From: a virus
Lineage: Duplodnaviria; Caudoviricetes
Length of the DNA: 64,000 nucleotides
Virus record (IMG/VR): IMGVR_UViG_3300028886_003672
Coordinates: 2,549 to 66,548 of that record
Strand: one strand, 5' to 3'
Below the pieces are notes generated by a model that was not told where the DNA came from, did not search any database, and saw only the letters and a list, made by a program, of their open reading frames with translations. The position numbers were made by a program, and so were the translations under genes. This document shows, piece after piece, positions 1 through 64,000 of the stretch. The stretch's first letter is position 1, and each line of letters begins with the position of its first letter.

Positions 1-2
1 GC

Positions 3-1163
3 GCCAACCTGTGGAACGAGACCAAAGCGTTCCTGGAATCTCATCGTGCCGAAGATGGCACCGTATCCGCCGAGGACAACGCGACCTACGAGAAGATGGA
101 GGCTGACGTAGTCGCTCTCGGCAAGGAAATTGACCGGCTTGAGCGTCAGGCCGCGATCGATCGTGAGATGGATCAGCCGACTGCTTCTCCGTTGGTTTCC
201 CGTCCCGTTGCTCACTCCGCCCAGAAGCAGGGCCGTGCTTCCGACGAGTACAAGACTGCTTTCTGGGGCATGATCCGGAATCGGGTCGCCACTCCGGGTG
301 TGATGAACGCCCTGCAGGTTGGCACCGACTCCGAAGGCGGCTATCTCGTGCCGGACGAGTACGAACGCACCCTGGTGCAGGGTCTCGAGGAGGAGAACGT
401 TCTCCGTTCCCTGTGCACTGTCATCCAGACTAGTTCTGGTGATCGGAAGATCCCGCTGGTGGCTTCCCACGGTACCGCTTCCTGGGTAGATGAAGAAGCC
501 ACGATCCCTGACAGCGATGATGTTTTCGGTCAGATCTCTATCGGTGCTCACAAGGTGGCTACCATGATCAAGGTGTCTGACGAACTTCTGCAGGACAGTG
601 TTTTCAACATTGAAAGCTACATTGCTGCTGAGTTTGCCCGCCGGATCGGTGCTGCCGAAGAGGAAGCCTTCATCACCGGTAATGGCACCGGTAAGCCCAC
701 GGGTCTGCTGCATGCCACAAATGGCGCGGGCATTGGTGTTACCACCAATGGAAACACGCCGACTGCGGACGAGATCTTCGATCTGATCCACTCTATCAAG
801 AGCGTGTACCGGAAGAAGGCCGTCTTCTTGCTCAATGACAGCACCCTGAAGGCCCTTCGGAAACTGAAGGATGGTCAGGGCCAGTACCTCTGGCAGCCGG
901 GTCTCAAGGAAGGTCAGCCGGACACCCTGCTGAATTACCGCCTGGTGACTTCTCCCTTCATGCCGGAAATTGACTCCGGAAACAAGGTGATCCTGTTCGG
1001 CGACTTCAAGTCCTACTGGATTGCTGACCGTCAGGGCCGTTCCTTCCAGCGTCTGAATGAGCTGTATGCCGCTACCGGTCAGGTCGGTTTCCGCGCTACC
1101 CAGCGCGTAGATGGCCGCCTGGTACTGGCTGAGGCCATGAAGTGCCTGGCTGTGAAGGCCTGA
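3..1163 (+). CDS. HK97-family major capsid protein (5' end lies outside the window)
   Basis: Frame is open from base 3, so the ORF-track start at 96 is internal. Motifs GGYLVPDEYE, ASWVDEE, GNGTGKPTG, ILFGDF, GQVGFRATQRVDG. Confidence 0.95.
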   Translation, partial: ANLWNETKAFLESHRAEDGTVSAEDNATYEKMEADVVALGKEIDRLERQAAIDREMDQPTASPLVSRPVAHSAQKQGRASDEYKTAFWGMIRNRVATPGVMNALQVGTDSEGGYLVPDEYERTLVQGLEEENVLRSLCTVIQTSSGDRKIPLVASHGTASWVDEEATIPDSDDVFGQISIGAHKVATMIKVSDELLQDSVFNIESYIAAEFARRIGAAEEEAFITGNGTGKPTGLLHATNGAGIGVTTNGNTPTADEIFDLIHSIKSVYRKKAVFLLNDSTLKALRKLKDGQGQYLWQPGLKEGQPDTLLNYRLVTSPFMPEIDSGNKVILFGDFKSYWIADRQGRSFQRLNELYAATGQVGFRATQRVDGRLVLAEAMKCLAVKA

Positions 1164-1178
1164 TCACTCAACGACCAT

Positions 1179-1205
1179 GGGAGCCGTCTGTAATGGGCGG
1201 CTCCC
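1179..1205 (+). other. GC-rich hairpin after the capsid gene, no U-tract (possible mRNA stabiliser or processing site)
   Basis: GGGAGCCGTCTG-taa-TGGGCGGCTCCC inverted repeat with G-U pairs. Confidence 0.5.
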
Positions 1206-1229
1206 TTCCAGCATTGGAGGTGCTGAGTT

Positions 1230-1892
1230 ATGAGCTATAACGCGAAAAACTATACCGAGCAGGGCGGCGAAGTCACCCATATCGGCGGTAAGCTGGTCTT
1301 CGATGATGGCGGCTGCATTGCCGGTTTTCCCGGTGCGGAGAATCAGGCTGCTGAGACACCCAATAGTGATTCTGCTTCCAAAGTCAGAACAAGCCTAAAT
1401 GATCTGCTCACCAAACTGAAGAATGCGGGCATCATGATCGGCGATACCTGGAGTGTGTCTGTTCTGGCTTGCCCGACGCCTGCTGCCATGCCGACGAGCG
1501 AGACTGCTGCCAACAGCGGCCATGCGACCGTGACTATCGACGGCACGGAGATCACCATTACCCTCAACTGCAAGGTCAGTGAACTGGCCAACGCGAACCA
1601 TGGAGAAACCTGGGGAACGCATAAGTGGTTGGGTTTTGGTGTTCGCACGGGCATTGGATCTGTCGTGGGTGTGAAGTTCACCGATGATACTGGAGCGAGC
1701 GCCACCCTGACTGCGGACGATGCCACTGAGGCGTCTGGACTTGGGCTTTCCGCTGGCGACTTTGTTTTGTACATCAAGGCTGAACAGGAAGGCTATCTCA
1801 CCGGTAAGAAGGGGTTCACCCTGAAGGGCAATGGCTATGCCGAGACCACCTTCACGATGAAGATCGTGGAGCCGACCACGCAGGAGGGATAA
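1230..1892 (+). CDS. head fibre/decoration-like protein with C-terminal extension
   Basis: N-terminus MSYNAKNYTEQGGEVTHIGGKL...LNDLLTKLKNAGIM resembles clostridial phage head-fibre proteins; lies directly after the capsid gene. Confidence 0.6.
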   Translation: MSYNAKNYTEQGGEVTHIGGKLVFDDGGCIAGFPGAENQAAETPNSDSASKVRTSLNDLLTKLKNAGIMIGDTWSVSVLACPTPAAMPTSETAANSGHATVTIDGTEITITLNCKVSELANANHGETWGTHKWLGFGVRTGIGSVVGVKFTDDTGASATLTADDATEASGLGLSAGDFVLYIKAEQEGYLTGKKGFTLKGNGYAETTFTMKIVEPTTQEG

Positions 1893-1895
1893 GTC

Positions 1896-2165
1896 ATGTC
1901 GAAGTGCTATTTTGCCCATGGCGGTAATGAACTGGTCATCGGCGGGAAGCTGACCTTCCTGCCCGGTGCCAGTGTGGAAGGCGGCGAGGGACTGTTCGAT
2001 CTTCCTCCCGGAGGTGAAACTGTCACGCTGCCCTTTCTGGCTGACAGCACGGCGACCACCGTAGCCCAGCTCCGCGAGGACTACAACCGCCTGCTGTCCG
2101 TACTGCGGGATGCCGGGATTATCGCGCCTCTTCAGGAGGTGATCCCCGATGATCGTGACGGTTGA
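1896..2165 (+). CDS. second head fibre-like protein (short paralogue)
   Basis: GGNELVIGGKL and YNRLLSVLRDAGII mirror motifs of the upstream gene. Confidence 0.55.
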   Translation: MSKCYFAHGGNELVIGGKLTFLPGASVEGGEGLFDLPPGGETVTLPFLADSTATTVAQLREDYNRLLSVLRDAGIIAPLQEVIPDDRDG

Positions 2166-2457
2166 TGAGGTAAAAACCCATCTGCGTATTGAACACAATG
2201 AGGAAGACAGCTATATCGAAGGCCTGATCAAACAGGCTCAGGCGGAGGCGGAGGATTACTGCCGGGTTTCTTTCGAGGAACCCGACGAGGAAGATAATAT
2301 CCCGGATGCTCCTGAGCCTGTCCGGCTGGCCGTCATCCTCATGACCAGTTTCTACTATGAAAACCGGGATATCCCGGACATGACGACTTACAAAGCAACC
2401 CGTATGGCGTTTGACAATCTGCTGTATCGGTATCGTGATCCCGCAAAGATGTTCTGA
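2149..2457 (+). CDS. head-tail connector (HK97 gp6/SPP1 gp15-like)
   Basis: VTVDEVKTHLRIEH..ED.YI..LI..A motif; synteny. Confidence 0.9.
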   Translation: MIVTVDEVKTHLRIEHNEEDSYIEGLIKQAQAEAEDYCRVSFEEPDEEDNIPDAPEPVRLAVILMTSFYYENRDIPDMTTYKATRMAFDNLLYRYRDPAKMF

Positions 2458-2472
2458 CGGAGGTGATGATCA

Positions 2473-2832
2473 ATGCGAGGTTACAAAAACTTCGAAAGCG
2501 ATCCTCACCCCGGAGAACTCCGACATAAGATCGAGATTGGCTATACAGAGAACACCATCAACGAAAACGGCTATCCCGCCCCGACAGATGTCTTGGTCTG
2601 CCGGGTATGGGCCGCTGTGACGGACGCTGGAAACCAGCACTACCGGGCTGCCGACGTCATGAACACCGAGGCTGTCATCAACTTTACCATCCGGTACCGG
2701 GAGGACATCAAGCCCGGGATGTGGGTGCGCTTTCAGGGAGATAAATGGAATATCTCAACTCTGGGCGAGTATAGCTTCAAACGCACCTACCTCGGCCTGA
2801 AGGCTTCCCTTGCCAAGGGGGTGAGCGGATGA
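2473..2832 (+). CDS. head closure/head-tail adaptor (SPP1 gp16-like)
   Basis: PGELRHKIEI, VWAAV, FTIRYREDI motifs; synteny. Confidence 0.85.
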   Translation: MRGYKNFESDPHPGELRHKIEIGYTENTINENGYPAPTDVLVCRVWAAVTDAGNQHYRAADVMNTEAVINFTIRYREDIKPGMWVRFQGDKWNISTLGEYSFKRTYLGLKASLAKGVSG

Positions 2833-3194
2833 AACAGGTACAGCAGGCGCTGGCGAACATCGGTATTCCTGTATACGCTGGTATATGGCGGGCAACCTCG
2901 CCCAACCAGAACCCTCCGGAACAGTACTGCGTTTACTCCACGACAACCACGGAAGGAAGCCATCACGACGATCATGTGACTTCCTTCCGCACTTTTGTCT
3001 ATCTGAACCTGTGGAGCGATACCGATCCGACCGATATGGCGGATACGATCCGGGCAGCCATGTACCAGTACGGCTTTACGATGGTAGAAGAATCCGACAA
3101 GGGTTACAACCAGCCAGCCTACGATACCGCCACCCGGCAATACACAGTCCAGTGGACATGGTGCTGGAGGGAGGATGTGGAGTATGGCAATTGA
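2829..3194 (+). CDS. putative tail terminator/completion protein
   Basis: Position in the neck module; size and acidic composition fit. Confidence 0.6.
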   Translation: MKQVQQALANIGIPVYAGIWRATSPNQNPPEQYCVYSTTTTEGSHHDDHVTSFRTFVYLNLWSDTDPTDMADTIRAAMYQYGFTMVEESDKGYNQPAYDTATRQYTVQWTWCWREDVEYGN

Positions 3195-3594
3195 ACTCCA
3201 GGGCTTTGACGATCTGAAGAATGACCTGACCAATATGGCTTACGCGCTGGATCAGGGTCCTGGTGTGAACCGTGCCCTGAAAGCTGGCGCTGTTCCCATT
3301 GAACAGCAGATGCTTCACAACGCCAGCACTGACCCGAAGATCATCACGGATGCCCTGCACTCTTCTATCCATACCGGCAGTGTGAAGAAACGGCGCGGCA
3401 GCGGAAAGATGATCACCATCGGCGTTCACCACAGCGAGAAAGGCGCGTACTACGCAAACCCTGTAGAGTTTGGCCATGGCGGTCCCGCCCCAGCTCCCGC
3501 GCATCCTTTTGTCCGTCCTGCCTTTGATACCCGGGCTGATGAGGCCTATGAAGAAATGAAGCGCGTCCTCCGAGACGAGCTCAAAAACCGATGA
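3184..3594 (+). CDS. HK97 gp10-family neck protein
   Basis: YYANPVEFGH and PAHPFVRPAFD motifs; ATG 3184 follows GGAGG. Confidence 0.85.
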   Translation: MAIELQGFDDLKNDLTNMAYALDQGPGVNRALKAGAVPIEQQMLHNASTDPKIITDALHSSIHTGSVKKRRGSGKMITIGVHHSEKGAYYANPVEFGHGGPAPAPAHPFVRPAFDTRADEAYEEMKRVLRDELKNR

Positions 3595-3612
3595 ATTTGG
3601 AGGTAAAAGATT

Positions 3613-4221
3613 ATGCCTAGCAATCCTACCGCTTCTCCGACTGTTTCTTCTACGGTCGGCCTGAAGAACATGGTGATCGCCCCGCTGACGGTCGACACCG
3701 AGGAAACCCTGACCTATGGAGATCTGCAACTGGTGGCTGGCGCTATTGAGGCGACCATCACTCCGGACAATGCCGATCCGGATATCCAGTATGCGGACGA
3801 CATCGAGTTCGATGTCCTGTACCCTGATCCTGAACTGACCTTCACCACGAAGATGGCGGACATTCCGCTTGCCATCCAGGAGATGATCTTCGGCAACAAC
3901 ATCGACGACAATGGCGTTCTGATTCGGACTTCCACGGACAAGCCCCCTTACTTCGCTGTCGGCTTCAAGAGTGAGAAGTCCAACGGCAAGTTCCGCTTCG
4001 TGTGGCTGTACAAAGTGCGGGCGAAACCCCTCACTGAGAACTATGCCACAAAGGAAGGCACAACCATCAACCGCCAGACCGGTGAGGTTGAATGGACCGC
4101 GATTAAGCGCACCCACGATTCCCGGTACCAGGCTGTTGCCGATGAGGGTGAAAACGGCTTTACCGCCGCCATGGGAGAAACCTTCCTGACGAGCGTGTAC
4201 ACGCCCAGCTTCACCCCGTAA
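3613..4221 (+). CDS. major tail protein (phi13 family, siphovirus)
   Basis: VGLKNMVIAPL, YADDIE, PYFAVGFKSEKSNG..RFVWLYK. Confidence 0.9.
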   Translation: MPSNPTASPTVSSTVGLKNMVIAPLTVDTEETLTYGDLQLVAGAIEATITPDNADPDIQYADDIEFDVLYPDPELTFTTKMADIPLAIQEMIFGNNIDDNGVLIRTSTDKPPYFAVGFKSEKSNGKFRFVWLYKVRAKPLTENYATKEGTTINRQTGEVEWTAIKRTHDSRYQAVADEGENGFTAAMGETFLTSVYTPSFTP

Positions 4222-4234
4222 TCCCCATAACTCC

Positions 4235-4271
4235 GCTGCCGCATAGACATGACGCTGTGCGGCAGCATTTT
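4235..4271 (+). terminator. intrinsic terminator after the major tail gene
   Basis: GCTGCCGCATAG / CTGTGCGGCAGC stem followed by a T-run. Confidence 0.7.
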
Positions 4272-4294
4272 ATTCTGTGATGGAGGAATTGATC

Positions 4295-4693
4295 ATGATC
4301 ACATGCACTCTTGGTGAAAAGAAATACACCATGGACTTTGTTTCCGGCAGGGCACTGCGGGAAATGGAGCCTGCCGCGAAGACCTATGGCAAACTGGTTC
4401 GTCTGTCCCAGGATGCCGTGGAAGGGAAAGACATTGCTGAAGAACAGATGACAGTGACAGACGCTCTGGACACCATGGTGAAATGGTTCTGCATCCTGTT
4501 CAACAACCAGTTCACCCCGGATGAAGTGTACGACAATTATCCCGCCGACCGGTTGATGCACGATATCGCGCTGGCCCTGATGGCGGTTCAGACCCAGACC
4601 ACTGAGGTGCTGGATTCTTTCCCTACGATTCCGGTGACGCAGGAAGCGGAGGAGATCCTCCAGACGATCACTCCGATCGCTCCGGAACCCTGA
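4295..4693 (+). CDS. tail assembly chaperone (lambda gpG analogue)
   Basis: Lies between major tail and tape measure genes; RBS GGAGG 8 nt before ATG 4295. Confidence 0.8.
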   Translation: MITCTLGEKKYTMDFVSGRALREMEPAAKTYGKLVRLSQDAVEGKDIAEEQMTVTDALDTMVKWFCILFNNQFTPDEVYDNYPADRLMHDIALALMAVQTQTTEVLDSFPTIPVTQEAEEILQTITPIAPEP

Positions 4694-4884
4694 CGCTGCC
4701 GGAATACATCTACGCCACATACAACGAGCTGATGAAAAATGGCTGGCGGATGAAGGAAATCGACGAAATGGACATGCTGAGCTTCCTGCGCCTGCGGGCA
4801 TGGGACGCCCAGCGGGAACATGAAAAGAAAAAGCCTCGCCGTGCTTTCATCGACGAGGTATGGGGATCGGTGAAGCCAGGGTAA
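4618..4884 (+). CDS. -1 frameshift extension of the tail chaperone (gpGT analogue)
   Basis: Heptamer T TTC CCT at 4618-4624; -1 frame is open from 4606 to TAA 4884 and encodes ...TLPEYIYATYNELMKNGWRMKEIDEMD...FIDEVW. Confidence 0.75.
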   Translation, partial: FPYDSGDAGSGGDPPDDHSDRSGTLTLPEYIYATYNELMKNGWRMKEIDEMDMLSFLRLRAWDAQREHEKKKPRRAFIDEVWGSVKPG

Positions 4885-5238
4885 TTATCCCATGATCGCA
4901 TCCCCGCCGGTATACTCCTCCAGAGAGTTCTCCCGAACCTGGATGCAAGCCCAGCTGACAGGTGAATCAGCGGCGGCGCTGAACTGTCGCTTCACTGCGG
5001 GCGCTACCCTGATCACATCTCCGGCGGCAAAATCAACTTTTTCGCCGTCGAGCACAGCGCTGCCCTTGCCGGACAGGATGATGTAGATTTCCTCATTCTT
5101 CTTATGGGCATGTACGAAAGGCACACCCGCACCTGCGGGAAGGTTGTTGATGCTGATCTCCGCGCCAGTCAATCCCAGCACGTCGTGCAGTTCGGTTCTC
5201 GGGTCCTGCTTAGCGTTCCACTTGCTGAAGTTTGCCAT
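4885..5238 (-). CDS. cupin-domain protein
   Basis: VPFVHAHKKNEEIYIILSGKG and GDVIRV cupin motifs; likely ATG at 5238. Confidence 0.85.
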   Translation of the reverse strand: MANFSKWNAKQDPRTELHDVLGLTGAEISINNLPAGAGVPFVHAHKKNEEIYIILSGKGSAVLDGEKVDFAAGDVIRVAPAVKRQFSAAADSPVSWACIQVRENSLEEYTGGDAIMG

Positions 5239-5239
5239 G

Positions 5240-6163
5240 TCAGTTTTCCTCCTTCTTATTTCGAACTCCCGTATTCTGGGAGCCTCGTACCTCTTCATGA
5301 TAGAAGTAATCCACGATGGTTGGATGTCCCTGCGGCACTCGCTCGTAGGGTGTTTCATTGTCCACGAAGCGGCAGCCGTATCTGTGAGCCATATCTTCGG
5401 CTTTCTTTTCAAGAACTTCAAAATAGCCGCGATTCCGCTTTCCGTAGATTTCCTCATACAGCGGCAACAGATGCGGATACTTCGCCGCGATATAATCCAT
5501 GATCGTCTTCCTGAATCCGCCGCGCAGGTTCAGGTTCTCAAGCCAGACCAGGTCGCACTGATCCTTCGCTCGTTCGAAGATCGCCTCAATGTCCGTAATC
5601 CCGGGGAACACCGGAGAAATGAAGCATACCGTCCGGATGCCCGCGTCATAAACCTGCTTCATGGCTGCGAGGCGTCTTTCAATGCTAACCGCCGCATCCA
5701 TGTCGTTTTTGAAGTTCTCATCCAGCGTATTGACCGACCAAGAGACGGTCAGGCGGTTTCGTCGGTTAATTTCCATCAGCAGATCCATGTCCCGCAGCAC
5801 CAGATCAGACTTGGTGCAGATCAGGATATCCGCGCCGCTGTTCTTCAGCTGTTCCAGCAGAAGACGGGTCTTCCCAAACTTCTCCTCTAACGGGTTATAT
5901 CCGTCGGTAACCGTTCCAACGATGACCTTCTGTCCTGCGTATTTACGAGGATTGGTGATGACAGGCCATTCCTTCACATCCATGAAGGTACCCCAGTCCT
6001 CGGTGTGCCCGGTAAACCGCTTCATAAAGCTGGCATAGCAGTATTTGCAGGCATGAGGACAGCCAACATACGGATTGACCGAATAGCCGCCCAGCGGCGC
6101 GTTGGATTTGGTCATGATACTCTTCGTCTGCACTAAGCCTATTTTGATTTCCGGCTGTTCCAT
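5240..6163 (-). CDS. radical SAM 'mobile pair' protein B (SplB-like radical SAM)
   Basis: NPYVGCPHACKYCYA CxxxCxxC motif; likely start MEQPEIK at 6163. Confidence 0.85.
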   Translation of the reverse strand: MEQPEIKIGLVQTKSIMTKSNAPLGGYSVNPYVGCPHACKYCYASFMKRFTGHTEDWGTFMDVKEWPVITNPRKYAGQKVIVGTVTDGYNPLEEKFGKTRLLLEQLKNSGADILICTKSDLVLRDMDLLMEINRRNRLTVSWSVNTLDENFKNDMDAAVSIERRLAAMKQVYDAGIRTVCFISPVFPGITDIEAIFERAKDQCDLVWLENLNLRGGFRKTIMDYIAAKYPHLLPLYEEIYGKRNRGYFEVLEKKAEDMAHRYGCRFVDNETPYERVPQGHPTIVDYFYHEEVRGSQNTGVRNKKEEN

Positions 6164-6840
6164 ACTCTCTGTTCCTCCAATACATGATGGAATGCTTCTG
6201 GCAATTCCTGAATCATGGCGCTCTCGCCCATTATGGGCAACAAGTCTTCCTTCCAGAAGACGGGTATATTGTTTGCGTGCGCCTGATCTGTAAGAGAAAG
6301 CGCCCAGGCTGGCTCCGTTCTGATATTCCTGCTCTGTGGGCCGGTCATGGTGCCGACCACAATCCATCCGATGCCGGAAAGATCGACCGTTTCCGGATCG
6401 TCAAACAGCGGCTCGAATGTGATGTGATAATGCTTTGCCCGGACATTTTTCCGAAGGGCGTCGATACGCCAAAGTTCTGATTTCCTTGTGACCGTCACGC
6501 CAAACCAGGCGTTGTCCAGATCCGTATCGAAGTCCAGCAGATCAGGCCGCTTGGACAGAAACAAAAACTGATGCTGCGGATTGGCGGCAATTTTCGCGAA
6601 AACCTGCTCGCGCCATTCATCTTGCCACCCCGCCAGATCACTCATACCGGTCAGCAGATAGTTATGCGGACAGGGCTTGTCCATCAGGCGTATCTTATCG
6701 GGGAAGAATTCGGGATGGGCAAAGTCATCGATCATATGCCAGCGCTTCACGTTGTTTCGCGCATAGCAGTAGGTGCAGCCCACCGTACAGCCGATCACCA
6801 GATTCATGTTCTGAATCAGGTCTTTGATGCATACGCTCAT
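6139..6840 (-). CDS. radical SAM 'mobile pair' protein A (DUF5131/gp37-gp68-like)
   Basis: IGCTVGCTYCYARN, FLFLSKRP, FEPL, WIVVG motifs; in tandem with a second radical SAM gene. Confidence 0.85.
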   Translation of the reverse strand: MSVCIKDLIQNMNLVIGCTVGCTYCYARNNVKRWHMIDDFAHPEFFPDKIRLMDKPCPHNYLLTGMSDLAGWQDEWREQVFAKIAANPQHQFLFLSKRPDLLDFDTDLDNAWFGVTVTRKSELWRIDALRKNVRAKHYHITFEPLFDDPETVDLSGIGWIVVGTMTGPQSRNIRTEPAWALSLTDQAHANNIPVFWKEDLLPIMGESAMIQELPEAFHHVLEEQRVWNSRKSK

Positions 6841-7274
6841 GACTTCAGTTTCTCCTCCAAATTCTCCTGAACTCGCTGCAAGAAGGATTCAAACTGTATG
6901 ATTTCATCCTCTGTGAAGCCCTGATAGTAAATCCCGCTCATCTGCTCGGAAACTGCGGCATAATCATTTTTCAGCGCCTTTGTATTTTCTGTCAGATAAA
7001 GAAGGGTTTTGCGCTTATCTTTCTCATCCTGAACCCTGCGGATCAGACCTTGCTTTTCCATCCTTTCAAGCATAGTTGTCAGAGAAGTAATCGCCAGCCC
7101 GCATCTGTCAGAAATCACTTTGATCGGGATACCATCCTGCTGCCAGAGAACATATAGGATCCGCCCCTGTGCGCCGTTAAAGGCATCAATCCCTTTTTCG
7201 GTCAGCACCTTTTCAAAGATCCGGTCACCCAGCTGCTTGATTTTTGTGACCAGGAATCCGCCATTTGTCTCCAT
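6837..7274 (-). CDS. MarR-family regulator of the radical SAM pair
   Basis: wHTH pattern SLTTMLERMEKQGLIRR...DKRKTLLYLT. Confidence 0.9.
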   Translation of the reverse strand: METNGGFLVTKIKQLGDRIFEKVLTEKGIDAFNGAQGRILYVLWQQDGIPIKVISDRCGLAITSLTTMLERMEKQGLIRRVQDEKDKRKTLLYLTENTKALKNDYAAVSEQMSGIYYQGFTEDEIIQFESFLQRVQENLEEKLKS

Positions 7275-7302
7275 AAAACCCTCCTATATAGGATTTGTTC
7301 AG

Positions 7303-7331
7303 ATTCTACCATATAGGATTATTTCTGTCAA
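7303..7331 (-). promoter_or_regulatory. sigmaA promoter of the MarR cassette
   Basis: Minus strand TTGACA (7331-7326), 17 bp, TAGAAT (7308-7303) with TG extension; RBS AGGAGG at 7285-7280. Confidence 0.8.
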
Positions 7332-7367
7332 CCAATAAATCACAATCATAAAAGAAGGTGAAATCTC

Positions 7368-10300
7368 ATGGCTGAAACCCTGCGCGAACTGGTGGTCGCG
7401 CTGTCGCTGGACTCCAGCAATTTCTCGCGCAATATGCGCTCCATCAATCAGCAGATCAAGGAAGCCGAGTCCACCTTCCGTCTTGCAGGCGCTGGCGTGG
7501 AGAACTTCGAGAAGACCGTTGCCGGGACAGAAGCAAAGCTCTCCATGCTGGGAAACAAGCTGACCCAGCAGAACCGTGCTGTGGAACAGTACAGCCGTGC
7601 CCTCGTTGCCGCCAACGATAAACTGAAAGAGAATTACGACCGGCACAAGGATTATTCCCAGCGTTTGGAACAGGCGAAGGCTCGTCAGGAAGCCCTGCGC
7701 TTTGAGGTAGAGACCTCCAAAGCCGCCTATGAGCATTACCGGGATACCCTCGGGGAAACGGACTCCGCGACGATCGCTGCCAAGCAGAATCTGGAGCGGT
7801 ACCAGCAGGAGCACGCTGAAGCGACTGCCGAGGTTACGAAGCTGGAGGGCCAGGTCAAAGCCCTGCAGAAAACCATGCAGAACAGCGCGGATGCCGCTTC
7901 TAAGGCCGCGACGGATCTGAACAACGCTAAAGCTGCTGCCCGGGAAACGGATGCGGAAATCAAACGGCTGACGGAAGAACTGTACCGGATGAAATCCGCA
8001 TGGACGCAAGCCGGGACAACGCTGACGAACTTCTCGAAGAAATGCGGTACCCTGTCCAAGGCCATGACCAAGGCCGGGAAGACGCTCACAACACACATCA
8101 CCACACCCATTGTGGCGCTGGGAACGACAGCGGTCAAAGCCAGTATGGACTTTGAATCGTCGTTTGCGTATGTCCGGAAAACGGTCAACGGCACAGAAGA
8201 AGACTTCAGCAAACTGGCAGATGCCTCCAAGCGAATGTCCACCGAGATCGCCACATCCACGGATGAGATCAATGCCGTCATGGCCACGGGCGGTCAGCTG
8301 GGTATTGCAACTGAGCATATCGAGGAATTCGCCCGGGTCATGATTGACCTGAGTAACGCTTCCACAGACCTGGATGCGGATACCGCCGCGACTCAGCTGG
8401 CGAAGTTCGCCAATATCATGGGAACCAGCCAGTCGCAGTTCTCCAATATCGGCAGTACGATCGCCATGCTGGGTAATAACTTCGCTACCACAGAAGCGCC
8501 TATTGCTGAAATGGCAATGCGTATCGCTGGCGCTGGCAGACAGATCGGACTGACAGAAGCACAGGTTCTGGGTCTCGCGACAGCCTTGTCCTCTGTTGGT
8601 ATTCAGGCTCAGGCTGGTGGTTCCTCCATCTCCAAGGCCCTGATCAAAATGGAAGTCGCGGCCACGACCGGCGGTGATGCCCTGAAGGATTTCGCCCGGG
8701 TCTCCGGAATGACAGAGCAGGAGTTTGTCAGCGCATGGAAAAGTGATCCCATCAAAGTATTCCAGCGATTCATTGAAAGCCTGGCTGAAATGAACGAGGA
8801 GGGCATCTCTTCTGTTGCTGTTCTCGATGAAATTGGTATCAGTGAAATCCGCCTGCGTGATACCATGCTCCGTGCGGTTAACGCGACTGAGCTGTTTGCC
8901 AACGCGCAGGATATGGCAGCGGAAGCCTGGGAAGAGAACACTGCTCTTGCGCAGAAATCCAGCGTCATATACGGTACTACTGCCAGCAAGCTGAAAAACC
9001 TGAAGAACACGGCGCTCATGTTCGCCCAGCGGATCGGTGATGATCTGAATCCGACCATTCAGCAGATCATTGACAGTGTGAACGGTCTGCTTGAGAAGTT
9101 CCTGTCCCTTGACGAGAGCCAGCGGCAGTCCATTGTGAAATGGGCCGCTTTTGCTGCCGCCATCGGTCCCGCTGTCCTGATCCTCGGAAAAGTGGTCGGC
9201 GCTGTCGGAAAGGTCTCCGGCGCTCTGGGTACCGCCTTTACCGCCATCGGAAAGTTCTCCGCAAAGGTCAGCATGGCTGGCGGCGGACTGGGTGGACTGC
9301 TGAAGACACTGGTTTCTTCCAAGCTGGCCATGGTGGCTCTTGCAGCCGCCGTTGTTTATGGAGCCATCAAGTTGGTGGACTATGCTTCCGGCGCGAAAGC
9401 TGCCCGGGAAGCCCTCGAGGGCATGGCAAAAACAGCAAAGAGCTGGAAAGAAACCGAAGCGGATACCTTCTACAGCCGGAGCAAGGGGTTGTCCTTCTTC
9501 GGCATGACGAAGGATGACTTTGTCCGCACCACAGCCAGTGCCAAGGAATGGCTATCCGGCCTGACCAATGTCTGGTCTGACGGGCAGAAGGAAACAAATG
9601 AGATCGTTGAATCCTGGACGGAATCCTTCAAGAGTCTGACCGCTACCACACGGGAATCCCTGCAGGAAATGAAGGATACTGCGGATGCCGCCGGGTATAC
9701 ATCCGTTTCGGATCAGTTGCAGGCGGACATCAAAATGCTGGACGCCATGGACAAGGAGATCACAACTCTCCTGAAAAAACGGAAGAACCGGAAACTGACA
9801 GAAAAGGATAAGCTCCGCTTGCAGGAACTGATCGACACCCGGGAAGCGATCGAGGTCAAATACAAACTGACCGCCGCCGACACGGAGGGCTTCACAACCA
9901 TCCGGAAAAAGGTGGAAGCGGAGATCGCCCGTGCGGAAGCCCGTGGGCAGGAAGTCAGCGGAGAGGTATATCAGGAGGCCATGGTAGCAGCTGCCGAAGG
10001 CATGGCCTCCGTCAACTCCGCCCTGGATACGCAGTATGACAAGGAATACGCTGTGATCCAGCTGATTGAGGATGCCACTGAACGGCAGGCCGCGCTGGAT
10101 GCCCTGAACGCCAAGTACAATGAGGATCGCCGTGCCGCCGCGCTGGAATACGCCCAGCTTATGGCGGACATGGTGAATCCTGTCTGGCAGCAGGATAACG
10201 TTCAGGAAGCCAAAGGCCAGATCGGTGAACTGATGCAGCTGCTGCGCCAGTACAGCACCGCGAAGACGGACTCTGAAAAGAAAGCCTTCCTGCCTGAACT

Positions 10301-12599
10301 GAACAAGCTGACTGCCAGTATGGACGAAGGTGCACTGACGGAATATGTCAGCCTGCTTACCCAAATCCAGTCCCTGCTGGACAGCGGGATGACGGAAGAT
10401 GAAGTCCAGGCTATGTTCCCGGATATCGACTTCACGACCGCGCTGGATCAGCTGGCCGCGATCCAGCAGTTCCTGAAAGACAACAAATGGGACACGAACC
10501 TGACCAGCCTAAACGAGATGTTCGGGGAAGCTGTTGGGGACGAAGTCCTAAAGATCACCACGGATCTGGACATGACCGGCGCGAAAGCACGCTGGGAGGA
10601 ATGGGCCAGCAACCCCGGTGCGATCACTACGGACGCGATCATTGCCGGATACTCCGAAGCGGAAAACGCTGAAAAGCAGCAGCCCATCGTGGAAGCCTTT
10701 GTGTCGAAATACACCGAGATTCCCGAAGGCGCGAACATCGCCCAGCTGACCCCGGAAGGTATTCTGGCATACGTCACCAAGTATGCCGAATCCACCACGG
10801 GTGTAGACGTTTCCGGCCTGAACCCGACAAACGTTACCGGCATTGTCAGCGCCTACAAGGAACTGGCATCCGGCACGGATGTTTCCCAGCTGAAGCCCAG
10901 TGAGATCACGGCCTACGTTTTCAAATACCTGGAAGAAAACAAGGTCGATACCACCGGCCTGACTCCCGGTTCCGTTACCGCAACGGTTATGGCATATGAG
11001 GAGATCACCGGTGGTGCTTCCACTGCGGCCCTGAAACCGTCGGATATCGTCGGATTGATCGTCAAGTACGCTGAAGCGGAAAACGTGGATCTCTCCGCGC
11101 TGAACTCTGCCCAGGTGGAGGGCATCGTTACGAAGTTCTCTGAAGCTACCGGCTGTGATAAGTCTGAGCTGATGAAGGAGTTCGTTGCCTATATCACGGA
11201 GTACAAGGAAATCAATGGCGTGAAGAAACCGACCCTGAACATGCAGGTCGGCCTGACTGGCTATGATATGCTGGCGTATCGGCAGTGGCTGAAGAACAAC
11301 AAGGTCGAGATTGAAGGCATCGTTCGTCTGTCGGAAGCCTACGAGGATCCGACCGGTGCCCTGCATGATCCCGGGGTAAAGTTCTGGAAGGACGGACAGG
11401 AGGTCCCGGTATCCGCTGTCACAGAAGATATGCTGAAGCCGGAGGACGTCGCTGTTCTGGATAAGGACGGTACCATGCATGTCCTGATCACAGCCGAAGT
11501 GACCGGTGCCACTGAGGCTATTGCCGAAATGCGGGAACAAGTCGCGGAAGTGGATCAGTTGGGGATGACAGCCTTTGGTACCGCCATGACCGGCATCATG
11601 CCTGCGTCGCTCCTGGATTTTATCAAATCCGCAGAGCAGCGCATCAAGAATGCCAAAGGTGATCTGGATCAGTGGTATAACTTCATTTACGGCGGGAACG
11701 AGGGAATCCTCCGGACGTTGGATCAATCCATGCAGAGTGACTTCAACGCTGACAGGATGGCGCAGCTTTCTACCTATGTGGCAGAGGTTGTTGCCGCAAT
11801 CAAAAATGGTGAGGAAGTCAGTCAGGAGGATATCGACAATCTGAACAAGATCCTGCAATTTGTACAGGATCTGGATTCAGTGGGCGTCGGCGGGAATGTC
11901 ACTGCGGGCATTGCGGAAGGCATGACCGAAGCCGGATGGGATACCACGGCTGAAACCGTAGCGGAGAATCTGGAGGAAGCCATCAACAGCGCTTTCATCA
12001 TCGAAAGCCCATCTAAGCGCATGGAACCGACTGGTGAGTACGTTGCCGCCGGTATCGGTGAAGGCATGACGGGCTATGATTTTACTACAGATGTGACTTC
12101 CATGGTAACCGCACTGCAGACAGCAATCTCAGCCGCGCTTCCGGGAACGCTGAAGAATGTCGGTGTGAACGCCATGGCTGGCCTGAAAGAAGGTATTAAC
12201 TCTGGTCGCTTCAGTGTGATCACTGCACTAAGGTCTGCTGTACAGGCTGCTGTTACAGCGGCAAAGCAGGCCCTGAAGATCGCTTCTCCCTCTAAAGTCT
12301 TCCGGGACGAGATCGGCTCCATGACCATGAAGGGCTTTGGAGAAGGCATCCTGGAGGAGAGCAAGGTACAGGCGAAGATCGTGAAAAACGCAGCCCGCTA
12401 CCTTACCGGGGAAGCGCAGGAAGGCGCGATCGCCTTTGGCTCCACGGATAACCGGAAGACCTATAACAACACTTCTTCCGTCAACCTGACGGGAAACAAC
12501 TTCTATGTGCGGGACGAACAGGATATCCGCTCCCTGGCTGTCGAGATTGCCACCCTGACCCGCCGTCAACAGCGCGGCAGGGGTCTCCGGATGGCATAA
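7368..12599 (+). CDS. tape measure protein (TP901 family), 1743 aa
   Basis: LVVALSLD N-terminus, coiled coil, DFESSFAYVRKTV core, SPSKVF C-terminal motif. Confidence 0.95.
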   Translation: MAETLRELVVALSLDSSNFSRNMRSINQQIKEAESTFRLAGAGVENFEKTVAGTEAKLSMLGNKLTQQNRAVEQYSRALVAANDKLKENYDRHKDYSQRLEQAKARQEALRFEVETSKAAYEHYRDTLGETDSATIAAKQNLERYQQEHAEATAEVTKLEGQVKALQKTMQNSADAASKAATDLNNAKAAARETDAEIKRLTEELYRMKSAWTQAGTTLTNFSKKCGTLSKAMTKAGKTLTTHITTPIVALGTTAVKASMDFESSFAYVRKTVNGTEEDFSKLADASKRMSTEIATSTDEINAVMATGGQLGIATEHIEEFARVMIDLSNASTDLDADTAATQLAKFANIMGTSQSQFSNIGSTIAMLGNNFATTEAPIAEMAMRIAGAGRQIGLTEAQVLGLATALSSVGIQAQAGGSSISKALIKMEVAATTGGDALKDFARVSGMTEQEFVSAWKSDPIKVFQRFIESLAEMNEEGISSVAVLDEIGISEIRLRDTMLRAVNATELFANAQDMAAEAWEENTALAQKSSVIYGTTASKLKNLKNTALMFAQRIGDDLNPTIQQIIDSVNGLLEKFLSLDESQRQSIVKWAAFAAAIGPAVLILGKVVGAVGKVSGALGTAFTAIGKFSAKVSMAGGGLGGLLKTLVSSKLAMVALAAAVVYGAIKLVDYASGAKAAREALEGMAKTAKSWKETEADTFYSRSKGLSFFGMTKDDFVRTTASAKEWLSGLTNVWSDGQKETNEIVESWTESFKSLTATTRESLQEMKDTADAAGYTSVSDQLQADIKMLDAMDKEITTLLKKRKNRKLTEKDKLRLQELIDTREAIEVKYKLTAADTEGFTTIRKKVEAEIARAEARGQEVSGEVYQEAMVAAAEGMASVNSALDTQYDKEYAVIQLIEDATERQAALDALNAKYNEDRRAAALEYAQLMADMVNPVWQQDNVQEAKGQIGELMQLLRQYSTAKTDSEKKAFLPELNKLTASMDEGALTEYVSLLTQIQSLLDSGMTEDEVQAMFPDIDFTTALDQLAAIQQFLKDNKWDTNLTSLNEMFGEAVGDEVLKITTDLDMTGAKARWEEWASNPGAITTDAIIAGYSEAENAEKQQPIVEAFVSKYTEIPEGANIAQLTPEGILAYVTKYAESTTGVDVSGLNPTNVTGIVSAYKELASGTDVSQLKPSEITAYVFKYLEENKVDTTGLTPGSVTATVMAYEEITGGASTAALKPSDIVGLIVKYAEAENVDLSALNSAQVEGIVTKFSEATGCDKSELMKEFVAYITEYKEINGVKKPTLNMQVGLTGYDMLAYRQWLKNNKVEIEGIVRLSEAYEDPTGALHDPGVKFWKDGQEVPVSAVTEDMLKPEDVAVLDKDGTMHVLITAEVTGATEAIAEMREQVAEVDQLGMTAFGTAMTGIMPASLLDFIKSAEQRIKNAKGDLDQWYNFIYGGNEGILRTLDQSMQSDFNADRMAQLSTYVAEVVAAIKNGEEVSQEDIDNLNKILQFVQDLDSVGVGGNVTAGIAEGMTEAGWDTTAETVAENLEEAINSAFIIESPSKRMEPTGEYVAAGIGEGMTGYDFTTDVTSMVTALQTAISAALPGTLKNVGVNAMAGLKEGINSGRFSVITALRSAVQAAVTAAKQALKIASPSKVFRDEIGSMTMKGFGEGILEESKVQAKIVKNAARYLTGEAQEGAIAFGSTDNRKTYNNTSSVNLTGNNFYVRDEQDIRSLAVEIATLTRRQQRGRGLRMA

Positions 12600-12663
12600 A
12601 CTCCTTGACTTTCAACGGGTTCAGAGGATATATGTTCCTACCAAACGCAAAGGAGGAAACCCT

Positions 12664-12894
12664 ATGTTTTCCATGAGCATCAGGCCCGAAATCCTGAAGA
12701 ACATCCGGGAAAAGTATCCGCCCGGCACTGCCGTTGAGGTGGTGGAGTTTCATGACCAGTACCGGGATATCCCAGCAGGGACAAAGGGCCGGGTACTGGC
12801 GGTCGACGACACGGGCACGATCCACTGCGAGTTCGAGAACGGTGTATCGCTCGGAGCCCTCTGGGGGATTGACATCGTGAAGAAGATCGACTGA
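12664..12894 (+). CDS. DUF4314-family protein (moron with own promoter and terminator)
   Basis: YPPGTAVEV..D...GTKG.V..VDDTGTIHC.FENG..L. Confidence 0.8.
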   Translation: MFSMSIRPEILKNIREKYPPGTAVEVVEFHDQYRDIPAGTKGRVLAVDDTGTIHCEFENGVSLGALWGIDIVKKID

Positions 12895-12907
12895 AACGAC
12901 TGACCGG

Positions 12908-12943
12908 GAGGAAGCTGCCTGCGGGCGGCTTCTTCCTCTTTTT
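12908..12943 (+). terminator. intrinsic terminator
   Basis: GGAAGCTGCC-tgcg-GGCGGCTTCT stem followed by a T-run. Confidence 0.6.
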
Positions 12944-12955
12944 GGAGGTTATCCC

Positions 12956-13654
12956 ATGACAGATTATTTCATCTGGAATGGTGTGGATTGCCGGACAAAA
13001 GGCATCCATGTGTCGGAATTGCCGCCGATCACCATTCCGCTGGAGCGGAGCAAGCAGACCAATGTCCCGGGCAGGCCGGGAAGCCTGACACAGCTGGAGG
13101 GTGATGACGTCTATGACGATATGATCCTGACAGCCACCTGCTTTATTGCTGATCCGGCTCAGATCCCGGCAATCGCTGCATGGCTGAAGGGAAAAGGCAC
13201 TGTGACATTTGCCAACCGGACCGGCGGACACTACAACGCCCGGATTGCCAACCAGATCCCGTTTGAGAAGGTTCTCCGTGGAAATCCGCACTGTTCCTTT
13301 GCTGTGAACTTCAGGTGCTATCCCTTCTGGTATCAGGAGAATGTATCCGATGTGACGATCACCTCATCCGGCGATACGATCACTAATCCGGGCAGCGTTT
13401 ATTCTGAACCGCTTATCACGGTTTATGGTTCCGGGAATATCACTTTGATGATCGGGACTACGATTGTGGAATTGACAAATGTTTCCAGCAGCATTGTTCT
13501 GGATTGCGCTCTGAAAGAAGCATACAAAGGGACAACCCTGATGAACGACCATATGTCCGGGGATTTTCCCGTGTTGAAACCCGGCTTGAATTCTATTAGC
13601 TGGAACGGAAATGTGACAAGTATAGTGATAAGGCCTAATTGGCGTTATCTATAA
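12956..13654 (+). CDS. distal tail protein (Dit)-like
   Basis: YFIWNG, VPGRPGSL, FRCYPFWY, FPVLKPGLNSISW; follows the tape measure gene. Confidence 0.85.
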   Translation: MTDYFIWNGVDCRTKGIHVSELPPITIPLERSKQTNVPGRPGSLTQLEGDDVYDDMILTATCFIADPAQIPAIAAWLKGKGTVTFANRTGGHYNARIANQIPFEKVLRGNPHCSFAVNFRCYPFWYQENVSDVTITSSGDTITNPGSVYSEPLITVYGSGNITLMIGTTIVELTNVSSSIVLDCALKEAYKGTTLMNDHMSGDFPVLKPGLNSISWNGNVTSIVIRPNWRYL

Positions 13655-13718
13655 AGTCTTTCTTTTTCCGTTGAAACTGTGATATAGTAGATTTCAATTA
13701 AATAATAGGAGATAGAGC

Positions 13719-14253
13719 ATGAGCGATTTCTTGGGGGAAAATAGATTCAGTACATGATGCATATAAAGCTAGACTATTTGAGCCTGCTCTAGCGTTAGCG
13801 TTAACATTGCCTGATATATGTGCCAATATTGAGTATCCCACAGAAAAATCAGTAACAAAAAGATATATTGATTGGTGTAATTCTCATATTTTTGCTTCCT
13901 CGTCTGGTGCTGATGACGAGTTTACAGGCGCTGCATTATACCAGCTGAGATGCCATTTTCTTCATAATGGAGATGATGAGATTTTCAAAAATAATGGTGA
14001 AACATGGACTCGGGTGAGAATAAATGAGTTTGATTTGATGGAGCCTAAGGATAGTTGCGGAGAAGAACTGTTGCTAAAAATATCTACAATGAAAGATACT
14101 GATACTGGTGAGATTACTTACAAAGCAAAAATGAATCTGAGATATATTATTGATCTAATATGTGATTCCGCTGAAGAATTTTATGATTCATGGACAAACA
14201 AAAGTGACTTTGATGATCACGTTGTTAACCTGTTGGAGTACAATCCGGAATAA
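13719..14253 (+). pseudogene. AT-rich moron with HEPN-like RxxxxH motif; apparent 1-nt frameshift in a G5 run near the start
   Basis: ALALALTLPDIC and LYQLRCHFLHNG. RBS AGGAG precedes ATG 13719, whose frame stops after 12 codons unless one G of 13733-13737 is removed. Confidence 0.55.
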
Positions 14254-14328
14254 TTGAAAGAACAATCAATCAATGCGTCGCCTGTTAGGGACGGCGTTTT
14301 TATTTTGCCTTTAAGGAGGTGAAACCCC

Positions 14329-17300
14329 ATGATCTGCGTTTATCCGGCTGACTGCACCGACTTCTCCACGAACGGAAACGGAACCATTGAGCCGTCATCC
14401 GCACTGGTGACGGAAACTCTGAACGGAGAATACGAACTGCAGCTGGTACATCCGATCGATGAAGCGGGAAAATGGCAGCGACTGGTGGAAGGCTGTATCC
14501 TTCGCGCTCCTGTTCCGGCGGCGACCACTCCCCGGGTACACTTCACAGCGCCGGGTGATGACAGCGGGACAGAGATTTATCGTATCCATACGGACTTTCC
14601 CGGAGCGGAAACCCGGAAAGGAACCCTGAACCTGCGCTCTGGTCCCGGCAGGAACTACAAGATCCTTGCGGCCTACAAGAACACCCTGACCGTTCAAGTG
14701 ATTGCCAAGACCAGCAGTGCCTGGTATGAGGTGACTGCTCCTGACGGGAAACATGGGTACATGGATACGACCTATCTGGTATTCGATCACCGGGAAGGTT
14801 CCGCTTCTGAGGCTGTTTCCTCTGTAGTGGAGGAACGCCAGCTCCGGGACCAGCCGTTCCGGATCTACCGGATCGTCCCTGATCTCGATAAGATCACAGT
14901 GTACGCCCGGCATGTTTTCTACGATCTGCTGGACAATATGATCCAGTCCTACAAGCCCTCATCCTCTGCGGTGGGGGCTTCCGTCGTTCAGACGGTTTCG
15001 TCTTCCTGCCTGTCCGAGCATGACTTTACCTTCTATTCCGACCTGGACAGCACGGCAGAGGACGTGGAGTTCGAGAACGTGAATCCCGTTGATGCCCTGC
15101 TGGGGGAAGACGGAGTCGTGGAAAAGTACACCGGTGAGCTCACCCGGGACTGGTGGGATGTTTTCGTTGTGAAGCGTGTCGGTCAGGATACCAATGTGCA
15201 GATCCGGCAGGCCAAGAACCTGCTGGGAATCTCCTACGACATTGACCTGACCGACGTCGTCACACGGATCATGCCAACCGGTGAAGACGCTGACGGCAAT
15301 GTACTGTACCTTCCGGAACTGTATATCGACAGTCCACTGATTGATACCTATACCCATCCGAAATGGATTCATCTCCCGGTTTCCGAAGCCAAGGAAGATA
15401 CCGACGGGGACGATGCGAAAACCAAAGCGGAATGCTATACCCTCATGCGGGATGCCGCCCAGGCCCAGTTTGATGCGGGCTGTGATGTTCCGACCGTCAC
15501 ATTGGACGTCAGCTTCATCAATTGTGCTGAAACAGAGGAGTATGCGGAATACGGTTTCCTGCAGAATATCTTCCTCGGGGACGCTGTCAGGGTAATTGCT
15601 CCCCGGGTAGGTGTCTGGGTATCCATGCGCATGACGCAGTATACCTATGACTGCCTGACCCGGAAATATACTCAGATGACCCTCGGCACGGTTGCGGATA
15701 CTGTGGAGGGAAATACGATCTCTGCCCGGCAATTGCCTTCTGGGATCATCACGGGAAGCAAACTGGCAATCAACTCTGTCGGCTCTGGTGCCCTGCAGAA
15801 CGGGTCTGTCGGTTCCCTGCAGATCAAAATGGCGGCGATTGAAACAGCCCACATCGAGGATGCGGCAATTACCAAAGCCAAAATCGGACAGGCCGCGATC
15901 GGTACTGCCCAGATCGAGGATGCCGCTGTTACCAAGGCGAAAATCGGACAGGCCGCGATCGGAACCGCCCAGATCGAGGACGCTGCCATTACGCAGGCGA
16001 AGATCGGCAACGCTGCTATTGGTACTGCCCAGATCGAGGACGGCACGATCACTTCCGCAAAGATCGGAAACGGTGAAATCCTGACCGCCCATATCCATGA
16101 CGCAGCCATCACCGGAGCAAAAATAGAAAACGGAACCATCACTAATGCAAAAATCGGTGATGGTGAAATTGAGACTGCCAAAATCCACGATGCCGCCATT
16201 ACCAACGCCAAGGTTGCCGGTGCGGCAATCGGTACAGCAAACATACAGGACGCTGCTATTGTGCGAGGCAAAATCCTTGACGGTGAGATTGTTACCGCGA
16301 AGATAGCGGACCTGTCCGTTACCTCCGGTAAGATCGCCGATCTGGCGGTCACCACGGCGAAAATCGCACAGGCAGCAATCACAAACGCCCTGATCGCCAA
16401 TGCTGCTGTAGACACGGCCCAGATTGCCCTCGGTGCCATCACCTCGGCCTTGATCGCCCAAGGTGCAGTGGGAACGGCCCAGATCGAGGACGCTTCTATC
16501 ACTGCCGCAAAGATCGTCTCCCTGAATGCGGATGTTATCACTTCCGGCACCCTGGCTACGGAGCGCCTGATCATCCGAGGAGCGAATGGCCTGATCTATG
16601 AGATCAACGCTGAGTCCGGCGGGCTTTCCGCTCAGGAACTGACTGATCCGAAGTACAGGGAAAAACTGAACGGCTCTGTTATCGTTGCCCGGTCTATTAC
16701 TGCCGCGCAGATCGCCGCCGCGACGATCACCGCCAATGAGATCCTCGCCGCTACCATCACCGGCGATAAGATTGCCGCTGCCACCATTGAGGGCAGCAAC
16801 ATCAAGGCTGGGGCGATCACTACTACCCATATCTCCTCTGACTTTGGCCAGACGCTCGACCTGTCCAGCAATACGGGTATCAACCAGCGGGTACAGCAGA
16901 TCTACACCGACATGAACGCTGCCATTGCAGCGGCAGGCGGTGGTGAGATCATTGTCGGTACCCAGACTGGCAGTACCAGCGCATGGGAAGGCGACGCCAG
17001 CTTCTCAACGCTGACGGACGGCCAGCAGATCGTATACTGGCTTCCGATCGCCGCGACATCCACTGCTGTTACGTTGGAACTGACGCTCTCTGGCGGCGGG
17101 ACTACCGGCGCGATCCCTGTTTATTACAGCGGAACCACCCGGCTGACAACTCATTATCCTGCAGGCAACGCCATCCGGCTGATCTATAAAGTGGATGCCC
17201 CCATCGGTGAGGCCTATTACACCGGCTGGTGGGCGGACGCCAACTATGATAGCGGCAACACCTATGACCGCATCAAGCTGGGGAACTCCATCGTTGTGAA

Positions 17301-18255
17301 AGAAAGCTTCGCATGGGCCAAGCTCATCGTCGGAGATGATACCGGGTACTGGAACCTGGCCGGAGGAACCACCTTCAATATTGACCACCCGATCCTGTAT
17401 CCGGCTGCCAATGGTACTGCCGGATACTATTTCTCCAATGCCTATATCTGCTATCCGACCGTCAGCCTGCGGACCGTGACCGGGGATGATAGCTTCAATG
17501 TCACCGCCCGGAAGATGGTGTACCTGGTAGGCCGCCTGAACGGCAGGCAGTTCACTGTGCAGAGCACAGGCTGGCTGACCACCAGTCCTTCTGACTCTAC
17601 TGGGACGCTGACCTTCATTTCCCTCGGATACATGTACAACACTTACCAGATGTACCTGTATCCGGAACACCCGATGTACATGTTCGTGGACGGTGAGTTC
17701 CGAAGCCTAAGTGAGGTAGCGTACAATGCCAGCATTGTAGCGAATGACGCATCCCAGACCGCGACAGAGAACGCCGCTTCCATTAACACCCTTCAGGATC
17801 AAATCTCCATGAAGGTTTCCCAGACCACCTATGACAGCGACCACAACGCCATAGAGCAGCGGCTTTCCAACGTGGAGCAGAGCGCTTCCGACTTCAAGGT
17901 CGAAATCACCCGGAGCGTTGCGGATCAGATTGCCGAAGTCTCCGGTGATGTGGATGGGCTGGCTGAAGAAATGGCAGGATTCCGGGATACGGTCACCGGT
18001 TATATGGATTTCAACGGCGACTCCCTTGCCATCGGTGTGGTCGGGTCCAGCTTCAAAACTGAAATCACGAACACTGAAATGGCATTCACCGAGAACGGTG
18101 AAAAGGTCGCTTATGTCTCCAACAACGATATGTACATCACCCGCGCCCGTGTAACGGACACCCTGTCTGTGGGTACCGTTGATAACGGGTATTTTGACTT
18201 CGTCACTCTTCCCGGCGGTCTGGCCCTGAAGTGGCGTAATGCCGCGACATCGTAA
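14329..18255 (+). CDS. tail-associated (Tal/endopeptidase-like) protein with SH3b insert and 10-aa repeat region
   Basis: ETLNGEYELQL, DLTDVVTRIMP, LGDAV motifs; LNLRSGPG...W..V...GY SH3b; repeated AKIGQAAIGTAQIEDAAIT. Confidence 0.85.
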   Translation: MICVYPADCTDFSTNGNGTIEPSSALVTETLNGEYELQLVHPIDEAGKWQRLVEGCILRAPVPAATTPRVHFTAPGDDSGTEIYRIHTDFPGAETRKGTLNLRSGPGRNYKILAAYKNTLTVQVIAKTSSAWYEVTAPDGKHGYMDTTYLVFDHREGSASEAVSSVVEERQLRDQPFRIYRIVPDLDKITVYARHVFYDLLDNMIQSYKPSSSAVGASVVQTVSSSCLSEHDFTFYSDLDSTAEDVEFENVNPVDALLGEDGVVEKYTGELTRDWWDVFVVKRVGQDTNVQIRQAKNLLGISYDIDLTDVVTRIMPTGEDADGNVLYLPELYIDSPLIDTYTHPKWIHLPVSEAKEDTDGDDAKTKAECYTLMRDAAQAQFDAGCDVPTVTLDVSFINCAETEEYAEYGFLQNIFLGDAVRVIAPRVGVWVSMRMTQYTYDCLTRKYTQMTLGTVADTVEGNTISARQLPSGIITGSKLAINSVGSGALQNGSVGSLQIKMAAIETAHIEDAAITKAKIGQAAIGTAQIEDAAVTKAKIGQAAIGTAQIEDAAITQAKIGNAAIGTAQIEDGTITSAKIGNGEILTAHIHDAAITGAKIENGTITNAKIGDGEIETAKIHDAAITNAKVAGAAIGTANIQDAAIVRGKILDGEIVTAKIADLSVTSGKIADLAVTTAKIAQAAITNALIANAAVDTAQIALGAITSALIAQGAVGTAQIEDASITAAKIVSLNADVITSGTLATERLIIRGANGLIYEINAESGGLSAQELTDPKYREKLNGSVIVARSITAAQIAAATITANEILAATITGDKIAAATIEGSNIKAGAITTTHISSDFGQTLDLSSNTGINQRVQQIYTDMNAAIAAAGGGEIIVGTQTGSTSAWEGDASFSTLTDGQQIVYWLPIAATSTAVTLELTLSGGGTTGAIPVYYSGTTRLTTHYPAGNAIRLIYKVDAPIGEAYYTGWWADANYDSGNTYDRIKLGNSIVVKESFAWAKLIVGDDTGYWNLAGGTTFNIDHPILYPAANGTAGYYFSNAYICYPTVSLRTVTGDDSFNVTARKMVYLVGRLNGRQFTVQSTGWLTTSPSDSTGTLTFISLGYMYNTYQMYLYPEHPMYMFVDGEFRSLSEVAYNASIVANDASQTATENAASINTLQDQISMKVSQTTYDSDHNAIEQRLSNVEQSASDFKVEITRSVADQIAEVSGDVDGLAEEMAGFRDTVTGYMDFNGDSLAIGVVGSSFKTEITNTEMAFTENGEKVAYVSNNDMYITRARVTDTLSVGTVDNGYFDFVTLPGGLALKWRNAATS
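15769..16840 (+). repeat. coding 10/20-aa repeats (30/60-bp period), probable beta-helix stalk
   Basis: Near-identical 60-bp units at 15850-16040, degenerating outward. Confidence 0.8.
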
Positions 18256-18266
18256 GGAGGGATTCC

Positions 18267-20441
18267 ATGGCAATTACCGCAACCTATACGGTCACGCTGT
18301 CCGCTTCGGATAAAGACCATGCCCGGGGTGAGTATGTCTATGCGTCAATCGTAAGGACATCACCAGCGACGCTGGTGCCGGAAGGCCTTTATGTCCAGAG
18401 CGCCACCATTAACATGACCGGCACCACCTTCTGGTCTGGCTCCGGCTATAACCCGTACCTGGACTTCGGGGATATCGGTCGTGTCTTCGTTTCCACTTCG
18501 GTGACAGACAAGACCGCGATCCCGATCACAACGCCGACGGACTTCAATCTGGATGAACTGCTTTCCGTCGGCACAGTCCTGAATAACTTCTATATCTACG
18601 GATACAAGAGCTCCAACGGTAATGTTTGTACGTATCCCAGCAACAACGCTCAGTTCACAATCACGGCGACAGTTGTACAGCAGTACGCGAAATCCTCTGC
18701 CCGGGTAACCTCAAGCGTGGAGGCAGGCAGCGCGTCTACAGTCACCTTCATCAACCCCTATCTGAGCAACGTTTACCATGTGGTGGACTGGCGGTTTGGT
18801 ACAAAGGTGAAGAGCACAACCACTGCTGTCGGCGCTTCTTCCACTTCTTATACGATCCCGTTGAGCTGGCTGACTGTTATACCCAGCGCGACGTCTGGCA
18901 CAGCAACTGTATCGGTTACGACTTATGCGTCCGGCGGCTTGGAGCTGGGAACAGACACGTACAGTTTCACCATTACAGCGCCATCCTCAGCCGTGCCAAC
19001 GCTCTCACTAGCGACGGCACGGATTAACAACTCGGTCCCTTCCTCGTGGGGGATATACGTTCAGGGCCAAAGTGGAGTGACAATAACCGCGACGGCTGCG
19101 GGGTACCAGGGCAGCACGATCTCCAGCTATACGATCTCCGGAGGTGCCACAGGGACACAGTCATCCAACGTTTTCACGATCTCTACGATCTACTCAAGCG
19201 GAACAATTACGTACACCGTGAAGGTCACTGACTCCCGAGGCCGGACGGCAACGGCCAGTACCAGCATCTCGGTTGTGGCGTATTCCGCTCCGGCATTTTC
19301 AGCAACCGATGCTTTCCGGTGTATTGCCAATGGTACCGCCTCTGATACCGGCACTTACATTTCTGCCAAAGCAACAGGCACGTTCTCCTCTGTCAGCAGC
19401 AAGAACAGCATGACCCTGAAAGTGCAGTACGCGCTCAGCACATCTGGCGCTTATTCCACGGCGATCACGCTGACGAACGGAACCGCTTCCATCATCGGCA
19501 ACGGATCGATTGATATTAACTATTCCTTCAAGGTGAAATTCACCCTGTCGGATCAGTTCAATACCATCGAGAAAGTGCTCAATGTCGGTACTGCGGCCTT
19601 CACCGTTTTCTTCCGGCAGGGCGGCAACGGTGTCGCGATCGGTAAAGTCTCTGAACGGGCAAATGCTGTGGAGATCAATCCTGACTGGGATATCTACCAT
19701 GGCAGTACTAAGCTGAACGGAACAGTCCCGATCTCCCGGGGCGGTACCGGCGGGACAACGGCTGCGGCAGCCCGGAGCAATCTGGGCGCTGTGAACAAAG
19801 CCGGGGATACGATGACAGGTAACCTGAACATTCAGGGAACCCTGTACCCGTCCATGCTGCTGAAGCCGACACAGTCTGGGCAAACCAACCAGACGGTCTT
19901 CGAGGGAAGCTATGTCGGAGCATCCTCCTTCGCCGCATGGGAAGACAACACCGGCAATAACCGCCGGATGCTGGAAGTCCGTACCAAGGCTTATGCGGCC
20001 AGTCTGGACAATGCGGTGATGGTCCGTGTCTGCGATGGCGGTACCTGGGGAAACTACCGGGTCTACCATGAAGGCATGGAGACAGTGATCCCGCTTTCCA
20101 AAGGCGGCACAGGTGGTACTTCCGCAGCGACAGCCCGGTCGAAAATCGGTGCCAACAATGCCAGCAACCTGACCACAGGCACACTGCCCGCGGCACGGCT
20201 GCCTTTCAAAATCCAGTATGGACAGACCAGCGTGACCGGTGTTGCGTGGACAACGGTTAGCCTGACAGCCGGGTTTACCGCAACCCCGACGATCATCGTG
20301 TCGTATGCTGGCAACCCAACCTCCAGCGGTATTGCGGTGCTGAAAACCGGCAGTGAATCCACGACCAGCTTCCAAGTCTGTATGGCTGGATCCTCCGGTT
20401 CCGGCACACGGAAAGTGAACTGGATCGCGATCGGTACCTGA
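18267..20441 (+). CDS. tail fibre/receptor-binding protein (DUF859-like)
   Basis: Thr/Ser-rich Ig-like segments, VPISRGGTG motifs, C-terminal IQYG...F...P.I...NWIAIG domain. Confidence 0.75.
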   Translation: MAITATYTVTLSASDKDHARGEYVYASIVRTSPATLVPEGLYVQSATINMTGTTFWSGSGYNPYLDFGDIGRVFVSTSVTDKTAIPITTPTDFNLDELLSVGTVLNNFYIYGYKSSNGNVCTYPSNNAQFTITATVVQQYAKSSARVTSSVEAGSASTVTFINPYLSNVYHVVDWRFGTKVKSTTTAVGASSTSYTIPLSWLTVIPSATSGTATVSVTTYASGGLELGTDTYSFTITAPSSAVPTLSLATARINNSVPSSWGIYVQGQSGVTITATAAGYQGSTISSYTISGGATGTQSSNVFTISTIYSSGTITYTVKVTDSRGRTATASTSISVVAYSAPAFSATDAFRCIANGTASDTGTYISAKATGTFSSVSSKNSMTLKVQYALSTSGAYSTAITLTNGTASIIGNGSIDINYSFKVKFTLSDQFNTIEKVLNVGTAAFTVFFRQGGNGVAIGKVSERANAVEINPDWDIYHGSTKLNGTVPISRGGTGGTTAAAARSNLGAVNKAGDTMTGNLNIQGTLYPSMLLKPTQSGQTNQTVFEGSYVGASSFAAWEDNTGNNRRMLEVRTKAYAASLDNAVMVRVCDGGTWGNYRVYHEGMETVIPLSKGGTGGTSAATARSKIGANNASNLTTGTLPAARLPFKIQYGQTSVTGVAWTTVSLTAGFTATPTIIVSYAGNPTSSGIAVLKTGSESTTSFQVCMAGSSGSGTRKVNWIAIGT

Positions 20442-20447
20442 TGAATC

Positions 20448-20477
20448 ACCGCCTTGTCCACCCAGGGCGGTTTTTTC
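20448..20477 (+). terminator. intrinsic terminator
   Basis: ACCGCCTTG / CAGGGCGGT stem followed by a T-run. Confidence 0.7.
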
Positions 20478-20504
20478 ATATCAAAAAATAAGGAGGAAGA
20501 TCCA

Positions 20505-20966
20505 ATGCGTGATTTTTCAATTGACCTGATCTGGGCAAAGATTCAGGTAGCCATCACCGCTGTGGGCGGATGGATTGGCTGGTTCTTGGGAGGTGTGGAC
20601 GGTATGCTGATTGCCCTGATTGTGCTCATGGCGCTGGATTATCTCTCTGGCGTTATGTGCGCCATCGTGGATAAGAAACTGTCCAGCGCCATTGGCTTCA
20701 AAGGCATCTGCAAAAAGGTGCTAATCCTGATGCTGGTCGGTGTGGCAAACATCATCGACACACATGTGGTCGGCAGCGGGGCCGTCCTGCGGGGTGCCGT
20801 CATCTGCTTTTACCTGAGCAATGAAGGCCTGAGCCTACTGGAAAACGCCGCCTACCTGGGACTGCCTATACCTGACAAGCTCCGGGAGATCCTTGCCCAG
20901 CTGCACGAACGCTCCAAGAAGGAGGCCAAGCCGACCGATAAGGGCGAAGGTGGTCAGGATGCTTAA
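20505..20966 (+). CDS. holin (phage_holin_4_1/TcdE-like)
   Basis: LDYLSGVMCA..KKLSSAIGFKGICKK, NEGLSLLENAA.LGLPIP. Confidence 0.9.
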   Translation: MRDFSIDLIWAKIQVAITAVGGWIGWFLGGVDGMLIALIVLMALDYLSGVMCAIVDKKLSSAIGFKGICKKVLILMLVGVANIIDTHVVGSGAVLRGAVICFYLSNEGLSLLENAAYLGLPIPDKLREILAQLHERSKKEAKPTDKGEGGQDA

Positions 20967-21729
20967 TGTTCAGAAGCTGATTGCCTCTGTCGAAGAATGC
21001 CTCGGCTGGCCCTATGTCTCCCCGGGAACAAACGATTCCCGGGGAATTGACTGTTCCGGGCTGTTCGTGAAGGCATACCGGGATCAGGGAGCCAGCATTT
21101 ATCACGGCAGCAACACGATCTACCGGAAGTACTGCTCTGAAAAGGGTAAACTGACGAATGTTTCCCAACTAAAGCCCGGTATGGCGGTATTCAAATGGAA
21201 CGCTAACACCCCGGAGAAGTTTGATGACGGTCTCGGCGACTTCCAGCACATCGGCCTTGTCACCAGTGTGAACCCACTCCGGATCGTGCATGCTTCCTCT
21301 GCGGCAGGCTGTGTCACAACGGATGAGAAACTCGGGAAATGGGCTTACTGGGGCTGGCTGAAGGATGTGGCGAAGACAGACAGTCTGCCGCCCACTCCCG
21401 CAGAACCGACAGAAGGAGATGAAGAACCTATGGCTGAATTCGCCACTGTGATCGCGGACAGTGGTTCCACAGTGAACATGCGCACGAAGGCGAAGAGCAC
21501 GGCTGCTCTGGTGGAGCGTGTACCCCTCGGTGCCCGGGTAGAGGTTCTGGGCACCTGCGGATCATGGACAAAGGTGAAGTTTGGTTCTCGGACCGGGTAT
21601 ATGATGTCACAGTTCCTGACTGCGGAAGAACCTCTGGAACCGGATGAGGATCTGACCATCGAGGAACGGGTCACTCGGCTGGAACGGCGTGTTGCTTTAC
21701 TCGAAATGAAGGATGGTGCGGTCGGTTGA
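20959..21729 (+). CDS. endolysin: NlpC/P60-like peptidase plus SH3b
   Basis: GIDCSGLF Cys motif, QHIGLV, IVHASS; VNMRTKA...W.KV...GYM SH3b. Confidence 0.85.
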   Translation: MLNVQKLIASVEECLGWPYVSPGTNDSRGIDCSGLFVKAYRDQGASIYHGSNTIYRKYCSEKGKLTNVSQLKPGMAVFKWNANTPEKFDDGLGDFQHIGLVTSVNPLRIVHASSAAGCVTTDEKLGKWAYWGWLKDVAKTDSLPPTPAEPTEGDEEPMAEFATVIADSGSTVNMRTKAKSTAALVERVPLGARVEVLGTCGSWTKVKFGSRTGYMMSQFLTAEEPLEPDEDLTIEERVTRLERRVALLEMKDGAVG

Positions 21730-21736
21730 CCGTCAA

Positions 21737-21770
21737 GCCCTGTGGAGTAATCCATGGGGCACTTTTTTTT
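21737..21770 (+). terminator. intrinsic terminator closing the lysis module
   Basis: GCCCTGTGGA-gtaa-TCCATGGGGC followed by T8. Confidence 0.75.
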
Positions 21771-21779
21771 ATCCCAACA

Positions 21780-21809
21780 TTGACGGGAAAAGTAGCGTCC
21801 GCTTATACT
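21780..21809 (+). promoter_or_regulatory. sigmaA-like promoter at the start of the cargo block
   Basis: TTGACG-18 bp-TATACT. Confidence 0.55.
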
Positions 21810-21845
21810 GTTTACACACTGTGCAGAAGGTGGTGGTCAGTACAT

Positions 21846-22214
21846 ATGCAGGTAAAGGAAAAGTTGGAACAAGCCAGAAAACTTGTACAAGACACAAAGA
21901 AATTGGGGAAACGTAGAGAGCAGCTGCTATCAGCTGGTTCCAATGTGGAAGAAATCGACGCAGAAATCAAACGGAATCAAGCTGAGTACCAAGATCTGTA
22001 TAATTGTTTAACCCCACTGATCAATCTGCTATTTTGGGATGAGCAACGAGCTATTCTGAATAAGTTCTATCTTGAAGCGGCACCAATGTCGGAGATAGTT
22101 TCCGAGGTGATGAAGCTGCCGGTTGATTCAAGCTGCCTTAGCTTTGCTCAAGGCAGGAAACAAATGGCTGTCAGGGATCTCCAGAAAGCTGTTGACCGGC
22201 AAGAAAAAAAGTGA
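21846..22214 (+). CDS. small helical protein, possibly ArpU/RinA-like regulator
   Basis: Coiled coil followed by EQRAILNKFYLE..MSEI (sigma region-4-like). Confidence 0.45.
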   Translation: MQVKEKLEQARKLVQDTKKLGKRREQLLSAGSNVEEIDAEIKRNQAEYQDLYNCLTPLINLLFWDEQRAILNKFYLEAAPMSEIVSEVMKLPVDSSCLSFAQGRKQMAVRDLQKAVDRQEKK

Positions 22215-22253
22215 ATTTATAAAACATGCCCTATGATAAATGGAGGATTGCAC

Positions 22254-24134
22254 ATGGATAAAGCAATTGTACAGCTTCCAGATTGGAAATCCGCAATAAT
22301 CAACGGAGAAAAAGTTGATATTGGTGATGTAGAATCAATCCTTATCACTGGAGCAGAAGTCATTCCAGAGTTTTCATTTAGTGGTCTCCAGAACTTGAAA
22401 CACGTTGAAATAGCTGATGATGTAAAGGAAACTAAGAGTCAGTGCTTTGAAAGATGCACCTCTCTTGAAACAATAGATTTCGGTAAAGGGCTGGAAAGTA
22501 TCGGAAACTATTCATTTTATAATTGTGAGAAAATTGAAAAACTGAGAATACCTGGGAATGTCAAAACTATTGGCTACCAGTCATTTGGTGGGATGCTCAG
22601 CCTAAAGCACTTAATTATTGAAGAAGGTGTGGAAAGTATAGGCTATTTGACTTTCAATGGATGCCCAGAACTAGAAAGGATCGATTTGCCCAGTAAAAGC
22701 CTAAAGTATATTGGAGGATCGATATTCGAAGAATCAAAATGGCTGAGAAAAAACAAAGATGAGTTTGTGACTGTCTGTGGTATTTTAATTGATCATAAAA
22801 GGCAAAAGAATGTCGAACACATCATCATGCCGGATACCATAACGGGAATGATCCCTGGAGCTTTTGCACATGATTCGTTTAAGGAGATAGAAATTGGAAA
22901 AGGAATCAAGCGTATTTCTAACCTTGCCTTCCACGGATGCAGTTCACTTGAAAGTGTTATTATCCCTGATGGTGTCGAAGAACTTGGTGATCAAGTGTTT
23001 AAAAACTGCCCAAACTTAAGGCGGGTCGTTGTTCCTGATTCTCTGAAACGAGTTGGTGCATCCACGCTGAAGCCTGAATACCTACCAAACGCTCCTAAGA
23101 AAGGGTGCGTATATGCAGGGAAAGCAGTGATTGGTTGCGTTGGCAATCCCAAGCGTGTAGACATTAAAGCCGGAACGTTTTCCATTAGCCCAGGAGCTTT
23201 TGATCAAGCTTATAAACTGGAAACGATAGTTTTACCAGACTCAATCAGAGAGATAAAATGTTCATTCTTAGCTTGCAAATATCTTTCCTCGGTGGTTATA
23301 CCCAAAGAAGTACCCACCGAATGTTTAATTGCGTTCGAAGGAGTAAAGACAATTAAGTTTTATACTTGGCCAGAATCAGAAGTCGCTCATTTTGCAAAAG
23401 AGAAAGAGATCTCTGTTGAATACCTGGATGCAGATATATCTCAAGAGGAATTGATCAAAAAAACAACAAGCAAAAGACAAACTAAAGAAGCCTATATGAA
23501 ACCATCACCAGACAAATGGTTCCGGCGAACAGGGAATGCTTTAGCTGGCATTAGTAACGAGGGATTAAAGGAGATACGGAAAAATAATATCAAATCAATC
23601 ACATTACCAACAGAAATAAATGGGCATAAGATCGAAAGGCTCGTGTTTGACTGCTTGTCCTTTTTGAAGGAAGTGCCCGAGGTCGAAGAACTGGTTATTC
23701 CCGGCGAATTAAAGATTCAAGGGCTCACCACAACCGAAGGTCGAGACTGTTGGGATTTTCCCAATACGGAGACTATAAAGCACTTGGTCTTTATAGGTAA
23801 AACAGTAATCAACTTCTACAGGTATAACAGGGTATTTGATGATAGCCTTGAATCCATTACAATTCAAGAAAGCGACCGATTTATAAGTTTAGATGGTGTA
23901 ATATATTCTAAAGATGGCGACAGTTTGGTCCTTTATCCGAGAAGTAAGAAGGATAAGAAATTTATTGTTCCAAAATGCGTAACTACAATTTGGGGATCTG
24001 CGTTCCGAAATGTTAAATATCTTGAGGAATTAATTCTACCCGAAGGATTGAAAACCATATACAAAGATAACTTTAGGGATTGCAGTATAAAGACAATAGA
24101 CAATCCTGCAGGTGTAAAGCAGAGCACGGTTTGA
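22254..24134 (+). CDS. BspA-type leucine-rich repeat (LRR_5) protein, no signal peptide
   Basis: Repeated FxxCxxLxxIxIPxxVxxIG units; RBS GGAGGA before ATG 22254. Confidence 0.85.
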   Translation: MDKAIVQLPDWKSAIINGEKVDIGDVESILITGAEVIPEFSFSGLQNLKHVEIADDVKETKSQCFERCTSLETIDFGKGLESIGNYSFYNCEKIEKLRIPGNVKTIGYQSFGGMLSLKHLIIEEGVESIGYLTFNGCPELERIDLPSKSLKYIGGSIFEESKWLRKNKDEFVTVCGILIDHKRQKNVEHIIMPDTITGMIPGAFAHDSFKEIEIGKGIKRISNLAFHGCSSLESVIIPDGVEELGDQVFKNCPNLRRVVVPDSLKRVGASTLKPEYLPNAPKKGCVYAGKAVIGCVGNPKRVDIKAGTFSISPGAFDQAYKLETIVLPDSIREIKCSFLACKYLSSVVIPKEVPTECLIAFEGVKTIKFYTWPESEVAHFAKEKEISVEYLDADISQEELIKKTTSKRQTKEAYMKPSPDKWFRRTGNALAGISNEGLKEIRKNNIKSITLPTEINGHKIERLVFDCLSFLKEVPEVEELVIPGELKIQGLTTTEGRDCWDFPNTETIKHLVFIGKTVINFYRYNRVFDDSLESITIQESDRFISLDGVIYSKDGDSLVLYPRSKKDKKFIVPKCVTTIWGSAFRNVKYLEELILPEGLKTIYKDNFRDCSIKTIDNPAGVKQSTV

Positions 24135-24202
24135 TACTTCAAATGGTTCTGCTTCGTGAGGTTGGTATATTCCTGAAACATGATTGCTTGAAAGGAAGTA
24201 AC

Positions 24203-26341
24203 ATGGACAAGAATTCATTATTGTTATCTTTTTATGAAGGAAGAACAATAAATCAAGATGCTTTTAGTGCTTATTTCTCTCCGAACGGGTCAAGTAAAAC
24301 TGAATACACACATGAAGTACTTGATAAGTATGATTCTGTAGCATATGAATTGATGGCTACAATAGAAGATGACATTGTAATTGGTGTTAGTGTTTTTAAG
24401 TCAGAAGATCATTTCGTTGGTCATGGTAGACCAGTGACCATTGAAAAAAGCCTTACTGCTTCTGAATGGAAATATGCCTACCAGGTTTTTGATGAATGTT
24501 TTCCGGATCAATCTGAAAATGAAGTAAATGAGGTCATTCAGAATGCTTTACAAAAGGGCGTCTCATATTCGGGCTATACCATAAGAAAAGAGTTAAAGAA
24601 TGATCTGTTGTTTGAAACTGACGACAATAATACTACAAAGCTCCCCAAGAAACGCATATCTCAGGCAATCCATTATTCACACAGGAATTTGGACATATTG
24701 CTTAAACCGGAAACAACAATAAATTTCTCTTCTTGTTTGGGCAAAACTCCTTATGAGCCGTTGTTTGCAGTGCTTTCTGTGGTGAATGCTGAGGCGTATC
24801 CAAATTATGCTAGTCTTTTAGCCAAGTATCGTTTTGAAGAACTGATACGTGCAATAGAAGCAGGATCTGTAGAGCGGTGCACTTTGTATGAGGATGTCCT
24901 TAAAGATCCAAATTGCAGTATCTCCACTATTGGTAATGCTGTTTCACGGGCAGGCAATTCAGATATTGTTGCTTGGTTTTTCAAGCATGTTCCGGACAGT
25001 AGCTGTGTCCTAAATAATACATTGTATGCAGCGATAAATAATAATGACTTTGAAACAGTAAATTGCATCCTTAAAAAGCATCTGTTTGATTATTCGGAAG
25101 ATTCTTGCTCGTATCATTCTCCAATGGGTGCTGCAAAGAATCATCCCGCATTTATTCCGCTATTGTTAGAATATGGGTTTGAATTATGGAATGATGAATA
25201 CCTATCTACCCTAACACTGGATAAAATAAAGGACAGCCTGCAGTTTAATGTGCATCTCGGAGAGACTGTTATTGTCAGAATACTTTCTGAAAAGAGATAC
25301 GATATTTTACAGATTGTTGAAGAATCCGTTCCCAAATACTGCGTAGGAGGAATCTTACTTTCAGCATATATCATCGGAAAAGATTTTGATAGATTTAAAA
25401 AAGGTGTGGAAAAAGGTTGGTTTTCTAATGAAAGCTCACTATTTGAGAAAGCTTACGAAGCAGGCGAATCGTGGGCAGATCTGTTGATACAGAGCGGATA
25501 TGACGTAAATCAAGAGAATGGAAAAGAACTATCTAATGCATGCAGGGAACTAAAGGTGGATTTTGCAATATACTTGCTAAAAAATGGCGCAGATCCTTAT
25601 TTACGAGGAGAGTACAGCAGCACAGATTTTGAATATGCTGCTGGTTATCATGGGTATCTTAATGATGAGCAAGAGAACGATCAGGAACGGTTGTGTAAGT
25701 ATTTACTTGATATTGGTGTTGATCCAATTATGGAATCCACAAGAACACCAAGTATTTTCACATACTTGATGAATTTGTCATCTGAGTTCAAATTATACTT
25801 GGTTGATTGGCTTGGTAAACATAATAGAATAAATGCTTACGAATGCAAAGACGATCGAAACATATCGGAGCACAGCCTACTTTATAGCGTTTTAGATCCT
25901 TTTTCGCGTGACAAGTATGATTCCGCTGTTTTGAAAAAAATGCTCGATTATGGTGCTAAGGTTGACGTATCTGCCGACTCAGAAGACACGCTTTTTATAC
26001 AGGCGTGTGCTGTATGCGATGTGGAGGAATTGAAACTATTCGTTAATCATGGAGCGAATATAAAAGAACTTGACAAAAGGAAACACACAAATGGACTTTA
26101 TGACGCAGTGTGGCACAAGCGGCCCAGAGAAGTGATAGAATATTTGATTTCACTTGGCCTTGATGTTAACAATGCAAAACCTGAGAGCAGGGTAAAAACT
26201 AGTAGTTATTATGGCACGGAAAACGTTTATCCAGCAGAGTCAGTATTAGATATTGCACTTGAAAAAAGAGATCCAGAGACAATAGAATTATTGAAAGCTC
26301 ATGGGGCTAAAACTGCTGCTGAAATGACGCAAGAAGCTTGA
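24203..26341 (+). CDS. ankyrin-repeat protein
   Basis: LLKNGADP, LLDIGVDP, LDYGAKVD, GANIKE, LGLDVN, ETIELLKAHGAK. Confidence 0.75.
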   Translation: MDKNSLLLSFYEGRTINQDAFSAYFSPNGSSKTEYTHEVLDKYDSVAYELMATIEDDIVIGVSVFKSEDHFVGHGRPVTIEKSLTASEWKYAYQVFDECFPDQSENEVNEVIQNALQKGVSYSGYTIRKELKNDLLFETDDNNTTKLPKKRISQAIHYSHRNLDILLKPETTINFSSCLGKTPYEPLFAVLSVVNAEAYPNYASLLAKYRFEELIRAIEAGSVERCTLYEDVLKDPNCSISTIGNAVSRAGNSDIVAWFFKHVPDSSCVLNNTLYAAINNNDFETVNCILKKHLFDYSEDSCSYHSPMGAAKNHPAFIPLLLEYGFELWNDEYLSTLTLDKIKDSLQFNVHLGETVIVRILSEKRYDILQIVEESVPKYCVGGILLSAYIIGKDFDRFKKGVEKGWFSNESSLFEKAYEAGESWADLLIQSGYDVNQENGKELSNACRELKVDFAIYLLKNGADPYLRGEYSSTDFEYAAGYHGYLNDEQENDQERLCKYLLDIGVDPIMESTRTPSIFTYLMNLSSEFKLYLVDWLGKHNRINAYECKDDRNISEHSLLYSVLDPFSRDKYDSAVLKKMLDYGAKVDVSADSEDTLFIQACAVCDVEELKLFVNHGANIKELDKRKHTNGLYDAVWHKRPREVIEYLISLGLDVNNAKPESRVKTSSYYGTENVYPAESVLDIALEKRDPETIELLKAHGAKTAAEMTQEA

Positions 26342-26368
26342 CAGCTAACAGATGACAGATTAAAAAGC

Positions 26369-27427
26369 CTATGATTTTGTTACTGTCTTAACTGTTGTAG
26401 GAAGTTCATGCTTCCAATCCATTCCGATCGGGATTGGTGGGATCCATTTTACAATGGGTTTTCTTTCTGGGAACTGAGCTTGCCGGGGACCAGTCCAATA
26501 TGTGTGCCAGTGCGCTGACCGTACATGAGGACGCGGGCTGGCGTGGGTACCAGGTTCTGCGCTCTCGTCACGCTGGTATCCGGTGCTTCCGTTCCTGTAT
26601 TTCCGGATCACATTCGAAATTCTAACCCCTACATCCCAGACTCTTGGCTCTCCAGGCGCTCTGACGCCGCCGGAGAGCGTTTTTCTTTTCTGTGGATGTT
26701 CTATTTCCGGCATGTCAGGTTCATCGCTGCATAGATAAAACAGTAGCTGTAGCATTGATGTGAATGTGGCCTTGTATTCGTCACGGCTGCCTACGTACCG
26801 AACATGAACATTCGGGTTACCAAACATGCTGTCCACACGATCGACGCGGTCCATAGCATCCAGGATGCCGCCCTCCCCAAAGGGAAGAGCGACTGTTTTC
26901 GGCATCTCTCGTCCTTCAAGGAACATGGCAAATTGCAGGTCAACGCCCCTGCTGAACAAGTTGTAGTCCAGATGCGCGATGAACCCATACATTGGATGCC
27001 GCTCATAACTGAGTCCGGGGGTTTCAATGTATACCGCCCATTCCGGCAAATGGTATAGGCACTCCATCGGCAGATCTCCCGTGAGCGGCTGGCTGATCAG
27101 TGCCTGGTATATTTCCGGCGCGAAGCGGTACACCCCTTTGCTGCAGCGCCAGATGTAAGTGCTGCCCAGTGTCATGATTTCATCCATATGGCTCATGTAG
27201 AAGATTTCTCCGTAACGGTCTGTCAACAGCATGAACGGGAAAAGCGTCGGCATGATGCACCAATCCGGCACTCCTTGCATGAACTCTTTTACGCGGGCTC
27301 CGGAACCTAATAGGTTATCGGGATCTGCATATTGCTTTCGCAAATCAGTCCATATGTTTGGATACTTCCGATTCATGGCGCGAATCCATTTGTCCGGCGG
27401 GTATTGAGATAATTCTTTCCTTGCCAT
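26369..27427 (-). CDS. AcrVA2/FinQ-family protein (anti-CRISPR homologue)
   Basis: WRCSKGVYRF, LPEWAVYI, LLFYLCSDEPD, VWDVGVR, SPRPHVRSAHWHTYWTG, KWIPP occur in the same order as the AcrVA2 motifs as I recall them. Confidence 0.75.
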   Translation of the reverse strand: MARKELSQYPPDKWIRAMNRKYPNIWTDLRKQYADPDNLLGSGARVKEFMQGVPDWCIMPTLFPFMLLTDRYGEIFYMSHMDEIMTLGSTYIWRCSKGVYRFAPEIYQALISQPLTGDLPMECLYHLPEWAVYIETPGLSYERHPMYGFIAHLDYNLFSRGVDLQFAMFLEGREMPKTVALPFGEGGILDAMDRVDRVDSMFGNPNVHVRYVGSRDEYKATFTSMLQLLFYLCSDEPDMPEIEHPQKRKTLSGGVRAPGEPRVWDVGVRISNVIRKYRNGSTGYQRDESAEPGTHASPRPHVRSAHWHTYWTGPRQAQFPERKPIVKWIPPIPIGMDWKHELPTTVKTVTKS

Positions 27428-27560
27428 AGGCTGCCCTCCTTTCGGTCAGACAGCATCTATCACTCTGAACCCAAATAAAATCAAGGGATTCCTGACTTGC
27501 GTTTACCCTCCAGGAGAGGTAACATCCGACAAACAAAAAAACGCGTCAGGAGGGATGCCT

Positions 27561-27806
27561 ATGAACCGGGAAGCAAAGATACTCAGGGAAAGAAGGAAAG
27601 AACTGGATATATCCCAACAGGCCCTGGCCACCGAAGTCGGTCTGGAGGTTCGTCAATACCAGCGCTTTGAATACGGGCAGCAGCTCATATCGCACGCAAA
27701 TATGAAACTGGGCCTTCGAATCTGTGCGGCACTGGAACTTGATCCCTTTGAACTGGTCTTTGAAGATGGCGTGGATGTGGCTATGCCCAGGAAACAAAAC
27801 AAATAA
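27561..27806 (+). CDS. XRE-family HTH regulator, divergent from the AcrVA2-like gene
   Basis: LRERRKELDISQQALATEVGLEVRQYQRFE. Confidence 0.85.
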   Translation: MNREAKILRERRKELDISQQALATEVGLEVRQYQRFEYGQQLISHANMKLGLRICAALELDPFELVFEDGVDVAMPRKQNK

Positions 27807-27997
27807 TCCCTATCTCCCTGCCGGTACAGCGCTGTTGTATCGGCAGGCTTTTTTTTGTTTATGCACAGAAAACTTTATTTTCCGATTACCTCATAGGTGT
27901 CGTTGCGAGGCCCGGAAATCTATGGCTTCATAGTAAAGCCTTCTCTCACTTTTACAGAGACGTACATGTTTGGGGAGGCAGAAAGGAGGTACGGCAC

Positions 27998-30160
27998 ATG
28001 AACGATGTGCAAAAAGCTGCTGAGGCGCGGGCAGCCAAGCAGAGCAAGCCGATCGGTTCCAGCTTCGAAACTGAACGCCAGCGGGAAAAGCGTGCGCTCT
28101 TCAAACAAATTGAGGGCAGCAACGGGGTGAATATCCATAAGATCGCGGCTACAGCTTCTGCCTCTGAGGCGGACGAAAACAAGCCCCTGCGGGTTGCAGC
28201 TTACTGCCGGGTGTCAACGGACGATCTGGATCAGGCTCTTTCCATTGCCATGCAGATCAAGGTGTACAAAGAAAAGATTAAAAGCACGCCCAACTGGACG
28301 TATGTTGGTACATACGTGGATGATGGTTTCTCCGGAACGAATACGGATCATCGGCAGGGCTTCCAGAAACTGATGAAAGACTGCATGGATGGAAAGATCG
28401 ATATGATCATCACCAAGGCAGTCTCCCGCTTTGCCCGAAACCTGCTGGACTGTATCAAATGGGTGGAAGCCCTGCAAAACCACGATCCGCCTGTTCGCGT
28501 TTTCTTTGAACAGGAGAACCTGGACACAATGTCACAGACCAGCGGAATTATCCTGTTTGTGCTGGCTATGGTTGCGGAAGAAGAAAGCCATATGAAGAGT
28601 GAGGCAATGCTGCTTTCTCTTGAATGGCGTTTCAGCAGAGGACGATTTCTGACACCTCGGCTTTTCGGCTTTGATAAGGTAGAGGTGCCGGATGGCTACG
28701 GTGGGCACAAAAAGATTCTTCAGATCAATGAATCTGAAGCGAACGTGGTCAGGTGGATGTATTCCGCACTGCTCTCAGGCATGACACCGGAAGAGATCGC
28801 GGGAATGCTTACTGATCTAGCTATCCCCACCGGCGGACGGAAGAAGGATGGATCGTTCAACACGCACTGGATAGATAATACAGTTATTTCGATTCTTCGA
28901 AATGAAAAGCACTGCGGTGATGTTCTTGCACGGAAAACGTACACAAAATCGTTCAAGGATCACAAGTCACGAAAGAATACCGGGCAGAAGAACAAATACT
29001 ACCAGGCAAACCATCACGATGCGATTGTCAGCAGAACAACATGGAATGCCGCGCAACGTATCCTGAACAGCCGACGGTATGGGCATGAAGGTACATATCT
29101 TCCGATGCGAATTATCGATACTGGTTCACTGACAGGGTTCATTTCTATGAACCGCTCATGGGCTGGCTTTGATGCAGAGGATTATTACCGGGTCAGTCAA
29201 ATTGCAATGGGCCTTATGGATGGAGAATTGAAAGCAGACCTGGAGCATGAATTTCTTCCAGAGAGTGGCCACAGAATAGGCGGTCTCATGGATGATCATG
29301 GAATCGCACAGATTGCCCGTGACCTGACCGCAGCAGAACAGGAGATGAAAAACGAATTGGAAGGCAAAAAGCGTGATGCAGAAAACGAAACCGAAAAGGA
29401 AGAGATTGTGAAAACCTTTCAGGTTGTTAGCGGCAATATGTTCTCTAAGGTCTATGAGCCGGTTGTCCGGATCACAATGTCGTCCATCACATTCAATAGA
29501 GCTTGTGTTAGCAAGATGCTGTGCAACTATGCCGAACTGCTTTTTAACCCAGTAGAACGGATGTTAGTAGTACGTCCCTGCACGGTAGATAATCCAAATG
29601 CGATTCCGTGGGATTCAAACAGCCGGGGTGCCAGTTCATTAAGCAAGGTGCTTTTCGCCACCATGGGCTGGGAGGAAGATTACTCATATCGTATCCCATG
29701 CCAGCCATTGGAAGGGCCAAATGAAGAAGTGGTGCTATTCTTCGATCTGGACAACTATGTAGGCCGTGCTATCAACAAAGCTGAAGAAGTTATTATTGCC
29801 CGAAAGCAGGTAGAGATGGAAACAGACAATACCGGCAAGAGTTATTTCTACCCGCCGGAGGACGATGAGGAACCGCAGGAAATCAAAGATATGGAGGAAA
29901 AGTTCCAGAAAGCGGTGGAGGTAAACAAGAGAATCTTTGGGATACCAGCCTTTGAGCACGAATCCAATGTCCGAGGCTTTTCACAGGGAGATACCTGGGA
30001 CATGATGATCCCGGCCCGGCCACTGGACATCACGCATACGGTGGAAAGTGCTACTGTAGAGGATCTCTTTGATCAGATCCTGAACGATCCGCCAAAGATC
30101 CCGATAAAGAAAGACAGCTCCGTACTGAAAGCCAAAGTAGTATCTGATAGCAGCCGATGA
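27998..30160 (+). CDS. large serine recombinase with a long C-terminal extension
   Basis: RVAAYCRVST catalytic motif, YVDDGFSGT, ITKAVSRFARN, LRNEKHCGD. Confidence 0.9.
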   Translation: MNDVQKAAEARAAKQSKPIGSSFETERQREKRALFKQIEGSNGVNIHKIAATASASEADENKPLRVAAYCRVSTDDLDQALSIAMQIKVYKEKIKSTPNWTYVGTYVDDGFSGTNTDHRQGFQKLMKDCMDGKIDMIITKAVSRFARNLLDCIKWVEALQNHDPPVRVFFEQENLDTMSQTSGIILFVLAMVAEEESHMKSEAMLLSLEWRFSRGRFLTPRLFGFDKVEVPDGYGGHKKILQINESEANVVRWMYSALLSGMTPEEIAGMLTDLAIPTGGRKKDGSFNTHWIDNTVISILRNEKHCGDVLARKTYTKSFKDHKSRKNTGQKNKYYQANHHDAIVSRTTWNAAQRILNSRRYGHEGTYLPMRIIDTGSLTGFISMNRSWAGFDAEDYYRVSQIAMGLMDGELKADLEHEFLPESGHRIGGLMDDHGIAQIARDLTAAEQEMKNELEGKKRDAENETEKEEIVKTFQVVSGNMFSKVYEPVVRITMSSITFNRACVSKMLCNYAELLFNPVERMLVVRPCTVDNPNAIPWDSNSRGASSLSKVLFATMGWEEDYSYRIPCQPLEGPNEEVVLFFDLDNYVGRAINKAEEVIIARKQVEMETDNTGKSYFYPPEDDEEPQEIKDMEEKFQKAVEVNKRIFGIPAFEHESNVRGFSQGDTWDMMIPARPLDITHTVESATVEDLFDQILNDPPKIPIKKDSSVLKAKVVSDSSR

Positions 30161-30203
30161 TCTCAGTGGTCATCGGACACTGTTTTTTTCAGGAGGTGTG
30201 AAG

Positions 30204-30962
30204 ATGTACATATCAAAGAATCCGGCGAAGACAAGACCGCTCTCCGCTAATGTGAAACGGCTGATGCGTCTTTCCCGCGCTGCACCGAGAAACTCAGAAG
30301 TGACCCGGGAAACAAGACATTTCACTACGAAGGATCTTGCCTGCTGCGCGAAACAAGGAGAGCTGTTCATGGAAGCAGCATCCATGGGGTTTTCCATGGA
30401 GGAATTCGCACCGCTGTTTATGACAAGCCAAATGGCCGGTGTATTCGACGCCAGCTTCTCCAGTTCGGCAGTTATGGAAAATGAGAATCTATCCAATTTT
30501 TTACAGATTCCGGTTTTGCTGAAAAGTCCTGAACTGATTGTGGAATCACTGTACTGGATTGACGATATCATTTCCCGAGCCCAGGAAGGTGACAACAAAA
30601 GCCTGTTGATCACAGAAGCATATCGGGCAGAAAAGTTGAAATTGCCTCAGGCATTGGCAGAGCTTCCTGCTGAACAGAATCGGAATATTGCGGATCTGTC
30701 CTATGCCTATTGGCTTGGCTTCATTTATCGCTGCGAGTGCCTGCTGCATGAGGAATCCAGCCGGATGGTATATGGGGCTTTCACAGAGAAGATCATGCGA
30801 GCTGCTTACGACCGCCTGATGGCCAGCCCTCTTGCAGATGAAAACCTTGTGGACATTGCGGAAAATATCTGCTCCGACCTGGACAGACTCCTGGTAGAGA
30901 AGATCTGGCCAGCTGAAGAAAAACAGCAACAGCAGCGGCAGGCTGCAGAACTGAAACGGTAA
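30204..30962 (+). CDS. hypothetical protein in the recombinase operon
   Basis: ORF with AGGAGG RBS; no recognised family. Confidence 0.7.
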   Translation: MYISKNPAKTRPLSANVKRLMRLSRAAPRNSEVTRETRHFTTKDLACCAKQGELFMEAASMGFSMEEFAPLFMTSQMAGVFDASFSSSAVMENENLSNFLQIPVLLKSPELIVESLYWIDDIISRAQEGDNKSLLITEAYRAEKLKLPQALAELPAEQNRNIADLSYAYWLGFIYRCECLLHEESSRMVYGAFTEKIMRAAYDRLMASPLADENLVDIAENICSDLDRLLVEKIWPAEEKQQQQRQAAELKR

Positions 30963-31008
30963 AACGCGCATCAGTGGTCCAATGCGCTGAAAAAGGAGGA
31001 ATTAAAAA

Positions 31009-31800
31009 ATGGATCAGCAGTGGAACCAGCCTGGCTATCGTCCCGGCAACAACTACTTCGGCCCTAATGGTCAAGGGGCAGTACCAGGGAAAGTCGGGGG
31101 CTATCAGCGTCCGTATTCGGCACAGCAACCACCCCCTGTGAGCCCTGCTCAGCCACGACTTACCCGGGAAGAACAGATGGAAGCAAAGCGTCTGGCAGAG
31201 CAGGCAAAGTTTACTTTCGACGGATATCAGGTTGTACGCAGGGAGTTCATTTCCCACAATTTTGACCCTGCCATGACAATCAAGGGCAACAGCATCACGT
31301 TCAACAATTCCTGTATCAGCAAACTGGAAAACGCCACCTATGTGCAGTTCCTGATCAATCCGGAAGAGCAGCGTCTGCTGATTCGCCCCTGTGACGAAGG
31401 TGCCCGGGATGCGGTTCGGTGGTGTATTGTCCGGGAGGATAAGCGGAAGAGCCGCCAGATCACCTGTACCATCTTCATTGAAAAACTGAGGGAAATGATG
31501 GGCTGGGATGATCTGTATCGTTATCGCCTGCAGGGTATGCGAATCGACCATGACGGAGAACAACTGTACCTGTTTGACCTGAATTCCAAGGAATGCTTCC
31601 TGCCACAGAGCCGCGACCCGGAAACGGGAAAGCTCCGCAGGCCACGACCAATTCTCCCTGTTGAATGGCGCGATTCCTTTGGTATGGATGTCAGAGAACA
31701 TGCTGCGTCCACACAGGTGGATCTTACACAAGGATATATCCCCACTGAAGTGATCACCGAAGAAGACAATGCACCTTTGATTACTGCGCAAATTGAATAA
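31009..31800 (+). CDS. hypothetical protein paralogous to the C-terminal domain of the upstream recombinase
   Basis: YQVVRREFIS...SITFNNSC...FLINPEEQRLLIRPC...LFDL. Confidence 0.75.
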   Translation: MDQQWNQPGYRPGNNYFGPNGQGAVPGKVGGYQRPYSAQQPPPVSPAQPRLTREEQMEAKRLAEQAKFTFDGYQVVRREFISHNFDPAMTIKGNSITFNNSCISKLENATYVQFLINPEEQRLLIRPCDEGARDAVRWCIVREDKRKSRQITCTIFIEKLREMMGWDDLYRYRLQGMRIDHDGEQLYLFDLNSKECFLPQSRDPETGKLRRPRPILPVEWRDSFGMDVREHAASTQVDLTQGYIPTEVITEEDNAPLITAQIE

Positions 31801-31814
31801 TGGAGGCGAAAGCG

Positions 31815-32162
31815 ATGAATTCTCTCCTTCTTACACTGAACCTGCAGGAGGATACCATCCTGCTGAACCAAGGTGTTCTGGATGTATTGGGCCACCCCCG
31901 GCAGGTACAGATTCTGATAAATGAAGAAATCGGTTCTCTGCTCTTGCGGGCATGCACGATAGACGACCTTCAGGCAGTTGTTGTCCCGGAAGAACATGTT
32001 ATGCAGTTTGAAATCGGCGGGAGATCCCTGCTGAAAAAAATCCGGCGCATCACCGGATGGGTCAATGACGAACCGCGTATATGCAACGGTGAATATCTCC
32101 CGATGCATCAGGCGATCCGCTTTGACCTGATGAGTGCTGCGCCAACAGTCATTCCCAGCTAA
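31815..32162 (+). CDS. small protein carrying a third, diverged copy of the same domain
   Basis: TILLNQGV...QILINEE..LLLRAC...IRFDL. Confidence 0.65.
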   Translation: MNSLLLTLNLQEDTILLNQGVLDVLGHPRQVQILINEEIGSLLLRACTIDDLQAVVVPEEHVMQFEIGGRSLLKKIRRITGWVNDEPRICNGEYLPMHQAIRFDLMSAAPTVIPS

Positions 32163-32180
32163 GACGAGAGGAGGATACGG

Positions 32181-34355
32181 ATGAATCGGGAACGATTATT
32201 TAAGCATCTGGAAGACCATTACATTCCAAAAAGAGAAATGATCAGCCGGATCCCCCTGGGAGTACAGCCCGATGAATTCTGGCAGGATGTACAGAACCGT
32301 AGGCGGGCCAGAAGCATCAGCCTGCAGCTCCATAATCCCAGGGGAATACCTTACTGGTACGTTGTTACAAACAAGATGATCGCGGCCAGCGAACGGATAG
32401 TTGACGAAATGATGGCCAACGAAACTGAATTTGATCCCTACAGGGACACACCGTCTGCTTCTTCATTGGAGGAGAGCTTCTTCACCAGCTATGTGGAAGG
32501 TTCGCAGATCACTATGCAGGATGCGATGGCATTCTTGCAGGGAGACCGGGAGCCACAGGAACCTGAGGAACAGATGATACTGAACAACCGGAATGCGCTA
32601 AGTTTTGCCGGAGCCAACCTTTTCAGGCCGGTGGATGAAGAGTACATCAAAACGCTGGCATACATTCTGACAGAAAACATTGATGGCGGCGGGCAAGAAT
32701 ACAGGATGTCTGATTATCTGGAGATCCCCTCCATGGTTGGACTTCCGTATGAGCTTCCCACAGCACTTACTCTTCCGGACAGGGTGCAGGAAATCTGTAC
32801 GTTGCTGCACGATCCGGGTATTCATCCGCTGATCAAATCCGGTCTTGCACAGGCTTGGGTGTTAGTGACGCGCCCTTTCCCTGAAGGAAATGAGCGACTG
32901 GGCAGACTGCTTTCACAAGTAATCCTTTTCCGGGCAGGATACGTTTTCTTTTCGGAAGTCAGTCTATCCAACCTGATCGCCCGGTCCAGCTTTGCGTACT
33001 TCAACTCCATCGCCAACATCCTGCTCCCGGAAAACGGTGCGGATCTGACGTACTTCTTGGAATACTATATGGCACTGCTGGACCGGGCGGTAGCGGAACG
33101 GCATCTACGATTGACACAGTGGACGGAAGAAGAGCAAATCGCGGAACGTGAGATGGCGCAGCAACCTCTTGTCCAACAGCAGGTGCAGATGCAGATTGAT
33201 ACGTCCCAATTTGATGAGCCGCCATTTGAACCTGATGAACAGGGGGAATCGAAGCAGAGTAAAGGGGGTGATCAAACAACAACAATAGATAAAATCTTAA
33301 TACGGAACAATATCGATATGCTGCTGAACAGCACCAGTGTTCGTCAGCGTGAATGTAGGGATTTGCTTTTACGGTACCTGGACGAGGGGAAAGCCACTTT
33401 TACTACCAGGGATTTCATGAGCGATATGCAGATGAGCGAAATGACAGCCAGCAATATGGTAGGAACACTTCGCATAAAGGGCATCATTGAAACTGTAGGG
33501 AAAGATGAAAGGAACGCAATCTATGGCTTCAGTACAGGAAAGCCGCCAGTGAAAGTTAAACGGCAGCCTCCTTCGATTGACCCTCAATGCTTCCGAACAT
33601 TACTTGAAGAAATGTGCAGTCCCAATACCCAGCAAGGTAAGGTTTCTACTGTTTTGCTGGGGTTATGGGACGATGGCATTCAAACATTCCCTTACCGTCT
33701 TCTTCAGCAAAAGACAGGCATATCAGGTGATTCATTTCATAAGGTATGCTACATACTCAAGGAAAGAGGCTTTATCCGCCCGGTAGAATCTGATGATGGC
33801 GTTAAACATTATTCCTTTACAGTAAAAAATGACGAAAAGGCCCGGATGAAGGAAGCAAAGCGCATTGAATATACACATGAACTGATTGAAGCCATTCAAT
33901 CGCTGGCACATTCCAGTAGTTCGCCGAAGGATCGGAGAATTGGGGAAGTGCTTACCTATTGCTTATCTGAAGGCGTTGTCAGAAGAAGCGTATACAACCA
34001 GTTTGGCAAGCCTGAAAGATGGAGTTACGACATGGGGTTGGCTGCCCGAATGGGGCTTGTCGAGAAAGAAGACAACCAGACCTATCGTATCCTTCAGAAC
34101 ATTAAGCCTGGGCCAGGTGAACTTTTGCCCGCACAAAAGGAAATGGCAACAACGCTATACCAGTCATTCGGGGAAGAATTCTTCTCCTCGGAAATGGTAA
34201 TAGCGACGCTCGATTATTCCTCTGCGCACGTATGTGCGGCGCTTCATCAGTTCACACTGCTGAAAATCCTCCATTGCAGCAAGGAAAACAATAACACATA
34301 CCAATTCATTGTTAACCCGACAGAAAACCCGGAATGCTTCGTAGAGGTCGCATGA
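32181..34355 (+). CDS. Fic-domain protein with degenerate active site and C-terminal winged-helix-like repeats
   Basis: TRPFPEGNERLGR versus canonical HPFxDGNGRxxR; LTYFLEY. Confidence 0.75.
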   Translation: MNRERLFKHLEDHYIPKREMISRIPLGVQPDEFWQDVQNRRRARSISLQLHNPRGIPYWYVVTNKMIAASERIVDEMMANETEFDPYRDTPSASSLEESFFTSYVEGSQITMQDAMAFLQGDREPQEPEEQMILNNRNALSFAGANLFRPVDEEYIKTLAYILTENIDGGGQEYRMSDYLEIPSMVGLPYELPTALTLPDRVQEICTLLHDPGIHPLIKSGLAQAWVLVTRPFPEGNERLGRLLSQVILFRAGYVFFSEVSLSNLIARSSFAYFNSIANILLPENGADLTYFLEYYMALLDRAVAERHLRLTQWTEEEQIAEREMAQQPLVQQQVQMQIDTSQFDEPPFEPDEQGESKQSKGGDQTTTIDKILIRNNIDMLLNSTSVRQRECRDLLLRYLDEGKATFTTRDFMSDMQMSEMTASNMVGTLRIKGIIETVGKDERNAIYGFSTGKPPVKVKRQPPSIDPQCFRTLLEEMCSPNTQQGKVSTVLLGLWDDGIQTFPYRLLQQKTGISGDSFHKVCYILKERGFIRPVESDDGVKHYSFTVKNDEKARMKEAKRIEYTHELIEAIQSLAHSSSSPKDRRIGEVLTYCLSEGVVRRSVYNQFGKPERWSYDMGLAARMGLVEKEDNQTYRILQNIKPGPGELLPAQKEMATTLYQSFGEEFFSSEMVIATLDYSSAHVCAALHQFTLLKILHCSKENNNTYQFIVNPTENPECFVEVA

Positions 34356-34381
34356 CAATGAAAAAGAAAGAAGAAAAATGA

Positions 34382-34747
34382 ATGAGTACGAGTCGAAAAA
34401 AAGGCCCATCTTACATTAAATTAATTCTGAGCGCGAAGCCAGAAAATGAATGGGTAACTGATCCTGACATCATAAAAAATGCACCAATGGTCGTCCCGGA
34501 AGCTGATCGTGAGGACATTCTCCGGGGGGCACCAACCGCGTATATCAGTATTGATGAAAATGGAGAAAAAAGCTTTGAATATTGTTTCAACAAAGTGAAT
34601 TTTGGATTGACGGAGTTCCAAAGAGAGCAGTTTGCTAGAGGTATTTTACATGCATTCCTGGAATTTCGCAAAGATCCTGAGAACATGCGGAAGCTCGAAG
34701 AAAAGATGAAGGAGAAGAAGGATTGCAAAGAGGGAGAAAATCCGTAA
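34382..34747 (+). CDS. hypothetical protein
   Basis: 121-aa ORF between flanking genes. Confidence 0.55.
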   Translation: MSTSRKKGPSYIKLILSAKPENEWVTDPDIIKNAPMVVPEADREDILRGAPTAYISIDENGEKSFEYCFNKVNFGLTEFQREQFARGILHAFLEFRKDPENMRKLEEKMKEKKDCKEGENP

Positions 34748-34897
34748 AGATGTACCTGTCTGCGACTGTGCACAGAGCCGGTAGAAACAACATGGTCCAA
34801 TAAAGAACCTAGCATAAGTTTTTCATTTTCGATTTATAAAAACACTTGTTATTTGGGCGTAGATAGTCAAACGATCTAACGATTGGAGGACTATCTG

Positions 34898-35308
34898 ATG
34901 ACTTCTCAGGAAAAACTGAATATCAATCGACTTCGAAGTCAGGGAATGGGCTATAAGAGAATAGCCAAGACGCTCAAGTTACCAGAAAACACAGTCAAGT
35001 CATACTTCAAACGGAATCCTTTAGTTATGCCCGCCACGCCAGAATCCGGTGATGGCGGGCATTTTTGTTTGAACTGTGGTGTGCCTGTCTCACAAACGCC
35101 GGGTCGGAAAGAGAAGAAATTCTGCTCTGATGTTTGCCGGAATAAATGGTGGAACAGCCATATGGATCTGGTGAAGCGGAAGAGTTCCCGTAGCTTTACA
35201 TGCCCAGTTTGCGGTACAGAGGTTGCCACTTATGGAACGGCAGGAAAGAAATACTGCTCCCATGCCTGTTACATCCGAGGACGGTTTGGGGGTGCGGAAT
35301 GCGTATGA
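34898..35308 (+). CDS. HTH plus Cys-rich zinc-finger protein
   Basis: GMGYKRIAKTLKLPENTVKSY; CLNC, CSDVC, CPVC, CSHAC. Confidence 0.8.
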   Translation: MTSQEKLNINRLRSQGMGYKRIAKTLKLPENTVKSYFKRNPLVMPATPESGDGGHFCLNCGVPVSQTPGRKEKKFCSDVCRNKWWNSHMDLVKRKSSRSFTCPVCGTEVATYGTAGKKYCSHACYIRGRFGGAECV

Positions 35309-35547
35309 GCAATCAGGAGTTCCGCAATGAATACCTGTTTAGCGTCACTATGGGGCATGTCGGGAGAATGCTTGATAGAGGCCTGATTACAGAGGAAGAA
35401 TACCAGAAGGTCAATTGCCAGATGAAGGAAAAATACAACCCCGTTTCAGACGGATTAATCTCGGAATCCGACTTGCAAACACGAAAAAACAGAGCAATCA
35501 TGGGATCTGGAAAGGAGGCTGGAAGCCTTGAAAATAAAGAGGATTGA
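35299..35547 (+). CDS. SHOCT-domain protein
   Basis: MLDRGLITEEEYQK; typical position before recombinases in clostridial prophages. Confidence 0.75.
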   Translation: MRMSNQEFRNEYLFSVTMGHVGRMLDRGLITEEEYQKVNCQMKEKYNPVSDGLISESDLQTRKNRAIMGSGKEAGSLENKED

Positions 35548-36727
35548 GCCTTTACAGCCCGTTGTTTCAGTTCGGAAGAAGGTCGCCGCCTACGCTCGGG
35601 TTTCAGTTAGCACCGATCAGCTGATGCATTCGCTTTCGGCCCAAATCAGCTACTACAGTGAACTGATCCAGCGCAACCCGGGATGGGAGTACGCGGGCGT
35701 GTATGCCGATGCTGGAATCACCGGTACGGATGCCAAGGTCAGGCCCAAGTTCCAGCAGCTGATCGCTGACTGCGAAGCCGGGAAGATTGATATTATCCTG
35801 ACGAAGAGCATCAGCCGGTTTGCGCGGAACACGGTCGACCTGCTGTCAACAGTACGGCACCTGAAAGGGCTGGGTGTGGAGGTTCGTTTTGAAAAGGAGA
35901 ACGTTAGTACGGCATCAGCTGATGGCGAAGTGATGCTCTCCATCCTCGCCAGCTTTGCTGAACAAGAGAGCATCAGCCTTTCACAGAACTTGAAGTGGTC
36001 AGTACGCAAACGGTATGAACAGGGCAAAGTCCATGCCCACTTGAAGCTCTACGGGTATCGTTGGGAAGGTGACGAACGAGTCATTATCCCGGAAGAAGCT
36101 GAAGTTGTTAAATTCATCTTTGCGGAGTATCTGGCAGGGAGGTCTTTTCGGGAGATTGCCGCTGACCTTGATGCCAAAGGGGTGAAGGGTGTGTACAACA
36201 AAGAGCATTTCTCGGATCAGGCAGTTCGCCGGATGATCAGCAATGAAGAGTACACTGGTTGTCAAATCTTACAGCGAAGCTATGCCCACAAGCCCCGGAA
36301 GGTGAAGATGAACAAGGGTGAGCTCCCTATGTACAGGATTGAGGATCATCATGAGGCAATCATCGAAAAGGAAATCTTTGATGCTGCCCAGCATATGAGG
36401 GAGGAGCGCGGAAAATTAAACCTGCATGAGCGACGGAAATACAGCCCCTGGTCAGGAATGATTCGTTGCGGTGAATGCGGTGGCAGGGTTGATATGCACA
36501 GTACCGGGAAGCGTCCATGGCGCTACTGGATCTGCAGCAATCGAAATGATACTTGCTTTAACAAGAATACCAACGATGAATCGATGCAAGCGGCTGTCGA
36601 GAGTGTTTTCGGCAAGGAACCAACAGCAAAAGAACTGAAACGGGAGGTCAGGCAAATCCTGATGTTCCGTGACAGGATTGAGATCCAGATGCAGAACGGG
36701 AGGAAGATCACATGGCAAAAACAGTAA
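35528..36727 (+). CDS. serine recombinase (prophage integration module, copy A)
   Basis: VAAYARVSV, YADAGITGT, TKSISRFARN, C-terminal CGECG zinc ribbon. Confidence 0.9.
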   Translation: MKIKRIEPLQPVVSVRKKVAAYARVSVSTDQLMHSLSAQISYYSELIQRNPGWEYAGVYADAGITGTDAKVRPKFQQLIADCEAGKIDIILTKSISRFARNTVDLLSTVRHLKGLGVEVRFEKENVSTASADGEVMLSILASFAEQESISLSQNLKWSVRKRYEQGKVHAHLKLYGYRWEGDERVIIPEEAEVVKFIFAEYLAGRSFREIAADLDAKGVKGVYNKEHFSDQAVRRMISNEEYTGCQILQRSYAHKPRKVKMNKGELPMYRIEDHHEAIIEKEIFDAAQHMREERGKLNLHERRKYSPWSGMIRCGECGGRVDMHSTGKRPWRYWICSNRNDTCFNKNTNDESMQAAVESVFGKEPTAKELKREVRQILMFRDRIEIQMQNGRKITWQKQ

Positions 36728-38283
36728 GGGTTATTCCGGCAACCATCAACCGAGTTACTTTGGAGCCGATCAGTTCCACAGCAAAGCGGAAGGTCGCCGG
36801 GTATGCTCGGGTGTCGACAGACCTGGAAGAGCAGCAGTCCAGCTACGAAGCGCAGGTCAGCTACTACACCAACTACATCAAAAGCCGTGATGATTGGGAG
36901 TTCGTGGATGTGTATACCGACGAGGGTATCAGCGCCACCAGCACCAAGCATCGGGAGGGCTTTCAGCGGATGGTGGAGGATGCGCTGGATGGCAAGATCG
37001 ACCTGATCGTTACCAAGTCGGTTAGCCGTTTTGCCCGGAACACAGTCGATTCCCTGAGCACCATTCGGATGTTGAAGGAGCATGGCACCGAGGTTTACTT
37101 TGAGAAGGAGAACATCTGGACATTCGACTCGAAGGGCGAATTGCTGCTAACAATCATGTCCAGTCTGGCACAGGAGGAAAGCCGAAGCATCTCCGAGAAC
37201 GTCCGATGGGGACAACGGAAAAAAGCCGCTGATGGCAAGTATACGCTTCCATTCGAACGGTTCCTTGGCTATGACAAAGGCCCAGATGGCGCTCCGGTGA
37301 TCAATGAAGAACAAGCCGTTATTGTCCGGCGTATCTACGGGCTGTATTTGCAGGGATACTCGGTACTGAAGATTGCCAAGATCCTGACAGCGGAAAAGAT
37401 CCCAACGCCAGCGGGAAAAGCAAAATGGAGTGACCAGACAGTTCACAGCATCCTGACAAACGAAGTCTACATGGGAGATAAGATTCTCCAGAAGACCTAC
37501 TCCCTGGATTTCCTACACAAGGAACGCATCAAGAACAAGGGCGAAGTGCCTATGTATCATATCGAGCAGGATCATGACGCGATTATCCCGCCCGCGACAT
37601 TTCAGCGGGTTCAAGATGAAATGGAACGCCGCCGGAGCGGGCCGCATACGGGCGATACCATTTTTTCCGGGAAGATTTTCTGCGGCGATTGCGGGAAGTT
37701 TTACGGCCCCAAGGTCTGGCACAGCAACGACAAGTACCGGAAGGTTATCTGGCAGTGCGCTCACAAGTACCACGGGCAACGCACCTGCACAACGCCCCAC
37801 ATTTACGAGGACGGAATCAAGGAAGCGTTCATTCGGGTTTGCAACCAGCTAGGCGATGGCCGGGATGAAGTGGTTTCTAATCTCAGGGAGGTTCAGGCAA
37901 TAATCGGTGGCACGGAGACGCTTGGAAAGCAGAAGGTCATCCTTCTCCGAGAACGGGATCACTATGCGGAGCTGCTGCAAAACCTGATTGACCAGAATGC
38001 TAGGGTGGCTCAGGATCAGAAAGCCTACTCGGAACAGTACGATGAGCTATACAAGCGGTACGCTTCGGCAGAAGCAGAACTCCAAGATCTGGAGAAATCC
38101 ATCCAGAGCAAAGAGATGCGGCAGAGGCAGATCGCAGAGTTTATCGATGCGGTGGAGGCCCTGCCGGAGACAGTCAGTGAGTTTCAGAGCGACCTCTGGG
38201 CGACACTGGTGGATCATGTAACGGTGTACGGGAAAAAGGACGTCAGATTCACCATGACGAACGGAACGGAAATCCAAGCATAA
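36712..38283 (+). CDS. serine recombinase (prophage integration module, copy B)
   Basis: VAGYARVST, YTDEGISAT, TKSVSRFARN, CGDCG zinc ribbon, coiled coil. Confidence 0.92.
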   Translation: MAKTVRVIPATINRVTLEPISSTAKRKVAGYARVSTDLEEQQSSYEAQVSYYTNYIKSRDDWEFVDVYTDEGISATSTKHREGFQRMVEDALDGKIDLIVTKSVSRFARNTVDSLSTIRMLKEHGTEVYFEKENIWTFDSKGELLLTIMSSLAQEESRSISENVRWGQRKKAADGKYTLPFERFLGYDKGPDGAPVINEEQAVIVRRIYGLYLQGYSVLKIAKILTAEKIPTPAGKAKWSDQTVHSILTNEVYMGDKILQKTYSLDFLHKERIKNKGEVPMYHIEQDHDAIIPPATFQRVQDEMERRRSGPHTGDTIFSGKIFCGDCGKFYGPKVWHSNDKYRKVIWQCAHKYHGQRTCTTPHIYEDGIKEAFIRVCNQLGDGRDEVVSNLREVQAIIGGTETLGKQKVILLRERDHYAELLQNLIDQNARVAQDQKAYSEQYDELYKRYASAEAELQDLEKSIQSKEMRQRQIAEFIDAVEALPETVSEFQSDLWATLVDHVTVYGKKDVRFTMTNGTEIQA

Positions 38284-38398
38284 AACGGCTGGAATCCTTG
38301 TGTCCTGCGGGTTTGCAGGACTTTATTGCTTTTAAGACGAATTGTATAAAGATAAGAGTTAGCTAACGCCTATTTCCAGATAACGGGAGGAAGGGTCA

Positions 38399-39019
38399 AT
38401 GGGACTGTTTCAGAAGAAACAAGTTGTGCAGGTGAAGGTCGATCCTGCCATGATCGAAGCCCTAAAGGCATTCGTTGAACAGCAGAAGGCTCTTGATAAA
38501 GAAAAAAAAGAGAGTAGGCCACAAGGGAGTGGAATTCGTTACTCCCTTGCAGAACCTTCCTACTTCGGCGATACGATCCTTGACATGAAAAGGTTTATGA
38601 GCGATGCCCGTCAGGATACCGCCATGTTTGATTCGCCCGCTTTACAGAAGTCCTATCATGAATGGGAAAGAAAAGCTGCCACAAAAAAGACTTTCAGTTC
38701 GGAAGTCTTAAAAAAGCTGAATGAACTGCACATGAAGCCTGCGGAGTTTTACAAGGCTGTAGGTTTGGACAAACGAGTCTTTCATGCTTTGAAAAGCGAT
38801 TATCTTTATACGCCGTCGAAGGCAACAGCAATTCGTTGTTGCCTGGGGCTGCGACTTAAATATGAGGAGGCAATCGAACTTCTTAAATTGGCGGGATACA
38901 GCTTCTCTCCAAGTAATTCGAAGGAGCTTGTGATTCGTTTCTGCATGGAAAACGAAGTGTACGATCTTCCGAGCATCAATTATATGCTTTTGGCCATGGG
39001 CGAAGAACCGATGGCATAA
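38399..39019 (+). CDS. hypothetical protein with C-terminal HTH-like domain
   Basis: AEFYKAVGLDKRVF...LGLRL..EEAIELLKLAGYSFS. Confidence 0.6.
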   Translation: MGLFQKKQVVQVKVDPAMIEALKAFVEQQKALDKEKKESRPQGSGIRYSLAEPSYFGDTILDMKRFMSDARQDTAMFDSPALQKSYHEWERKAATKKTFSSEVLKKLNELHMKPAEFYKAVGLDKRVFHALKSDYLYTPSKATAIRCCLGLRLKYEEAIELLKLAGYSFSPSNSKELVIRFCMENEVYDLPSINYMLLAMGEEPMA

Positions 39020-39099
39020 AGTCGTTTCAGAATAGACCTTTTTTTCTTCGCAAAAGGTAAACTTCCTAACGATAAATCTTGTTTCGGGAGGGAGAGCAG

Positions 39100-41079
39100 A
39101 TGCCGAACTTTCTGGATAACTTTGGACTCGAGAGCTTCAACGAGGACGAAGATTCCTTGATGGGCTTGCTAGGACATGTGGTGAAGGAAGGTAAAGGAAT
39201 CAACGGATATTACGGGATTCCATATCTAAACACGCACCTGGGCGATGTTCAGGTGATTGCGCGGATAAAGCGCAACGATGAAGGCAATTATGAATGCTGC
39301 GGTTTTGATACGCACTGTAAGGGCAGGAGTGTTTGGGATGTTCGGATTGTAGACGAGCTGAATCCACTCGACGATGATCCCCTTTGCAAGCGGCTGTTCT
39401 TGAAATCTGTGGACGGAGATTGTCCTTTCATTGCCAATATCGTGAACGCCGATGTTCTTCCGAGCTTTTCCAAAAATGAAATCATCAAGCTTCAGATGAT
39501 TGCGTTCAGCGACAAAATCAATTTCTTTGAAAACGATGATGATTACAGAGCTACTGTCGATCCCGGACTTAACGGTGCGAAAATCACAATCGGTGATGAT
39601 ACCATTTTCCCTGCTGGTTTGTTTTCCAAAGATGAAAACCCCGCCGCCAAAGATATAGTACATATACATGGGACTGTTGATCAAGCGTTCTGGGGAAGGC
39701 TTGATCTGGGCCAGCCAGAAAATGAAGATTTACAGACTTTCATTATCTGCCGAGTAAAAACACACCAGTATGGGGACATTGAAATCGTTGAAAGCGCGGA
39801 TGCTATTGATCCGGACAACTCCAAGCATATTCACCCTGGCGCTATAGCGGATTGCCTAGCGTATCTCAGTGGCGATCCTGCCATTTTTGAGCTGGATGAG
39901 GGAATTGTTAAGAATGCAGAAAACAATCTGAAGCTGGTGGCATATACTCTGGAAAAAGGTGATCCAGAACGCCTTCGTTCGGTTTTGGCGGATGGCTTCG
40001 TGTATCATTCCGAGAATGCCAATAAGCATATCGAAAGCATCGATGAATATATCGAACTGGTGAAGTATATTCACAAGGAAGGCACCCCTTGCCAGGCTTA
40101 CCATGCGACTATTACAGAATATCAGGAAGGGAACCCAGAATATCCCGTTGGAACCAAATGTCTGGTTTTGAAGTACGAGGATGAAGAAGGCTACAACTCC
40201 ATCGTATTCATAGATCAGGACGAATCCGGGAACATTATACGCATTCTAATCAGCAAGGACGCTCGTTATCGCTTCAAGGTCGATCTTCCACCATCTGATT
40301 CAGAAGAAGTCAGGGATGTGTTCTCTGGCGATCAGCCGTCAACAGAAGAAGCTATTTTTGCGAGAGCCGATATCTTCAGAGTATTTTCCCGGAATACCAG
40401 CCTTGATTTTGTGCAAAAGACTCTGGCAAAAAATAAGGATCGATTCATCGAGGAACTTTCTCCCATACTGAATAAAGCAGAGATTGAAAAAAGCGATTTC
40501 GGTACTGCTTTCTTCAAAGGAGTTGAACTCTCTAAAGTCACAGAATATGACGATGCGGAAGTTCATGAAATCGGAGAACTGTTCTACACAGACGCGCTTC
40601 ACCATGTGAAAGGTGATAATCAGAAGGAAGTGTTCTCTGAAGCATTGCCATTCGTTATGACGCTTGGTTATCTGTATGAAGGCCGCGCAGATGATCACAG
40701 TCAGGAAGAACACGCAAAGTATCTCCGGATTGAAGAAATTAAGCATGCTTTTGCTGAACACATGATGAAGCATCGCGGTTACAGCGAGGAAGAAGCTGAA
40801 GTCGCTGTGCATGATTTCCCAGATCCGTACAGCAATCCATATCTCCGTGAGGAATTCATTGATACTGTCGAGGTTGATGGAATCGAGTATGAAAGAAACG
40901 CCGATTGTGTAGACCTTACAGTCTGTGGGATTGACAATGTCCCGAGGTTCTGCTTCTACACTCTTTACCGGGTTGATGATATTCCAAATCATAAAGTCGG
41001 TGAATACCGTGATGCCAGAAAACTATTCCAGACAGAAGATCTTGATCCGAACGACTTTCCATCTGAGGTTGAAGAGTAA
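39100..41079 (+). CDS. multidomain hypothetical protein (acidic; beta-rich N-domain, SnoaL-like middle region)
   Basis: Long ORF with RBS; N-domain resembles 43097..43906. Confidence 0.7.
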   Translation: MPNFLDNFGLESFNEDEDSLMGLLGHVVKEGKGINGYYGIPYLNTHLGDVQVIARIKRNDEGNYECCGFDTHCKGRSVWDVRIVDELNPLDDDPLCKRLFLKSVDGDCPFIANIVNADVLPSFSKNEIIKLQMIAFSDKINFFENDDDYRATVDPGLNGAKITIGDDTIFPAGLFSKDENPAAKDIVHIHGTVDQAFWGRLDLGQPENEDLQTFIICRVKTHQYGDIEIVESADAIDPDNSKHIHPGAIADCLAYLSGDPAIFELDEGIVKNAENNLKLVAYTLEKGDPERLRSVLADGFVYHSENANKHIESIDEYIELVKYIHKEGTPCQAYHATITEYQEGNPEYPVGTKCLVLKYEDEEGYNSIVFIDQDESGNIIRILISKDARYRFKVDLPPSDSEEVRDVFSGDQPSTEEAIFARADIFRVFSRNTSLDFVQKTLAKNKDRFIEELSPILNKAEIEKSDFGTAFFKGVELSKVTEYDDAEVHEIGELFYTDALHHVKGDNQKEVFSEALPFVMTLGYLYEGRADDHSQEEHAKYLRIEEIKHAFAEHMMKHRGYSEEEAEVAVHDFPDPYSNPYLREEFIDTVEVDGIEYERNADCVDLTVCGIDNVPRFCFYTLYRVDDIPNHKVGEYRDARKLFQTEDLDPNDFPSEVEE

Positions 41080-41381
41080 TGGATGCAAAGCACTACAATG
41101 AACTGATCGAGCTTTCTCAAGAGATCTATGATCAGGCGACGGATAAACTAACTAATTATTGCGCTGCAAAATACTGCGCTGTTGGCAACGACACGACTGA
41201 GCAACAGCTCGAAGATTACCTGTTTGTAGCGGAAGAGACCAGCGCATATCTTCTGGGCAATGCACTGGCGTTGTTGGCACCGGACTCGCAGGAGGCGGAG
41301 ATAAAATCGTTCGTGGATGATTTGCGTCGGGTAATAGTGTGTGCCGCAAAGAAACTGGGCAGCGACCAGAAGCCCAACTGA
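41079..41381 (+). CDS. hypothetical protein
   Basis: TAATG coupling to the upstream gene. Confidence 0.65.
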   Translation: MDAKHYNELIELSQEIYDQATDKLTNYCAAKYCAVGNDTTEQQLEDYLFVAEETSAYLLGNALALLAPDSQEAEIKSFVDDLRRVIVCAAKKLGSDQKPN

Positions 41382-41393
41382 ACGGAGCTTAAT

Positions 41394-41525
41394 ATGTGCG
41401 ATGAAAATGAAAGCATTCTGATAATAGTTGCTGAGGAAGCAGAAGAGTCCGGTGTGGATTATGCCGCAGAGTACTTGAAACAGACGGGCAAGGACTTTGA
41501 AACCGGCGAATATGTCACACAGTAA
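41394..41525 (+). CDS. small acidic ORF (43 aa) missing from the ORF track
   Basis: GGAG RBS; MCDENESILIIVAEEAEESGVDYAAEYLKQTGKDFETGEYVTQ*; fills the gap between its neighbours. Confidence 0.5.
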   Translation: MCDENESILIIVAEEAEESGVDYAAEYLKQTGKDFETGEYVTQ

Positions 41526-41536
41526 TGGAGGCTACC

Positions 41537-42046
41537 ATGGCTGCAGAAGAGGAAAAACGGAAGCATCGTTGCTGCTTTACCGGTCATCGTCCAGAGAAAT
41601 TGAATGCCTCCGAGTGTGATGTGAAACACTGGTTGGAGGAACAAATCGATCAGGCGATTGCGGACGGGTTTGTTACATTTATCAGCGGATGCGCCATGGG
41701 CGTTGATATCTGGGCAGGTCAGATTGTGCTGGAAAAGAGAAAACAGAATCCGGAGCTTCATCTTATTGCAGCAACACCATGGCCCGGATTTTCTCGGCGC
41801 TGGGGTGTCGATTGGCAACAGCAGTACAGTGATCTTTTGCAAGGCGCGGACTTAGTAGTACCGGTCTGTAATCATTATCACAGAGGTGTGTTTCAGCAAC
41901 GGAATGAGTGGATGGTTGATCGATCCAATCGGGTAATCGCTTACTACAATGGTTCCCCGGGAGGAACGCGAAACACGATAGAATATGCTGAAAGGAAAGG
42001 CGTAGAGTGTCGTGTCTTTAAAAATGAAATGGGAGAATTGACATGA
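41537..42046 (+). CDS. SLOG-family protein (YspA/DUF1273-like)
   Basis: CCFTGHRP, FISGCAMGVDIWA, FQQRNEWMVDRS, GGTRNTIEYA. Confidence 0.85.
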   Translation: MAAEEEKRKHRCCFTGHRPEKLNASECDVKHWLEEQIDQAIADGFVTFISGCAMGVDIWAGQIVLEKRKQNPELHLIAATPWPGFSRRWGVDWQQQYSDLLQGADLVVPVCNHYHRGVFQQRNEWMVDRSNRVIAYYNGSPGGTRNTIEYAERKGVECRVFKNEMGELT

Positions 42047-42456
42047 GCGAAAAGAAACCCTGGAAGTATTGCGTAGTCGGGAATATTGTTCGAGAACGCA
42101 TTGATGAGAACGGCATCTTCCGTCGTGGAACCGTTGCATTCAAGGGTGGAGCCAGAGTCTATATCGAGGGCAAAAACTATGATTATGATTACGTGAGAGA
42201 CGGAATCACGGTTCTTGGCTTGAATCGCTACAGACGCTATGTATATGAATTTATCCCCAAGGATCTAATTGAGAACGTTCGTTTCGCACGGACATACAAA
42301 CCGATAATTATGGATATGATGTATGAATATGAAGGTCATGACGGTTGGTGGGGAGATTCTGATGAGGACGGCTTGGATGCTAAACAGTTCGCTATCAACT
42401 GGCCAGAATTCCAGAAAATGAAAAGGCAACCTCATGCCGAGTCTGACCACAATTAA
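42043..42456 (+). CDS. hypothetical protein
   Basis: ATGA overlap with the SLOG gene. Confidence 0.65.
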   Translation: MSEKKPWKYCVVGNIVRERIDENGIFRRGTVAFKGGARVYIEGKNYDYDYVRDGITVLGLNRYRRYVYEFIPKDLIENVRFARTYKPIIMDMMYEYEGHDGWWGDSDEDGLDAKQFAINWPEFQKMKRQPHAESDHN

Positions 42457-42462
42457 GGGGAG

Positions 42463-43080
42463 ATGAAATACATGGGCTTATTCAGTAGATTCAAAAATAA
42501 AAGTTCGCAACAAAGCGAGGACATGATAATCACAAAGGCTTGTGGCATTGATCCTAAGAGGATAACCGTAGCAGATCACATTGTGTTCGGAATTGTCCAT
42601 TTCCCGATTGGAATTAAGAAACACAATGAGTATTTATCGACGAATAAGTATCTCATGATTGATGAATCGCTAATTACTTTCAAGTTGGCGAAATATCGAT
42701 TTGAACGGTATCTGTTTCTCCATCAATATTCCGATCATACGACCATGGAAACCGTTAAATCCCGTGTTCAGAAAGCATTGTCTGAACTGAATGGCGTTTC
42801 AATCGAAGCAGTCGTTGATCAATGGAGAAATCGTTCGAAACTGCTGAGTTTGGTTTATATCCGGGATGAGGAAAGACAGTACCCAGAATTCATAGAGAAC
42901 GCTGTCAGGATATTAAAGCGGGATTATGGGTGCGATGCTTATAAGGAAATAAGTGCTGACGATCCTGAAGAAATATGGGATTTCATGAAGGATTCAATGC
43001 TCCGGATAGAAGTGCAATCCTTTATATCAAACTACGACTCGACCATAAAGAATGCAGTTGAAAGCATCGATCTTTCATAG
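42463..43080 (+). CDS. hypothetical protein
   Basis: AT-rich ORF in an operon-like run. Confidence 0.6.
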   Translation: MKYMGLFSRFKNKSSQQSEDMIITKACGIDPKRITVADHIVFGIVHFPIGIKKHNEYLSTNKYLMIDESLITFKLAKYRFERYLFLHQYSDHTTMETVKSRVQKALSELNGVSIEAVVDQWRNRSKLLSLVYIRDEERQYPEFIENAVRILKRDYGCDAYKEISADDPEEIWDFMKDSMLRIEVQSFISNYDSTIKNAVESIDLS

Positions 43081-43096
43081 AGAGGGGGCTGAAGCC

Positions 43097-43906
43097 ATGC
43101 CATTACGTTTAGACAGTATTACCAATGACAGTCAGGATTCATCCTTGATTGCATGGATCCTGCAAAGCGGAACACAAGAGTGTGATTCAGCTTTCGCCAC
43201 ACCGGATAAAAAGTACATTCATATGAAAAGAAAGATTGTCGATCGTTCATCTGGCGATAAGATTGGAGAGTTAATCTTTACCTTGCAGAACACGGAAAAG
43301 CAGTTGGAAGTTCTGGACATTGATATTATTCTGGCAAACGAAACTGCTTCAAGAATCCGCTTTGAGACCTTAAAGGAACAGTCAGATTCCAATGAATACT
43401 ATGAAGTTTCTACCACTGATCAGGACGCTCATCTTATCATTGAAACGGTGAACAGATTCACAGAACCTAAAAAACTGATTGACACTGAGCGGGATGTTCA
43501 CATTTCAATGTTTCCCTTTCAGGTGAATCTATTTCAGGACATAGATGGATTCAACCAGTGGGCAGGGTTTTCTGCGCCGATTGAGGCCGGAGAAGGAACT
43601 GGATTATTTGTTCACGGCTTTTCAGAGCGTTTCTGTATGCCGGGCGGGCTGATGAGTGACAAAGAAAATGATAACGACTATTCGTTTGTAATTGGTAAGG
43701 TGGAATCATTCCGGGATGTTTCCCCAAACTTTGGAGATCACAAGATTCCCTTCGTATTAGCAATGGTGGACACCGCCCTCGGAGTGGTTCCTGTTGCAAT
43801 GGGGCGAGACGTGTTCGATTTGAAGGAGCTCAAAGTCGGATGTGTTATTGCCATGAATGCGGTCGTTAAGGCAGATGTAGCAGCTCCGGGAGTTTATAGC
43901 AGATAA
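43097..43906 (+). CDS. hypothetical protein, distant paralogue of the N-domain of 39100..41079
   Basis: Shared motif spacing (see findings). Confidence 0.65.
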   Translation: MPLRLDSITNDSQDSSLIAWILQSGTQECDSAFATPDKKYIHMKRKIVDRSSGDKIGELIFTLQNTEKQLEVLDIDIILANETASRIRFETLKEQSDSNEYYEVSTTDQDAHLIIETVNRFTEPKKLIDTERDVHISMFPFQVNLFQDIDGFNQWAGFSAPIEAGEGTGLFVHGFSERFCMPGGLMSDKENDNDYSFVIGKVESFRDVSPNFGDHKIPFVLAMVDTALGVVPVAMGRDVFDLKELKVGCVIAMNAVVKADVAAPGVYSR

Positions 43907-44036
43907 AAAGCATAGAGTTGTGCACAACAGTGCTAAGTACAAGCTAGCCATCATTCCTATAAGAATTAAACATACAAGTCCGTTGGTTCCTTTAGTAGAC
44001 TATATTAAATTTGCTTGAAAAAGCAGGTGATGTAAA

Positions 44037-45152
44037 ATGAAAGCAATTCAAACAGGCAGCAAATTCAAAATCTATGACGACAGCATCCGAAGCTATGATC
44101 AACTTCCAATTGCTACTTACGATATTGGTTATAACCAGCAGGAAGGCTGTTTCCTGATTTGCCGGAGCAATATTCGTGTAACTGAAAAGGCATATGGAGT
44201 ACATACGGAGAAGCTTGAAAAGGTGCTCTCTTCGTTCAAACGCTTTTCCAGAAGCCTGGGAGTTATCCTCAGTGGCGATAAAGGTATCGGGAAATCCCTT
44301 TTTGCCAAGATGATCTGCGAAGCTGCGGTTCATGAGGATTATCCCGTTATTCTGGTTGATGCGAACTATCCTGGACTCGCAAGATTTCTTGAGTCAATTA
44401 CCCAAGAATGTGTTGTGTTGTTTGATGAATTCGATAAGATATTTCGATCCAACGATGATAATGATGATCAGGCAGCGCTACTCAGTTTGTTTGACGGCAC
44501 GACTGGCGGCAAGAAATTATTCATCGTGACCTGCAACGAACTGTACAGTCTGAACAGCTATATTGTTAACAGGCCGGGCCGTTTTCACTATCATTTCCGC
44601 TTTGATTACCCGACACCGGAAGATATCCGGGAGTACCTTCACGACAAGCTTCCGGAAGAGCAACACGGAGAGATCGAGAAGGTCGTGGATTTTTCTAGGA
44701 AAACAAGCCTCAACTACGACTGTCTGAGGGCTATCGCTTTTGAATTGAATAGTGGTGCTGACTTTGCCGCTGCCGTCATTGATCTGAATATCATGACAAC
44801 GGAAGATGAGGAGTATGACGTATATCTTTATCTTGAAAACGGTGCCGTTCTGCAGCATCTGAGATTCAAAACAAATCTTTACGATGACGATGGCCTGATG
44901 GAGCGGATCTACTTCTACGATGAGGATGGGCATTATCAATTGACCGCCTACTGCAATAAGCGGTTAGCCAAGTATGACATGGTTAAGAACGCGATCTTGA
45001 TTTCCGCGAAGGGCATCAAGATCCAGACGAACTCCGATGACGACGATGATGATGACGACAATGAGAACAGCAGTAACAAATACAGTAAGAGCAAACCTTT
45101 GTACATGACGTTCAAAAAGCGTGCAATGAAGAACCTGCATTATTTGATTTGA
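44037..45152 (+). CDS. AAA+ ATPase
   Basis: Walker A GDKGIGKS, Walker [16 protein letters not shown] arginine finger. Confidence 0.9.
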
Positions 45153-45177
45153 GACGAAACAGCCAATGCACCCCCTC

Positions 45178-45212
45178 TGCACCCCCTTGCACCCTCAAGG
45201 GGGTGCATTTTT
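45178..45212 (+). terminator. strong intrinsic terminator
   Basis: Perfect 12-bp stem TGCACCCCCTTG / CAAGGGGGTGCA followed by T5; an extra TGCACCCCCT copy at 45167. Confidence 0.85.
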
Positions 45213-45250
45213 GTCGTTGTATCGGATCCTCGAATTAAGGATTCAACGTC

Positions 45251-45895
45251 ATGGAAAAGGAGAAGATGCTGTCCGTCGGCCGGGATCCGGAGACCTTCCT
45301 GAACAAGGGGATCCGGCTGCACTGCGACAAGGTGATCGACCGGAACGCCTATGTGGGCTTCCGGAAGGTCGGCTCCAGCGGCCTGTGCAACAATCCCAAC
45401 GTCACCCGCTCCTCGGCGGGGACCGGCGTCGGCGGGCAGACGACCTGGCGCAGCAAGACCCCGGACGAAATCCTGGACGACATCAACACCGCGATCTCCG
45501 CGGTATGGGCCGCGAACGACTGCTCCTCCGACGCGCTGCCGAACCATATCCTGATTCCTGTGGAACAGTTCGGCATGCTGGTGACGAGGAAGGTATCGGA
45601 CGACTCCGAACGGTCCATCCTGACGTATGTGCTGGAGAACAACATCGCGACCCGCCAGGGACGCGAGCTGATCATCTCCCCGTGCAAATGGTGCGGCGGC
45701 ATCGGGACGGATTCCTCCGACCGGATGGTCGTCTACCAGAACCAGGTGGACCGGGTCTGCTTCAACCTGACCCAACCCCTGCGCCGGATGGAGACGGAAT
45801 ACGCGGAGATGCGCATCAAGATCCCGTACATCGCGCAGTTCTCCGAAGTGCGGTTTCTGTATCCTTCGACTATAAGATACATGGACGGAATCTGA
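45251..45895 (+). pseudogene. DUF2184-family major capsid protein, N-terminally truncated
   Basis: GLCNNPNV, WRSKTPDEILDDIN, PNHILIP, SILTYVLENN, YMDGI* match the C-terminal two-thirds of the family; in-frame stop 15 nt upstream of the ATG. Confidence 0.75.
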
Positions 45896-45908
45896 GGAGG
45901 GAGAAAAC

Positions 45909-46220
45909 ATGCGTATACTGTCCCGCGTCTGCGCCGAGTTCCATGACAAAACCGGCGCAGTGCTTTTTACAGTTCATCCTGCCGACCGGTGCGTCTTCCT
46001 GGACGCTCCGGACAGCATCCGGCAGGATCCGCTGTTCCATATGCTGCTGAACGATGGCTCCCTGGAACTTCCGACAACGAGGGAGAAACAGAAGCAGCTG
46101 GAAAACGACCCGATGAAAAAAACCGGAAAGACGGGAAGCGCGAAGGAAGAGCCGGCAGAAACGGCTGAAATGCCCGCGCCGAAGGAAGCGGACGCTTCCG
46201 GCGCGAAGGCGAAGAAATGA
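45909..46220 (+). CDS. phage head-region hypothetical protein
   Basis: Post-capsid position; AP..I..DPLF..L..DGS motif. Confidence 0.6.
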   Translation: MRILSRVCAEFHDKTGAVLFTVHPADRCVFLDAPDSIRQDPLFHMLLNDGSLELPTTREKQKQLENDPMKKTGKTGSAKEEPAETAEMPAPKEADASGAKAKK

Positions 46221-46627
46221 GCGCGTTGACTCCCGAGTCTTTCCTGGCTTTTTATCCCCGGTTCTCCTTCTTTTCCCGGGGCGTTGTCCTGCCCGAGTAC
46301 ATCCGGCAGGCCAACGCCCGATTCGGGGATTTCGGGGAGGACACGGAGGAGGCAAGGCGGCTATTCACGGCGCATCAGCTGACACTGTATGCGGTCGGAA
46401 TGCCGCCCGGGGATGCTGAACCCGCACCGGCGGCGATTGCAGCTGCCGGCCGCGGCGCAACGCAGCAGGTTTCCTCCAAAAAGGTCGGGGAGGTTTCCGT
46501 AACCTATGCGGAGACCTCCCCGGGTGATTCCGTTTCCACCGGACTGGGTGACCTGAAGGAAACCGTGTACGGGCGGCAACTGCTGAGCCTGATCCGGATC
46601 CATGGCTTTGCACGATATATATCATGA
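46217..46627 (+). CDS. DUF4054-family head-tail adaptor
   Basis: FLAFYPRF, LFTAHQLTL, SKKVGEVSVTY, TVYGRQL. Confidence 0.8.
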   Translation: MSALTPESFLAFYPRFSFFSRGVVLPEYIRQANARFGDFGEDTEEARRLFTAHQLTLYAVGMPPGDAEPAPAAIAAAGRGATQQVSSKKVGEVSVTYAETSPGDSVSTGLGDLKETVYGRQLLSLIRIHGFARYIS

Positions 46628-46657
46628 TTGACGTTCATTCTTGCATGATGTTATACT
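46628..46657 (+). promoter_or_regulatory. promoter of the inserted membrane-protein gene
   Basis: TTGACG-18 bp-TATACT with TG extension. Confidence 0.6.
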
Positions 46658-46702
46658 TTCTTCAAAAGACAATAAAATTTCATATTGAAGGGAGTGCTTT
46701 TT

Positions 46703-47260
46703 GTGCAGGAAAAGGTTGCAGCATTTATTAGCAAATATGAGGATGAACAGAAAAAAAAGGAAGCAAAGTACCGTGAAGAAGTAATTTCTGCAGCAGGGCT
46801 TATTTCTGATGAGGCGGATTTCGTGGAAACGACTTTAGCAGATTACAATACATGGCATTATAACAATCCATCAATGTGCAAAATAGAAGACGGTAAGTAT
46901 TATGTTAAAAAAACTATGCCACTAAGTCTCACAGAAGAAGAATTTGCAGCTGTGGAAAATGCTATGCCAAGAGATAAGCTGACTGAAATTAGGGCAAAGA
47001 TTGATGGCATATCCACCGAAAAAGAAGGGAAAAGCTGGGCAGGAGGATTCCTGACGGTTATTGCAGGGATTCTTTGGATTGGAGGATTAATTATCGCGAT
47101 TCTCGGGGCAAATGTAGAAAATGGTTGGCGTACAGAATTCAACTTCGAAATATTTATGTCGATTTTCATTATTTATTTCATAAGCGGTTGCTTTGCGCTA
47201 TGTGCAGCAGAACTGTTCAAGAAGCTTCAAGAAATCATAAATCTCCTGAAAAGGAAATGA
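46703..47260 (+). CDS. inserted AT-rich membrane protein (2 C-terminal TM helices)
   Basis: Hydrophobic segments GFLTVIAGILWIGGLIIAILG and IFMSIFIIYFISGCFAL; composition contrasts with neighbours. Confidence 0.75.
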   Translation: MQEKVAAFISKYEDEQKKKEAKYREEVISAAGLISDEADFVETTLADYNTWHYNNPSMCKIEDGKYYVKKTMPLSLTEEEFAAVENAMPRDKLTEIRAKIDGISTEKEGKSWAGGFLTVIAGILWIGGLIIAILGANVENGWRTEFNFEIFMSIFIIYFISGCFALCAAELFKKLQEIINLLKRK

Positions 47261-47338
47261 TTTTTTCTGCGATTATTATTTCATGAAGCCCCGGAAGCCC
47301 TCGCGCAGCGTCTCCGGGCCCTCAAAAAACTGAAATCC

Positions 47339-47770
47339 ATGAACGTAAAAGTCGGTCTGCCCGCGTCCGCGGGAGACCGGCTTCGTTTCATTCTCGCTGT
47401 GCAGGAGCACGGCTCACCGATGATGCGCATCCCGTCCCGGCCGGTCATCCGGCCCGCGCTGGCGAAGCCGGAGACCCGGTCCGCCATGGCCGCGGAAATG
47501 AAGAAGGTCGTGCAGGCCGCCTGGGAAGGGAACGACGACGCGGCCCGAAGCGCCCTGGAGGCTGCCGGACAGGCCGGCGCGGACGGGATCCGGGCGTATA
47601 TCGACGCCGGGATCCCGCCGCCCAACAGCCCGGCCACGGTAAACGGCGGGTGGATCTATAACCGGGCGGCGAAGAAAGGCGTGTATATCCCCGGAAAGGG
47701 ATTCAACAAGCCCCTGTTCGACACAGGGGCTTTGTATAAAGCGTTTGATTATGAGATTGAGGGCGGGTAA
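47339..47770 (+). CDS. neck/tail-completion protein (true start probably upstream)
   Basis: VKVGLP, AVQEHGSP...IPSRPVIRP, PPNSPATV, KPLFDTG. Confidence 0.75.
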   Translation: MNVKVGLPASAGDRLRFILAVQEHGSPMMRIPSRPVIRPALAKPETRSAMAAEMKKVVQAAWEGNDDAARSALEAAGQAGADGIRAYIDAGIPPPNSPATVNGGWIYNRAAKKGVYIPGKGFNKPLFDTGALYKAFDYEIEGG

Positions 47771-47824
47771 TCAATGACTGCCGGCGGCGGATATTACGTC
47801 GATTAAAGCTGTTGCCGGTTGAAT

Positions 47825-48346
47825 TCAGATATGCTTTTCAAGCAGCACAAGATCAATTCCGGGGATACCGTTAAAATCCGTCGGGACAATCGATATCTCC
47901 TGATATCCAAGCTGGCGGTACATTCTCCGGGCAGCCTGGTTTTTTGCGTTTGTATCGATTCTCAGCTCCGGCCATCCGTGTTCAGCCGCGTACTGTTCAT
48001 AAAAGCGCACAAAGGCTGTTCCGTATCCTTTGCCGGCGGCGTACGGGGAAATGACCAGGGTATGGAGGACGCAGACCTGATCACCAGGCACACTGTGTTT
48101 CCACGGAGCGCTGTGATATACATCGACCTGGATCTGATTGATGAGTGCGGTTCCCAGAATACAGCCGCCGTCCTCCAGGACAAAAAGATCCCCCCGTTCC
48201 AGCGCTTTTTCAGCTGTTTCCCGAACCGGATAGATCTTCCTGATCCATCCGGTTGTACATTTTCCTTCTTCTTCGGCGGTATGGATTTCATCATAAATCC
48301 GGACAACGCTGTTCAGATCTGTCCCGGCTGCTTTTCTGATCGTCAT
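47825..48346 (-). CDS. GNAT acetyltransferase (inserted, antisense)
   Basis: LVISPYAAGKGYG, LRIDTNAKNQAARRMYRQLGY; own TGaTATAAT -10 at 48398-48390. Confidence 0.9.
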   Translation of the reverse strand: MTIRKAAGTDLNSVVRIYDEIHTAEEEGKCTTGWIRKIYPVRETAEKALERGDLFVLEDGGCILGTALINQIQVDVYHSAPWKHSVPGDQVCVLHTLVISPYAAGKGYGTAFVRFYEQYAAEHGWPELRIDTNAKNQAARRMYRQLGYQEISIVPTDFNGIPGIDLVLLEKHI

Positions 48347-48426
48347 AACAGGATCCTGCTTTCTTCCGGGTCGTTTCCCGGTACTTTTGATTATATCAGA
48401 TACCCTCGAAAAGGAGCAGTTTTTTC

Positions 48427-48789
48427 ATGGATATTTCTGCGGTTCTGACAGATCCTGAACTGGGCTTTACCGCCTTCTCCGTGCTGCGGACAACATACCG
48501 CCTGCAGGACGGGATTCCGGTTCCATCGGAGGAGACGCTGCCGGCATCCGGTTGTGTCCATCCCGGGACTCCGGAGATGGTCCAGCTGCTGCCGGAGGAG
48601 GAACGGCATGAGGAGTTCATTTCGGTTTATACTGACTTTGCCCTGAACCTCGGGGAAAACGGCGGGGGAGAAACGTATAGCACGCCGGACCGGATCCTCT
48701 GGAACGGGGAGACCTGGCGAGTGGTACGGGTTCGGGACTGGTCCATGTTCGGGTATCATCAGGGGCTGGCGGTGAAGATGCATGAATGA
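48427..48789 (+). CDS. head-closure/adaptor protein
   Basis: MDISAVLTDPELG..F.V.R, DRILWNGETWRV; synteny. Confidence 0.7.
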   Translation: MDISAVLTDPELGFTAFSVLRTTYRLQDGIPVPSEETLPASGCVHPGTPEMVQLLPEEERHEEFISVYTDFALNLGENGGGETYSTPDRILWNGETWRVVRVRDWSMFGYHQGLAVKMHE

Positions 48790-49324
48790 AACGATCTACC
48801 GGGCACTCTGCGCCTGCTTGGGGCTGCAGTCTTCCTCCATGCAGGCGCCTGTCCTGATCCGCGAAGCGTACCGTGAACCGGAGAACGCGCCCCGGCCGCC
48901 CCGGAGCGCGGATGTGGTTTATTACTCCATTGCGCCGGATCCCGCCGCCCGGGAAGCGCCTCCTGCATATATGGAGGAGAATGCTTTCCGGGATTCCCAT
49001 ATTCCGGCGGTTTCTCTCTTTTCCGCATGGACCCTGACTGTGGTCTGCTACGGTCCGCATGCCCTCAGCAACGCCCGGAAGATCCGGGCCTTCCTGTATG
49101 TGGATGGTCCGGGATTCCCGCGGAGCATATTGCGAAAAGCCGGGATCCGGCCGGTGCCGGACCCGCCGGAACCGATGCTGCTGCATGAGCCGGAAGGATC
49201 CCTCTGGCGGACGCGGGCAGACCTGACGGTCTCCCTGCGTGCGGAGGAAAAGGAAACGCACCCCGTGCAAAGGGGTGCGGTCTCTGTTCCACCTGTGATA
49301 AGTATCAGTACAGATGAGCGTTAG
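48782..49324 (+). CDS. neck/tail terminator protein
   Basis: VVCYGP.A..NA..IR, W..RADLTV; sits before the sheath gene. Confidence 0.65.
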   Translation: MNETIYRALCACLGLQSSSMQAPVLIREAYREPENAPRPPRSADVVYYSIAPDPAAREAPPAYMEENAFRDSHIPAVSLFSAWTLTVVCYGPHALSNARKIRAFLYVDGPGFPRSILRKAGIRPVPDPPEPMLLHEPEGSLWRTRADLTVSLRAEEKETHPVQRGAVSVPPVISISTDER

Positions 49325-49731
49325 GATTTAAGAGCGCCCTTGAAACTTCCACAATTTATACATGCCTTTGATGTGAAAGGGTTAACTTTTCCACAACTTG
49401 GACAGGTCCAGAAATTCTTTGGCTTGACATTGACAATTCGAGCAGGAGCTGGCTTTTCTTTATGCTCGTTTTCAAGCAAGGAACGTATTTGTTGGTTGTC
49501 TTCTACAAGCTGGCCAAATCCATACAGGACAACAGATAAAATCCAGGAAGCAACAGAACCGATGATCATAATAAGAAGGCCTGTGATGAGCGCGGTGGTT
49601 TGCTCAACTGAGCTATAGGAGTTGGAAGCTGCCATCATCAGAATAATACCATAGATTACTGATGCGATGATGCCAACCCAGCATACAACTTTTGCTAGGG
49701 ATTTAATCTTTGCTCCAACGTTATTGAACAT
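49321..49731 (-). CDS. inserted membrane protein with C-terminal zinc ribbon (antisense)
   Basis: NVGAKIKSLA..two TM helices..GFGQLVE; CPSCG...CINCG. Confidence 0.8.
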   Translation of the reverse strand: MFNNVGAKIKSLAKVVCWVGIIASVIYGIILMMAASNSYSSVEQTTALITGLLIMIIGSVASWILSVVLYGFGQLVEDNQQIRSLLENEHKEKPAPARIVNVKPKNFWTCPSCGKVNPFTSKACINCGSFKGALKS

Positions 49732-49829
49732 ACGGGAACCTCCTTATTCGGTTTTGTTGATACAAGCTTTTTCGACAATGATCTTATATTTTCCTTTTTC
49801 AGAATAAAGGCGGAAAGGACAGATTTTTC

Positions 49830-50945
49830 ATGCTTTCCATCAATACCATTGCTCGCGTTTTGGTTAATGTCCAGCGTTCCGCAACGCAGCCAACTTCCTT
49901 TGATACCGGCCTGCTGCTGGTAAAGGATGATTCCTTTGCCGCTTCCAGGCGCCTGAAGTCCTATGCCAGTTCCGCGGAAGCGGCCGCCGGGCTGACCGCG
50001 GACGGCTTTGACGATTCCACGGAAGCATACAAGGCCGCGCAGAAATACTTCGCGGCTTCCCCGGCGCCCGGGCGGCTGCTGGTGTCCTGCTATCCGGCGG
50101 CCGAGAGCCCGGTGCAGGCACTGGACGCCGTGCTGGAAAGGACGCCGGATTTCTACGGTGTTGCCCTGGCGGACGCCCGGACGGACGCGGAACTGCTGGC
50201 GCTGGATACGCACATCGCCGGACTGGAGAAGCCGGCGATGCTGTTCCTGGCGCTGACGGGGACGCCCGCGGAGGTGACGGCGGCCGACAGCTTGCTGGAT
50301 CAACTTCATACCGCCGGCTCCCGGCGGGTGATTGCCGTCTGTGCTTCCGCACTGTCGGACGCGGCGGCGGTGATGGGCACGGCCATGGGCCTGCAGGCGG
50401 CGCATGCCGCTTCCGCCTTCTCCCTGTGCTACAAACCCGTCGGGGGCATGCAGCCGTCCTCCCTGACGCAGGATCAGGCGGACGCCATTCAGGCACTGGG
50501 CGGAAATGTGTATGTGACCCGGGGATATTCCCATATCCTGCTGGAAAAAGGAAGCACCCCGTCGGGCTGGCGCTACGACGAGGTGCTGTACCTGGATATG
50601 ATCGCCGAGGATCTGCAGAACGCGGCGGTCTCCCTGCTGGCGGAGAACCCGGACCGGCTGCCGCAGACGGATGACGCGTCCGCGCAGTTCATGAACGCGT
50701 TCAGTTCAGTGCTGATAGGCTATACGAACCGGGGGATCCTGGCCACGGCCCCATGGAGGGGTTCCGCCGTCGGCTGCTTCTCCGCCGGGGACTATATCGA
50801 GAACGGGTTTGCCCTGTGGGCGGACAGCTACGACAACCAGAGCGAAGCGGACCGGGCGGCACACAGGGCGGTCCCGATCCAGTGCGCACTGACATTGGCG
50901 GGCAGCTTGGAATCCGTTGTGATTACGGTGAACGTGCGGGTATAA
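49830..50945 (+). CDS. contractile tail sheath protein (DUF3383 family)
   Basis: I..VLVNV, YKAAQKYF..SPAP, FSLCYK..GG, YDEVLYLD, PQTD, GSLESV.I.VNV. Confidence 0.88.
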   Translation: MLSINTIARVLVNVQRSATQPTSFDTGLLLVKDDSFAASRRLKSYASSAEAAAGLTADGFDDSTEAYKAAQKYFAASPAPGRLLVSCYPAAESPVQALDAVLERTPDFYGVALADARTDAELLALDTHIAGLEKPAMLFLALTGTPAEVTAADSLLDQLHTAGSRRVIAVCASALSDAAAVMGTAMGLQAAHAASAFSLCYKPVGGMQPSSLTQDQADAIQALGGNVYVTRGYSHILLEKGSTPSGWRYDEVLYLDMIAEDLQNAAVSLLAENPDRLPQTDDASAQFMNAFSSVLIGYTNRGILATAPWRGSAVGCFSAGDYIENGFALWADSYDNQSEADRAAHRAVPIQCALTLAGSLESVVITVNVRV

Positions 50946-50982
50946 GGGAAGTAAATGGCTTTCTACTGTTTGGAACTGAATC

Positions 50983-51291
50983 TCAGCATTTTTCCCTGCA
51001 ATGTTCGGCTATCCATTCATTCAACAATTTTCGCGGGATGAGAATTTTCTTTCCAATGCGAAGCGTTGGAAAATCTGCCCGGTGTATCAGTTGGTAAGCA
51101 GATGTTCGAGAAATGGATAATTCATCAGCTAGATCATTGATGGTAAGCGTCTGCTTTTGAGGTTGCCCTTCGCTGTGCGGGAGAAAGGTTATAACTGGTG
51201 CGCTTTCTTCTTCGGCAAGTCTGTCTGCCAGGTCGAGAAGTTGACGGGCTATAGAGTTAAGTTCCTTTGCTATTTCCTGATTTTTCCCCAT
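50983..51291 (-). CDS. excisionase-type (HTH_17) DNA-binding protein (inserted, antisense)
   Basis: LTINDLADELSISRTSAYQLI...FPTLRIGKKILIPR..L.EW. Confidence 0.8.
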   Translation of the reverse strand: MGKNQEIAKELNSIARQLLDLADRLAEEESAPVITFLPHSEGQPQKQTLTINDLADELSISRTSAYQLIHRADFPTLRIGKKILIPRKLLNEWIAEHCREKC

Positions 51292-51394
51292 GCTTTTGAC
51301 CTCTTTTCAAAAATAAAAAATTTGGTTGTTATTGTAACTCCTGATGGATTTATCTTATCAGGAACAGCCTGATTGAAAAAGGAGATCATGCTTT

Positions 51395-51829
51395 ATGGCG
51401 TATAACGTTTACTCTCTCCCGGACTGCCGGACGGTGCTGTACCATCCGGATGTGGGCACGGCGAACCTGCATCAGTGCGGCCACGGAAAAATCACGGTCT
51501 CCGCGGCGGGGGACCTGACGTCCCATACCATGACCGCGGACGGGTATGTGGTGGTGAACCGGCTGAAGAGTACCAGCGGGACGGTCACCATCGAGGTCCC
51601 GCAGAATTCGGTCGGGGACTGGTTCCTGCGCCGGTGGGCAAGGTGGCAGAAAAACAGTAAGGATCCCTCGCGCATCGCGCTCGGGACCCTGACGATCCAG
51701 GACTCAGCCGGAGGTTTTTCCATTGTCTGCACCGGGGTGACGCTGCAGAAGGTGCCGGACCGGGTGTTTGACCGGACGGCCACCAACCTAGTCTATACCC
51801 TGCTGGCCGCGACGATTGCGGAGCAATGA
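51395..51829 (+). CDS. tail tube protein (DUF3277-like)
   Basis: YNVYSL.D, G.ITVS, SGTVTIEVPQNS, KVPDR.F. Confidence 0.8.
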   Translation: MAYNVYSLPDCRTVLYHPDVGTANLHQCGHGKITVSAAGDLTSHTMTADGYVVVNRLKSTSGTVTIEVPQNSVGDWFLRRWARWQKNSKDPSRIALGTLTIQDSAGGFSIVCTGVTLQKVPDRVFDRTATNLVYTLLAATIAEQ

Positions 51830-51966
51830 AAAGAGGTTCATGATTCTCATGAATTAAGTAAGGGCTTATAATCGTATAGGAAATGCACTTCAATCAGCCA
51901 GATTGAAGCGCATTAATGCGGGGAACATATTTTTTTAGGAAAAGTTAGTTGGCTTACAGCAATTAG

Positions 51967-52794
51967 TCAATTGAACAAACTCGACTTCAGATCGATCCAC
52001 ATGGCTGGCCGAATCATACTATATATACGATCATAGTCTAGCTCAGCCCGGGAACCATCATAATCTACATTCATAGCAGAGTTGTGATATTCTCCAGGAG
52101 AACGGAGCCACCACATTCCTGCTTCTTTATTATCGAGATTTTGATATGGTTCGTATCCATGCCAGGCGTTGTGTTCAATTGCATAATCTGTTGGAGCGCA
52201 CATACGACTAATATTGTTGGCAAAGTACAGATCGTAAGCTTCGTGGTAACTCAATAAAAACAAGTGATCTTCTGTATCATTGCTACTGGTTGCATTATAG
52301 TACATATATCCTTGGATATCTGCATTGCTCACATATGACAATAGAATGGCATTTTTCTCTTTTTCCGTAAAAGCCATATCAAAGAATAATTCGTTAAGCC
52401 ATTTTCTGATCATGCTATCTTCCCAAGTTATGTCTTTTTCTGTAAAGGGATTAAAGGCCATAGCATCTAGACCATACCGGCTGATTAATAAGCTTTTTTC
52501 TCCTTTTGTATCAAGGACTATCCATTCGATCATTTCTTTGCCGTTATCTTCATCAGTGTCTTGTTCATATGAACCGAAGGAAACTATATTTCCTATTTTC
52601 TTGAAAGGAGTTGAGTCGATTTTTTTCTGTGATTCACTATCACGATTAACATTGCGCTTTATTAATTCCGCCTGTATTTTTTCTATTTCTGCTAATAACT
52701 CATCATCAGTCAGCGAAGAGTAATCTACGGCATGTGAAAAAATTGGAATACAAATAATTATACAAACAAGCATGTAAATCAGGGGCTTTTTCAT
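51967..52794 (-). CDS. secreted DUF6273-like protein (inserted, antisense, AT-rich)
   Basis: Signal peptide; FGSYEQD, IEWIVL, SLLISRYGLD, W..S.IRKWLN..F, LFLLS, WWLRSPG, IRPAMWI. Confidence 0.8.
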   Translation of the reverse strand: MKKPLIYMLVCIIICIPIFSHAVDYSSLTDDELLAEIEKIQAELIKRNVNRDSESQKKIDSTPFKKIGNIVSFGSYEQDTDEDNGKEMIEWIVLDTKGEKSLLISRYGLDAMAFNPFTEKDITWEDSMIRKWLNELFFDMAFTEKEKNAILLSYVSNADIQGYMYYNATSSNDTEDHLFLLSYHEAYDLYFANNISRMCAPTDYAIEHNAWHGYEPYQNLDNKEAGMWWLRSPGEYHNSAMNVDYDGSRAELDYDRIYSMIRPAMWIDLKSSLFN

Positions 52795-52880
52795 TAGTAT
52801 TAGTTCCTCCTTCTGATTTGATCACAGTTTACTTTTATTAATTATACCATATCCGAAGAAAAAGATATATGAGGTGCCGT

Positions 52881-53273
52881 ATGCGTGAAATTGAAAAAAC
52901 CATTTCCATCCCCGTGGACGGAAAGCCCTCAGACTTTCGGCTGACGAAGCTGGACGCCTTTTCCGGAGCGTCCTTGCTGCGGATGCTGTCCGGGATGCCG
53001 AAGGATCCTGGGGATGATTCCGTCATGGGTTTCATCACTTCTCTTTCCGAAACGGATCTCCGGTCTCTCATGATCACCTGTCTGCAGCACTGCGAAGTGC
53101 TGCTGCCGGCAGGCTGGATGCCGGTGATGACCCGGGGAGAATGGACATATCCGGAGCTGGAGCATGATACCGCGGTCTGCCTGAAGCTGACGATCGAGGA
53201 GGTGCTCTGGACGCTGGAAGGTTTTTTCGGCGGGGGAGGCTCGACCTCCCTGCCAGAGATCCCGGGTTCGTGA
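52881..53273 (+). CDS. tail assembly chaperone
   Basis: After the tube gene; ends LEGFFGG at a slippery T-run. Confidence 0.75.
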   Translation: MREIEKTISIPVDGKPSDFRLTKLDAFSGASLLRMLSGMPKDPGDDSVMGFITSLSETDLRSLMITCLQHCEVLLPAGWMPVMTRGEWTYPELEHDTAVCLKLTIEEVLWTLEGFFGGGGSTSLPEIPGS

Positions 53274-53452
53274 CGGCGGAATGCCCGAATCTTGACGAAT
53301 TCCTTTTCCTGCCGGTCTCTGCCGGGATGTGGAAGCAGCATGAGCTCTGGGATGGAACCTACACCCTGGACGACCTGCTGGACGCGGCGGAATTAATCCG
53401 TGTGAAGCATGAGAACGAATGGAGAGCGAGGGAGGCGATGAACCACGGCTGA
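53270..53452 (+). CDS. second chaperone segment (DUF6889-like), in the -1 frame of the upstream gene
   Basis: PV.AG...HELWDGTYTLDDLLD..E. Confidence 0.75.
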   Translation: MTAECPNLDEFLFLPVSAGMWKQHELWDGTYTLDDLLDAAELIRVKHENEWRAREAMNHG

Positions 53453-54359
53453 TCAGGAGTTTCTCGCTTCTTTCGGGGTGGAGATCGACGAGTCCGGCCT
53501 GGACAAACTGCAGAAGGCACTGGTACAGAACCGTACGCTGGCGGAGGAGCTGGCTTCCGCTTTCGAAACAGCGCGCAATGCTGTCGGGGAGTTCTTCCGG
53601 CAGCTTTCGGCTTCCACGCTGCCTACCGGGGAACTGAGTCCCTACCAGCGGCTGATGGAGCTCTCCGAAAAGGGGATCTCCTTTTCCATGGACCTGGACG
53701 TTTCCGGGGCGGAGGAGAAGCTGGATGATTATTTTCTGCGGGTACAACAGATGTTCGACACAGCGGTCTTTCCGCTGAACGCGGATGCTTCCGCAGTGCT
53801 GGCTGCCGGGCGGGATGCCCTGGCGCAGCTGCAGGCTTTATATGGTTCCGCCCGGCTGACCGTGAATGCTTCGGTGAACGTACAGGGCGGTTCCGGGCTA
53901 ACCGGGAGCGGAGGCGGCGGAGGAGCGGGATCGGCTTCCCTGATGAAATCCGCCGCGGGCGGCCGGTTTTCCGCCCCTGCGGTGACGGAGATCGCGGAGG
54001 ACGGAGATCCGGAGTATGTGATCCCGGTGAAGAAAGAATCCATCGCGGTCCCGCTGCTGCGGCAGCTGATCGGGGAGCTGTCCGATTCCGCCCGGGAAAC
54101 GTTGCAGGCGGGATTCGCCGGGAAGGAACAGGGCGACGCTCTGTCCGGCCTGCCGGACCTGCTGGCGTCGGCTCCGTCCGCCGCCGCGCCGGTGATCACG
54201 CAGAACACGCATTCCTCCGTGGAGGCTCCGGTGAGCATCCAGGTAACCGCCGCCGGGAGTGACCCGGAAGCGGTGGGAAGGTCGATCTACGATGTGGCGG
54301 AGCAGTACCTGCTCCGGACGCTGAAGGGGGCGCAGGCCCCGGTGGGGCCTGCGTTATAA
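53445..54359 (+). CDS. very short tape-measure-like protein (~304 aa), apparent ACG start
   Basis: (M)ADQEFLASFGVEIDE N-terminal motif; GGRF..P....AEDG.PEYVIP C-terminal motif; GGAGG 9 nt before ACG. Confidence 0.65.
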   Translation, partial: TADQEFLASFGVEIDESGLDKLQKALVQNRTLAEELASAFETARNAVGEFFRQLSASTLPTGELSPYQRLMELSEKGISFSMDLDVSGAEEKLDDYFLRVQQMFDTAVFPLNADASAVLAAGRDALAQLQALYGSARLTVNASVNVQGGSGLTGSGGGGGAGSASLMKSAAGGRFSAPAVTEIAEDGDPEYVIPVKKESIAVPLLRQLIGELSDSARETLQAGFAGKEQGDALSGLPDLLASAPSAAAPVITQNTHSSVEAPVSIQVTAAGSDPEAVGRSIYDVAEQYLLRTLKGAQAPVGPAL

Positions 54360-54383
54360 GTAACAAAAGGGGATTGGCAACAC

Positions 54384-54893
54384 ATGGGTTCTTCTGTTCA
54401 GGTCCGTCTCCCTTCCTATGGGTATACATATACCTTTACCGGGGTGCTGTCGATTAAACATGAGTATTCGTTGAAGCTCCAGACAGATTCTAATTCTGCT
54501 GGTGGGTCAGACTACATCAACGGCGCCAGAAATCAGCCGGACAAGGTGATCCTGTCCGTCATGGAAACGGATATCGGGCACCAGTCCGGCTGGGCAAACC
54601 GGATGCTGCAGGCGCTGGAAAGCATCAAACGGAACAGGATCCTGTGCACGGTGGTGACATCGGCACTGACGTACACCGGGATGCTGCTGTCCGGCCTCAG
54701 CGTGACGGAGGACGATAAGAATCAGTTCGGATGGCAGGGGATGCTGACTTTTTCTCAGTATAAACCGACAGCCGCCGTGAAGAAAACGAATGATAATTCT
54801 TCCGCGGCTACGCATACAGGTTCCTCCGGGCAGGCGCAGGCGGTGACCGGGGACGTGCTGAAGCAGATGCTGATCCGTGCAGGAGTTGGTTAA
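54384..54893 (+). CDS. baseplate/tube-initiator protein
   Basis: SIKHEYS, G....DHA-like INGARNQP, TYTGMLL; follows the tape measure gene. Confidence 0.65.
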   Translation: MGSSVQVRLPSYGYTYTFTGVLSIKHEYSLKLQTDSNSAGGSDYINGARNQPDKVILSVMETDIGHQSGWANRMLQALESIKRNRILCTVVTSALTYTGMLLSGLSVTEDDKNQFGWQGMLTFSQYKPTAAVKKTNDNSSAATHTGSSGQAQAVTGDVLKQMLIRAGVG

Positions 54894-55253
54894 GTGTATT
54901 ATGTACTGCCTTTGACGGAAGATTCCCGCCAGATTTTTACGCTGGATTTGACGATTGACGGAGATCCGTTTCATGCCCGTGTGGAGATCCGGTACATGCC
55001 AGCGCCGGTCTGTTGGGTGATTTCCATCTGGGATGATTCTTCCGGGGACTTACTGATTAACCAGATCCCGTTGATCTGTTCCTATGGGGAAGTGAATGAT
55101 CTTCTCCGGCCATTCCGGTATATTCGGGATGGGCGGGGAATGGGATCGCTCTTCGTGATCCGGGACACCGATGAACCGTCCACGCCGGATCCGGCAAAAG
55201 GGAATCTGACCGAGTTTAATATTCTGTGGGGAGATACATATGGGGGAACCTGA
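54894..55253 (+). CDS. baseplate plug-like protein (DUF6983-like)
   Basis: YVLPLT....Q.F.L, W...I.D....LI..IPL, F.ILWGD. Confidence 0.65.
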   Translation: MYYVLPLTEDSRQIFTLDLTIDGDPFHARVEIRYMPAPVCWVISIWDDSSGDLLINQIPLICSYGEVNDLLRPFRYIRDGRGMGSLFVIRDTDEPSTPDPAKGNLTEFNILWGDTYGGT

Positions 55254-56004
55254 TCGCCGGCTCACGGTCCTTGCGGACGGTGAGCCTTTTGCTTCAGAAA
55301 ATCGCTTTCGTTTATCCGGAACGATGCGGATCGGATTGTTTCCGTCCCTGTTTATGCTACAGTGCTGGAATCTGTCTGATCCGGACGTATTCCGGCTGCA
55401 GAATACGAAGGAACTATCCGTCATGCGGGATGATTCCTGTTTGGCCTATGGACAGGTGTCGGATGTGTTCTGCCGGACGGTTCCGGAGGGAACGGTCACA
55501 ACGGCAGCTTTCTCCCTTGGACTGGGCTTATGGGAGGCTTCTGTATCCGTATCGGTTCCGGCCGGAGCTACCGTTTCGGAGACCGTGCGCAGGCTGCTTT
55601 CCGCTTCCGGTACCGGGATCCAGTTGCTGTCCTTCCCCGGAACCGACCCTGTCTTTTCCCGGGGGCAGGCCTTCTGCGACCGGGCGGCGGACGCGATTGC
55701 CGCTGTGATGTCTGCTGCATCCGCGCGTGCTTATCTGGTTCCGGCCGGCTTATGCGTGATCCCGGCGGAGCCTCTGCCGGCAACGCTGCACCTGACGGAT
55801 CGGGACCTGACGGACCGTCCCGCTTTTGCGGACGGTGGACGGAAGATGATCCTGTCCACGACGGTGACGGGGTTCCAGCCGGGGGAAGAGATGACCCTGG
55901 CCTGGGAAGGGAAGATGTATTCCGGCCTGATCCTGGAACGGATGGTAGAAGCGGATACGGCGATGGGACCATGGAGTACCCAGATGCTCATCGAATTGCA
56001 TTGA
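55240..56004 (+). CDS. baseplate hub (gp27-like)
   Basis: LQCWNLS, AYGQVSDV; synteny before the spike gene. Confidence 0.6.
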   Translation: MGEPDRRLTVLADGEPFASENRFRLSGTMRIGLFPSLFMLQCWNLSDPDVFRLQNTKELSVMRDDSCLAYGQVSDVFCRTVPEGTVTTAAFSLGLGLWEASVSVSVPAGATVSETVRRLLSASGTGIQLLSFPGTDPVFSRGQAFCDRAADAIAAVMSAASARAYLVPAGLCVIPAEPLPATLHLTDRDLTDRPAFADGGRKMILSTTVTGFQPGEEMTLAWEGKMYSGLILERMVEADTAMGPWSTQMLIELH

Positions 56005-56016
56005 GGAGGTTTTTTG

Positions 56017-56883
56017 ATGTCAGAGGTCATGTATCTTTCTCCGGAAGAACGGGAAGCACTGAAGCAGGAGGTCTTTTCCTCCCTGCACTGCGCCTTACCG
56101 GGCACGGTAGTTTCCTTTGATCCTTCCACCCAGACAGCTGAGATTCAACCGGCTGTAAAGATCGGGTCCCGGATGTTTCCGGTGCTGCCGGATGTGCCGG
56201 TTTTTTTCCCGGGCTCCAGGGAGAACGCGATTACCTGGCTGGTATCCGCCGGGGACGAATGCCTGGTGATCCTGGCGGACGTGGATATCGACGCCTGGTT
56301 TGAAAGCGGTGAAGCCTCTGTGCCACAGTCGGCGCGAAAGCATTCCCTGTCAGATGCGTTTGCCTTTGTGGGCTTCCGCAGCCGGCCGAACTCGCTGGAC
56401 ACGTTCCCGGAACAGGCGTCCCTTTTTCCGCATGATCACGATGACCGGTACTATACGGAAACGGAGACGGATGAAAAACTGGCAAGGAAATCCGATGCGG
56501 ATCATGTTCATGATGCCGGGGATATTACATCCGGTACGCTGCCTGTGGCCCGGGGCGGGACAGGAAATACCGGGACCGGATCGACCACGACGATTCAAAG
56601 TATCGCCACGGCGGCAGCGGACTGCGAGATCACCACGGCGCAGTACGCGTACTGGGGGAAAATGGCTATGGTCCGCCTGGTGGTGAAGAAAACCGGCGCA
56701 GTCACCTCCGGGACAACGACGCTGTGCACCCTGGCTGCGGGGAAACGGCCGAAGTATACGGCGCCGGCACAGTGGCGCTGGAACAACGGCGGGCAGATCA
56801 CGACCGCAGGCGCAGTACAGGTGAACGGCGCAATTCCTGCCAATACGTCTATCACGATATACGCGACGTATATCCTGGCATAA
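56017..56883 (+). CDS. Gp138-family central spike with fused fibre-like C-terminus
   Basis: LHCALPGTVVSFD, LPDVPVFFP, GDECLVILAD.DID.WF, RKHSLSDAFA; then HDHDDRYYTE and SGTLPVARGGTG. Confidence 0.85.
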   Translation: MSEVMYLSPEEREALKQEVFSSLHCALPGTVVSFDPSTQTAEIQPAVKIGSRMFPVLPDVPVFFPGSRENAITWLVSAGDECLVILADVDIDAWFESGEASVPQSARKHSLSDAFAFVGFRSRPNSLDTFPEQASLFPHDHDDRYYTETETDEKLARKSDADHVHDAGDITSGTLPVARGGTGNTGTGSTTTIQSIATAAADCEITTAQYAYWGKMAMVRLVVKKTGAVTSGTTTLCTLAAGKRPKYTAPAQWRWNNGGQITTAGAVQVNGAIPANTSITIYATYILA

Positions 56884-56892
56884 AAGGGAGAA

Positions 56893-56956
56893 GGAACGTC
56901 GGGGACGGTCCTGCGGTTCCGCAGCGGCGGAACGGAGAGAACCGTCCCCTTGTTCC
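56893..56956. repeat. 64-bp REP-like palindromic element, copy 1
   Basis: GGAAC..GGGGACGGT(C)CT...GTTCCGC..GCGGAAC...AGAACCGTCCCC..GTTCC nested inverted repeats. Confidence 0.8.
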
Positions 56957-56978
56957 GGCGACCAGGGAGGTGCACGCT

Positions 56979-57341
56979 ATAACACTTCGTTCTGTGGATT
57001 CATCCGGAGATGTTCTGCCTGTGCTGTCTTCCCGGGATATGATCTCCGGCCCGGAGGCTGCAGCGCAGCTGGTTCAGTACCGGCTGTCCCTGCTGCAGGG
57101 GAAATGGTGGGAATATCCGGAAGATGGGTTTTTCATTCTGGAGGAGATGCGGTCGGGCCGGATCACGGATGCGGACGCGGCTTCGCTGGCTTCCCGGATC
57201 ACTGCTTATATCCGGGAGACGGACAGTGTGCAGGATGTGGAGAATGTAAGGTTTTCAACAGATCGAAGAAGGTTTTCCTATTCCTGCGAAATAAGGACCG
57301 GGGAGGGGAAGAAGGACATTGTATTTTCCGCCGTATATTGA
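56979..57341 (+). CDS. baseplate wedge protein (gp25/W-like), apparent ATA start
   Basis: LRSVDSSGD, RLSLLQGKWW motif; GGGAGG 8 nt before ATA 56979. Confidence 0.65.
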   Translation: MTLRSVDSSGDVLPVLSSRDMISGPEAAAQLVQYRLSLLQGKWWEYPEDGFFILEEMRSGRITDADAASLASRITAYIRETDSVQDVENVRFSTDRRRFSYSCEIRTGEGKKDIVFSAVY

Positions 57342-58224
57342 CGCTTCCGGGATCCATATGCCGACGTATGAGGACCGGCTGCAGGATTTATGCTCCGCCT
57401 ACCGCCTGATCTTTGGCCAGGAAGCGGAACTTACACCGGAGGTGCCGGATTACCAGCTGCTTTCTGTTTTTGCGAAGGCGCTGGACGATACGTCCGCGCT
57501 GGTGCTGCAGGCATACAACAGCCGGAACCCGGCGTATGCCGCCGGCCAGGCGCTGGATCTGCTGCTGCCGCAGTACGGCATTACGCGGCAGGCGGGAGAA
57601 ACAGACGCGGAGGTGAGGAAACGGATGAACGCGGCGACAGCCGCCAGGGGGTCTTTTTCCATGGACGCAATGGAAGCGGCTATCCGGCAGGTGCCGGGGG
57701 TAACGCAGGTCCTGATCCGCGTGAATGAAGAAGATACCGAAGTGGACGGGATCCCGGGGCACACGATCGCGGTCTATGTGAATAACGGCGATCTGGATCT
57801 GATCGCGGACGCCATTTGGAGGAAGAAGCCGCCGGGCATCGGGACGTCCGGAACGAAAAGCCGGACAGTCACGGATGAACGGGGGAATCTTCATACAGTC
57901 CGGCTTTCCAGACCAGTGCCGGTCGGGATCGGCTTCCTGGTTATGCTTCGGAACTATGACGGGTTTGACGAAGCGGCTGTGACAGCAATGATCAAGGAGA
58001 CTCTTTACAATTATACCAATGCGCTGGAAATCGGGGCTTCAATTACTGTTCCGCAGCTGTACGGCCTGATCTACCAGGCGGTAGGTGGTTATGCATCTAC
58101 CTTCGCCATTACGGATCTGGCCTGTACCGGAGCGCATGGCGCGGAACGGGAAAAACTGGTGCCCGAATGGAACACGAAGCTGACGGTGCCGTCCCTGGAT
58201 GATGTGGCGGTGATGGTGGACTGA
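57319..58224 (+). CDS. baseplate J-like protein
   Basis: PYIDASGIHMPTY, PDYQL, A.GQALD, GIPGHTIAVYV, IA.AIW.KKPPG. Confidence 0.88.
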   Translation: MYFPPYIDASGIHMPTYEDRLQDLCSAYRLIFGQEAELTPEVPDYQLLSVFAKALDDTSALVLQAYNSRNPAYAAGQALDLLLPQYGITRQAGETDAEVRKRMNAATAARGSFSMDAMEAAIRQVPGVTQVLIRVNEEDTEVDGIPGHTIAVYVNNGDLDLIADAIWRKKPPGIGTSGTKSRTVTDERGNLHTVRLSRPVPVGIGFLVMLRNYDGFDEAAVTAMIKETLYNYTNALEIGASITVPQLYGLIYQAVGGYASTFAITDLACTGAHGAEREKLVPEWNTKLTVPSLDDVAVMVD

Positions 58225-58649
58225 TGAATCCGGCTGATTATCTTTCCCTGTTTCCTGCATATGCCCGTAATAAGCCTCGGTTCGTCGCGCTCGCGGAAGC
58301 AGTGCTCCGGCAGGTGACAGATCTGATGTCCCTGGTGCCGCAGACGGCATCCGGGTTTTCTTTTGCCTCAGCGGAGGGGAAACAGCTTGATGAACTGGGA
58401 ACGTCCATCGGGTTTATCCGACAGGAAGGCTGGGACGATGAAACCTATCGCAGAGTATTGCTGAAGAAGCTGAAGCTGTTCACCTGGAACGGGACGAACG
58501 AAAGGACTTTTGACTTCGTGGAGGAAAGGGAAACCTTTGTTGATAACGGTGACGGGACGGTGACGGCGCGGACAGACGTGCCGCTGCCGGCCGGAGAAAT
58601 AATGCCTGTGCCGATGGGCATAAAGGTTGTGGAACCGGGGGAGGAGTGA
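58224..58649 (+). CDS. DUF2612-family baseplate wedge protein
   Basis: YLSLFP, AEGKQLDELG..IG, DDETYR.VL..K...WNGT. Confidence 0.8.
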   Translation: MNPADYLSLFPAYARNKPRFVALAEAVLRQVTDLMSLVPQTASGFSFASAEGKQLDELGTSIGFIRQEGWDDETYRRVLLKKLKLFTWNGTNERTFDFVEERETFVDNGDGTVTARTDVPLPAGEIMPVPMGIKVVEPGEE

Positions 58650-58650
58650 C

Positions 58651-58792
58651 GGAACGTCGGGGACGGTTCTGCGGTTCCGCGTTCGCGGAACGGAGAGAAC
58701 CGTCCCCTTGTTCCCGCGCGTTCGCGGAACGGAGAGAACCGTCCCCTTGTTCCCGCGCGTTCGCGGAACGGAGAGAACCGTCCCCTTGTTCC
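58651..58792. repeat. 64-bp REP-like element, copy 2, with its right arm amplified as 3 tandem 39-bp units
   Basis: Unit CGCGTTCGCGGAACGGAGAGAACCGTCCCCTTGTTCCCG at 58678, 58717 and 58756 (last copy 37 bp). Confidence 0.9.
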
Positions 58793-58827
58793 GCTGCTGG
58801 CAGTGACCGGAAAGGAGAAAAGAAATC

Positions 58828-59646
58828 ATGATTGACGGAAAGAAACTGGGAATCGTCGGCTTTGAAAAGCTCGGGACTCCATATACAGAGATGGATTGCC
58901 AGGCGTTCATTGAGTGGTGTCTCTGGCAGTGCGGACTGAAGAAAGACCTGGCCGGGAGTAATGCCTGGTACCGGGAAGTGCTGAAGAACGGTACCATGAT
59001 GACGCCGGAAGAGTGTGTGAAACAGTTAGGGAAGGTTCCTGCGGGTGCCTTCCTTTTCATTCATGCATTCGACGGCGGGGAAGAGAAACGGGGATACCAT
59101 GATGGACTGGGAAATGCCAGCCATATAGGGATCGTCACAGGAAAAGGCGAAGGGGCAATCCATTCGTCCTCCTCCCGGGGGTGCGTGGCGGAGAGCAGCT
59201 TCCGGGGGAAGAGCATCCGCGGCGGATGGAACCGGGTGGGACTGTGGAACCAGGTGAGGTATGAGTATGGGGATGAAGGGGAAGCGGAACGGGGAGAGAA
59301 CCGTATCCGCAATCTCAATCGTCGCGACTCCCCACAGGGGAGCTCGCTCGTTTCGATTGACCTCACCACCGACGAAACTCCCGCCACTGGCGGTCATCAG
59401 TGGTTCGCCCTTTGTTCCGCGTCGTCTTGTTCTGCTGTGCTGCGGAAAGGAGACCGGGGAGAAGCTGTGCGGGAGATGCAGGAAGCGCTGATGAACAGGG
59501 GTTATGACCTGGGCAAATGGGGCGCAGACGGGATCTTCGGGAAGCAGACGCTGAAGGCGGTGAAAGCGTTCCAGAGGGACTGCGGACTGAAGGTTGATGG
59601 CATCTGCGGACCGCTGACATTCGGAAAACTATACGGGGAGGGATGA
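58828..59646 (+). CDS. endolysin: NlpC/P60-like domain plus PG_binding_1, with palindromic insert in the linker
   Basis: DCQAF, GSNAWYR, SHIGIV, IHSSS; LRKGDRGEAVREMQ..L, DGIFG..T..AVKAFQ. Confidence 0.85.
   Translation: MIDGKKLGIVGFEKLGTPYTEMDCQAFIEWCLWQCGLKKDLAGSNAWYREVLKNGTMMTPEECVKQLGKVPAGAFLFIHAFDGGEEKRGYHDGLGNASHIGIVTGKGEGAIHSSSSRGCVAESSFRGKSIRGGWNRVGLWNQVRYEYGDEGEAERGENRIRNLNRRDSPQGSSLVSIDLTTDETPATGGHQWFALCSASSCSAVLRKGDRGEAVREMQEALMNRGYDLGKWGADGIFGKQTLKAVKAFQRDCGLKVDGICGPLTFGKLYGEG
59284..59418. repeat. REP-like right arm split by a 103-bp second palindromic element, inside the lysin ORF
   Basis: GCGGAACGGGGAGAGAACCGT | 59305-59407 | CCCTTTGTTCC. Confidence 0.65.
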
Positions 59647-59870
59647 GAGTGGATTGGGCAACGATCCTGGTTGCGGTGATCACGGCGGGATTCGCGTTCC
59701 TGGGCGTGTACGTGAGCAACCGGAAACAGGCAGCGCTGGTGGCATACCGGCTGGAAAAACTGGAAGCCAAGGTGGACAAGCACAACAGCGTCGTCGAGCG
59801 GATGTACCGGCTGGAAAGCCGGATGGAAGTCATTGAAAAGGTACAGAAAGAAAGGAGCAATGCAAAATGA
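59643..59870 (+). CDS. small membrane protein (holin-like, 1 TM plus coiled coil)
   Basis: TILVAVITAGFAFLGV, YRLEKLEAKVDKHN. Confidence 0.7.
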   Translation: MRVDWATILVAVITAGFAFLGVYVSNRKQAALVAYRLEKLEAKVDKHNSVVERMYRLESRMEVIEKVQKERSNAK

Positions 59871-60082
59871 AAATCAACTGGAAGAACTGGGGTAAGGCGG
59901 CACTGATCCGGGCGGTACGGACCTTTGCGGAGGCGGCGCTGGCGTATATCGGAACGGGAGCAGTGGTGCTGGGCGACGTGAACTGGATGGCGACGCTGAG
60001 CGCGGGCTGCTTCGGGTTCCTGACGGCAATGCTGCTGGCACTGACGGGTTTGCCCGAAGCGGAAGCAGAGGGTGAAAAGTAA
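59867..60082 (+). CDS. holin (r1t-like)
   Basis: KAALIRAVRTFAEAALA, VNW...S, SLLT-like LLALTGLPE. Confidence 0.8.
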   Translation: MKINWKNWGKAALIRAVRTFAEAALAYIGTGAVVLGDVNWMATLSAGCFGFLTAMLLALTGLPEAEAEGEK

Positions 60083-60096
60083 AGCGGGGAAAAGAC

Positions 60097-60441
60097 ATGG
60101 AAGAAGAACAGCTGGACCAGCCGGAAGAAACCGGCGAAGAGGATCTGCCCGAAGCGGAGATGCTGGACGGGCTGGACGAGCTCGCCCGGGAGGAAGGCGG
60201 GGCGGAAGCGATGGACTGCCTGATGGAGGCCTGCGGAGAGCTGGTGCGGGAGATGAGCTCGGAGGAGCGGCGGCAGTACTGCGCGGACATGGAGGCGGCG
60301 AAGACCGAAGCCGGGCGGAAAGCGCTGGGCCGGGCCTTCAACGCGGTGGCGGGCGCGGGACGGAAGCGGGCGCCGGAGGGCCGCGAACTGGGAGAAAGGA
60401 TCATGGCGGAGCGTAGCGCGAACGCGGGCCGGAAAGAATGA
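60097..60441 (+). CDS. stand-alone acidic scaffold-like segment (resembles the C-terminus of DUF2213 head-maturation proteins)
   Basis: Acidic N-terminal half, AMD motif, ends ELGERIMAERSAN; no protease domain. Confidence 0.45.
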   Translation: MEEEQLDQPEETGEEDLPEAEMLDGLDELAREEGGAEAMDCLMEACGELVREMSSEERRQYCADMEAAKTEAGRKALGRAFNAVAGAGRKRAPEGRELGERIMAERSANAGRKE

Positions 60442-60457
60442 AAAAGGACGGATCAGG

Positions 60458-61786
60458 ATGAGGGAAAGGATCACGGGGCTGTTCATCCCGGCGGAGTGCC
60501 TGCCGGGGATGGACGGATACACCAACGCGGCGGCGGGGCTCGGGGAAGCGTCCCCGCTGACCGCCGCGGCGACCTTCGTGCGGAGCGGACTGAGCCGGGA
60601 CACCGAAAAGCTGACGGCGGCGTACCGGGGGAACTACATCGCGAAGCGGATCATCGACGGGCCCAGCGAGGACGCGACGCGGGAATGGTACACGCTGAGC
60701 GTGCCCTCGATGGGCGAGGAGGACCTGCGGCAGCTGAAAAAGCTGGAGGCGAAGCACAGCGTGAAGCAGGAGATCACGGACGCGATCCGGTGGGCCCGGC
60801 TGTACGGAGGGAGCATCGCCATCATGATCACGTACGGGGACCAGGACCGGATGGACACCCGGCTGGATCCGAAGCGCCTGCGGCCGGGATGCTTCATGGG
60901 GCTACTGGTGGTGGACATGACGCAGGAGATCACGCCGAGCCTGGAGATGGAGGACGACCTGGACGACCCGGAATACGGCCTGCCGGAATACTACGAGGTA
61001 TCCGTCGCCGGGAAGCAGGGGGAGAACCGGCGGATGAAGATCCACCATTCGCGGGTGCTGCGCTTCACGGGGCGGGAGCTGCCGCGGGAGGAGATGATCC
61101 GGAACGATTACTGGGGCGCGAGCGAACTGGAGCACGTATGGGACGCGCTGATCCGGCACGACTCCGGCAGCGAGAATACCGCCAGGATGACGTACATGAG
61201 CAACCTGGTGACGCTGAAGATGGGGAGCCTGGGGGCGGACCTGGCGTACGGATCGGACCGGACGAAGGAAAGCGCGATCCGCGCCGTGGAGGAAGAAAAC
61301 CGGCTGCGGAGCAGCTATGGTACGCAGCTGCTGAGCGAGGGGGACTCGATGGAGACCCACCCGTACAACTTCGGCGGGCTGGCGGAGATCCTGGATATCT
61401 TCATGATGGACGTGGCCGGGGCGGCGGAGATGCCGTGCACGAAGATCTTCGGGCGGTCGCCACAGGGGATGAACGCCACGGGACGGTCGGACGAGAAGAA
61501 CTACAGCGACATGGTGGGCCGTCTGCAGGAGCGGATCCTGCGCCCGGCACTGGAAAAGCTGCTGCCGGTGATGGCGGTGAGCTGCTGGGGAATGATCCCG
61601 GAGGACATGGAGATCCGCTTCAATCCCCTGGTGACGATGAGTCCGGGGGAGCGGGCGGAACTGGCCCGGCAGGCGGCAGAGGAGATCCGCATCCTGCTGG
61701 AATGCGGGGTGATCACGGCGGAAGAGGCGCGGGAAAAGATCAAAGCGCCGGAGACCGGCGGAAACGGCTGGGGGACGATCCTGTGA
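60458..61786 (+). CDS. portal protein (DUF1073 family)
   Basis: YRGNYIAKRIID, WARLYGGS, IHHSRVLRF, WGASEL, AGAAEMP.TKIFGRSPQGMNATG.SD..NY. Confidence 0.9.
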   Translation: MRERITGLFIPAECLPGMDGYTNAAAGLGEASPLTAAATFVRSGLSRDTEKLTAAYRGNYIAKRIIDGPSEDATREWYTLSVPSMGEEDLRQLKKLEAKHSVKQEITDAIRWARLYGGSIAIMITYGDQDRMDTRLDPKRLRPGCFMGLLVVDMTQEITPSLEMEDDLDDPEYGLPEYYEVSVAGKQGENRRMKIHHSRVLRFTGRELPREEMIRNDYWGASELEHVWDALIRHDSGSENTARMTYMSNLVTLKMGSLGADLAYGSDRTKESAIRAVEEENRLRSSYGTQLLSEGDSMETHPYNFGGLAEILDIFMMDVAGAAEMPCTKIFGRSPQGMNATGRSDEKNYSDMVGRLQERILRPALEKLLPVMAVSCWGMIPEDMEIRFNPLVTMSPGERAELARQAAEEIRILLECGVITAEEAREKIKAPETGGNGWGTIL

Positions 61787-63033
61787 AAGGGACGGGGAAG
61801 ATCATCCGGTGGTTCCTGGAGCATCCGGACGAGCTGGGGCGGCGGGTCGGATTCAAAGACCTGACGCCGATGCACGGAGAATGGATCCGGGAGATGGTGA
61901 ACGGGAGCGGGGACTACACCCTGCAGGCGCACCGGGGGAGCTACAAAAGCAGCTGCCTGGCGGTGGCGATCGCGATGCTGATCGTGCTGCGGCCGACAAA
62001 GAACATCATCTTTCTGCGGAAGACGGACAACGACGTGGCGGAGATGCTGGGGATGGTCGGAAAGATCCTGAGGCAGGAGATCATGGGCGACCTGGCGGCG
62101 ATGTGCTACGGGCGGCCGCTGATGATCACGGGAGAAAGCGCGAGCCACCTGAGCACGAACCTGTGGCAGAGCCCGATGGGCGCGCCGCAGCTGTTCGGCC
62201 TGGGGATCCGGAGCAGCATCACGGGGAAGCACGCGTGGTACGTGATCACGGACGACATCTGCAACAAGGACGACCGGGAGAGCCGGGCGGAACGGGAGCG
62301 GACGAAGACCCAGTACGACGAGCTGCAGAACATCCGGAACAAGGGCGGGCGGATCATCAACCTGGGGACACCGTGGCACAAGCAGGACGTCTTCACGAAG
62401 ATGCCCAACATCCACCGGTACGACTGCTACACGACGGGACTGATCACAAAGGAGCAGCTGGCGCAGCTGCGGCAGAGCATGGCGCCGAGCCTGTTCGCGG
62501 CGAACTACGAGCTGAAGCACATCGCGAGCACGGAGGTGATCTTCGACACGGCGCCGCGGTTCACGGACGACGCGGGGAAACTGCGGGACGGGCTGGCCCA
62601 CGTGGACGCGGCGTACGGCGGCGGGGACTGCACGGCGTTCACCTGCGGACGGCGGGACCGGGACGGGGAGACGATCTACCTGTACGGCAAGCTGTGGCAC
62701 AAGCCGGTGGACCGGGTGATCGGCGAGATCATCGACGAGAGCCGGCGGCTGATGTGCGAACCGATCAAATGCGAACGGAACGGCGACAGGGGATTCCTGG
62801 AGCGGGAGCTGCGGGAGCGCGGGGCATATGCCAGCGGATACGACGAGCGGATGAACAAGTTCGTCAAGATCGCGACGTACCTGAAGAAATGGTGGCCGAA
62901 GATCGTGTTCCTGGAAGGGACGGATCCGGAATATATCGATCAGATCCTGGACTACACGGAGAACGCGGAACACGACGACGCGCCGGACAGCGCGGCGTGC
63001 GTTTGCAGGATCCTGGAGCGCGGATATCACTGA
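61783..63033 (+). CDS. terL: terminase large subunit
   Basis: AHRGSYKS Walker A-like, VITDDI Walker B, GTPWH, HVDAAYGG and HDDAPD nuclease motifs; GTG start overlaps the portal stop. Confidence 0.85.
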   Translation: MKGTGKIIRWFLEHPDELGRRVGFKDLTPMHGEWIREMVNGSGDYTLQAHRGSYKSSCLAVAIAMLIVLRPTKNIIFLRKTDNDVAEMLGMVGKILRQEIMGDLAAMCYGRPLMITGESASHLSTNLWQSPMGAPQLFGLGIRSSITGKHAWYVITDDICNKDDRESRAERERTKTQYDELQNIRNKGGRIINLGTPWHKQDVFTKMPNIHRYDCYTTGLITKEQLAQLRQSMAPSLFAANYELKHIASTEVIFDTAPRFTDDAGKLRDGLAHVDAAYGGGDCTAFTCGRRDRDGETIYLYGKLWHKPVDRVIGEIIDESRRLMCEPIKCERNGDRGFLERELRERGAYASGYDERMNKFVKIATYLKKWWPKIVFLEGTDPEYIDQILDYTENAEHDDAPDSAACVCRILERGYH

Positions 63034-63049
63034 GAAAGGAGAGCGAGGC

Positions 63050-63349
63050 ATGAACAGGAACGATAAAAAGCAGGGAAACCGGATCCGGGAGCAGACGGGA
63101 CAGGAATACCTGGACCTGCTGCCCGGGGCGATGGACGCCCTGAAGGACATCATCGGCAATCCGGAGAGCAACCCGGCCGCCCGGGTGCAGGCGATCGGCC
63201 TGTTGATGGACCGCGGACTGGGGAAACCGGAGGAGACCATCCGGATCCGGCATATGGAGGACAACATGGAACAGGCGCAGGCGCGGATGGAAGAGATCTT
63301 CGCGCTGGTGCGGGAGAAAAAGGACGGGGAGCCGGGGGCGGAAGGCTGA
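63050..63349 (+). CDS. small protein, possibly terminase small subunit-like
   Basis: ARVQAIGLLMDRGLGKP motif; adjacent to terL. Confidence 0.4.
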   Translation: MNRNDKKQGNRIREQTGQEYLDLLPGAMDALKDIIGNPESNPAARVQAIGLLMDRGLGKPEETIRIRHMEDNMEQAQARMEEIFALVREKKDGEPGAEG

Positions 63350-63352
63350 AAA

Positions 63353-63412
63353 GTTGTCAGGAGAACCGTCCCCCTGACAACCCCTGACAACCCCTGACAA
63401 CCCCTGACAACC
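63353..63412. repeat. palindrome with the AGAACCGTCCCC core and 4 tandem copies of CCCCTGACAA
   Basis: GTTGTCAGG...CCTGACAAC inverted repeat; 10-mers at 63371, 63381, 63391, 63401. Confidence 0.85.
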
Positions 63413-63460
63413 TGAAGTTTCCCTCGAAAAAAGTTTCCCTCAGAAAGGAGGAAAAAGCGA

Positions 63461-64000
63461 ATGATGAACCAGGATCCGGTGAAGATTCCGGAGATACCGG
63501 GAAGAATTTCAAGCATGAAAAAGGACGGAACGGAATACATACGGTACCTGGCAGGACGGAAATACAATGCGGACCGGAAGTACAATGAGCCAGAATGGAT
63601 CGTGATCGGCCGGAGGAGCGAGACAATGCCGGGACTGATGTACCCGAATGACAACTATGAACAGCTTTTCGGAGACGAGAGCGATGAAAGCGCCATGACG
63701 GCGGAAGAGACCGAGTTCACACGGAAAAAGGAACTGTACGCGCTGTACGAGCCTTTTTTCGAAGCGCTGTACTATGAATTCCGGCAGCAGACGCGGCGGA
63801 GCCCGGACAGCCGCGTGAATGAATACAAGGCGGAAAGCCTGAACCGGGTGCTGGAACCGCTGAAGGAGATAATGGAAGGAGAGGACTACGCGGAACTGCT
63901 GGGGCTGATCGGGACAGGCGAAGACGGGATGAGTTACGGCGACGCGATGATGCTGCTGACCCAGTACAGAAGCGCGCTGGCGAAATTCCGCCGGAAGTGA
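63461..64000 (+). CDS. hypothetical protein; N-terminus resembles the N-terminal region of IS1634-type transposases
   Basis: IPEIPGRI..KK.GTEYI.Y...RKY...RKYN.P....IG; no DDE domain. Confidence 0.5.
   Translation: MMNQDPVKIPEIPGRISSMKKDGTEYIRYLAGRKYNADRKYNEPEWIVIGRRSETMPGLMYPNDNYEQLFGDESDESAMTAEETEFTRKKELYALYEPFFEALYYEFRQQTRRSPDSRVNEYKAESLNRVLEPLKEIMEGEDYAELLGLIGTGEDGMSYGDAMMLLTQYRSALAKFRRK

Follow-up and report, generated by a model that had tools for sequence, protein, structure and literature searches.

An AcrVA2/FinQ-family gene adjoining an HTH-serine recombinase-Fic unit in an IMG/VR provirus

AcrVA2 is, to our knowledge, unique so far among bacterial proteins in having been shown to recognize a nascent peptide and then destroy the specific mRNA that encodes it. 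Mutation of W79, H286, R288 or H291 in this protein impairs or abolishes the downregulation of Cas12a (bioRxiv 10.1101/2022.11.29.518452). Activity is abolished in the H286A, R288A and H291A mutants (Marino et al., bioRxiv 10.1101/2022.11.29.518452) and weakened by W79A and D89A, with the loss caused by D89A being only moderate (bioRxiv 10.1101/2022.11.29.518452). The C-terminal H-x-R...H motif formed by H286, R288 and H291 is required for mRNA downregulation by AcrVA2, and H286 and R288 are conserved in approximately 1,800 AcrVA2 orthologues, FinQ included (bioRxiv 10.1101/2022.11.29.518452). The N-terminal, target-recognizing part, on the other hand, diverges within the family, whose members reside on many mobile elements, typically without Cas12a (bioRxiv 10.1101/2022.11.29.518452).

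Here we describe a member of this family, called AcrVA2L, together with its surroundings in the window, i.e., the whole 64,000-nucleotide stretch of DNA that was analyzed, which covers most of a 66.5-kb IMG/VR provirus record. The features at and beside the gene are as follows.

26369..27427, minus strand: AcrVA2/FinQ-family gene (AcrVA2L, 352 aa), identified by phmmer, Foldseek, phrog_6160 and conserved residues.
27444..27486, minus strand: conserved promoter-like block of AcrVA2L, then the RBS GGAGG (CTTGATT...TTCAGAGTGATAGAT...CTGACC; from alignment).
27497..27525, plus strand: promoter-like site of HTH83 (TTGCGT, 17 nt, TAACAT; read from the sequence).
27555..27806, plus strand: XRE-type HTH gene (HTH83, 83 aa; PF01381 (HTH_3/XRE), E 6e-7; repressor-type PHROGs).
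27817..27847, plus strand: intrinsic-terminator-like hairpin and T run after HTH83 (14-pair stem, then CTTTTTTTT).
27998..34355, plus strand: unit U, made up of a 720-aa large serine recombinase, orf254, orf263, orf120 and a 724-aa Fic protein (from domains and conserved order).

The original prediction, made from the letters of the DNA, held AcrVA2L to be a homologue of AcrVA2 and FinQ, and this was borne out by sequence, fold and conserved functional residues alike. All five motifs that it had listed for the protein, i.e., WRCSKGVYRF, LPEWAVYI, LLFYLCSDEPD, VWDVGVR and SPRPHVRSAHWHTYWTG, are present in the 352-aa ORF in that order. When AcrVA2L was compared by phmmer with all PDB chains, the sole match was AcrVA2 (7ci1_A, E 4e-14), and the alignment comprised two stretches, one with the W-motif and one with the C-terminal motif. 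The AcrVA2 motifs given with the prediction (WRNTLGIYQL, LPDWCVYV, LLWLCVAEPD, IYQIGER and RPHIRRGHWHGYWQG) were confirmed in 7ci1_A, where they align to the matching blocks of AcrVA2L. A structure comparison with AcrVA2, which had been put forward as a check, agreed with these findings: an AlphaFold2 (AF2) model built on 25 relatives (pLDDT 76, pTM 0.73) matched 7ci2_A/7ci1 in a Foldseek search of the PDB (E 6e-13, probability 1.0, TM 0.55/0.61-0.64). AcrVA2 chains were the only matches at E <= 0.001, the next one having an E value of 0.15, and identity over the structural alignment was only ~19%.

In PHROGs, AcrVA2L matches phrog_6160 (function unknown; E 1e-44), and its relatives (363 in a large protein collection) carry the precomputed family PF26125. 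Pfam and NCBIfam scans of the protein itself gave no match, PF26125 lying outside the Pfam set that was scanned. By tblastn, AcrVA2L matched a Shewanella phage gene annotated as AcrVA2 (27% identity, E 3e-18) and a Serratia plasmid gene annotated as "protein finQ" (26% identity, E 5e-16); further matches were found in Moraxella catarrhalis phages, Lactobacillus phage JCL1032 and jumbo phages, as well as in 756 plasmid records. AcrVA2L is a full-length, genuine member of the AcrVA2/FinQ family, and its likeness to AcrVA2 far exceeds chance. The family is already published and catalogued in Pfam and PHROGs, and AcrVA2L is an ordinary new member, which adds one entry to the catalogue and names no target.

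The clade around AcrVA2L comprises more than 300 relatives with 45-96% identity from rumen and gut metagenomes. Its close members come exclusively from metagenomes and metagenome-assembled genomes (MAGs), with no isolated phage or plasmid exceeding 60% identity to AcrVA2L by tblastn. On one metagenomic contig (L067, 3623-5730), two AcrVA2-like genes that are 53% and 45% identical to AcrVA2L lie in tandem, in a manner resembling the tandem copies of jumbo phages.

In the phmmer alignment, the residues on which AcrVA2 activity depends have direct counterparts in AcrVA2L, with W79 corresponding to W93, H286 to H301, R288 to R303 and H291 to H306. D89, by contrast, aligns with A103 and is not conserved. 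Among 25 relatives down to 45% identity, H301, R303 and H306 never vary, and W93 hardly does. Confidence in the AF2 model is low around the C-terminal motif, with pLDDT below 50 at residues 281-305.

With the homology to AcrVA2 and the functional motif in place, and with Cas12a being carried by some Clostridia (Lachnospiraceae), AcrVA2L might inhibit Cas12a and be a genuine anti-CRISPR like its Moraxella counterpart. On the other side, Cas12a (TIGR04330) was detected in none of the five MAGs that carry relatives, by a search run without a positive control on MAGs that are incomplete, and Cas1 was found in two of these host MAGs but not in the other three. Together with the published distribution of the homologues, these counts make Cas12a an unlikely target; moreover, the N-terminal recognition part diverges, and just ~19% of residues are shared with AcrVA2 in the structural alignment. 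We therefore rate an anti-Cas12a function as very improbable. The target of AcrVA2L is probably not Cas12a, and would more likely belong to some other host defence system or to a competing mobile element.

To place the gene within its clade, the window's proteins were mapped onto 105 related loci, and the clade was dereplicated at 97% DNA identity, yielding 34 classified groups with the following layouts.

Arrangement A (7 groups and the window, 8/34): HTH83 immediately upstream of the AcrVA2-like gene, in divergent orientation.
Arrangement B (17 groups): AcrVA2-like gene after the Fic gene, co-directional, with HTH83 ~7 kb off at the far end of unit U.
Arrangement C (4 groups): AcrVA2-like gene directly upstream of HTH83, co-directional (tandem).
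No arrangement (5 groups): both flanks informative, neither neighbour present.

According to the original prediction, AcrVA2L and a divergent XRE-HTH gene formed an Aca-like autoregulated unit. The divergent gene was confirmed as the 83-aa ORF at 27555-27806 on the plus strand, with its PF01381 domain. A conserved pairing, however, is not supported: an HTH gene adjoins the AcrVA2-like gene in 12 of the 34 dereplicated groups (eight divergent, four tandem), whereas in 17 the gene abuts the Fic end and in five it has neither neighbour. Loci lacking arrangements A and C show Hsp20, DUF6076, DUF6508 or unknown proteins beside the AcrVA2-like gene, and no HTH. HTH83, on the other hand, is found just upstream of the 720-aa recombinase wherever a locus contains this recombinase together with the sequence ahead of it. 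As it always precedes the recombinase and stands beside the AcrVA2-like gene in 12/34 groups only, the most economical reading is that HTH83 is part of the adjacent recombinase unit and not of the AcrVA2L gene. HTH83 also shows an RstR-like match, which is below the cut-off.

In all arrangements, a block with the consensus CTTGCTAT...TTCAGAGTGATAnAT...CTGACC, then GGAGG, is located ~30-75 nt upstream of the ATG of the AcrVA2-like gene. This block is read as the putative promoter and leader of the gene itself, from which it would be expressed; a scan for consensus sigma-70 promoters left it uncalled. Loci with arrangement C carry, ahead of the HTH gene, a block (CTTGCT...TTCAGAGTGATAAAT) that closely resembles the one upstream of the AcrVA2-like gene (L054, ~10020-10146; L026, ~10142-10311; both upstream of the HTH83 homologue), and, since both genes are preceded by a similar block, the same putative promoter type occurs there twice in tandem.

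The 20-nt palindrome TTACCCTCCAGGAGAGGTAA that had been predicted is indeed present at 27503-27522. It fills the spacer of the HTH83 promoter-like site, between TTGCGT (27497-27502) and TAACAT (27520-27525), and overlaps the -10; it lies outside the AcrVA2L promoter-like block, upstream of that block's -35-like hexamer by 18 nt. By count, the palindrome alone does not exceed chance: for TTACC-N10-GGTAA with at most one mismatch, 0.84 occurrences are expected in the window and one was observed, and no second copy that might act as a repeated operator was found elsewhere in the window. The inner arms CTCC/GGAG are broken in two near-identical relatives (L028 and L034), although the intergenic stretch is ~97% identical. 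By its position, the palindrome most likely serves autoregulation of HTH83 rather than repression of the AcrVA2L promoter. HTH83 might also influence AcrVA2L in arrangement A, though no observation here points to it.

Two further candidates in this region were rejected. A 15-nt inverted similarity at both start codons (GGAGGG-NN-GCCTATG) consists mostly of RBS and ATG, and is lost in L028 and L034. A mosaic boundary relative to the same two loci is uninformative on module borders because it falls within the 5' coding part of AcrVA2L (~27340) and not in the intergenic region.

These observations also bear on a tighter coupling of the two genes, in which HTH83 would be a dedicated Aca-like repressor and the palindrome would serve both genes as operator, making the divergent pair an anti-defence cassette that regulates itself. 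The divergent layout with a 127-bp intergenic region in the window and in seven dereplicated relatives would suit such a cassette, as would the four additional groups with the HTH gene downstream in tandem, which is the classical acr-aca order, and the outer palindrome arms (TTACY/GGTAA), which are retained in six of the eight arrangement-A loci. The right arm, however, doubles as the -10 and can be explained as such, the inner arms vary, and it is the HTH83 promoter whose spacer and -10 the palindrome occupies. In half of the groups (17/34), moreover, the gene is at the Fic end with the HTH gene ~7 kb away. We consider a dedicated Acr-Aca pair unlikely, and retain the assignment of HTH83 to the recombinase unit.

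Relatives keep the gene content and order of unit U, and three layouts with respect to AcrVA2L occur. The 720-aa recombinase possesses Resolvase and Recombinase domains. The 724-aa Fic protein (32181-34355) has a Fic domain, with its N-terminal half matching the PADLOC defence model SoFic (E 2e-25) and its C-terminal half giving a weak DnaD_N-like match. In most relatives, the gene directly upstream of the AcrVA2-like gene is this defence-type, SoFic-like gene. Tblastn cross-matches between the C-terminal extension of the 720-aa recombinase and orf263 (29400-30160 and 31009-31800) showed ~30% identity over ~120-150 aa, and the same short module, judged by eye, is apparently shared by orf120 (31800-32162); if so, one small domain may recur in three genes of unit U.

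The AcrVA2-like gene directly abuts one end of unit U in 29 of the 34 groups. As gene orders, B and C are related by circular permutation of a single ring, and arrangement A corresponds to an inversion of U. All three layouts, as seen in the window (27555-34355), in L003, L026 and L054 and in others, have the prophage lysis genes on one side and a second module, with two serine recombinases, on the other. This tight yet variably arranged linkage to a recombinase/SoFic-like unit is the less ordinary aspect of AcrVA2L.

Such linkage raises the question of whether AcrVA2L is cargo of unit U or serves it, in which case the two together would form a small mobile or invertible element within prophages and AcrVA2L would be a silencer directed against a rival element or against U's own SoFic-like or recombinase genes. 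The abutment, the permuted and inverted layouts and the AcrVA2L-like promoter block ahead of the HTH gene in arrangement C are what such an element might leave. Flanking inverted or direct repeats were not found, however, a search around the recombinase unit and AcrVA2L yielding only short, chance-like matches, and neither the AcrVA2-like gene nor U is present in more than one copy in the host MAGs. Lineages with different arrangements are just 50-80% identical to one another, so the layouts may be old rearrangements, and the more distant clade members (42-44% identity) as well as five groups are without unit U. On balance, we find a subordinate role in unit U improbable. A further proposal, that AcrVA2L and the HTH83-recombinase-SoFic-like unit make up one recombinase-driven element whose three layouts reflect ongoing site-specific rearrangement, re-wiring the silencer's promoter and regulator, is quite doubtful on the same observations. 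If it were true, a defence-type gene (SoFic-like) and a counter-defence-type gene (AcrVA2-like) would be paired on one shuffling cassette.

The prophage setting was examined across the window. Siphovirus late genes occupy positions 96-20966 (major head, adaptors, major tail, 1743-aa tape measure, Dit, Tal-like, holin), and are followed in turn by two low-GC cargo genes, AcrVA2L, HTH83 with unit U, and the second module.

From 22233: BspA-type leucine-rich-repeat (LRR) protein, 633 aa, cargo gene.
From 24080: ankyrin-repeat protein, ~750 aa, cargo gene.
Downstream of unit U: second module, with HTH141, SHOCT and two serine recombinases.

The two cargo genes (22233-26341) have a GC content of 37-40%, compared with 55% for the prophage. 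In the second module, two large serine recombinases (399 and 523 aa) lie in tandem at 35528-38283, after the HTH and SHOCT genes, which brings the number of serine recombinases to three in 11 kb. The genes of the 38-46 kb region gave only weak matches to PADLOC models. A second phage-like gene set, with a contractile tail (DUF4054, Neck1, tail sheath, baseplate wedge) and a higher GC content (55-65%), spans 46217-63053 and includes a large terminase at ~61-63 kb. The provirus record seems to combine parts of two phage-like elements, or to represent a wrapped genome.

Relatives of AcrVA2L with 65-85% identity occur in MAGs labelled Clostridia, Clostridiales, Oscillospiraceae or Christensenellales, which were derived from rumen, goat, roe deer and human gut, and relatives are likewise found 2-9 kb from related holin or lysis genes. 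The siphovirus late genes and the occurrence of relatives in Clostridia MAGs near holin or lysis genes support the location in a Firmicute prophage given by the original prediction.

We favour, as probable, an explanation that takes the locus as a whole. AcrVA2L is an AcrVA2/FinQ-family member, carried as an accessory gene by a temperate, siphovirus-type prophage in rumen or gut Clostridia, at the end that is close to the lysis genes and rich in recombinases; it would have its own promoter and act as a nascent-peptide mRNA silencer, with HTH83 being the regulator of the recombinase unit. By homology, the protein, once expressed from its own promoter, may recognize the freshly synthesized N-terminus of one specific target protein, whereupon the conserved C-terminal H-x-R...H motif would trigger loss of the target's mRNA; this silencing activity is extrapolated from relatives that are ~19-27% identical. 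HTH83, as the regulator heading the serine-recombinase unit, would most likely repress its own promoter through the palindrome, its place beside the AcrVA2-like gene being confined to this subclade.

Many AcrVA2 homologues occur outside Cas12a hosts, and the AcrVA2L clade could serve target discovery. It is a Gram-positive branch that has been sampled well, retains the functional residues and possesses a promoter-like block of its own.

Of the known systems, AcrVA2, the anti-CRISPR of a Moraxella bovoculi prophage (PDB 7CI1/7CI2), has the same fold as AcrVA2L and shares with it the W-motif, LP-D/E-W-x-VY, EPD and RPH-x-R-x-x-HWH-x-YW-x-G blocks. The required W, H-x-R and H residues are kept, whereas D89 is not. 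Both proteins are prophage-borne and of similar length (~322 vs 352 aa). They differ in that identity is ~19-27%, that the host of AcrVA2L lies in the Clostridia and that no acrVA1-like partner was seen; the target presumably differs as well, since Cas12a was not found in related host MAGs. To Acr-Aca operons, in which an acr gene is accompanied by an HTH autorepressor, the locus bears a likeness in this subclade through the adjacent small HTH gene and the intergenic palindrome. It departs from them in that the pairing is seen in 12/34 groups, the palindrome lies in HTH83's own promoter and HTH83 is linked to a serine recombinase. FinQ, the fertility inhibitor of IncI/F-like plasmids, is encoded on plasmids of Enterobacteria and affects the expression of F transfer genes, whereas AcrVA2L resides in a prophage and the window contains no conjugation genes. 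Nevertheless, FinQ and AcrVA2L belong to the same family, and each is carried by one mobile element while possibly acting on another.

Follow-up and report, generated by a model that had tools for sequence, protein, structure and literature searches.

The window analysed here, a stretch of 64,000 nucleotides, derives from a single 66,548-bp virus record whose end coincides with that of the window; an earlier note on this DNA had placed it in a clostridial chromosome, a setting that the virus record itself does not give and that is suggested by relatives in MAGs of rumen Clostridia. The region 45.2-64.0 kb sits in a nest of mobile elements, with half of a siphovirus at 1-22 kb, a segment of low GC and three serine recombinases elsewhere in the window. 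Its structural, lysis and packaging genes are all on the plus strand, and the tail, baseplate, lysin, holin, portal and terL genes recognised in that note proved to be real, being confirmed by Pfam and PHROG or, for terL, by sequence identity. The cluster opens with the 3' half of a major capsid gene (DUF2184/PF09950; 45239-45895), followed by a conserved head-proximal gene of 103 aa (45909-46220) and a DUF4054 protein gene (46217-46627; Pfam/PHROG), both syntenic in relatives, a Neck1/tail completion protein (47339-47770; phrog_222, E 5e-30) that aligns full-length with its relatives, a head-tail adaptor (48427-48789; phrog_939) and a tail terminator (48782-49324; PF23961). The tail sheath (DUF3383; 49830-50945) is full length, aligns over 99% of its length with the sheaths of Salmonella phage SEN34 and an Agathobaculum phage, and is 57-82% identical to MAG copies. 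Next are the tail tube (51395-51829; PF11681) and the tail assembly chaperone (52869-53273; phrog_1688 and PF21822), for which a T-run (53222-53228) and an overlapping ORF (53270-53452) make up a candidate frameshift extension; the minus-strand ORF at 52838-53341 is an antisense shadow. The tape measure protein (53478-54359) matches the C-terminal parts of tape measure PHROGs and precedes a simple baseplate set identified by Pfam/PHROG: Dit-like (54384-54893), plug (54894-55253), hub (55240-56004), spike (56014-56883, N-domain match), wedge (56724/56964-57341, with about 56964 as start), baseplate J-like (57319-58224) and DUF2612 (58224-58649) proteins, whose gene lengths agree with those of the copy in genome G001.

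Unrelated genes are interleaved with this set. Two lie on the plus strand, a 191-aa moron ORF (46685-47260), which has no Pfam or PHROG match and no counterpart in L054 and C23, two compact relatives, and a 209-aa ORF (47819-48448), which has no family match and has a 34% homologue near the G006 cluster. Three are on the minus strand, coding for a zinc-ribbon membrane protein (49321-49731), an HTH_17 (excisionase/MerR-like) protein (50983-51291) and a DUF6273 protein (51967-52794) with a homologue at another boundary of the related cluster L056. The earlier note had pointed to such genes, to a tape measure of only ~304 aa and to the lack of a fibre gene. All three observations stand, with the tape measure corrected to 293 aa, but as signs of decay they do not hold: tape measures in relatives are 231-281 aa long, the lengths of the tape measure, J and DUF2612 genes agree with those of relatives, and no separate fibre gene was found in the window cluster or in its relatives. 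These features are traits of the whole lineage and not decay of the window copy. The short tape measure would imply a tail of roughly 35-45 nm.

Downstream lies a lysis cassette. Its lysin (58828-59646) combines an NlpC/P60-like domain with a PG_binding_1 domain and a repeat-derived linker; PG_binding_1 was matched directly, and the G001 homologue matches PF00877. Behind the lysin gene come those for a coiled-coil protein of 75 aa (59643-59870) and a holin of the r1t type (59867-60082; Pfam/PHROG). A repeat of roughly 105 bp within the lysin gene (59306-59411) is found again in relatives. The record then ends in a 3.9-kb packaging block of five genes (60097-64000; GC 0.61-0.66), which codes for an acidic 114-aa protein resembling a scaffold C-terminus (60097-60441), a portal (60458-61786; PF06381), terL (61783-63033), a terS-like 99-aa protein (63050-63349) and, as the last gene of the record, a conserved 179-aa protein (63461-64000). 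No Pfam family matched the terL product, which shares 54% identity with terL proteins annotated in Enterococcus phages; the frame previously given for it, 61809-63053, is a junk shadow ORF.

The capsid gene was described earlier as 5'-truncated and eroded, of which the truncation is correct and the erosion is not. The frame opens at 45239, the Pfam match (45251-45895) covers profile positions 40-251 only, and ~105 N-terminal residues are missing relative to capsids of 320-341 aa in relatives; this contig holds no capsid 5' piece anywhere and lacks the scaffold and cement genes that are present in relatives. Searches with a full-length capsid query found 3' halves (residues about 101-321) in G006, G014, G015, G016 and G017 and 5' halves (residues 3-128) in G014, G015, G016 and G017, and the first residue of the window capsid coincides with that of the 3' halves in at least five genomes of related rumen Clostridia. 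The same capsid junction is seen in another metagenome contig, L182. In G014 both halves are on one contig, 21.1 kb apart with the 5' half upstream, and in G015 the same break point lies directly 3' of a pair of serine recombinases of 408 and 524 aa, with homologous junction DNA. Alignment of four junctions and of an intact capsid places the crossover near 45239-45243, at GF codons, and the insertion point in the intact protein between the codons for ..AEYMSF and STMEKEKM.., with no capsid residues lost, as in a simple insertion. Repeats of TGCACCCC and a hairpin (GGGGTGCAT..TTGTATCG) are found in the corresponding attR junction and right end of the inserted DNA (45153-45243, plus strand).

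The DNA to the left of this junction has the character of a mobile island, and the earlier statement that the window contains no integrase was mistaken, since a domain search found three large serine recombinases (27998-30160, 35528-36727 and 36712-38283). The latter two, SRa (399 aa) and SRb (523 aa), with Resolvase, Recombinase and Zn_ribbon_recom domains, overlap in an arrangement that resembles ccrA/ccrB. They are preceded on the same plus strand by genes for an HTH protein (34883-35308) and a SHOCT_2 protein (35200-35547), both Pfam matches and candidate island regulators or directionality factors, and homologues occupy the same place in G014 and G016, the right end of the G014 island reading HTH, SHOCT, SRa, SRb. 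The capsid 3' half directly follows SRb in four genomes (G014, G015, G016 and G006), in three of which SRa precedes SRb; in G006 a secondary deletion fuses a scaffold fragment to SRb. Compared with the pairs abutting capsid 3' halves in G014, G015 and G016, the window proteins show identities of 67% (SRa) and 74% (SRb). Among these three genomes SRb is 99.0-99.4% and SRa 95-98% identical, whereas identity is no higher than 68-81% in the capsid halves beside them; this difference suggests that the islands were inserted recently and site-specifically. From SRb to the end of the island the window has a plus-strand cargo segment of 6.9 kb (38284-45200; GC 0.42-0.46) with ORFs of 206, 666, 100, 137, 205 and 284 aa, together with a YpsA/SLOG protein gene (41525-42046) and an AAA/nSTAND-like ATPase gene (44037-45152). 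The G014-G016 copies are without this segment and SRb there stops about 120 bp short of the capsid 3' half, while a DNA search of G001-G005 with the segment gave only scraps; the cargo of the island varies from genome to genome.

Our data suggest a single explanation, which as a whole we consider probable: the stretch 45.2-64.0 kb would be the right-hand four-fifths of a phage-derived late-gene cluster with a myovirus-type morphogenesis module, resembling that of Salmonella phage SEN34, and a mosaic packaging block, and its capsid gene would be interrupted, not decayed, at a conserved site-specific insertion site of an island whose recombination module is the SRa/SRb pair. The capsid is not regarded as eroded because the same break recurs in other genomes beside homologous recombinases. 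A mobile island would enter the capsid gene by site-specific recombination at a fixed position, and the window would hold its right part, namely the HTH and SHOCT genes, SRa, SRb, the 6.9-kb cargo and attR, followed by the capsid 3' half. For the window copy this model draws on attR and on analogy with G014, G015 and G016, by which the island's left end and, beyond it, the scaffold, cement and capsid 5' half would lie off the record's left end. Two points weigh against it: the window recombinases share no more than 67-74% identity with the pairs of the other genomes, and SRb lies 6.9 kb away from the junction. With the island in place the cluster would be unable to make capsids; the gene would become whole again if the recombinases excised the island precisely.

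The cluster lineage populates one genus-level clade of rumen Clostridia, in which it was found in 17 of about 21 genomes (PyrG 82-95%); 10 genomes from outside the clade yielded no copy. This confinement is one of several observations that would suit a host-retained GTA- or PBSX-like particle system devoid of replication and integration genes, of which the window copy would have been switched off by the island. In G001 the cluster of about 22 kb on C32 is flanked by HepT/MNT pairs and surface-protein genes, and in G014 it begins immediately behind glgB and has purB and pyrG close by on the far side. The structural genes of the cluster in the complete genome G007 all align over their full length, even though some 20 kb of host-like genes on the minus strand (including MurJ-like, ECF sigma with anti-sigma, and lipoprotein genes) lie between them, and one of these inserts is shared with G006. 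The cluster contigs of G001 and G002 yielded no integrase, tyrosine and serine integrases being absent from the G001 contig and from the hundreds of kb around the G007 cluster. There were no recognisable replication genes next to the clusters of G001, G007 and G014, and no integrase or other means of mobility was found for the cluster itself; G014 has an integrase about 13 kb beyond the terL2 end of its cluster. Islands usually use stable host genes as targets, and here a dedicated island family targets the capsid gene. GTA-like packaging has been reported in gut Ruminococcaceae, Oscillospiraceae and Christensenellaceae (PMC12946183). The genes of FpGTA, however, are podovirus-like and unrelated, and genomes have anything between no copy of the cluster and about 8, fragments being numerous. 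The lineage includes three different packaging arrangements and two terL families, and some copies, equipped with a primase-helicase and an S24 repressor, seem autonomous. The earlier note, which had considered a GTA-like ancestor, proposed fixed chromosomal position and congruence with core genes as checks: the loci are not syntenic and their flanks differ between genomes, identity between sheaths does not correlate with identity between PyrG proteins (rho 0.14), and two hosts that share 84% identity in PyrG have sheaths matching at 99.7%. Horizontal transfer is evident among the related clusters, and by that note's own measures the lineage looks mobile. Domestication at the level of the lineage seems unlikely on these comparisons, even though the absence of integrases, the intact G007 genes and the restriction to one clade agree with it. 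The capsid-targeting island is a more novel result than this question.

A different concern is that the packaging block was misjoined to the tail cluster during assembly, at a repeated or strain-variable region after the holin. Near 60 kb the GC content rises abruptly, from 0.575 to 0.66, and the 42-mer spanning the holin-to-packaging junction (60082-60097) occurs in no other assembly searched. The same five genes form a discrete unit of about 3.8-4.2 kb that stands alone on 4-kb contigs or with unrelated flanks elsewhere (L024, L025 and L042-L046), and several contigs from other assemblies end within tens of bases past the 179-aa gene, at whose stop the present record ends exactly. Nevertheless, the order tail, lysis, portal, terL is also found in G001 (L057) and G004 (L067, L068), where the packaging subtype differs. 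Only 14 bp separate the two parts at the junction, and this tight spacer includes a GGGGAAAAG motif like a ribosome-binding site; no shared repeat that could cause a misjoin was seen. An artefact is quite improbable, and a mosaic block remains our preferred reading.

An ordinary decaying prophage, its capsid truncated by random deletion or rearrangement near unrelated mobile elements, might be expected from the surrounding nest of such elements, from the many cluster fragments in related genomes and from the secondary deletion in G006. It is very improbable, given that at least five other genomes have the identical break point next to recombinases and junction DNA that are homologous, and that none of the 20-odd structural, lysis and packaging ORFs that remain is shortened relative to its counterparts in relatives. 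The reading that we consider least credible, and reject, is the selection for a tail-only particle favoured earlier, an R-type tailocin kept for killing after head-gene loss: its tail, baseplate and lysis ORFs are intact and the record has no complete capsid, scaffold or cement gene, but the capsid is cut by a mobile island at a fixed, recurrent site and a tail-only weapon is therefore not supported, portal and terL, which tailocins lack, are intact, no fibre or receptor-binding gene and no related cluster wholly without head genes was found, and relatives with the same tail genes keep full head modules of scaffold, cement and a 320-341-aa capsid.

Nearly all of the genes that the earlier note had named at 45.2-64.0 kb of the window were borne out by Pfam and PHROG profiles, their order and plus-strand location included, and the tail, lysis and packaging genes there make up a genuine phage-type cluster, intact for the most part, that belongs to a little-known cluster lineage in rumen Clostridia. 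Its sheath aligns over the entire length with its counterparts in Salmonella phage SEN34 and Agathobaculum phages AB434P2/P3, whose annotated genomes served as the reference layout for the module. The terminase large subunit gene terL lies at 61783-63033 and its product shares 54% identity with proteins annotated as TerL in Enterococcus and Lactococcus phages; a Pfam search in this true frame returned no match, and ORF 61809-63053, considered as terL, was discarded since its translation is an Arg/Gly/Ala/Pro junk frame. The N-terminal part of the lysin carries NlpC/P60-type Cys and His motifs (the homologue in the related genome G001 matches PF00877) and its C-terminus is a PG_binding_1 domain. 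Neither Pfam nor PHROG gave a match for the 191-, 209-, 666- and 179-aa proteins, and the last of these, a conserved protein termed here u179, met only unnamed viral clusters in a protein atlas. A minus-strand ORF (52838-53341) was rejected as a gene, being an antisense shadow of the chaperone. Neither in the window nor in its relatives was a fibre gene found between DUF2612 and the lysin, and the variable C-terminus of the spike may act as the receptor-binding part. Tape measures specify ~0.15 nm of tail per residue, a rule that predicts a tail of 35-45 nm.

The capsid ORF covers only profile positions 40-251 (Pfam); its frame in the window opens at 45239, leaving ~105 residues missing compared with intact relatives of 320-341 aa. 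The 5' piece of the gene, the scaffold and the cement are absent from the whole contig, and the record ends inside inserted DNA. The capsid had been taken for eroded, but the gene is most probably split by a mobile element whose insertion point is the same in independent genomes with divergent targets. When a full-length capsid query was run against 31 related genomes, 3' halves (residues ~101-321) were found in five (G006, G014, G015, G016 and G017) and 5' halves (residues 3-128) in the last four of these. Both halves lie on one contig in G014, 21.1 kb apart; the order there is host purB/pyrG/glgB, terL2 (a second, T4-type terL family), portal, scaffold, cement, capsid 5' half and then the island, beyond which follow the capsid 3' half, tail genes and lysin. 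In G015, G016 and G017 both halves are present on separate contigs. Alignment with an intact capsid places the end of the 5' half at ..AEYMSF and the resumption of the 3' half at S/N-V/T-MEKEKM, with zero residues lost. Capsid homology in G015 starts at the same residue as in the window (PGFNIVEEEKM vs. GFNVMEKEKM), directly preceded by a pair of serine recombinases of 408 and 524 aa, and the DNA at this junction is homologous to window 45200-45300. A further capsid junction was recovered on metagenome contig L182 by a scan for degenerate island-end motifs, which returned 93 stretches, mostly chance. Capsid 3' halves on contigs G003:C57 and G020:C92 start exactly at the contig ends, near the same residue, which fits assembly breaks at a polymorphic insertion; G003:C57 was not counted as sharing the truncation, because this copy is cut by the contig end. 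By analogy with G014-G016, the scaffold, cement and capsid 5' half of the window cluster most likely lie beyond the island, off the record. With the head gene split by a mobile element, the argument for a tail-only particle from an intact tail beside an eroded head falls.

The right end of the G014 island comprises an HTH gene, a SHOCT gene and the large serine recombinases SRa and SRb. The same series occupies window 34883-38283, where SRa (35528-36727) and SRb (36712-38283) overlap, with 67% and 74% identity to SRa/SRb pairs elsewhere. The recombinases thus stand at the island end next to the capsid junction, in the window with an extra 6.9-kb cargo segment between SRb and the junction. Among G014, G015 and G016, SRb is 99.0-99.4% and SRa 95-98% identical, whereas identity falls to 68-81% for the capsid halves beside them; at its left end the island shares 96% identity between G014 and G015. 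Cargo varies by genome; the kinds seen are an SMC-like ATPase with methylases (R-M), BlaI/BlaR1-like regulators plus a sigma factor, and a sugar ABC transporter. Near-identical recombinases beside diverged capsid halves, together with differing cargo, imply that a single island family has inserted recently, independently and site-specifically into a target whose copies had diverged, and the near-identity across species would indicate an island that is actively spreading. Since both halves of the gene are kept, precise excision could rebuild it. When five related genomes were searched at DNA level with window 30-45 kb, only scraps were returned, and a search for direct repeats around the island gave nothing useful.

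Within the island of the window, a low-GC segment (38399-45152) encodes a 666-aa protein without family match (39079-41079), a YpsA/SLOG-family protein (41525-42046) and, as its last gene, an AAA/nSTAND-like ATPase (44037-45152), and its cargo may serve in defence. A Mu-like transposable phage was also considered as an account of the ATPase and the 666-aa protein, and was rejected as no transposase domain is present. On two metagenome contigs from the motif scan (L163, L178) island ends adjoin non-capsid DNA; the right end is 98.7% identical to that of the G014 island and beyond it lie homologues of the sensor genes found on the flanks of the G002:C18 cluster. These junctions could represent a secondary site or a cluster deletion.

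A capsid-targeting island, or the present cluster layout, was not described in the literature searched, and as far as these searches show the island is undescribed. Its nearest analogues are the gene-intervening elements of sporulation genes and SCC-type cassettes. The former, excised by large serine recombinases, include skin in sigK, SPbeta in spsM and gin in gerE (PMC4191935, PMC5595907, PMC5025042), and share with the capsid island a large serine recombinase at the element end, a fixed site inside a coding sequence and the retention of both gene halves. Unlike these elements, the capsid island interrupts a phage-type major capsid gene, carries two recombinases, varies in cargo between genomes and has near-identical recombinases in different species. 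Staphylococcal cassette chromosome (SCC) elements carry the recombinases ccrA/ccrB and target the 3' end of rlmH. They resemble the capsid island in their adjacent pair of large serine recombinases, their variable cargo between conserved ends and their one dedicated insertion site, and one capsid-island copy likewise has BlaI/BlaR1-like regulators, but the capsid island targets the interior of the capsid gene and the likeness is one of organisation only. If the island reading holds, a conserved site in a phage-type capsid gene would serve as a landing pad for spreading cargo islands, which would constitute a new target class for serine-recombinase elements and would let one mobile element directly turn another off and on. 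In annotation, a truncated capsid next to intact tail genes is no proof of domestication.

A terL search recovered close relatives from IMG/VR contigs and, at several per genome, from MAGs of rumen Clostridia, and a sheath search of IMG/VR found distant relatives only (25-31% identity). When all window proteins were mapped on the related loci, a cluster lineage with the same neck, tail, baseplate and lysis genes emerged in three packaging arrangements. The first runs u179, terS-like, terL, portal, scaffold, cement and capsid onward (e.g., G002 contigs 18/23, L029 and L061), with a primase-helicase upstream in some copies. In the second (G001 contig 32, G004), scaffold, cement, capsid, tail and lysis genes precede portal, terL and u179. 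The third (G006, G007, G014, G015 and G016) begins with a 75-aa protein and a different, T4-type terL, followed by portal, scaffold, cement, capsid, tail and lysis genes. All three have a tape measure of 231-281 aa, a baseplate J of ~300 aa, a DUF2612 protein of ~140-150 aa and no fibre gene after DUF2612. The short tape measure and missing fibre, read earlier as signs of erosion, are therefore norms of the lineage.

The packaging block of the window (60097-64000) consists of five genes, encoding an acidic protein that resembles the C-terminal 70 residues of the scaffold, the portal, terL, a terS-like protein and the 179-aa protein. It is a discrete unit of ~3.8-4.2 kb that turns up elsewhere (terL 78-82% identical) between unrelated flanks: in G001 and G002 type I R-M genes adjoin it, in G003 it follows a 2467-aa gene, and in some assemblies it makes up a 4-kb contig by itself. 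Its GC content is 0.61-0.66, whereas the tail genes have 0.50-0.58, and G004, which has the closest tail relatives (sheath 81-82%), carries another packaging subtype. The window copy is thus mosaic. An exact 42-mer over the holin/packaging junction occurred in neither the metagenome nor the viral contigs searched; misassembly at this junction is possible and is not indicated. Elsewhere the block stands alone, one per genome, on contigs G002:C4, G001:C21 and G003:C19 (loci L043, L044 and L046) and at L024, L025 and L042.

Among the readings of the cluster as a domesticated particle system, GTA- or PBSX-like domestication at the level of the lineage survives best, though as an unlikely, minority possibility. 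Like PBSX, tailocins (diffocin, R-pyocin) and GTAs (RcGTA, FpGTA), these phage structural and lysis genes come without recognisable integration genes, and some related clusters are flanked directly by host genes. PF00589 and PF00239 had no match on the contigs that carry the G001 and G002 clusters, nor for hundreds of kb around the cluster in the complete genome G007, and no replication or integration genes of its own were recognised with the structural, lysis and packaging genes in G001, G007 or G014, where a single PF00589 match (a tyrosine recombinase, on G014:C40) lies ~13 kb beyond the terL2 end. HepT/MNT pairs and surface-protein genes border the G001 cluster, and that of G014 begins immediately after glgB, purB and pyrG lying a little farther out. 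In G007 every structural gene keeps its full length despite ~20 kb of minus-strand, host-like genes wedged in at at least eight boundaries (MurJ-like, an ECF sigma with its anti-sigma, lipoproteins, GNAT and XRE), one insert being common to G006. This single cluster is stretched to ~40 kb (within G007:C1:2075000-2134999; L077-L079).

The cluster occurs in 17 of the ~21 genomes of a clade delimited by the host marker PyrG (82-95% identical) and in none of 10 outsiders, but it looks mobile there rather than like a vertically inherited, conserved locus. Copy number ranges from 0 to ~8 per genome, with many fragments, and packaging modules are swapped among clusters. Flanks are not conserved between genomes, which contradicts the fixed chromosomal position expected of a domesticated system; a position next to pyrG was considered and holds only for G014. 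Congruence with the host also failed, sheath identity (42-99.7%) not tracking PyrG identity (Spearman 0.14). Some cluster copies are accompanied by a primase-helicase and an S24 repressor. In copy number, location and horizontal transfer the lineage differs from known GTAs, and it has protein families other than those in PBSX, diffocin and FpGTA. The FpGTA of Faecalibacterium is podovirus-like, with gene content unrelated to the cluster (PMC12946183). The sheaths of G003:C57 and G006:C6 (L129 and L121) are 99.7% identical while PyrG of the two genomes is 84% identical, reflecting either recent transfer or mis-binning of one contig population into two MAGs.

Less probable still is a combined reading, in which a rumen Clostridia genus retains a GTA- or PBSX-like particle system and a family of cargo islands with two serine recombinases has taken the major capsid gene of that system as its dedicated attachment site. 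Excision of the island would then control whether particles are made, and the ~20-kb islands might travel in those same particles, as a parasite within a domesticated phage. An ordinary temperate prophage fits poorly, as no integrase of its own was found with the clusters of G001, G002 and G007 and the recombinases in the window belong to the inserted island and to a siphovirus. The morphogenesis module in the record lacks scaffold, cement and capsid 5' half, which are expected beyond the island. The tailocin reading is rejected: a contractile tail, baseplate and lysis genes are present, but so are the capsid 3' half, portal and terL, which place the cluster outside the definition of a tailocin, relatives have full heads, the capsid is split by an island, and no fibre or receptor-binding protein that would set a killing spectrum was recognised.

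The cluster lineage shares families and gene order with the morphogenesis module of SEN34 (Brunovirus) and AB434P2/P3 (DUF1073 portal, DUF2213-type scaffold, cement, DUF2184 capsid, DUF4054, Neck1, adaptor, terminator, DUF3383 sheath, tube, chaperone, tape measure, Dit-like, plug, hub, spike, wedge, J and DUF2612). Sheath identity between the window and these phages is only 26-29%, and the tape measure has 293 aa compared with 669 in SEN34 and 512 in AB434P3. Unlike them, the window cluster has no fibre or fibre-assembly genes and no adjoining integrase, repressor or replication module, its packaging genes follow lysis, and its capsid gene is split by the island. The lineage is thus an odd one, short-tailed, fibreless, mostly without an integrase found and riddled with foreign genes, yet intact. 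It is a reasonable place to seek GTA-like activity in rumen Clostridia; in neighbouring gut families GTA-like packaging has been reported, and only recently (PMC12946183).

The source record is one 66,548-bp assembly classed as virus; the window spans its bases 2549-66548, and the contig end coincides with the end of the window. The earlier note had placed the cluster in a clostridial chromosome; the record is that of a virus, and the clostridial part of the claim stands insofar as relatives in Clostridia MAGs make a rumen or gut Clostridia host probable. It had also seen no integrase for the cluster in the window, which does contain serine recombinases, belonging to the inserted island and to a siphovirus. 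The structural half of this siphovirus (window 1-30160), truncated by the contig start, includes an HK97 capsid (96-1163), a 1743-aa tape measure, Tal and a lysin, and the region has a 720-aa serine recombinase of its own (27998-30160) with LRR and ankyrin cargo to its left. This siphovirus half may lie nested within the DNA that interrupts the capsid gene, or may form part of it.

Several smaller features were noted in the window and its relatives. A ~105-bp repeat at 59306-59411 is carried in frame as the lysin linker, and copies of it (76-87% identical) are intergenic in clusters L052, L054, L056, L057, L069, L049, L030 and L061; it resembles a miniature mobile repeat of the cluster lineage. 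Two perfect tandem repeats were found, one of 39 bp x2.9 between DUF2612 and the lysin (58678-58792) and one of CCCCTGACAA x4.2 between the terS-like and 179-aa genes (63371-63412). The tail tube gene is duplicated in tandem in G002:C23 (L074; ~29780-31040 of the 5000-44999 stretch), and in G015:C32 (reverse complement ~16545-20511) two copies of a 458-bp coiled-coil and holin segment (97% identical) bracket a 3-kb insert that follows the lysis cassette. Upstream of the primase-like gene and packaging genes of L029, a 36.5-kb viral contig, lie three tandem ORFs (2585-6459), the third of which has an N-terminus that, read by eye, is like those of tyrosine recombinases and would fit a recombinase-in-trio.

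Follow-up and report, generated by a model that had tools for sequence, protein, structure and literature searches.

Lower-GC single genes, mostly antisense, at recurrent boundaries in the late operon of a rumen myophage family

The viral DNA analysed here, a stretch of 64,000 nt (the window; IMG/VR record IMGVR_UViG_3300028886_003672, positions 2,549 to 66,548), poses the question of how single foreign genes, most of them in antisense orientation, came to stand between the structural genes of a late operon. This alternation had been noticed in an initial annotation, and all eleven genes that it described in the region of 46 to 53 kb are indeed present on the strands it gave. A foreign gene occupies five of the six neck-to-chaperone boundaries in the window, which is the heaviest load among the loci compared.

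By all appearances, the stretch from 45.2 to 59.6 kb is a late operon for head completion, neck, tail, and lysis functions, with a DUF3383 sheath and a KPP10-type tube. Its conserved backbone lies on the plus strand and comprises a small head/neck gene (45909-46220, 103 aa), the gene of a DUF4054/phrog_302 virion structural protein (46217-46627), the Neck1/tail completion gene (phrog_222; 47339-47770), the full-length gene of the phrog_939 head/neck protein (48427-48789; RBS AAAGGAG), the overlapping tail/neck terminator gene (PF23961; 48782-49324), the full-length tail sheath (DUF3383; 49830-50945) and tail tube (KPP10_Orf10; 51395-51829; RBS AAAGGAG) genes, and the tail assembly chaperone gene (52881-53273), for which an alternative ATG exists at 52869 and the second ATG is the start in relatives. 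The structural genes have a GC content of 0.58-0.65 (GC3 0.68-0.87). The five single genes that alternate with them are AT-richer, as initially reported for most of them, with GC 0.37-0.51 and GC3 0.35-0.54, and four of them are minus-strand genes nested between plus-strand late genes.

Insert 1 (46685-47260), the one in sense orientation, encodes a 191-aa protein with two C-terminal transmembrane helices and no family assignment (GC 0.39). The promoter of its own that had been ascribed to it is found as a plus-strand match to the sigma70 consensus (TTGACG-18-TATACT with TG) at 46628-46657, directly 3' of the DUF4054 stop codon; no terminator follows the gene. The GNAT acetyltransferase gene of insert 2 (47825-48346, minus strand; GC 0.51) is the least AT-rich insert and has an extended -10 element (TGATATAAT), recognised by eye, in the 80-nt spacer ahead of the next structural gene. 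Insert 3 (49321-49731, minus strand; GC 0.42; RBS AAGGAGG) codes for a transmembrane protein with a C-terminal zinc ribbon, and its stop codon and that of the convergent terminator gene overlap by 4 nt (49321-49324), exactly as the initial annotation had it. Inside the 3' end of the terminator gene lies a GC-rich hairpin (49257-49279) that is conserved in the relatives L037, L038, and L040; with its T-rich tail on the minus strand, it could represent the end of the insert 3 transcript. Insert 4 (50983-51291, minus strand; GC 0.45) encodes a 102-aa HTH_17 protein of the MerR/excisionase type, and insert 5 (51967-52794, minus strand; GC 0.37; RBS GAAGGAGG) a secreted DUF6273 protein of 275 aa, again with an extended -10 element (TGGTATAAT) seen by eye in a 74-nt spacer. 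The spacers of the window otherwise score 7-9 on the promoter measure, which is based on consensus matching. SD-like sequences are present 5' of four of the five inserts and of the phrog_939 (closure), sheath, tube, and chaperone genes, in line with the good RBS previously attributed to the latter. PADLOC, applied to the five inserts and the upstream cargo, recognised no defence system and gave only a weak match of the HTH protein to mad1. Inserts 3 and 5 have no relatives in the IMG/VR scans, insert 5 has two weak matches only among cultured phages, and inserts 1 and 3 match only unnamed Bacillota clusters in the ESM Atlas. An Rfam search of the window (38-64 kb) and of five relatives yielded no match.

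The initial annotation had further proposed that each structural ORF was kept intact. This applies to the sheath, tube, phrog_939, and chaperone genes; the homology of the sheath gene to L037, for example, extends from 1 nt 5' of the ATG to 2 nt past the stop codon. It does not apply to the neck, terminator, and capsid genes. Seven relatives start the neck gene at an ATG located 24 codons further upstream, whereas in the window this position (47267) reads CTG and the first ~7 codons have been replaced. What is left of the native 5' coding sequence (47261-47338) still reads through in frame, but the gene has lost its original first 24 codons and RBS, and no SD sequence precedes the ATG at 47339. 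Where the terminator gene adjoins insert 3, the final ~4 codons of this gene have been replaced, and the ORF is three codons longer than in relatives.

The capsid gene has been cleanly split by an integrated serine-recombinase element. The last gene of this element encodes an AAA ATPase (phrog_2376, E 1e-107; 44037-45152, plus strand) of low GC content (0.44), and repeated TGCACCCC motifs followed by a 12-bp perfect inverted repeat (45178-45207) mark its junction with the capsid fragment, a junction shared by L029 and L067. The fragment (45251-45895, plus strand) codes for only the C-terminal two thirds of the major capsid protein (PF09950 positions 40-251 of 251), which measures 319-341 aa in relatives. 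A 294-aa ORF at 45166-46050 was also considered as the capsid gene and rejected as off-frame. With its capsid gene split and the start codon of its neck gene lost, the window copy probably does not function as a phage in its present state, and given this damage it may simply be decaying.

Whether the arrangement is peculiar to this copy was answered by comparison with 94 related rumen loci (14 from MAGs and 80 from metagenomes). Structural gene order is kept throughout, and the gaps vary. With gaps of at least 250 nt counted as occupied, each of the boundaries between DUF4054 and Dit is occupied in some relatives, at frequencies of 21-52% per boundary from neck to tape measure: DUF4054-neck in 12 of 23 cases, neck-phrog_939 in 13 of 27, phrog_939-terminator in 9 of 43, terminator-sheath in 15 of 62, sheath-tube in 34 of 69, tube-chaperone in 19 of 42, and chaperone-tape measure in 9 of 19. 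For each of the five slots filled in the window, some relatives have a spacer of 0-70 nt instead. In GC content, nearly all occupied gaps (107/108) fall short of the genes on either side (48.5% vs 61.1%). Such sharp GC steps, and the many relatives that are short metagenome contigs ending near conserved genes, could suggest that low-GC fragments of different organisms had been wrongly assembled into the high-GC contig of a phage. However, the joints coincide with stop codons and RBSs and leave open frames on both sides, and independent studies and assemblers recovered the same architecture and boundary insertions in ~95 contigs, including contigs of 55-362 kb. The assembly chimera of which the initial annotation had warned can thus be excluded for all practical purposes.

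The comparison of orthologous clusters suggested in the initial annotation, carried out for ~95 of them, shows slots that are fixed and cargo that varies. Only one of the five window inserts has a homolog in the 94 loci. L037, whose backbone DNA is 88-92% identical to the window, shares none of them, and the nearest relative (sheath 94% identical at the amino acid level, dS ~0.26) has none of the five but other genes in the same slots. This speaks against the long residence inferred in the initial annotation: fixed slots with wholly different cargo in close relatives point to fast gain and loss rather than accumulation, and cargo turnover is faster than the synonymous divergence of the backbone. 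The cargo families are accessory genes of host type (60 Pfam families among 97 proteins), mostly GNAT, NUDIX, surface (LRR, LysM), and metabolic genes, but also LuxS and an acyltransferase. Recognisable anti-phage systems are not the cargo, as only two Gp49/HigB-type genes occur among these 97 proteins of the relatives.

Orientation follows a rule. Across the family, 113 non-redundant cargo genes were called in the gaps, heuristically and by SD support. Of these, 95 (84%, p = 8e-14) lie on the minus strand, antisense to the operon, and this bias is if anything understated because ORF calling miscalled the strand of the GNAT gene in the window and missed it. Since the rule holds in complete-looking relatives, antisense placement is tolerated or favoured and is not an accident of decay. 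Consensus matches with a promoter-like score of at least 10 were found in 28 of 71 spacers between cargo and the next gene on the cargo strand, compared to 0 of 71 on the sense strand. Terminator consensus matches at the left junctions (n = 93) number 19 on the minus and 4 on the plus strand. A canonical terminator accompanies only ~20% of the antisense cargo, and the polarity argument is not clean because terminator-like sites also occur at some sense-strand cargo. The antisense units may silence the operon or be silenced by it, which agrees with the noncontiguous operons published for staphylococcal phages.

Several explanations may account for this pattern. The late operon could be a dedicated platform with multiple cassette slots, an integron analogue on a phage, where specific recombination acts on defined ends or arms. 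Features that would fit are ~300-nt cassettes that occur in different slots with their left end flush with the upstream stop codon (two cassettes were similar enough for this comparison, as homologous cargo in different slots is mostly too diverged to set cassette ends) and, in three MAGs, identical slot arms of ~50-70 nt around unrelated cargo in paralogous copies within one genome. The motif AACTTCCGG occurs at most 70 nt past the upstream stop codon in 12 of 127 gaps, distributed over three different slots, where ~1.8 would be expected; heptamer tandem arrays adjoin some junctions, and three large serine recombinases are encoded nearby in the window. These recombinases, however, adjoin the split capsid gene in both the window and L029 and are not tied to the slots, and none is encoded by the ten genes next to a compact relative that were scanned. 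Furthermore, the five window junctions have no direct or inverted repeat in common, no conserved recombination site was detected at cassette ends in the window or across the family gaps, and no k-mer or motif recurs at the majority of junctions, the top one being that of the 12 gaps. The ragged joints at the neck and terminator genes also argue against defined ends, and such a platform is quite unlikely. An SD remnant as a mark of every left junction was considered as well and failed when the junctions were inspected. In a related view, the late operon would be a cargo rack whose discrete cassettes of promoter, gene, and terminator are swapped between slots and between the prophage copies of one genome by specific recombination, with a strictly antisense orientation coupling all cargo to the switch between lysogeny and lysis. 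We regard this as unlikely; if true, the rack would be a phage-borne integron analogue with transcriptional interference as a built-in off switch. The candidate recombination features in that case are the kept slot arms, AACTTCCGG-type ends, and the heptamer arrays.

Alternatively, the locus may be what remains of an old prophage, domesticated or in decay and similar to a tailocin or GTA, in which neutral insertions built up over a long residence and the host kept the cargo. The truncated capsid and startless neck genes of the window would be in line with such a history, as would the unusual placement of packaging genes after lysis, partial duplications and deletions in L024, L031, L033, and L037, and a backbone GC content above that of the host. 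However, the capsid truncation is the work of one integrated element, and the other half of the gene is found elsewhere in the genome of a relative. Complete-looking relatives with a full-length capsid gene, portal, and terminase-like genes carry cargo in the same slots, and in one compact relative, genes for a repressor, a primase-helicase, and a sigma70_r4-like protein precede those for packaging. The lack of capsid and packaging genes that would characterise a tailocin is not seen either, because even the window retains a capsid fragment and the portal. The dN/dS values of the structural genes (0.04-0.39) indicate that these are still under purifying selection. Neither the rapid replacement of cargo nor its 84% antisense orientation is expected from neutral accumulation, and a remnant of this kind is very unlikely.

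The reading that we favour, with a probability of roughly 75%, is that the inserts are morons at recurrent slots in the late operon of a family of small temperate myophages of rumen Clostridia, which together form a "noncontiguous" operon. In this mechanism, boundaries between late cistrons would act as recurrent cargo slots, each taking up an autonomous gene that is AT-richer, brings an RBS and in most cases a sigma70-type promoter of its own, and in some cases a terminator as well. Several copies of the family reside in one genome, a number that strain mixtures and fragmented assemblies may inflate in MAGs and metagenome contigs, and cassettes would arrive through illegitimate or short-homology recombination among these related prophage copies and with other DNA. 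Of the resulting joints, selection would retain only those that leave the flanking ORF and an RBS unharmed. Antisense placement may be favoured because the cargo could be expressed in the lysogen without read-through into the late genes. Its one-directional terminator would leave the single long late transcript unstopped, and late transcription after induction would turn the cargo off by interference.

Morons of temperate phages, a concept of Hendrix and Juhala, include lambda bor and lom and those of HK97 and HK022; they are a route by which temperate phages bring fitness genes to their hosts and are usually described singly. Like these, each insert is an extra gene between genes that are adjacent in relatives, with putative expression signals of its own, a different base composition, and cargo of the host-fitness type. 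On this reading, the inserts are morons by definition, in the sense in which the term is used elsewhere (PMC2784084; PMC7067206), and the locus is an extreme yet recognisable instance of them. Unusual are their density, with five of six consecutive boundaries filled in the window and 21-52% per boundary in the family, and the orientation rule; unlike typical morons, the cassettes of this family also recur across slots, and different cargo can be enclosed by the same slot arms. No account of such a multi-slot pattern turned up in the literature searches. Fixed positions between conserved phage genes and rapidly varying cargo are also features of the cargo and defence hotspots that Rousset et al. 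reportedly described in 2022 for P2-like phages and P4-like satellites, and of the anti-CRISPR loci inside structural operons of Mu-like Pseudomonas phages. These systems, however, have one or two hotspots per genome compared to about ten slots here, and in contrast to defence hotspots the cargo of the window matches no known defence system. Among cultured phages, Agathobaculum phage AB434P2 (OP172633.1) came closest. Its capsid, neck, sheath, tube, and chaperone genes follow one another in the same order, and its DUF3383 sheath and its tube are 26% and 32% identical, respectively, but all its structural genes are on one strand with spacers of 1-25 nt and no inserted genes. A parallel in gene layout is tha/ith of the S. 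aureus phage 80alpha, a nested antisense noncontiguous operon with mutually exclusive lysogenic and lytic expression (PMC11087260). That system consists of a single regulatory pair within the lysogeny module and was established by experiment (PMC11087260), whereas the late structural operon of the window encloses four cargo genes that are unrelated to one another.

With about ten slots, a cargo repertoire that exceeds 100 distinct genes, and several copies in a genome, the family provides a natural data set that bears on how genes enter tightly packed phage operons and on the role of orientation, and for model phages the 84% antisense rule amounts to a concrete prediction. Members of the family abound in rumen metagenomes, where a single scan gave 184 relatives, and by way of cargo that includes GNATs, LRR and LysM surface proteins, LuxS, and an acyltransferase, the family may influence rumen bacterial phenotypes.

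Five genes of deviating composition are inserted between the neck and tail structural genes of the myophage late operon, and the gene layout proposed in the initial annotation was borne out by the ORF listing and by searches against Pfam and PHROG. All structural genes lie on the plus strand. The gene for the DUF4054 protein (46217-46627) is followed by insert 1, a 191-aa membrane protein on the same strand (46685-47260), and by the Neck1/tail completion gene (47339-47770). Insert 2, a GNAT protein (47825-48346, minus strand), precedes the phrog_939 head protein gene (48427-48789), which overlaps that of the tail/neck terminator PF23961 (48782-49324). The remaining inserts are also on the minus strand: a zinc-ribbon membrane protein (insert 3; 49321-49731), located between the terminator and the DUF3383 sheath gene (49830-50945); an HTH_17 protein (insert 4; 50983-51291), ahead of the KPP10-type tube gene (51395-51829); and a secreted DUF6273 protein (insert 5; 51967-52794), ahead of the chaperone gene (52881-53273). 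The convergent stop codons at 49321-49324 overlap by 4 nt, as had been claimed. Composition differs sharply in the window: GC and GC3 are 0.58-0.65 and 0.68-0.87 for the structural genes, and 0.37-0.51 and 0.35-0.54 for the inserts.

A sheath search of species-representative genomes retrieved 14 loci in MAGs of rumen Clostridia (63-92% identity), and a profile scan found 184 relatives in metagenomes, 80 of which were fetched; the relatives are MAG or metagenome contigs throughout. No close cultured phage was found. The nearest, Agathobaculum phage AB434P2 (26% identity in the sheath), has an uninterrupted structural operon on one strand with spacers of 1-25 nt, whereas the operon of the window family is interrupted; the uninterrupted arrangement is the normal state, from which this family departs. 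When the structural proteins of the window were mapped onto each locus, gene order was identical in all of them, and the spacers were either very short or measured hundreds to thousands of bases. With a gap of at least 250 nt counted as an occupied slot, occupancy was 12/23 at the DUF4054/neck boundary, 13/27 at neck/phrog_939, 9/43 at phrog_939/terminator, 15/62 at terminator/sheath, 34/69 at sheath/tube, 19/42 at tube/chaperone, 9/19 at chaperone/tape measure and 3/15 at tape measure/Dit, and occupation of the baseplate boundaries was rare. Each of the 12 loci spanning all six neck-to-chaperone boundaries has at least one filled slot, and the window, with five, carries the highest load among them. 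Filled gaps were lower in GC than their flanking genes in 107 of 108 cases (mean 48.5% versus 61.1%). The comparison of orthologous loci, proposed earlier as a check, thus revealed fixed slots with varying cargo, as gene order is constant and the fillings differ. Backbone GC (59-65%) also exceeds the 48-58% measured in host DNA well away from the elements (L120, L121, L123, L124), the cargo mean being the aforementioned 48.5%. In some loci tube, or tube plus chaperone, is duplicated in tandem or as part of a segment, with cargo between the copies (L037, 9417-16595; L122, 8819-10037; L031, 1-7898, from a sheath fragment to the tape measure); one duplication case is on a 362-kb contig.

The cargo is highly diverse: it comprises 113 non-redundant genes (70% identity), and a Pfam search of 97 of these yielded 60 families. 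Among these are GNAT (6 genes), BspA-type LRR, NUDIX, LysM, Gp49/HigB with an HTH partner and ECF-type sigma factors; LuxS, a Na/Ca exchanger, a phosphatidylserine-decarboxylase-like protein, TipAS, HU and an acyltransferase also occur, together with many unnamed secreted proteins. Only one of the five window inserts has a homolog in the 94 loci, namely the DUF6273 protein, which is 39% identical to a gene in another slot and in the other orientation. The closest relative, L037 (sheath 94% identical in amino acids, backbone DNA 88-92%), carries different inserts at these boundaries and shares no inserted DNA with the window. For neck1, phrog_939, terminator, sheath, tube and chaperone, dS between these two loci is about 0.26-0.44; the capsid gene, g103 (a 103-aa backbone head/neck gene) and DUF4054 have values of about 0.66-1.0. 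Because dN/dS is 0.04-0.37 and no inserts are shared with L037, the backbone is under purifying selection, and the cargo is exchanged more quickly. This replacement, faster than the divergence of the backbone, argues against the long residence of the inserts that had been suggested initially.

Two cassettes with clear homology at the DNA level were each found in more than one slot. One of about 300 nt, with a small XRE-type HTH gene, occupies the terminator/sheath slot of L107 and the sheath/tube slot of five other loci (about 80% identity). The other, of about 330 nt, occupies the phrog_939/terminator slot of L023 (3938-4297) and the tube/chaperone slot of L027 (11703-12033), with about 90% identity. 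The left end of both is flush against the upstream stop codon. The L023/L027 cassette is oriented in sense, has a TATAAT box and a 32-codon ORF (MRITFHIGRFTVTI...), and gave no match in Rfam. Paralogous copies within one MAG can have identical arms, extending about 50-60 nt past the stop and about 55-75 nt ahead of the next ATG, around unrelated cargo. Such kept arms were observed at sheath/tube in L022, L024 and L031 (with GNAT, HTH-TM and metallo-beta-lactamase-fold cargo), at neck/phrog_939 in L030 and L033, and at phrog_939/terminator in L025 and L026. Recombination partners are at hand, because each of two MAGs (G001 and G005, the genomes of L024 and L027; 3.3 and 4.3 Mb) contains six tube-gene copies on several long contigs, so that either a genome hosts many related elements or the bin mixes several strains. 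Comparison of the junctions revealed no common repeat or motif, and no integron-like site was found there. The sequence (T)AACTTCCGG is enriched at left junctions (12 of 127 gaps versus about 1.8 expected, with arm-sharing reducing the number of independent cases), is absent from right junctions, and may be the remnant of a common cassette end. It is situated 7-35 nt past the upstream stop in three different slots (L022, L024, L025, L030-L032, L037, L038, L051, L052, L065). Heptamer tandem arrays (for example of TTATGAA, TGCATTA or CTGAATT; 3-4 copies) flank some junctions, directly past stops or ahead of RBSs; they occur at empty and filled slots alike in a more distant clade (L084, L094, L102, L103, L112-L115).

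The initial annotation had also regarded the insertions as precise and the structural ORFs as intact. Homology between the window and L037 indeed begins and breaks off only a few bases from the structural ORFs. Not all boundaries are precise, however, because the neck gene lacks its ATG and first codons where it adjoins insert 1, and the last codons of the terminator gene are rewritten at the junction with insert 3. The capsid gene (45251-45895) is damaged as well: it matches only positions 40-251 of the PF09950 profile, and about 105 N-terminal codons present in 11 relatives are found nowhere in the window. L029 and L067 share this truncation and the junction hairpin. The gene has been split by an integrated serine-recombinase element, because in L029 the truncation is adjoined by two serine recombinases homologous to those of the window, and the N-terminal part (residues 7-128) is on another contig of that genome, directly downstream of a portal gene. 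The split lies at about codon 105-110 (window 45178-45895; L029 3080-3862; L132 8750-12263). Three copies of TGCACCCC and then an inverted one are found at the capsid junction (window 45160-45207) and also in L029; a similar hairpin, GCACCCC...GGGGTGC, lies inside the 3' end of the terminator gene (49257-49279) and is kept in L037, L038 and L040.

The source record is an IMG/VR provirus of 66.5 kb, and the window contains two phage-like regions. A siphophage (1-21.7 kb) is followed, after its lysis genes, by BspA-type LRR and ankyrin-repeat genes of low GC (22233-26341; 37-40%), three large serine recombinases and other low-GC genes; the myophage late operon extends from 45.2 kb through baseplate and lysin and is followed by a portal. 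Relatives also have BspA-type LRR cargo in their myophage slots. At a minimum, the interrupting element covers 27998-45207; it may comprise the entire siphophage, in which case one prophage would be lodged in a gene of another. The split could be a reversible switch. Since the capsid gene is split, the neck start lost and the terminator end rewritten, the window copy, judged from its sequence, probably does not function as a phage as long as this element stays in place. Downstream of the lysis genes, the window (60458-64000) and L030 (19256-21083) have the order portal, 414-aa terminase-like gene, 179-aa gene; another MAG has two copies with the reverse order, 179, 414, portal, ahead of the capsid gene (L126, 896-4084).

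With ORFs called only if a Shine-Dalgarno sequence preceded the start, 95 of the 113 non-redundant genes are antisense to the operon (p = 8e-14), and the bias is present in every well-sampled slot. Promoter, terminator and ORF calls were heuristic. Of 71 spacers between an antisense cargo start and the next structural ATG (median 108 nt), 28 had a strong sigma70-like match on the cargo strand, and none had one on the sense strand. Canonical terminators at 93 left junctions point in cargo direction in 19 cases and in sense direction in four, and many gaps open directly past the upstream stop with an A-run and a GC hairpin, a predicted terminator for the minus strand only. In the window, a good sigma70-like match starts one base past the DUF4054 stop. 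The RBS of the next gene follows immediately after the stop codon in empty slots, and in filled slots it lies just ahead of the next ATG in every case.

The inserts are thus additional genes of foreign composition that occupy recurrent boundaries, lie mostly antisense and have promoter-like sites on their own strand. Genes of this kind are, by definition, morons. The elements are not tailocins, because capsid and portal genes are present, and they did not match a known defence hotspot. The number of slots, their occupancy, the antisense rule, the slot-shared cassettes and the kept slot arms are new; literature searches yielded no description of a comparable multi-slot pattern. In Staphylococcus aureus phage 80alpha, operons that have antisense genes nested within them ("noncontiguous operons") lead to mutually exclusive lysogenic and lytic expression (PMC11087260). 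The inserts are best regarded as members of the moron class that, by analogy, would work like a noncontiguous operon. A single late promoter would serve the structural genes, which fits the gene content of a compact relative, in which the packaging genes are immediately preceded by genes for a CI/LexA-type repressor, a primase-helicase and a small sigma70-region-4 protein. The cargo would be expressed in the lysogen, its antisense placement preventing read-through into the late genes; the late transcript would not be stopped by the cargo terminators, and after induction, late transcription would shut the cargo off.
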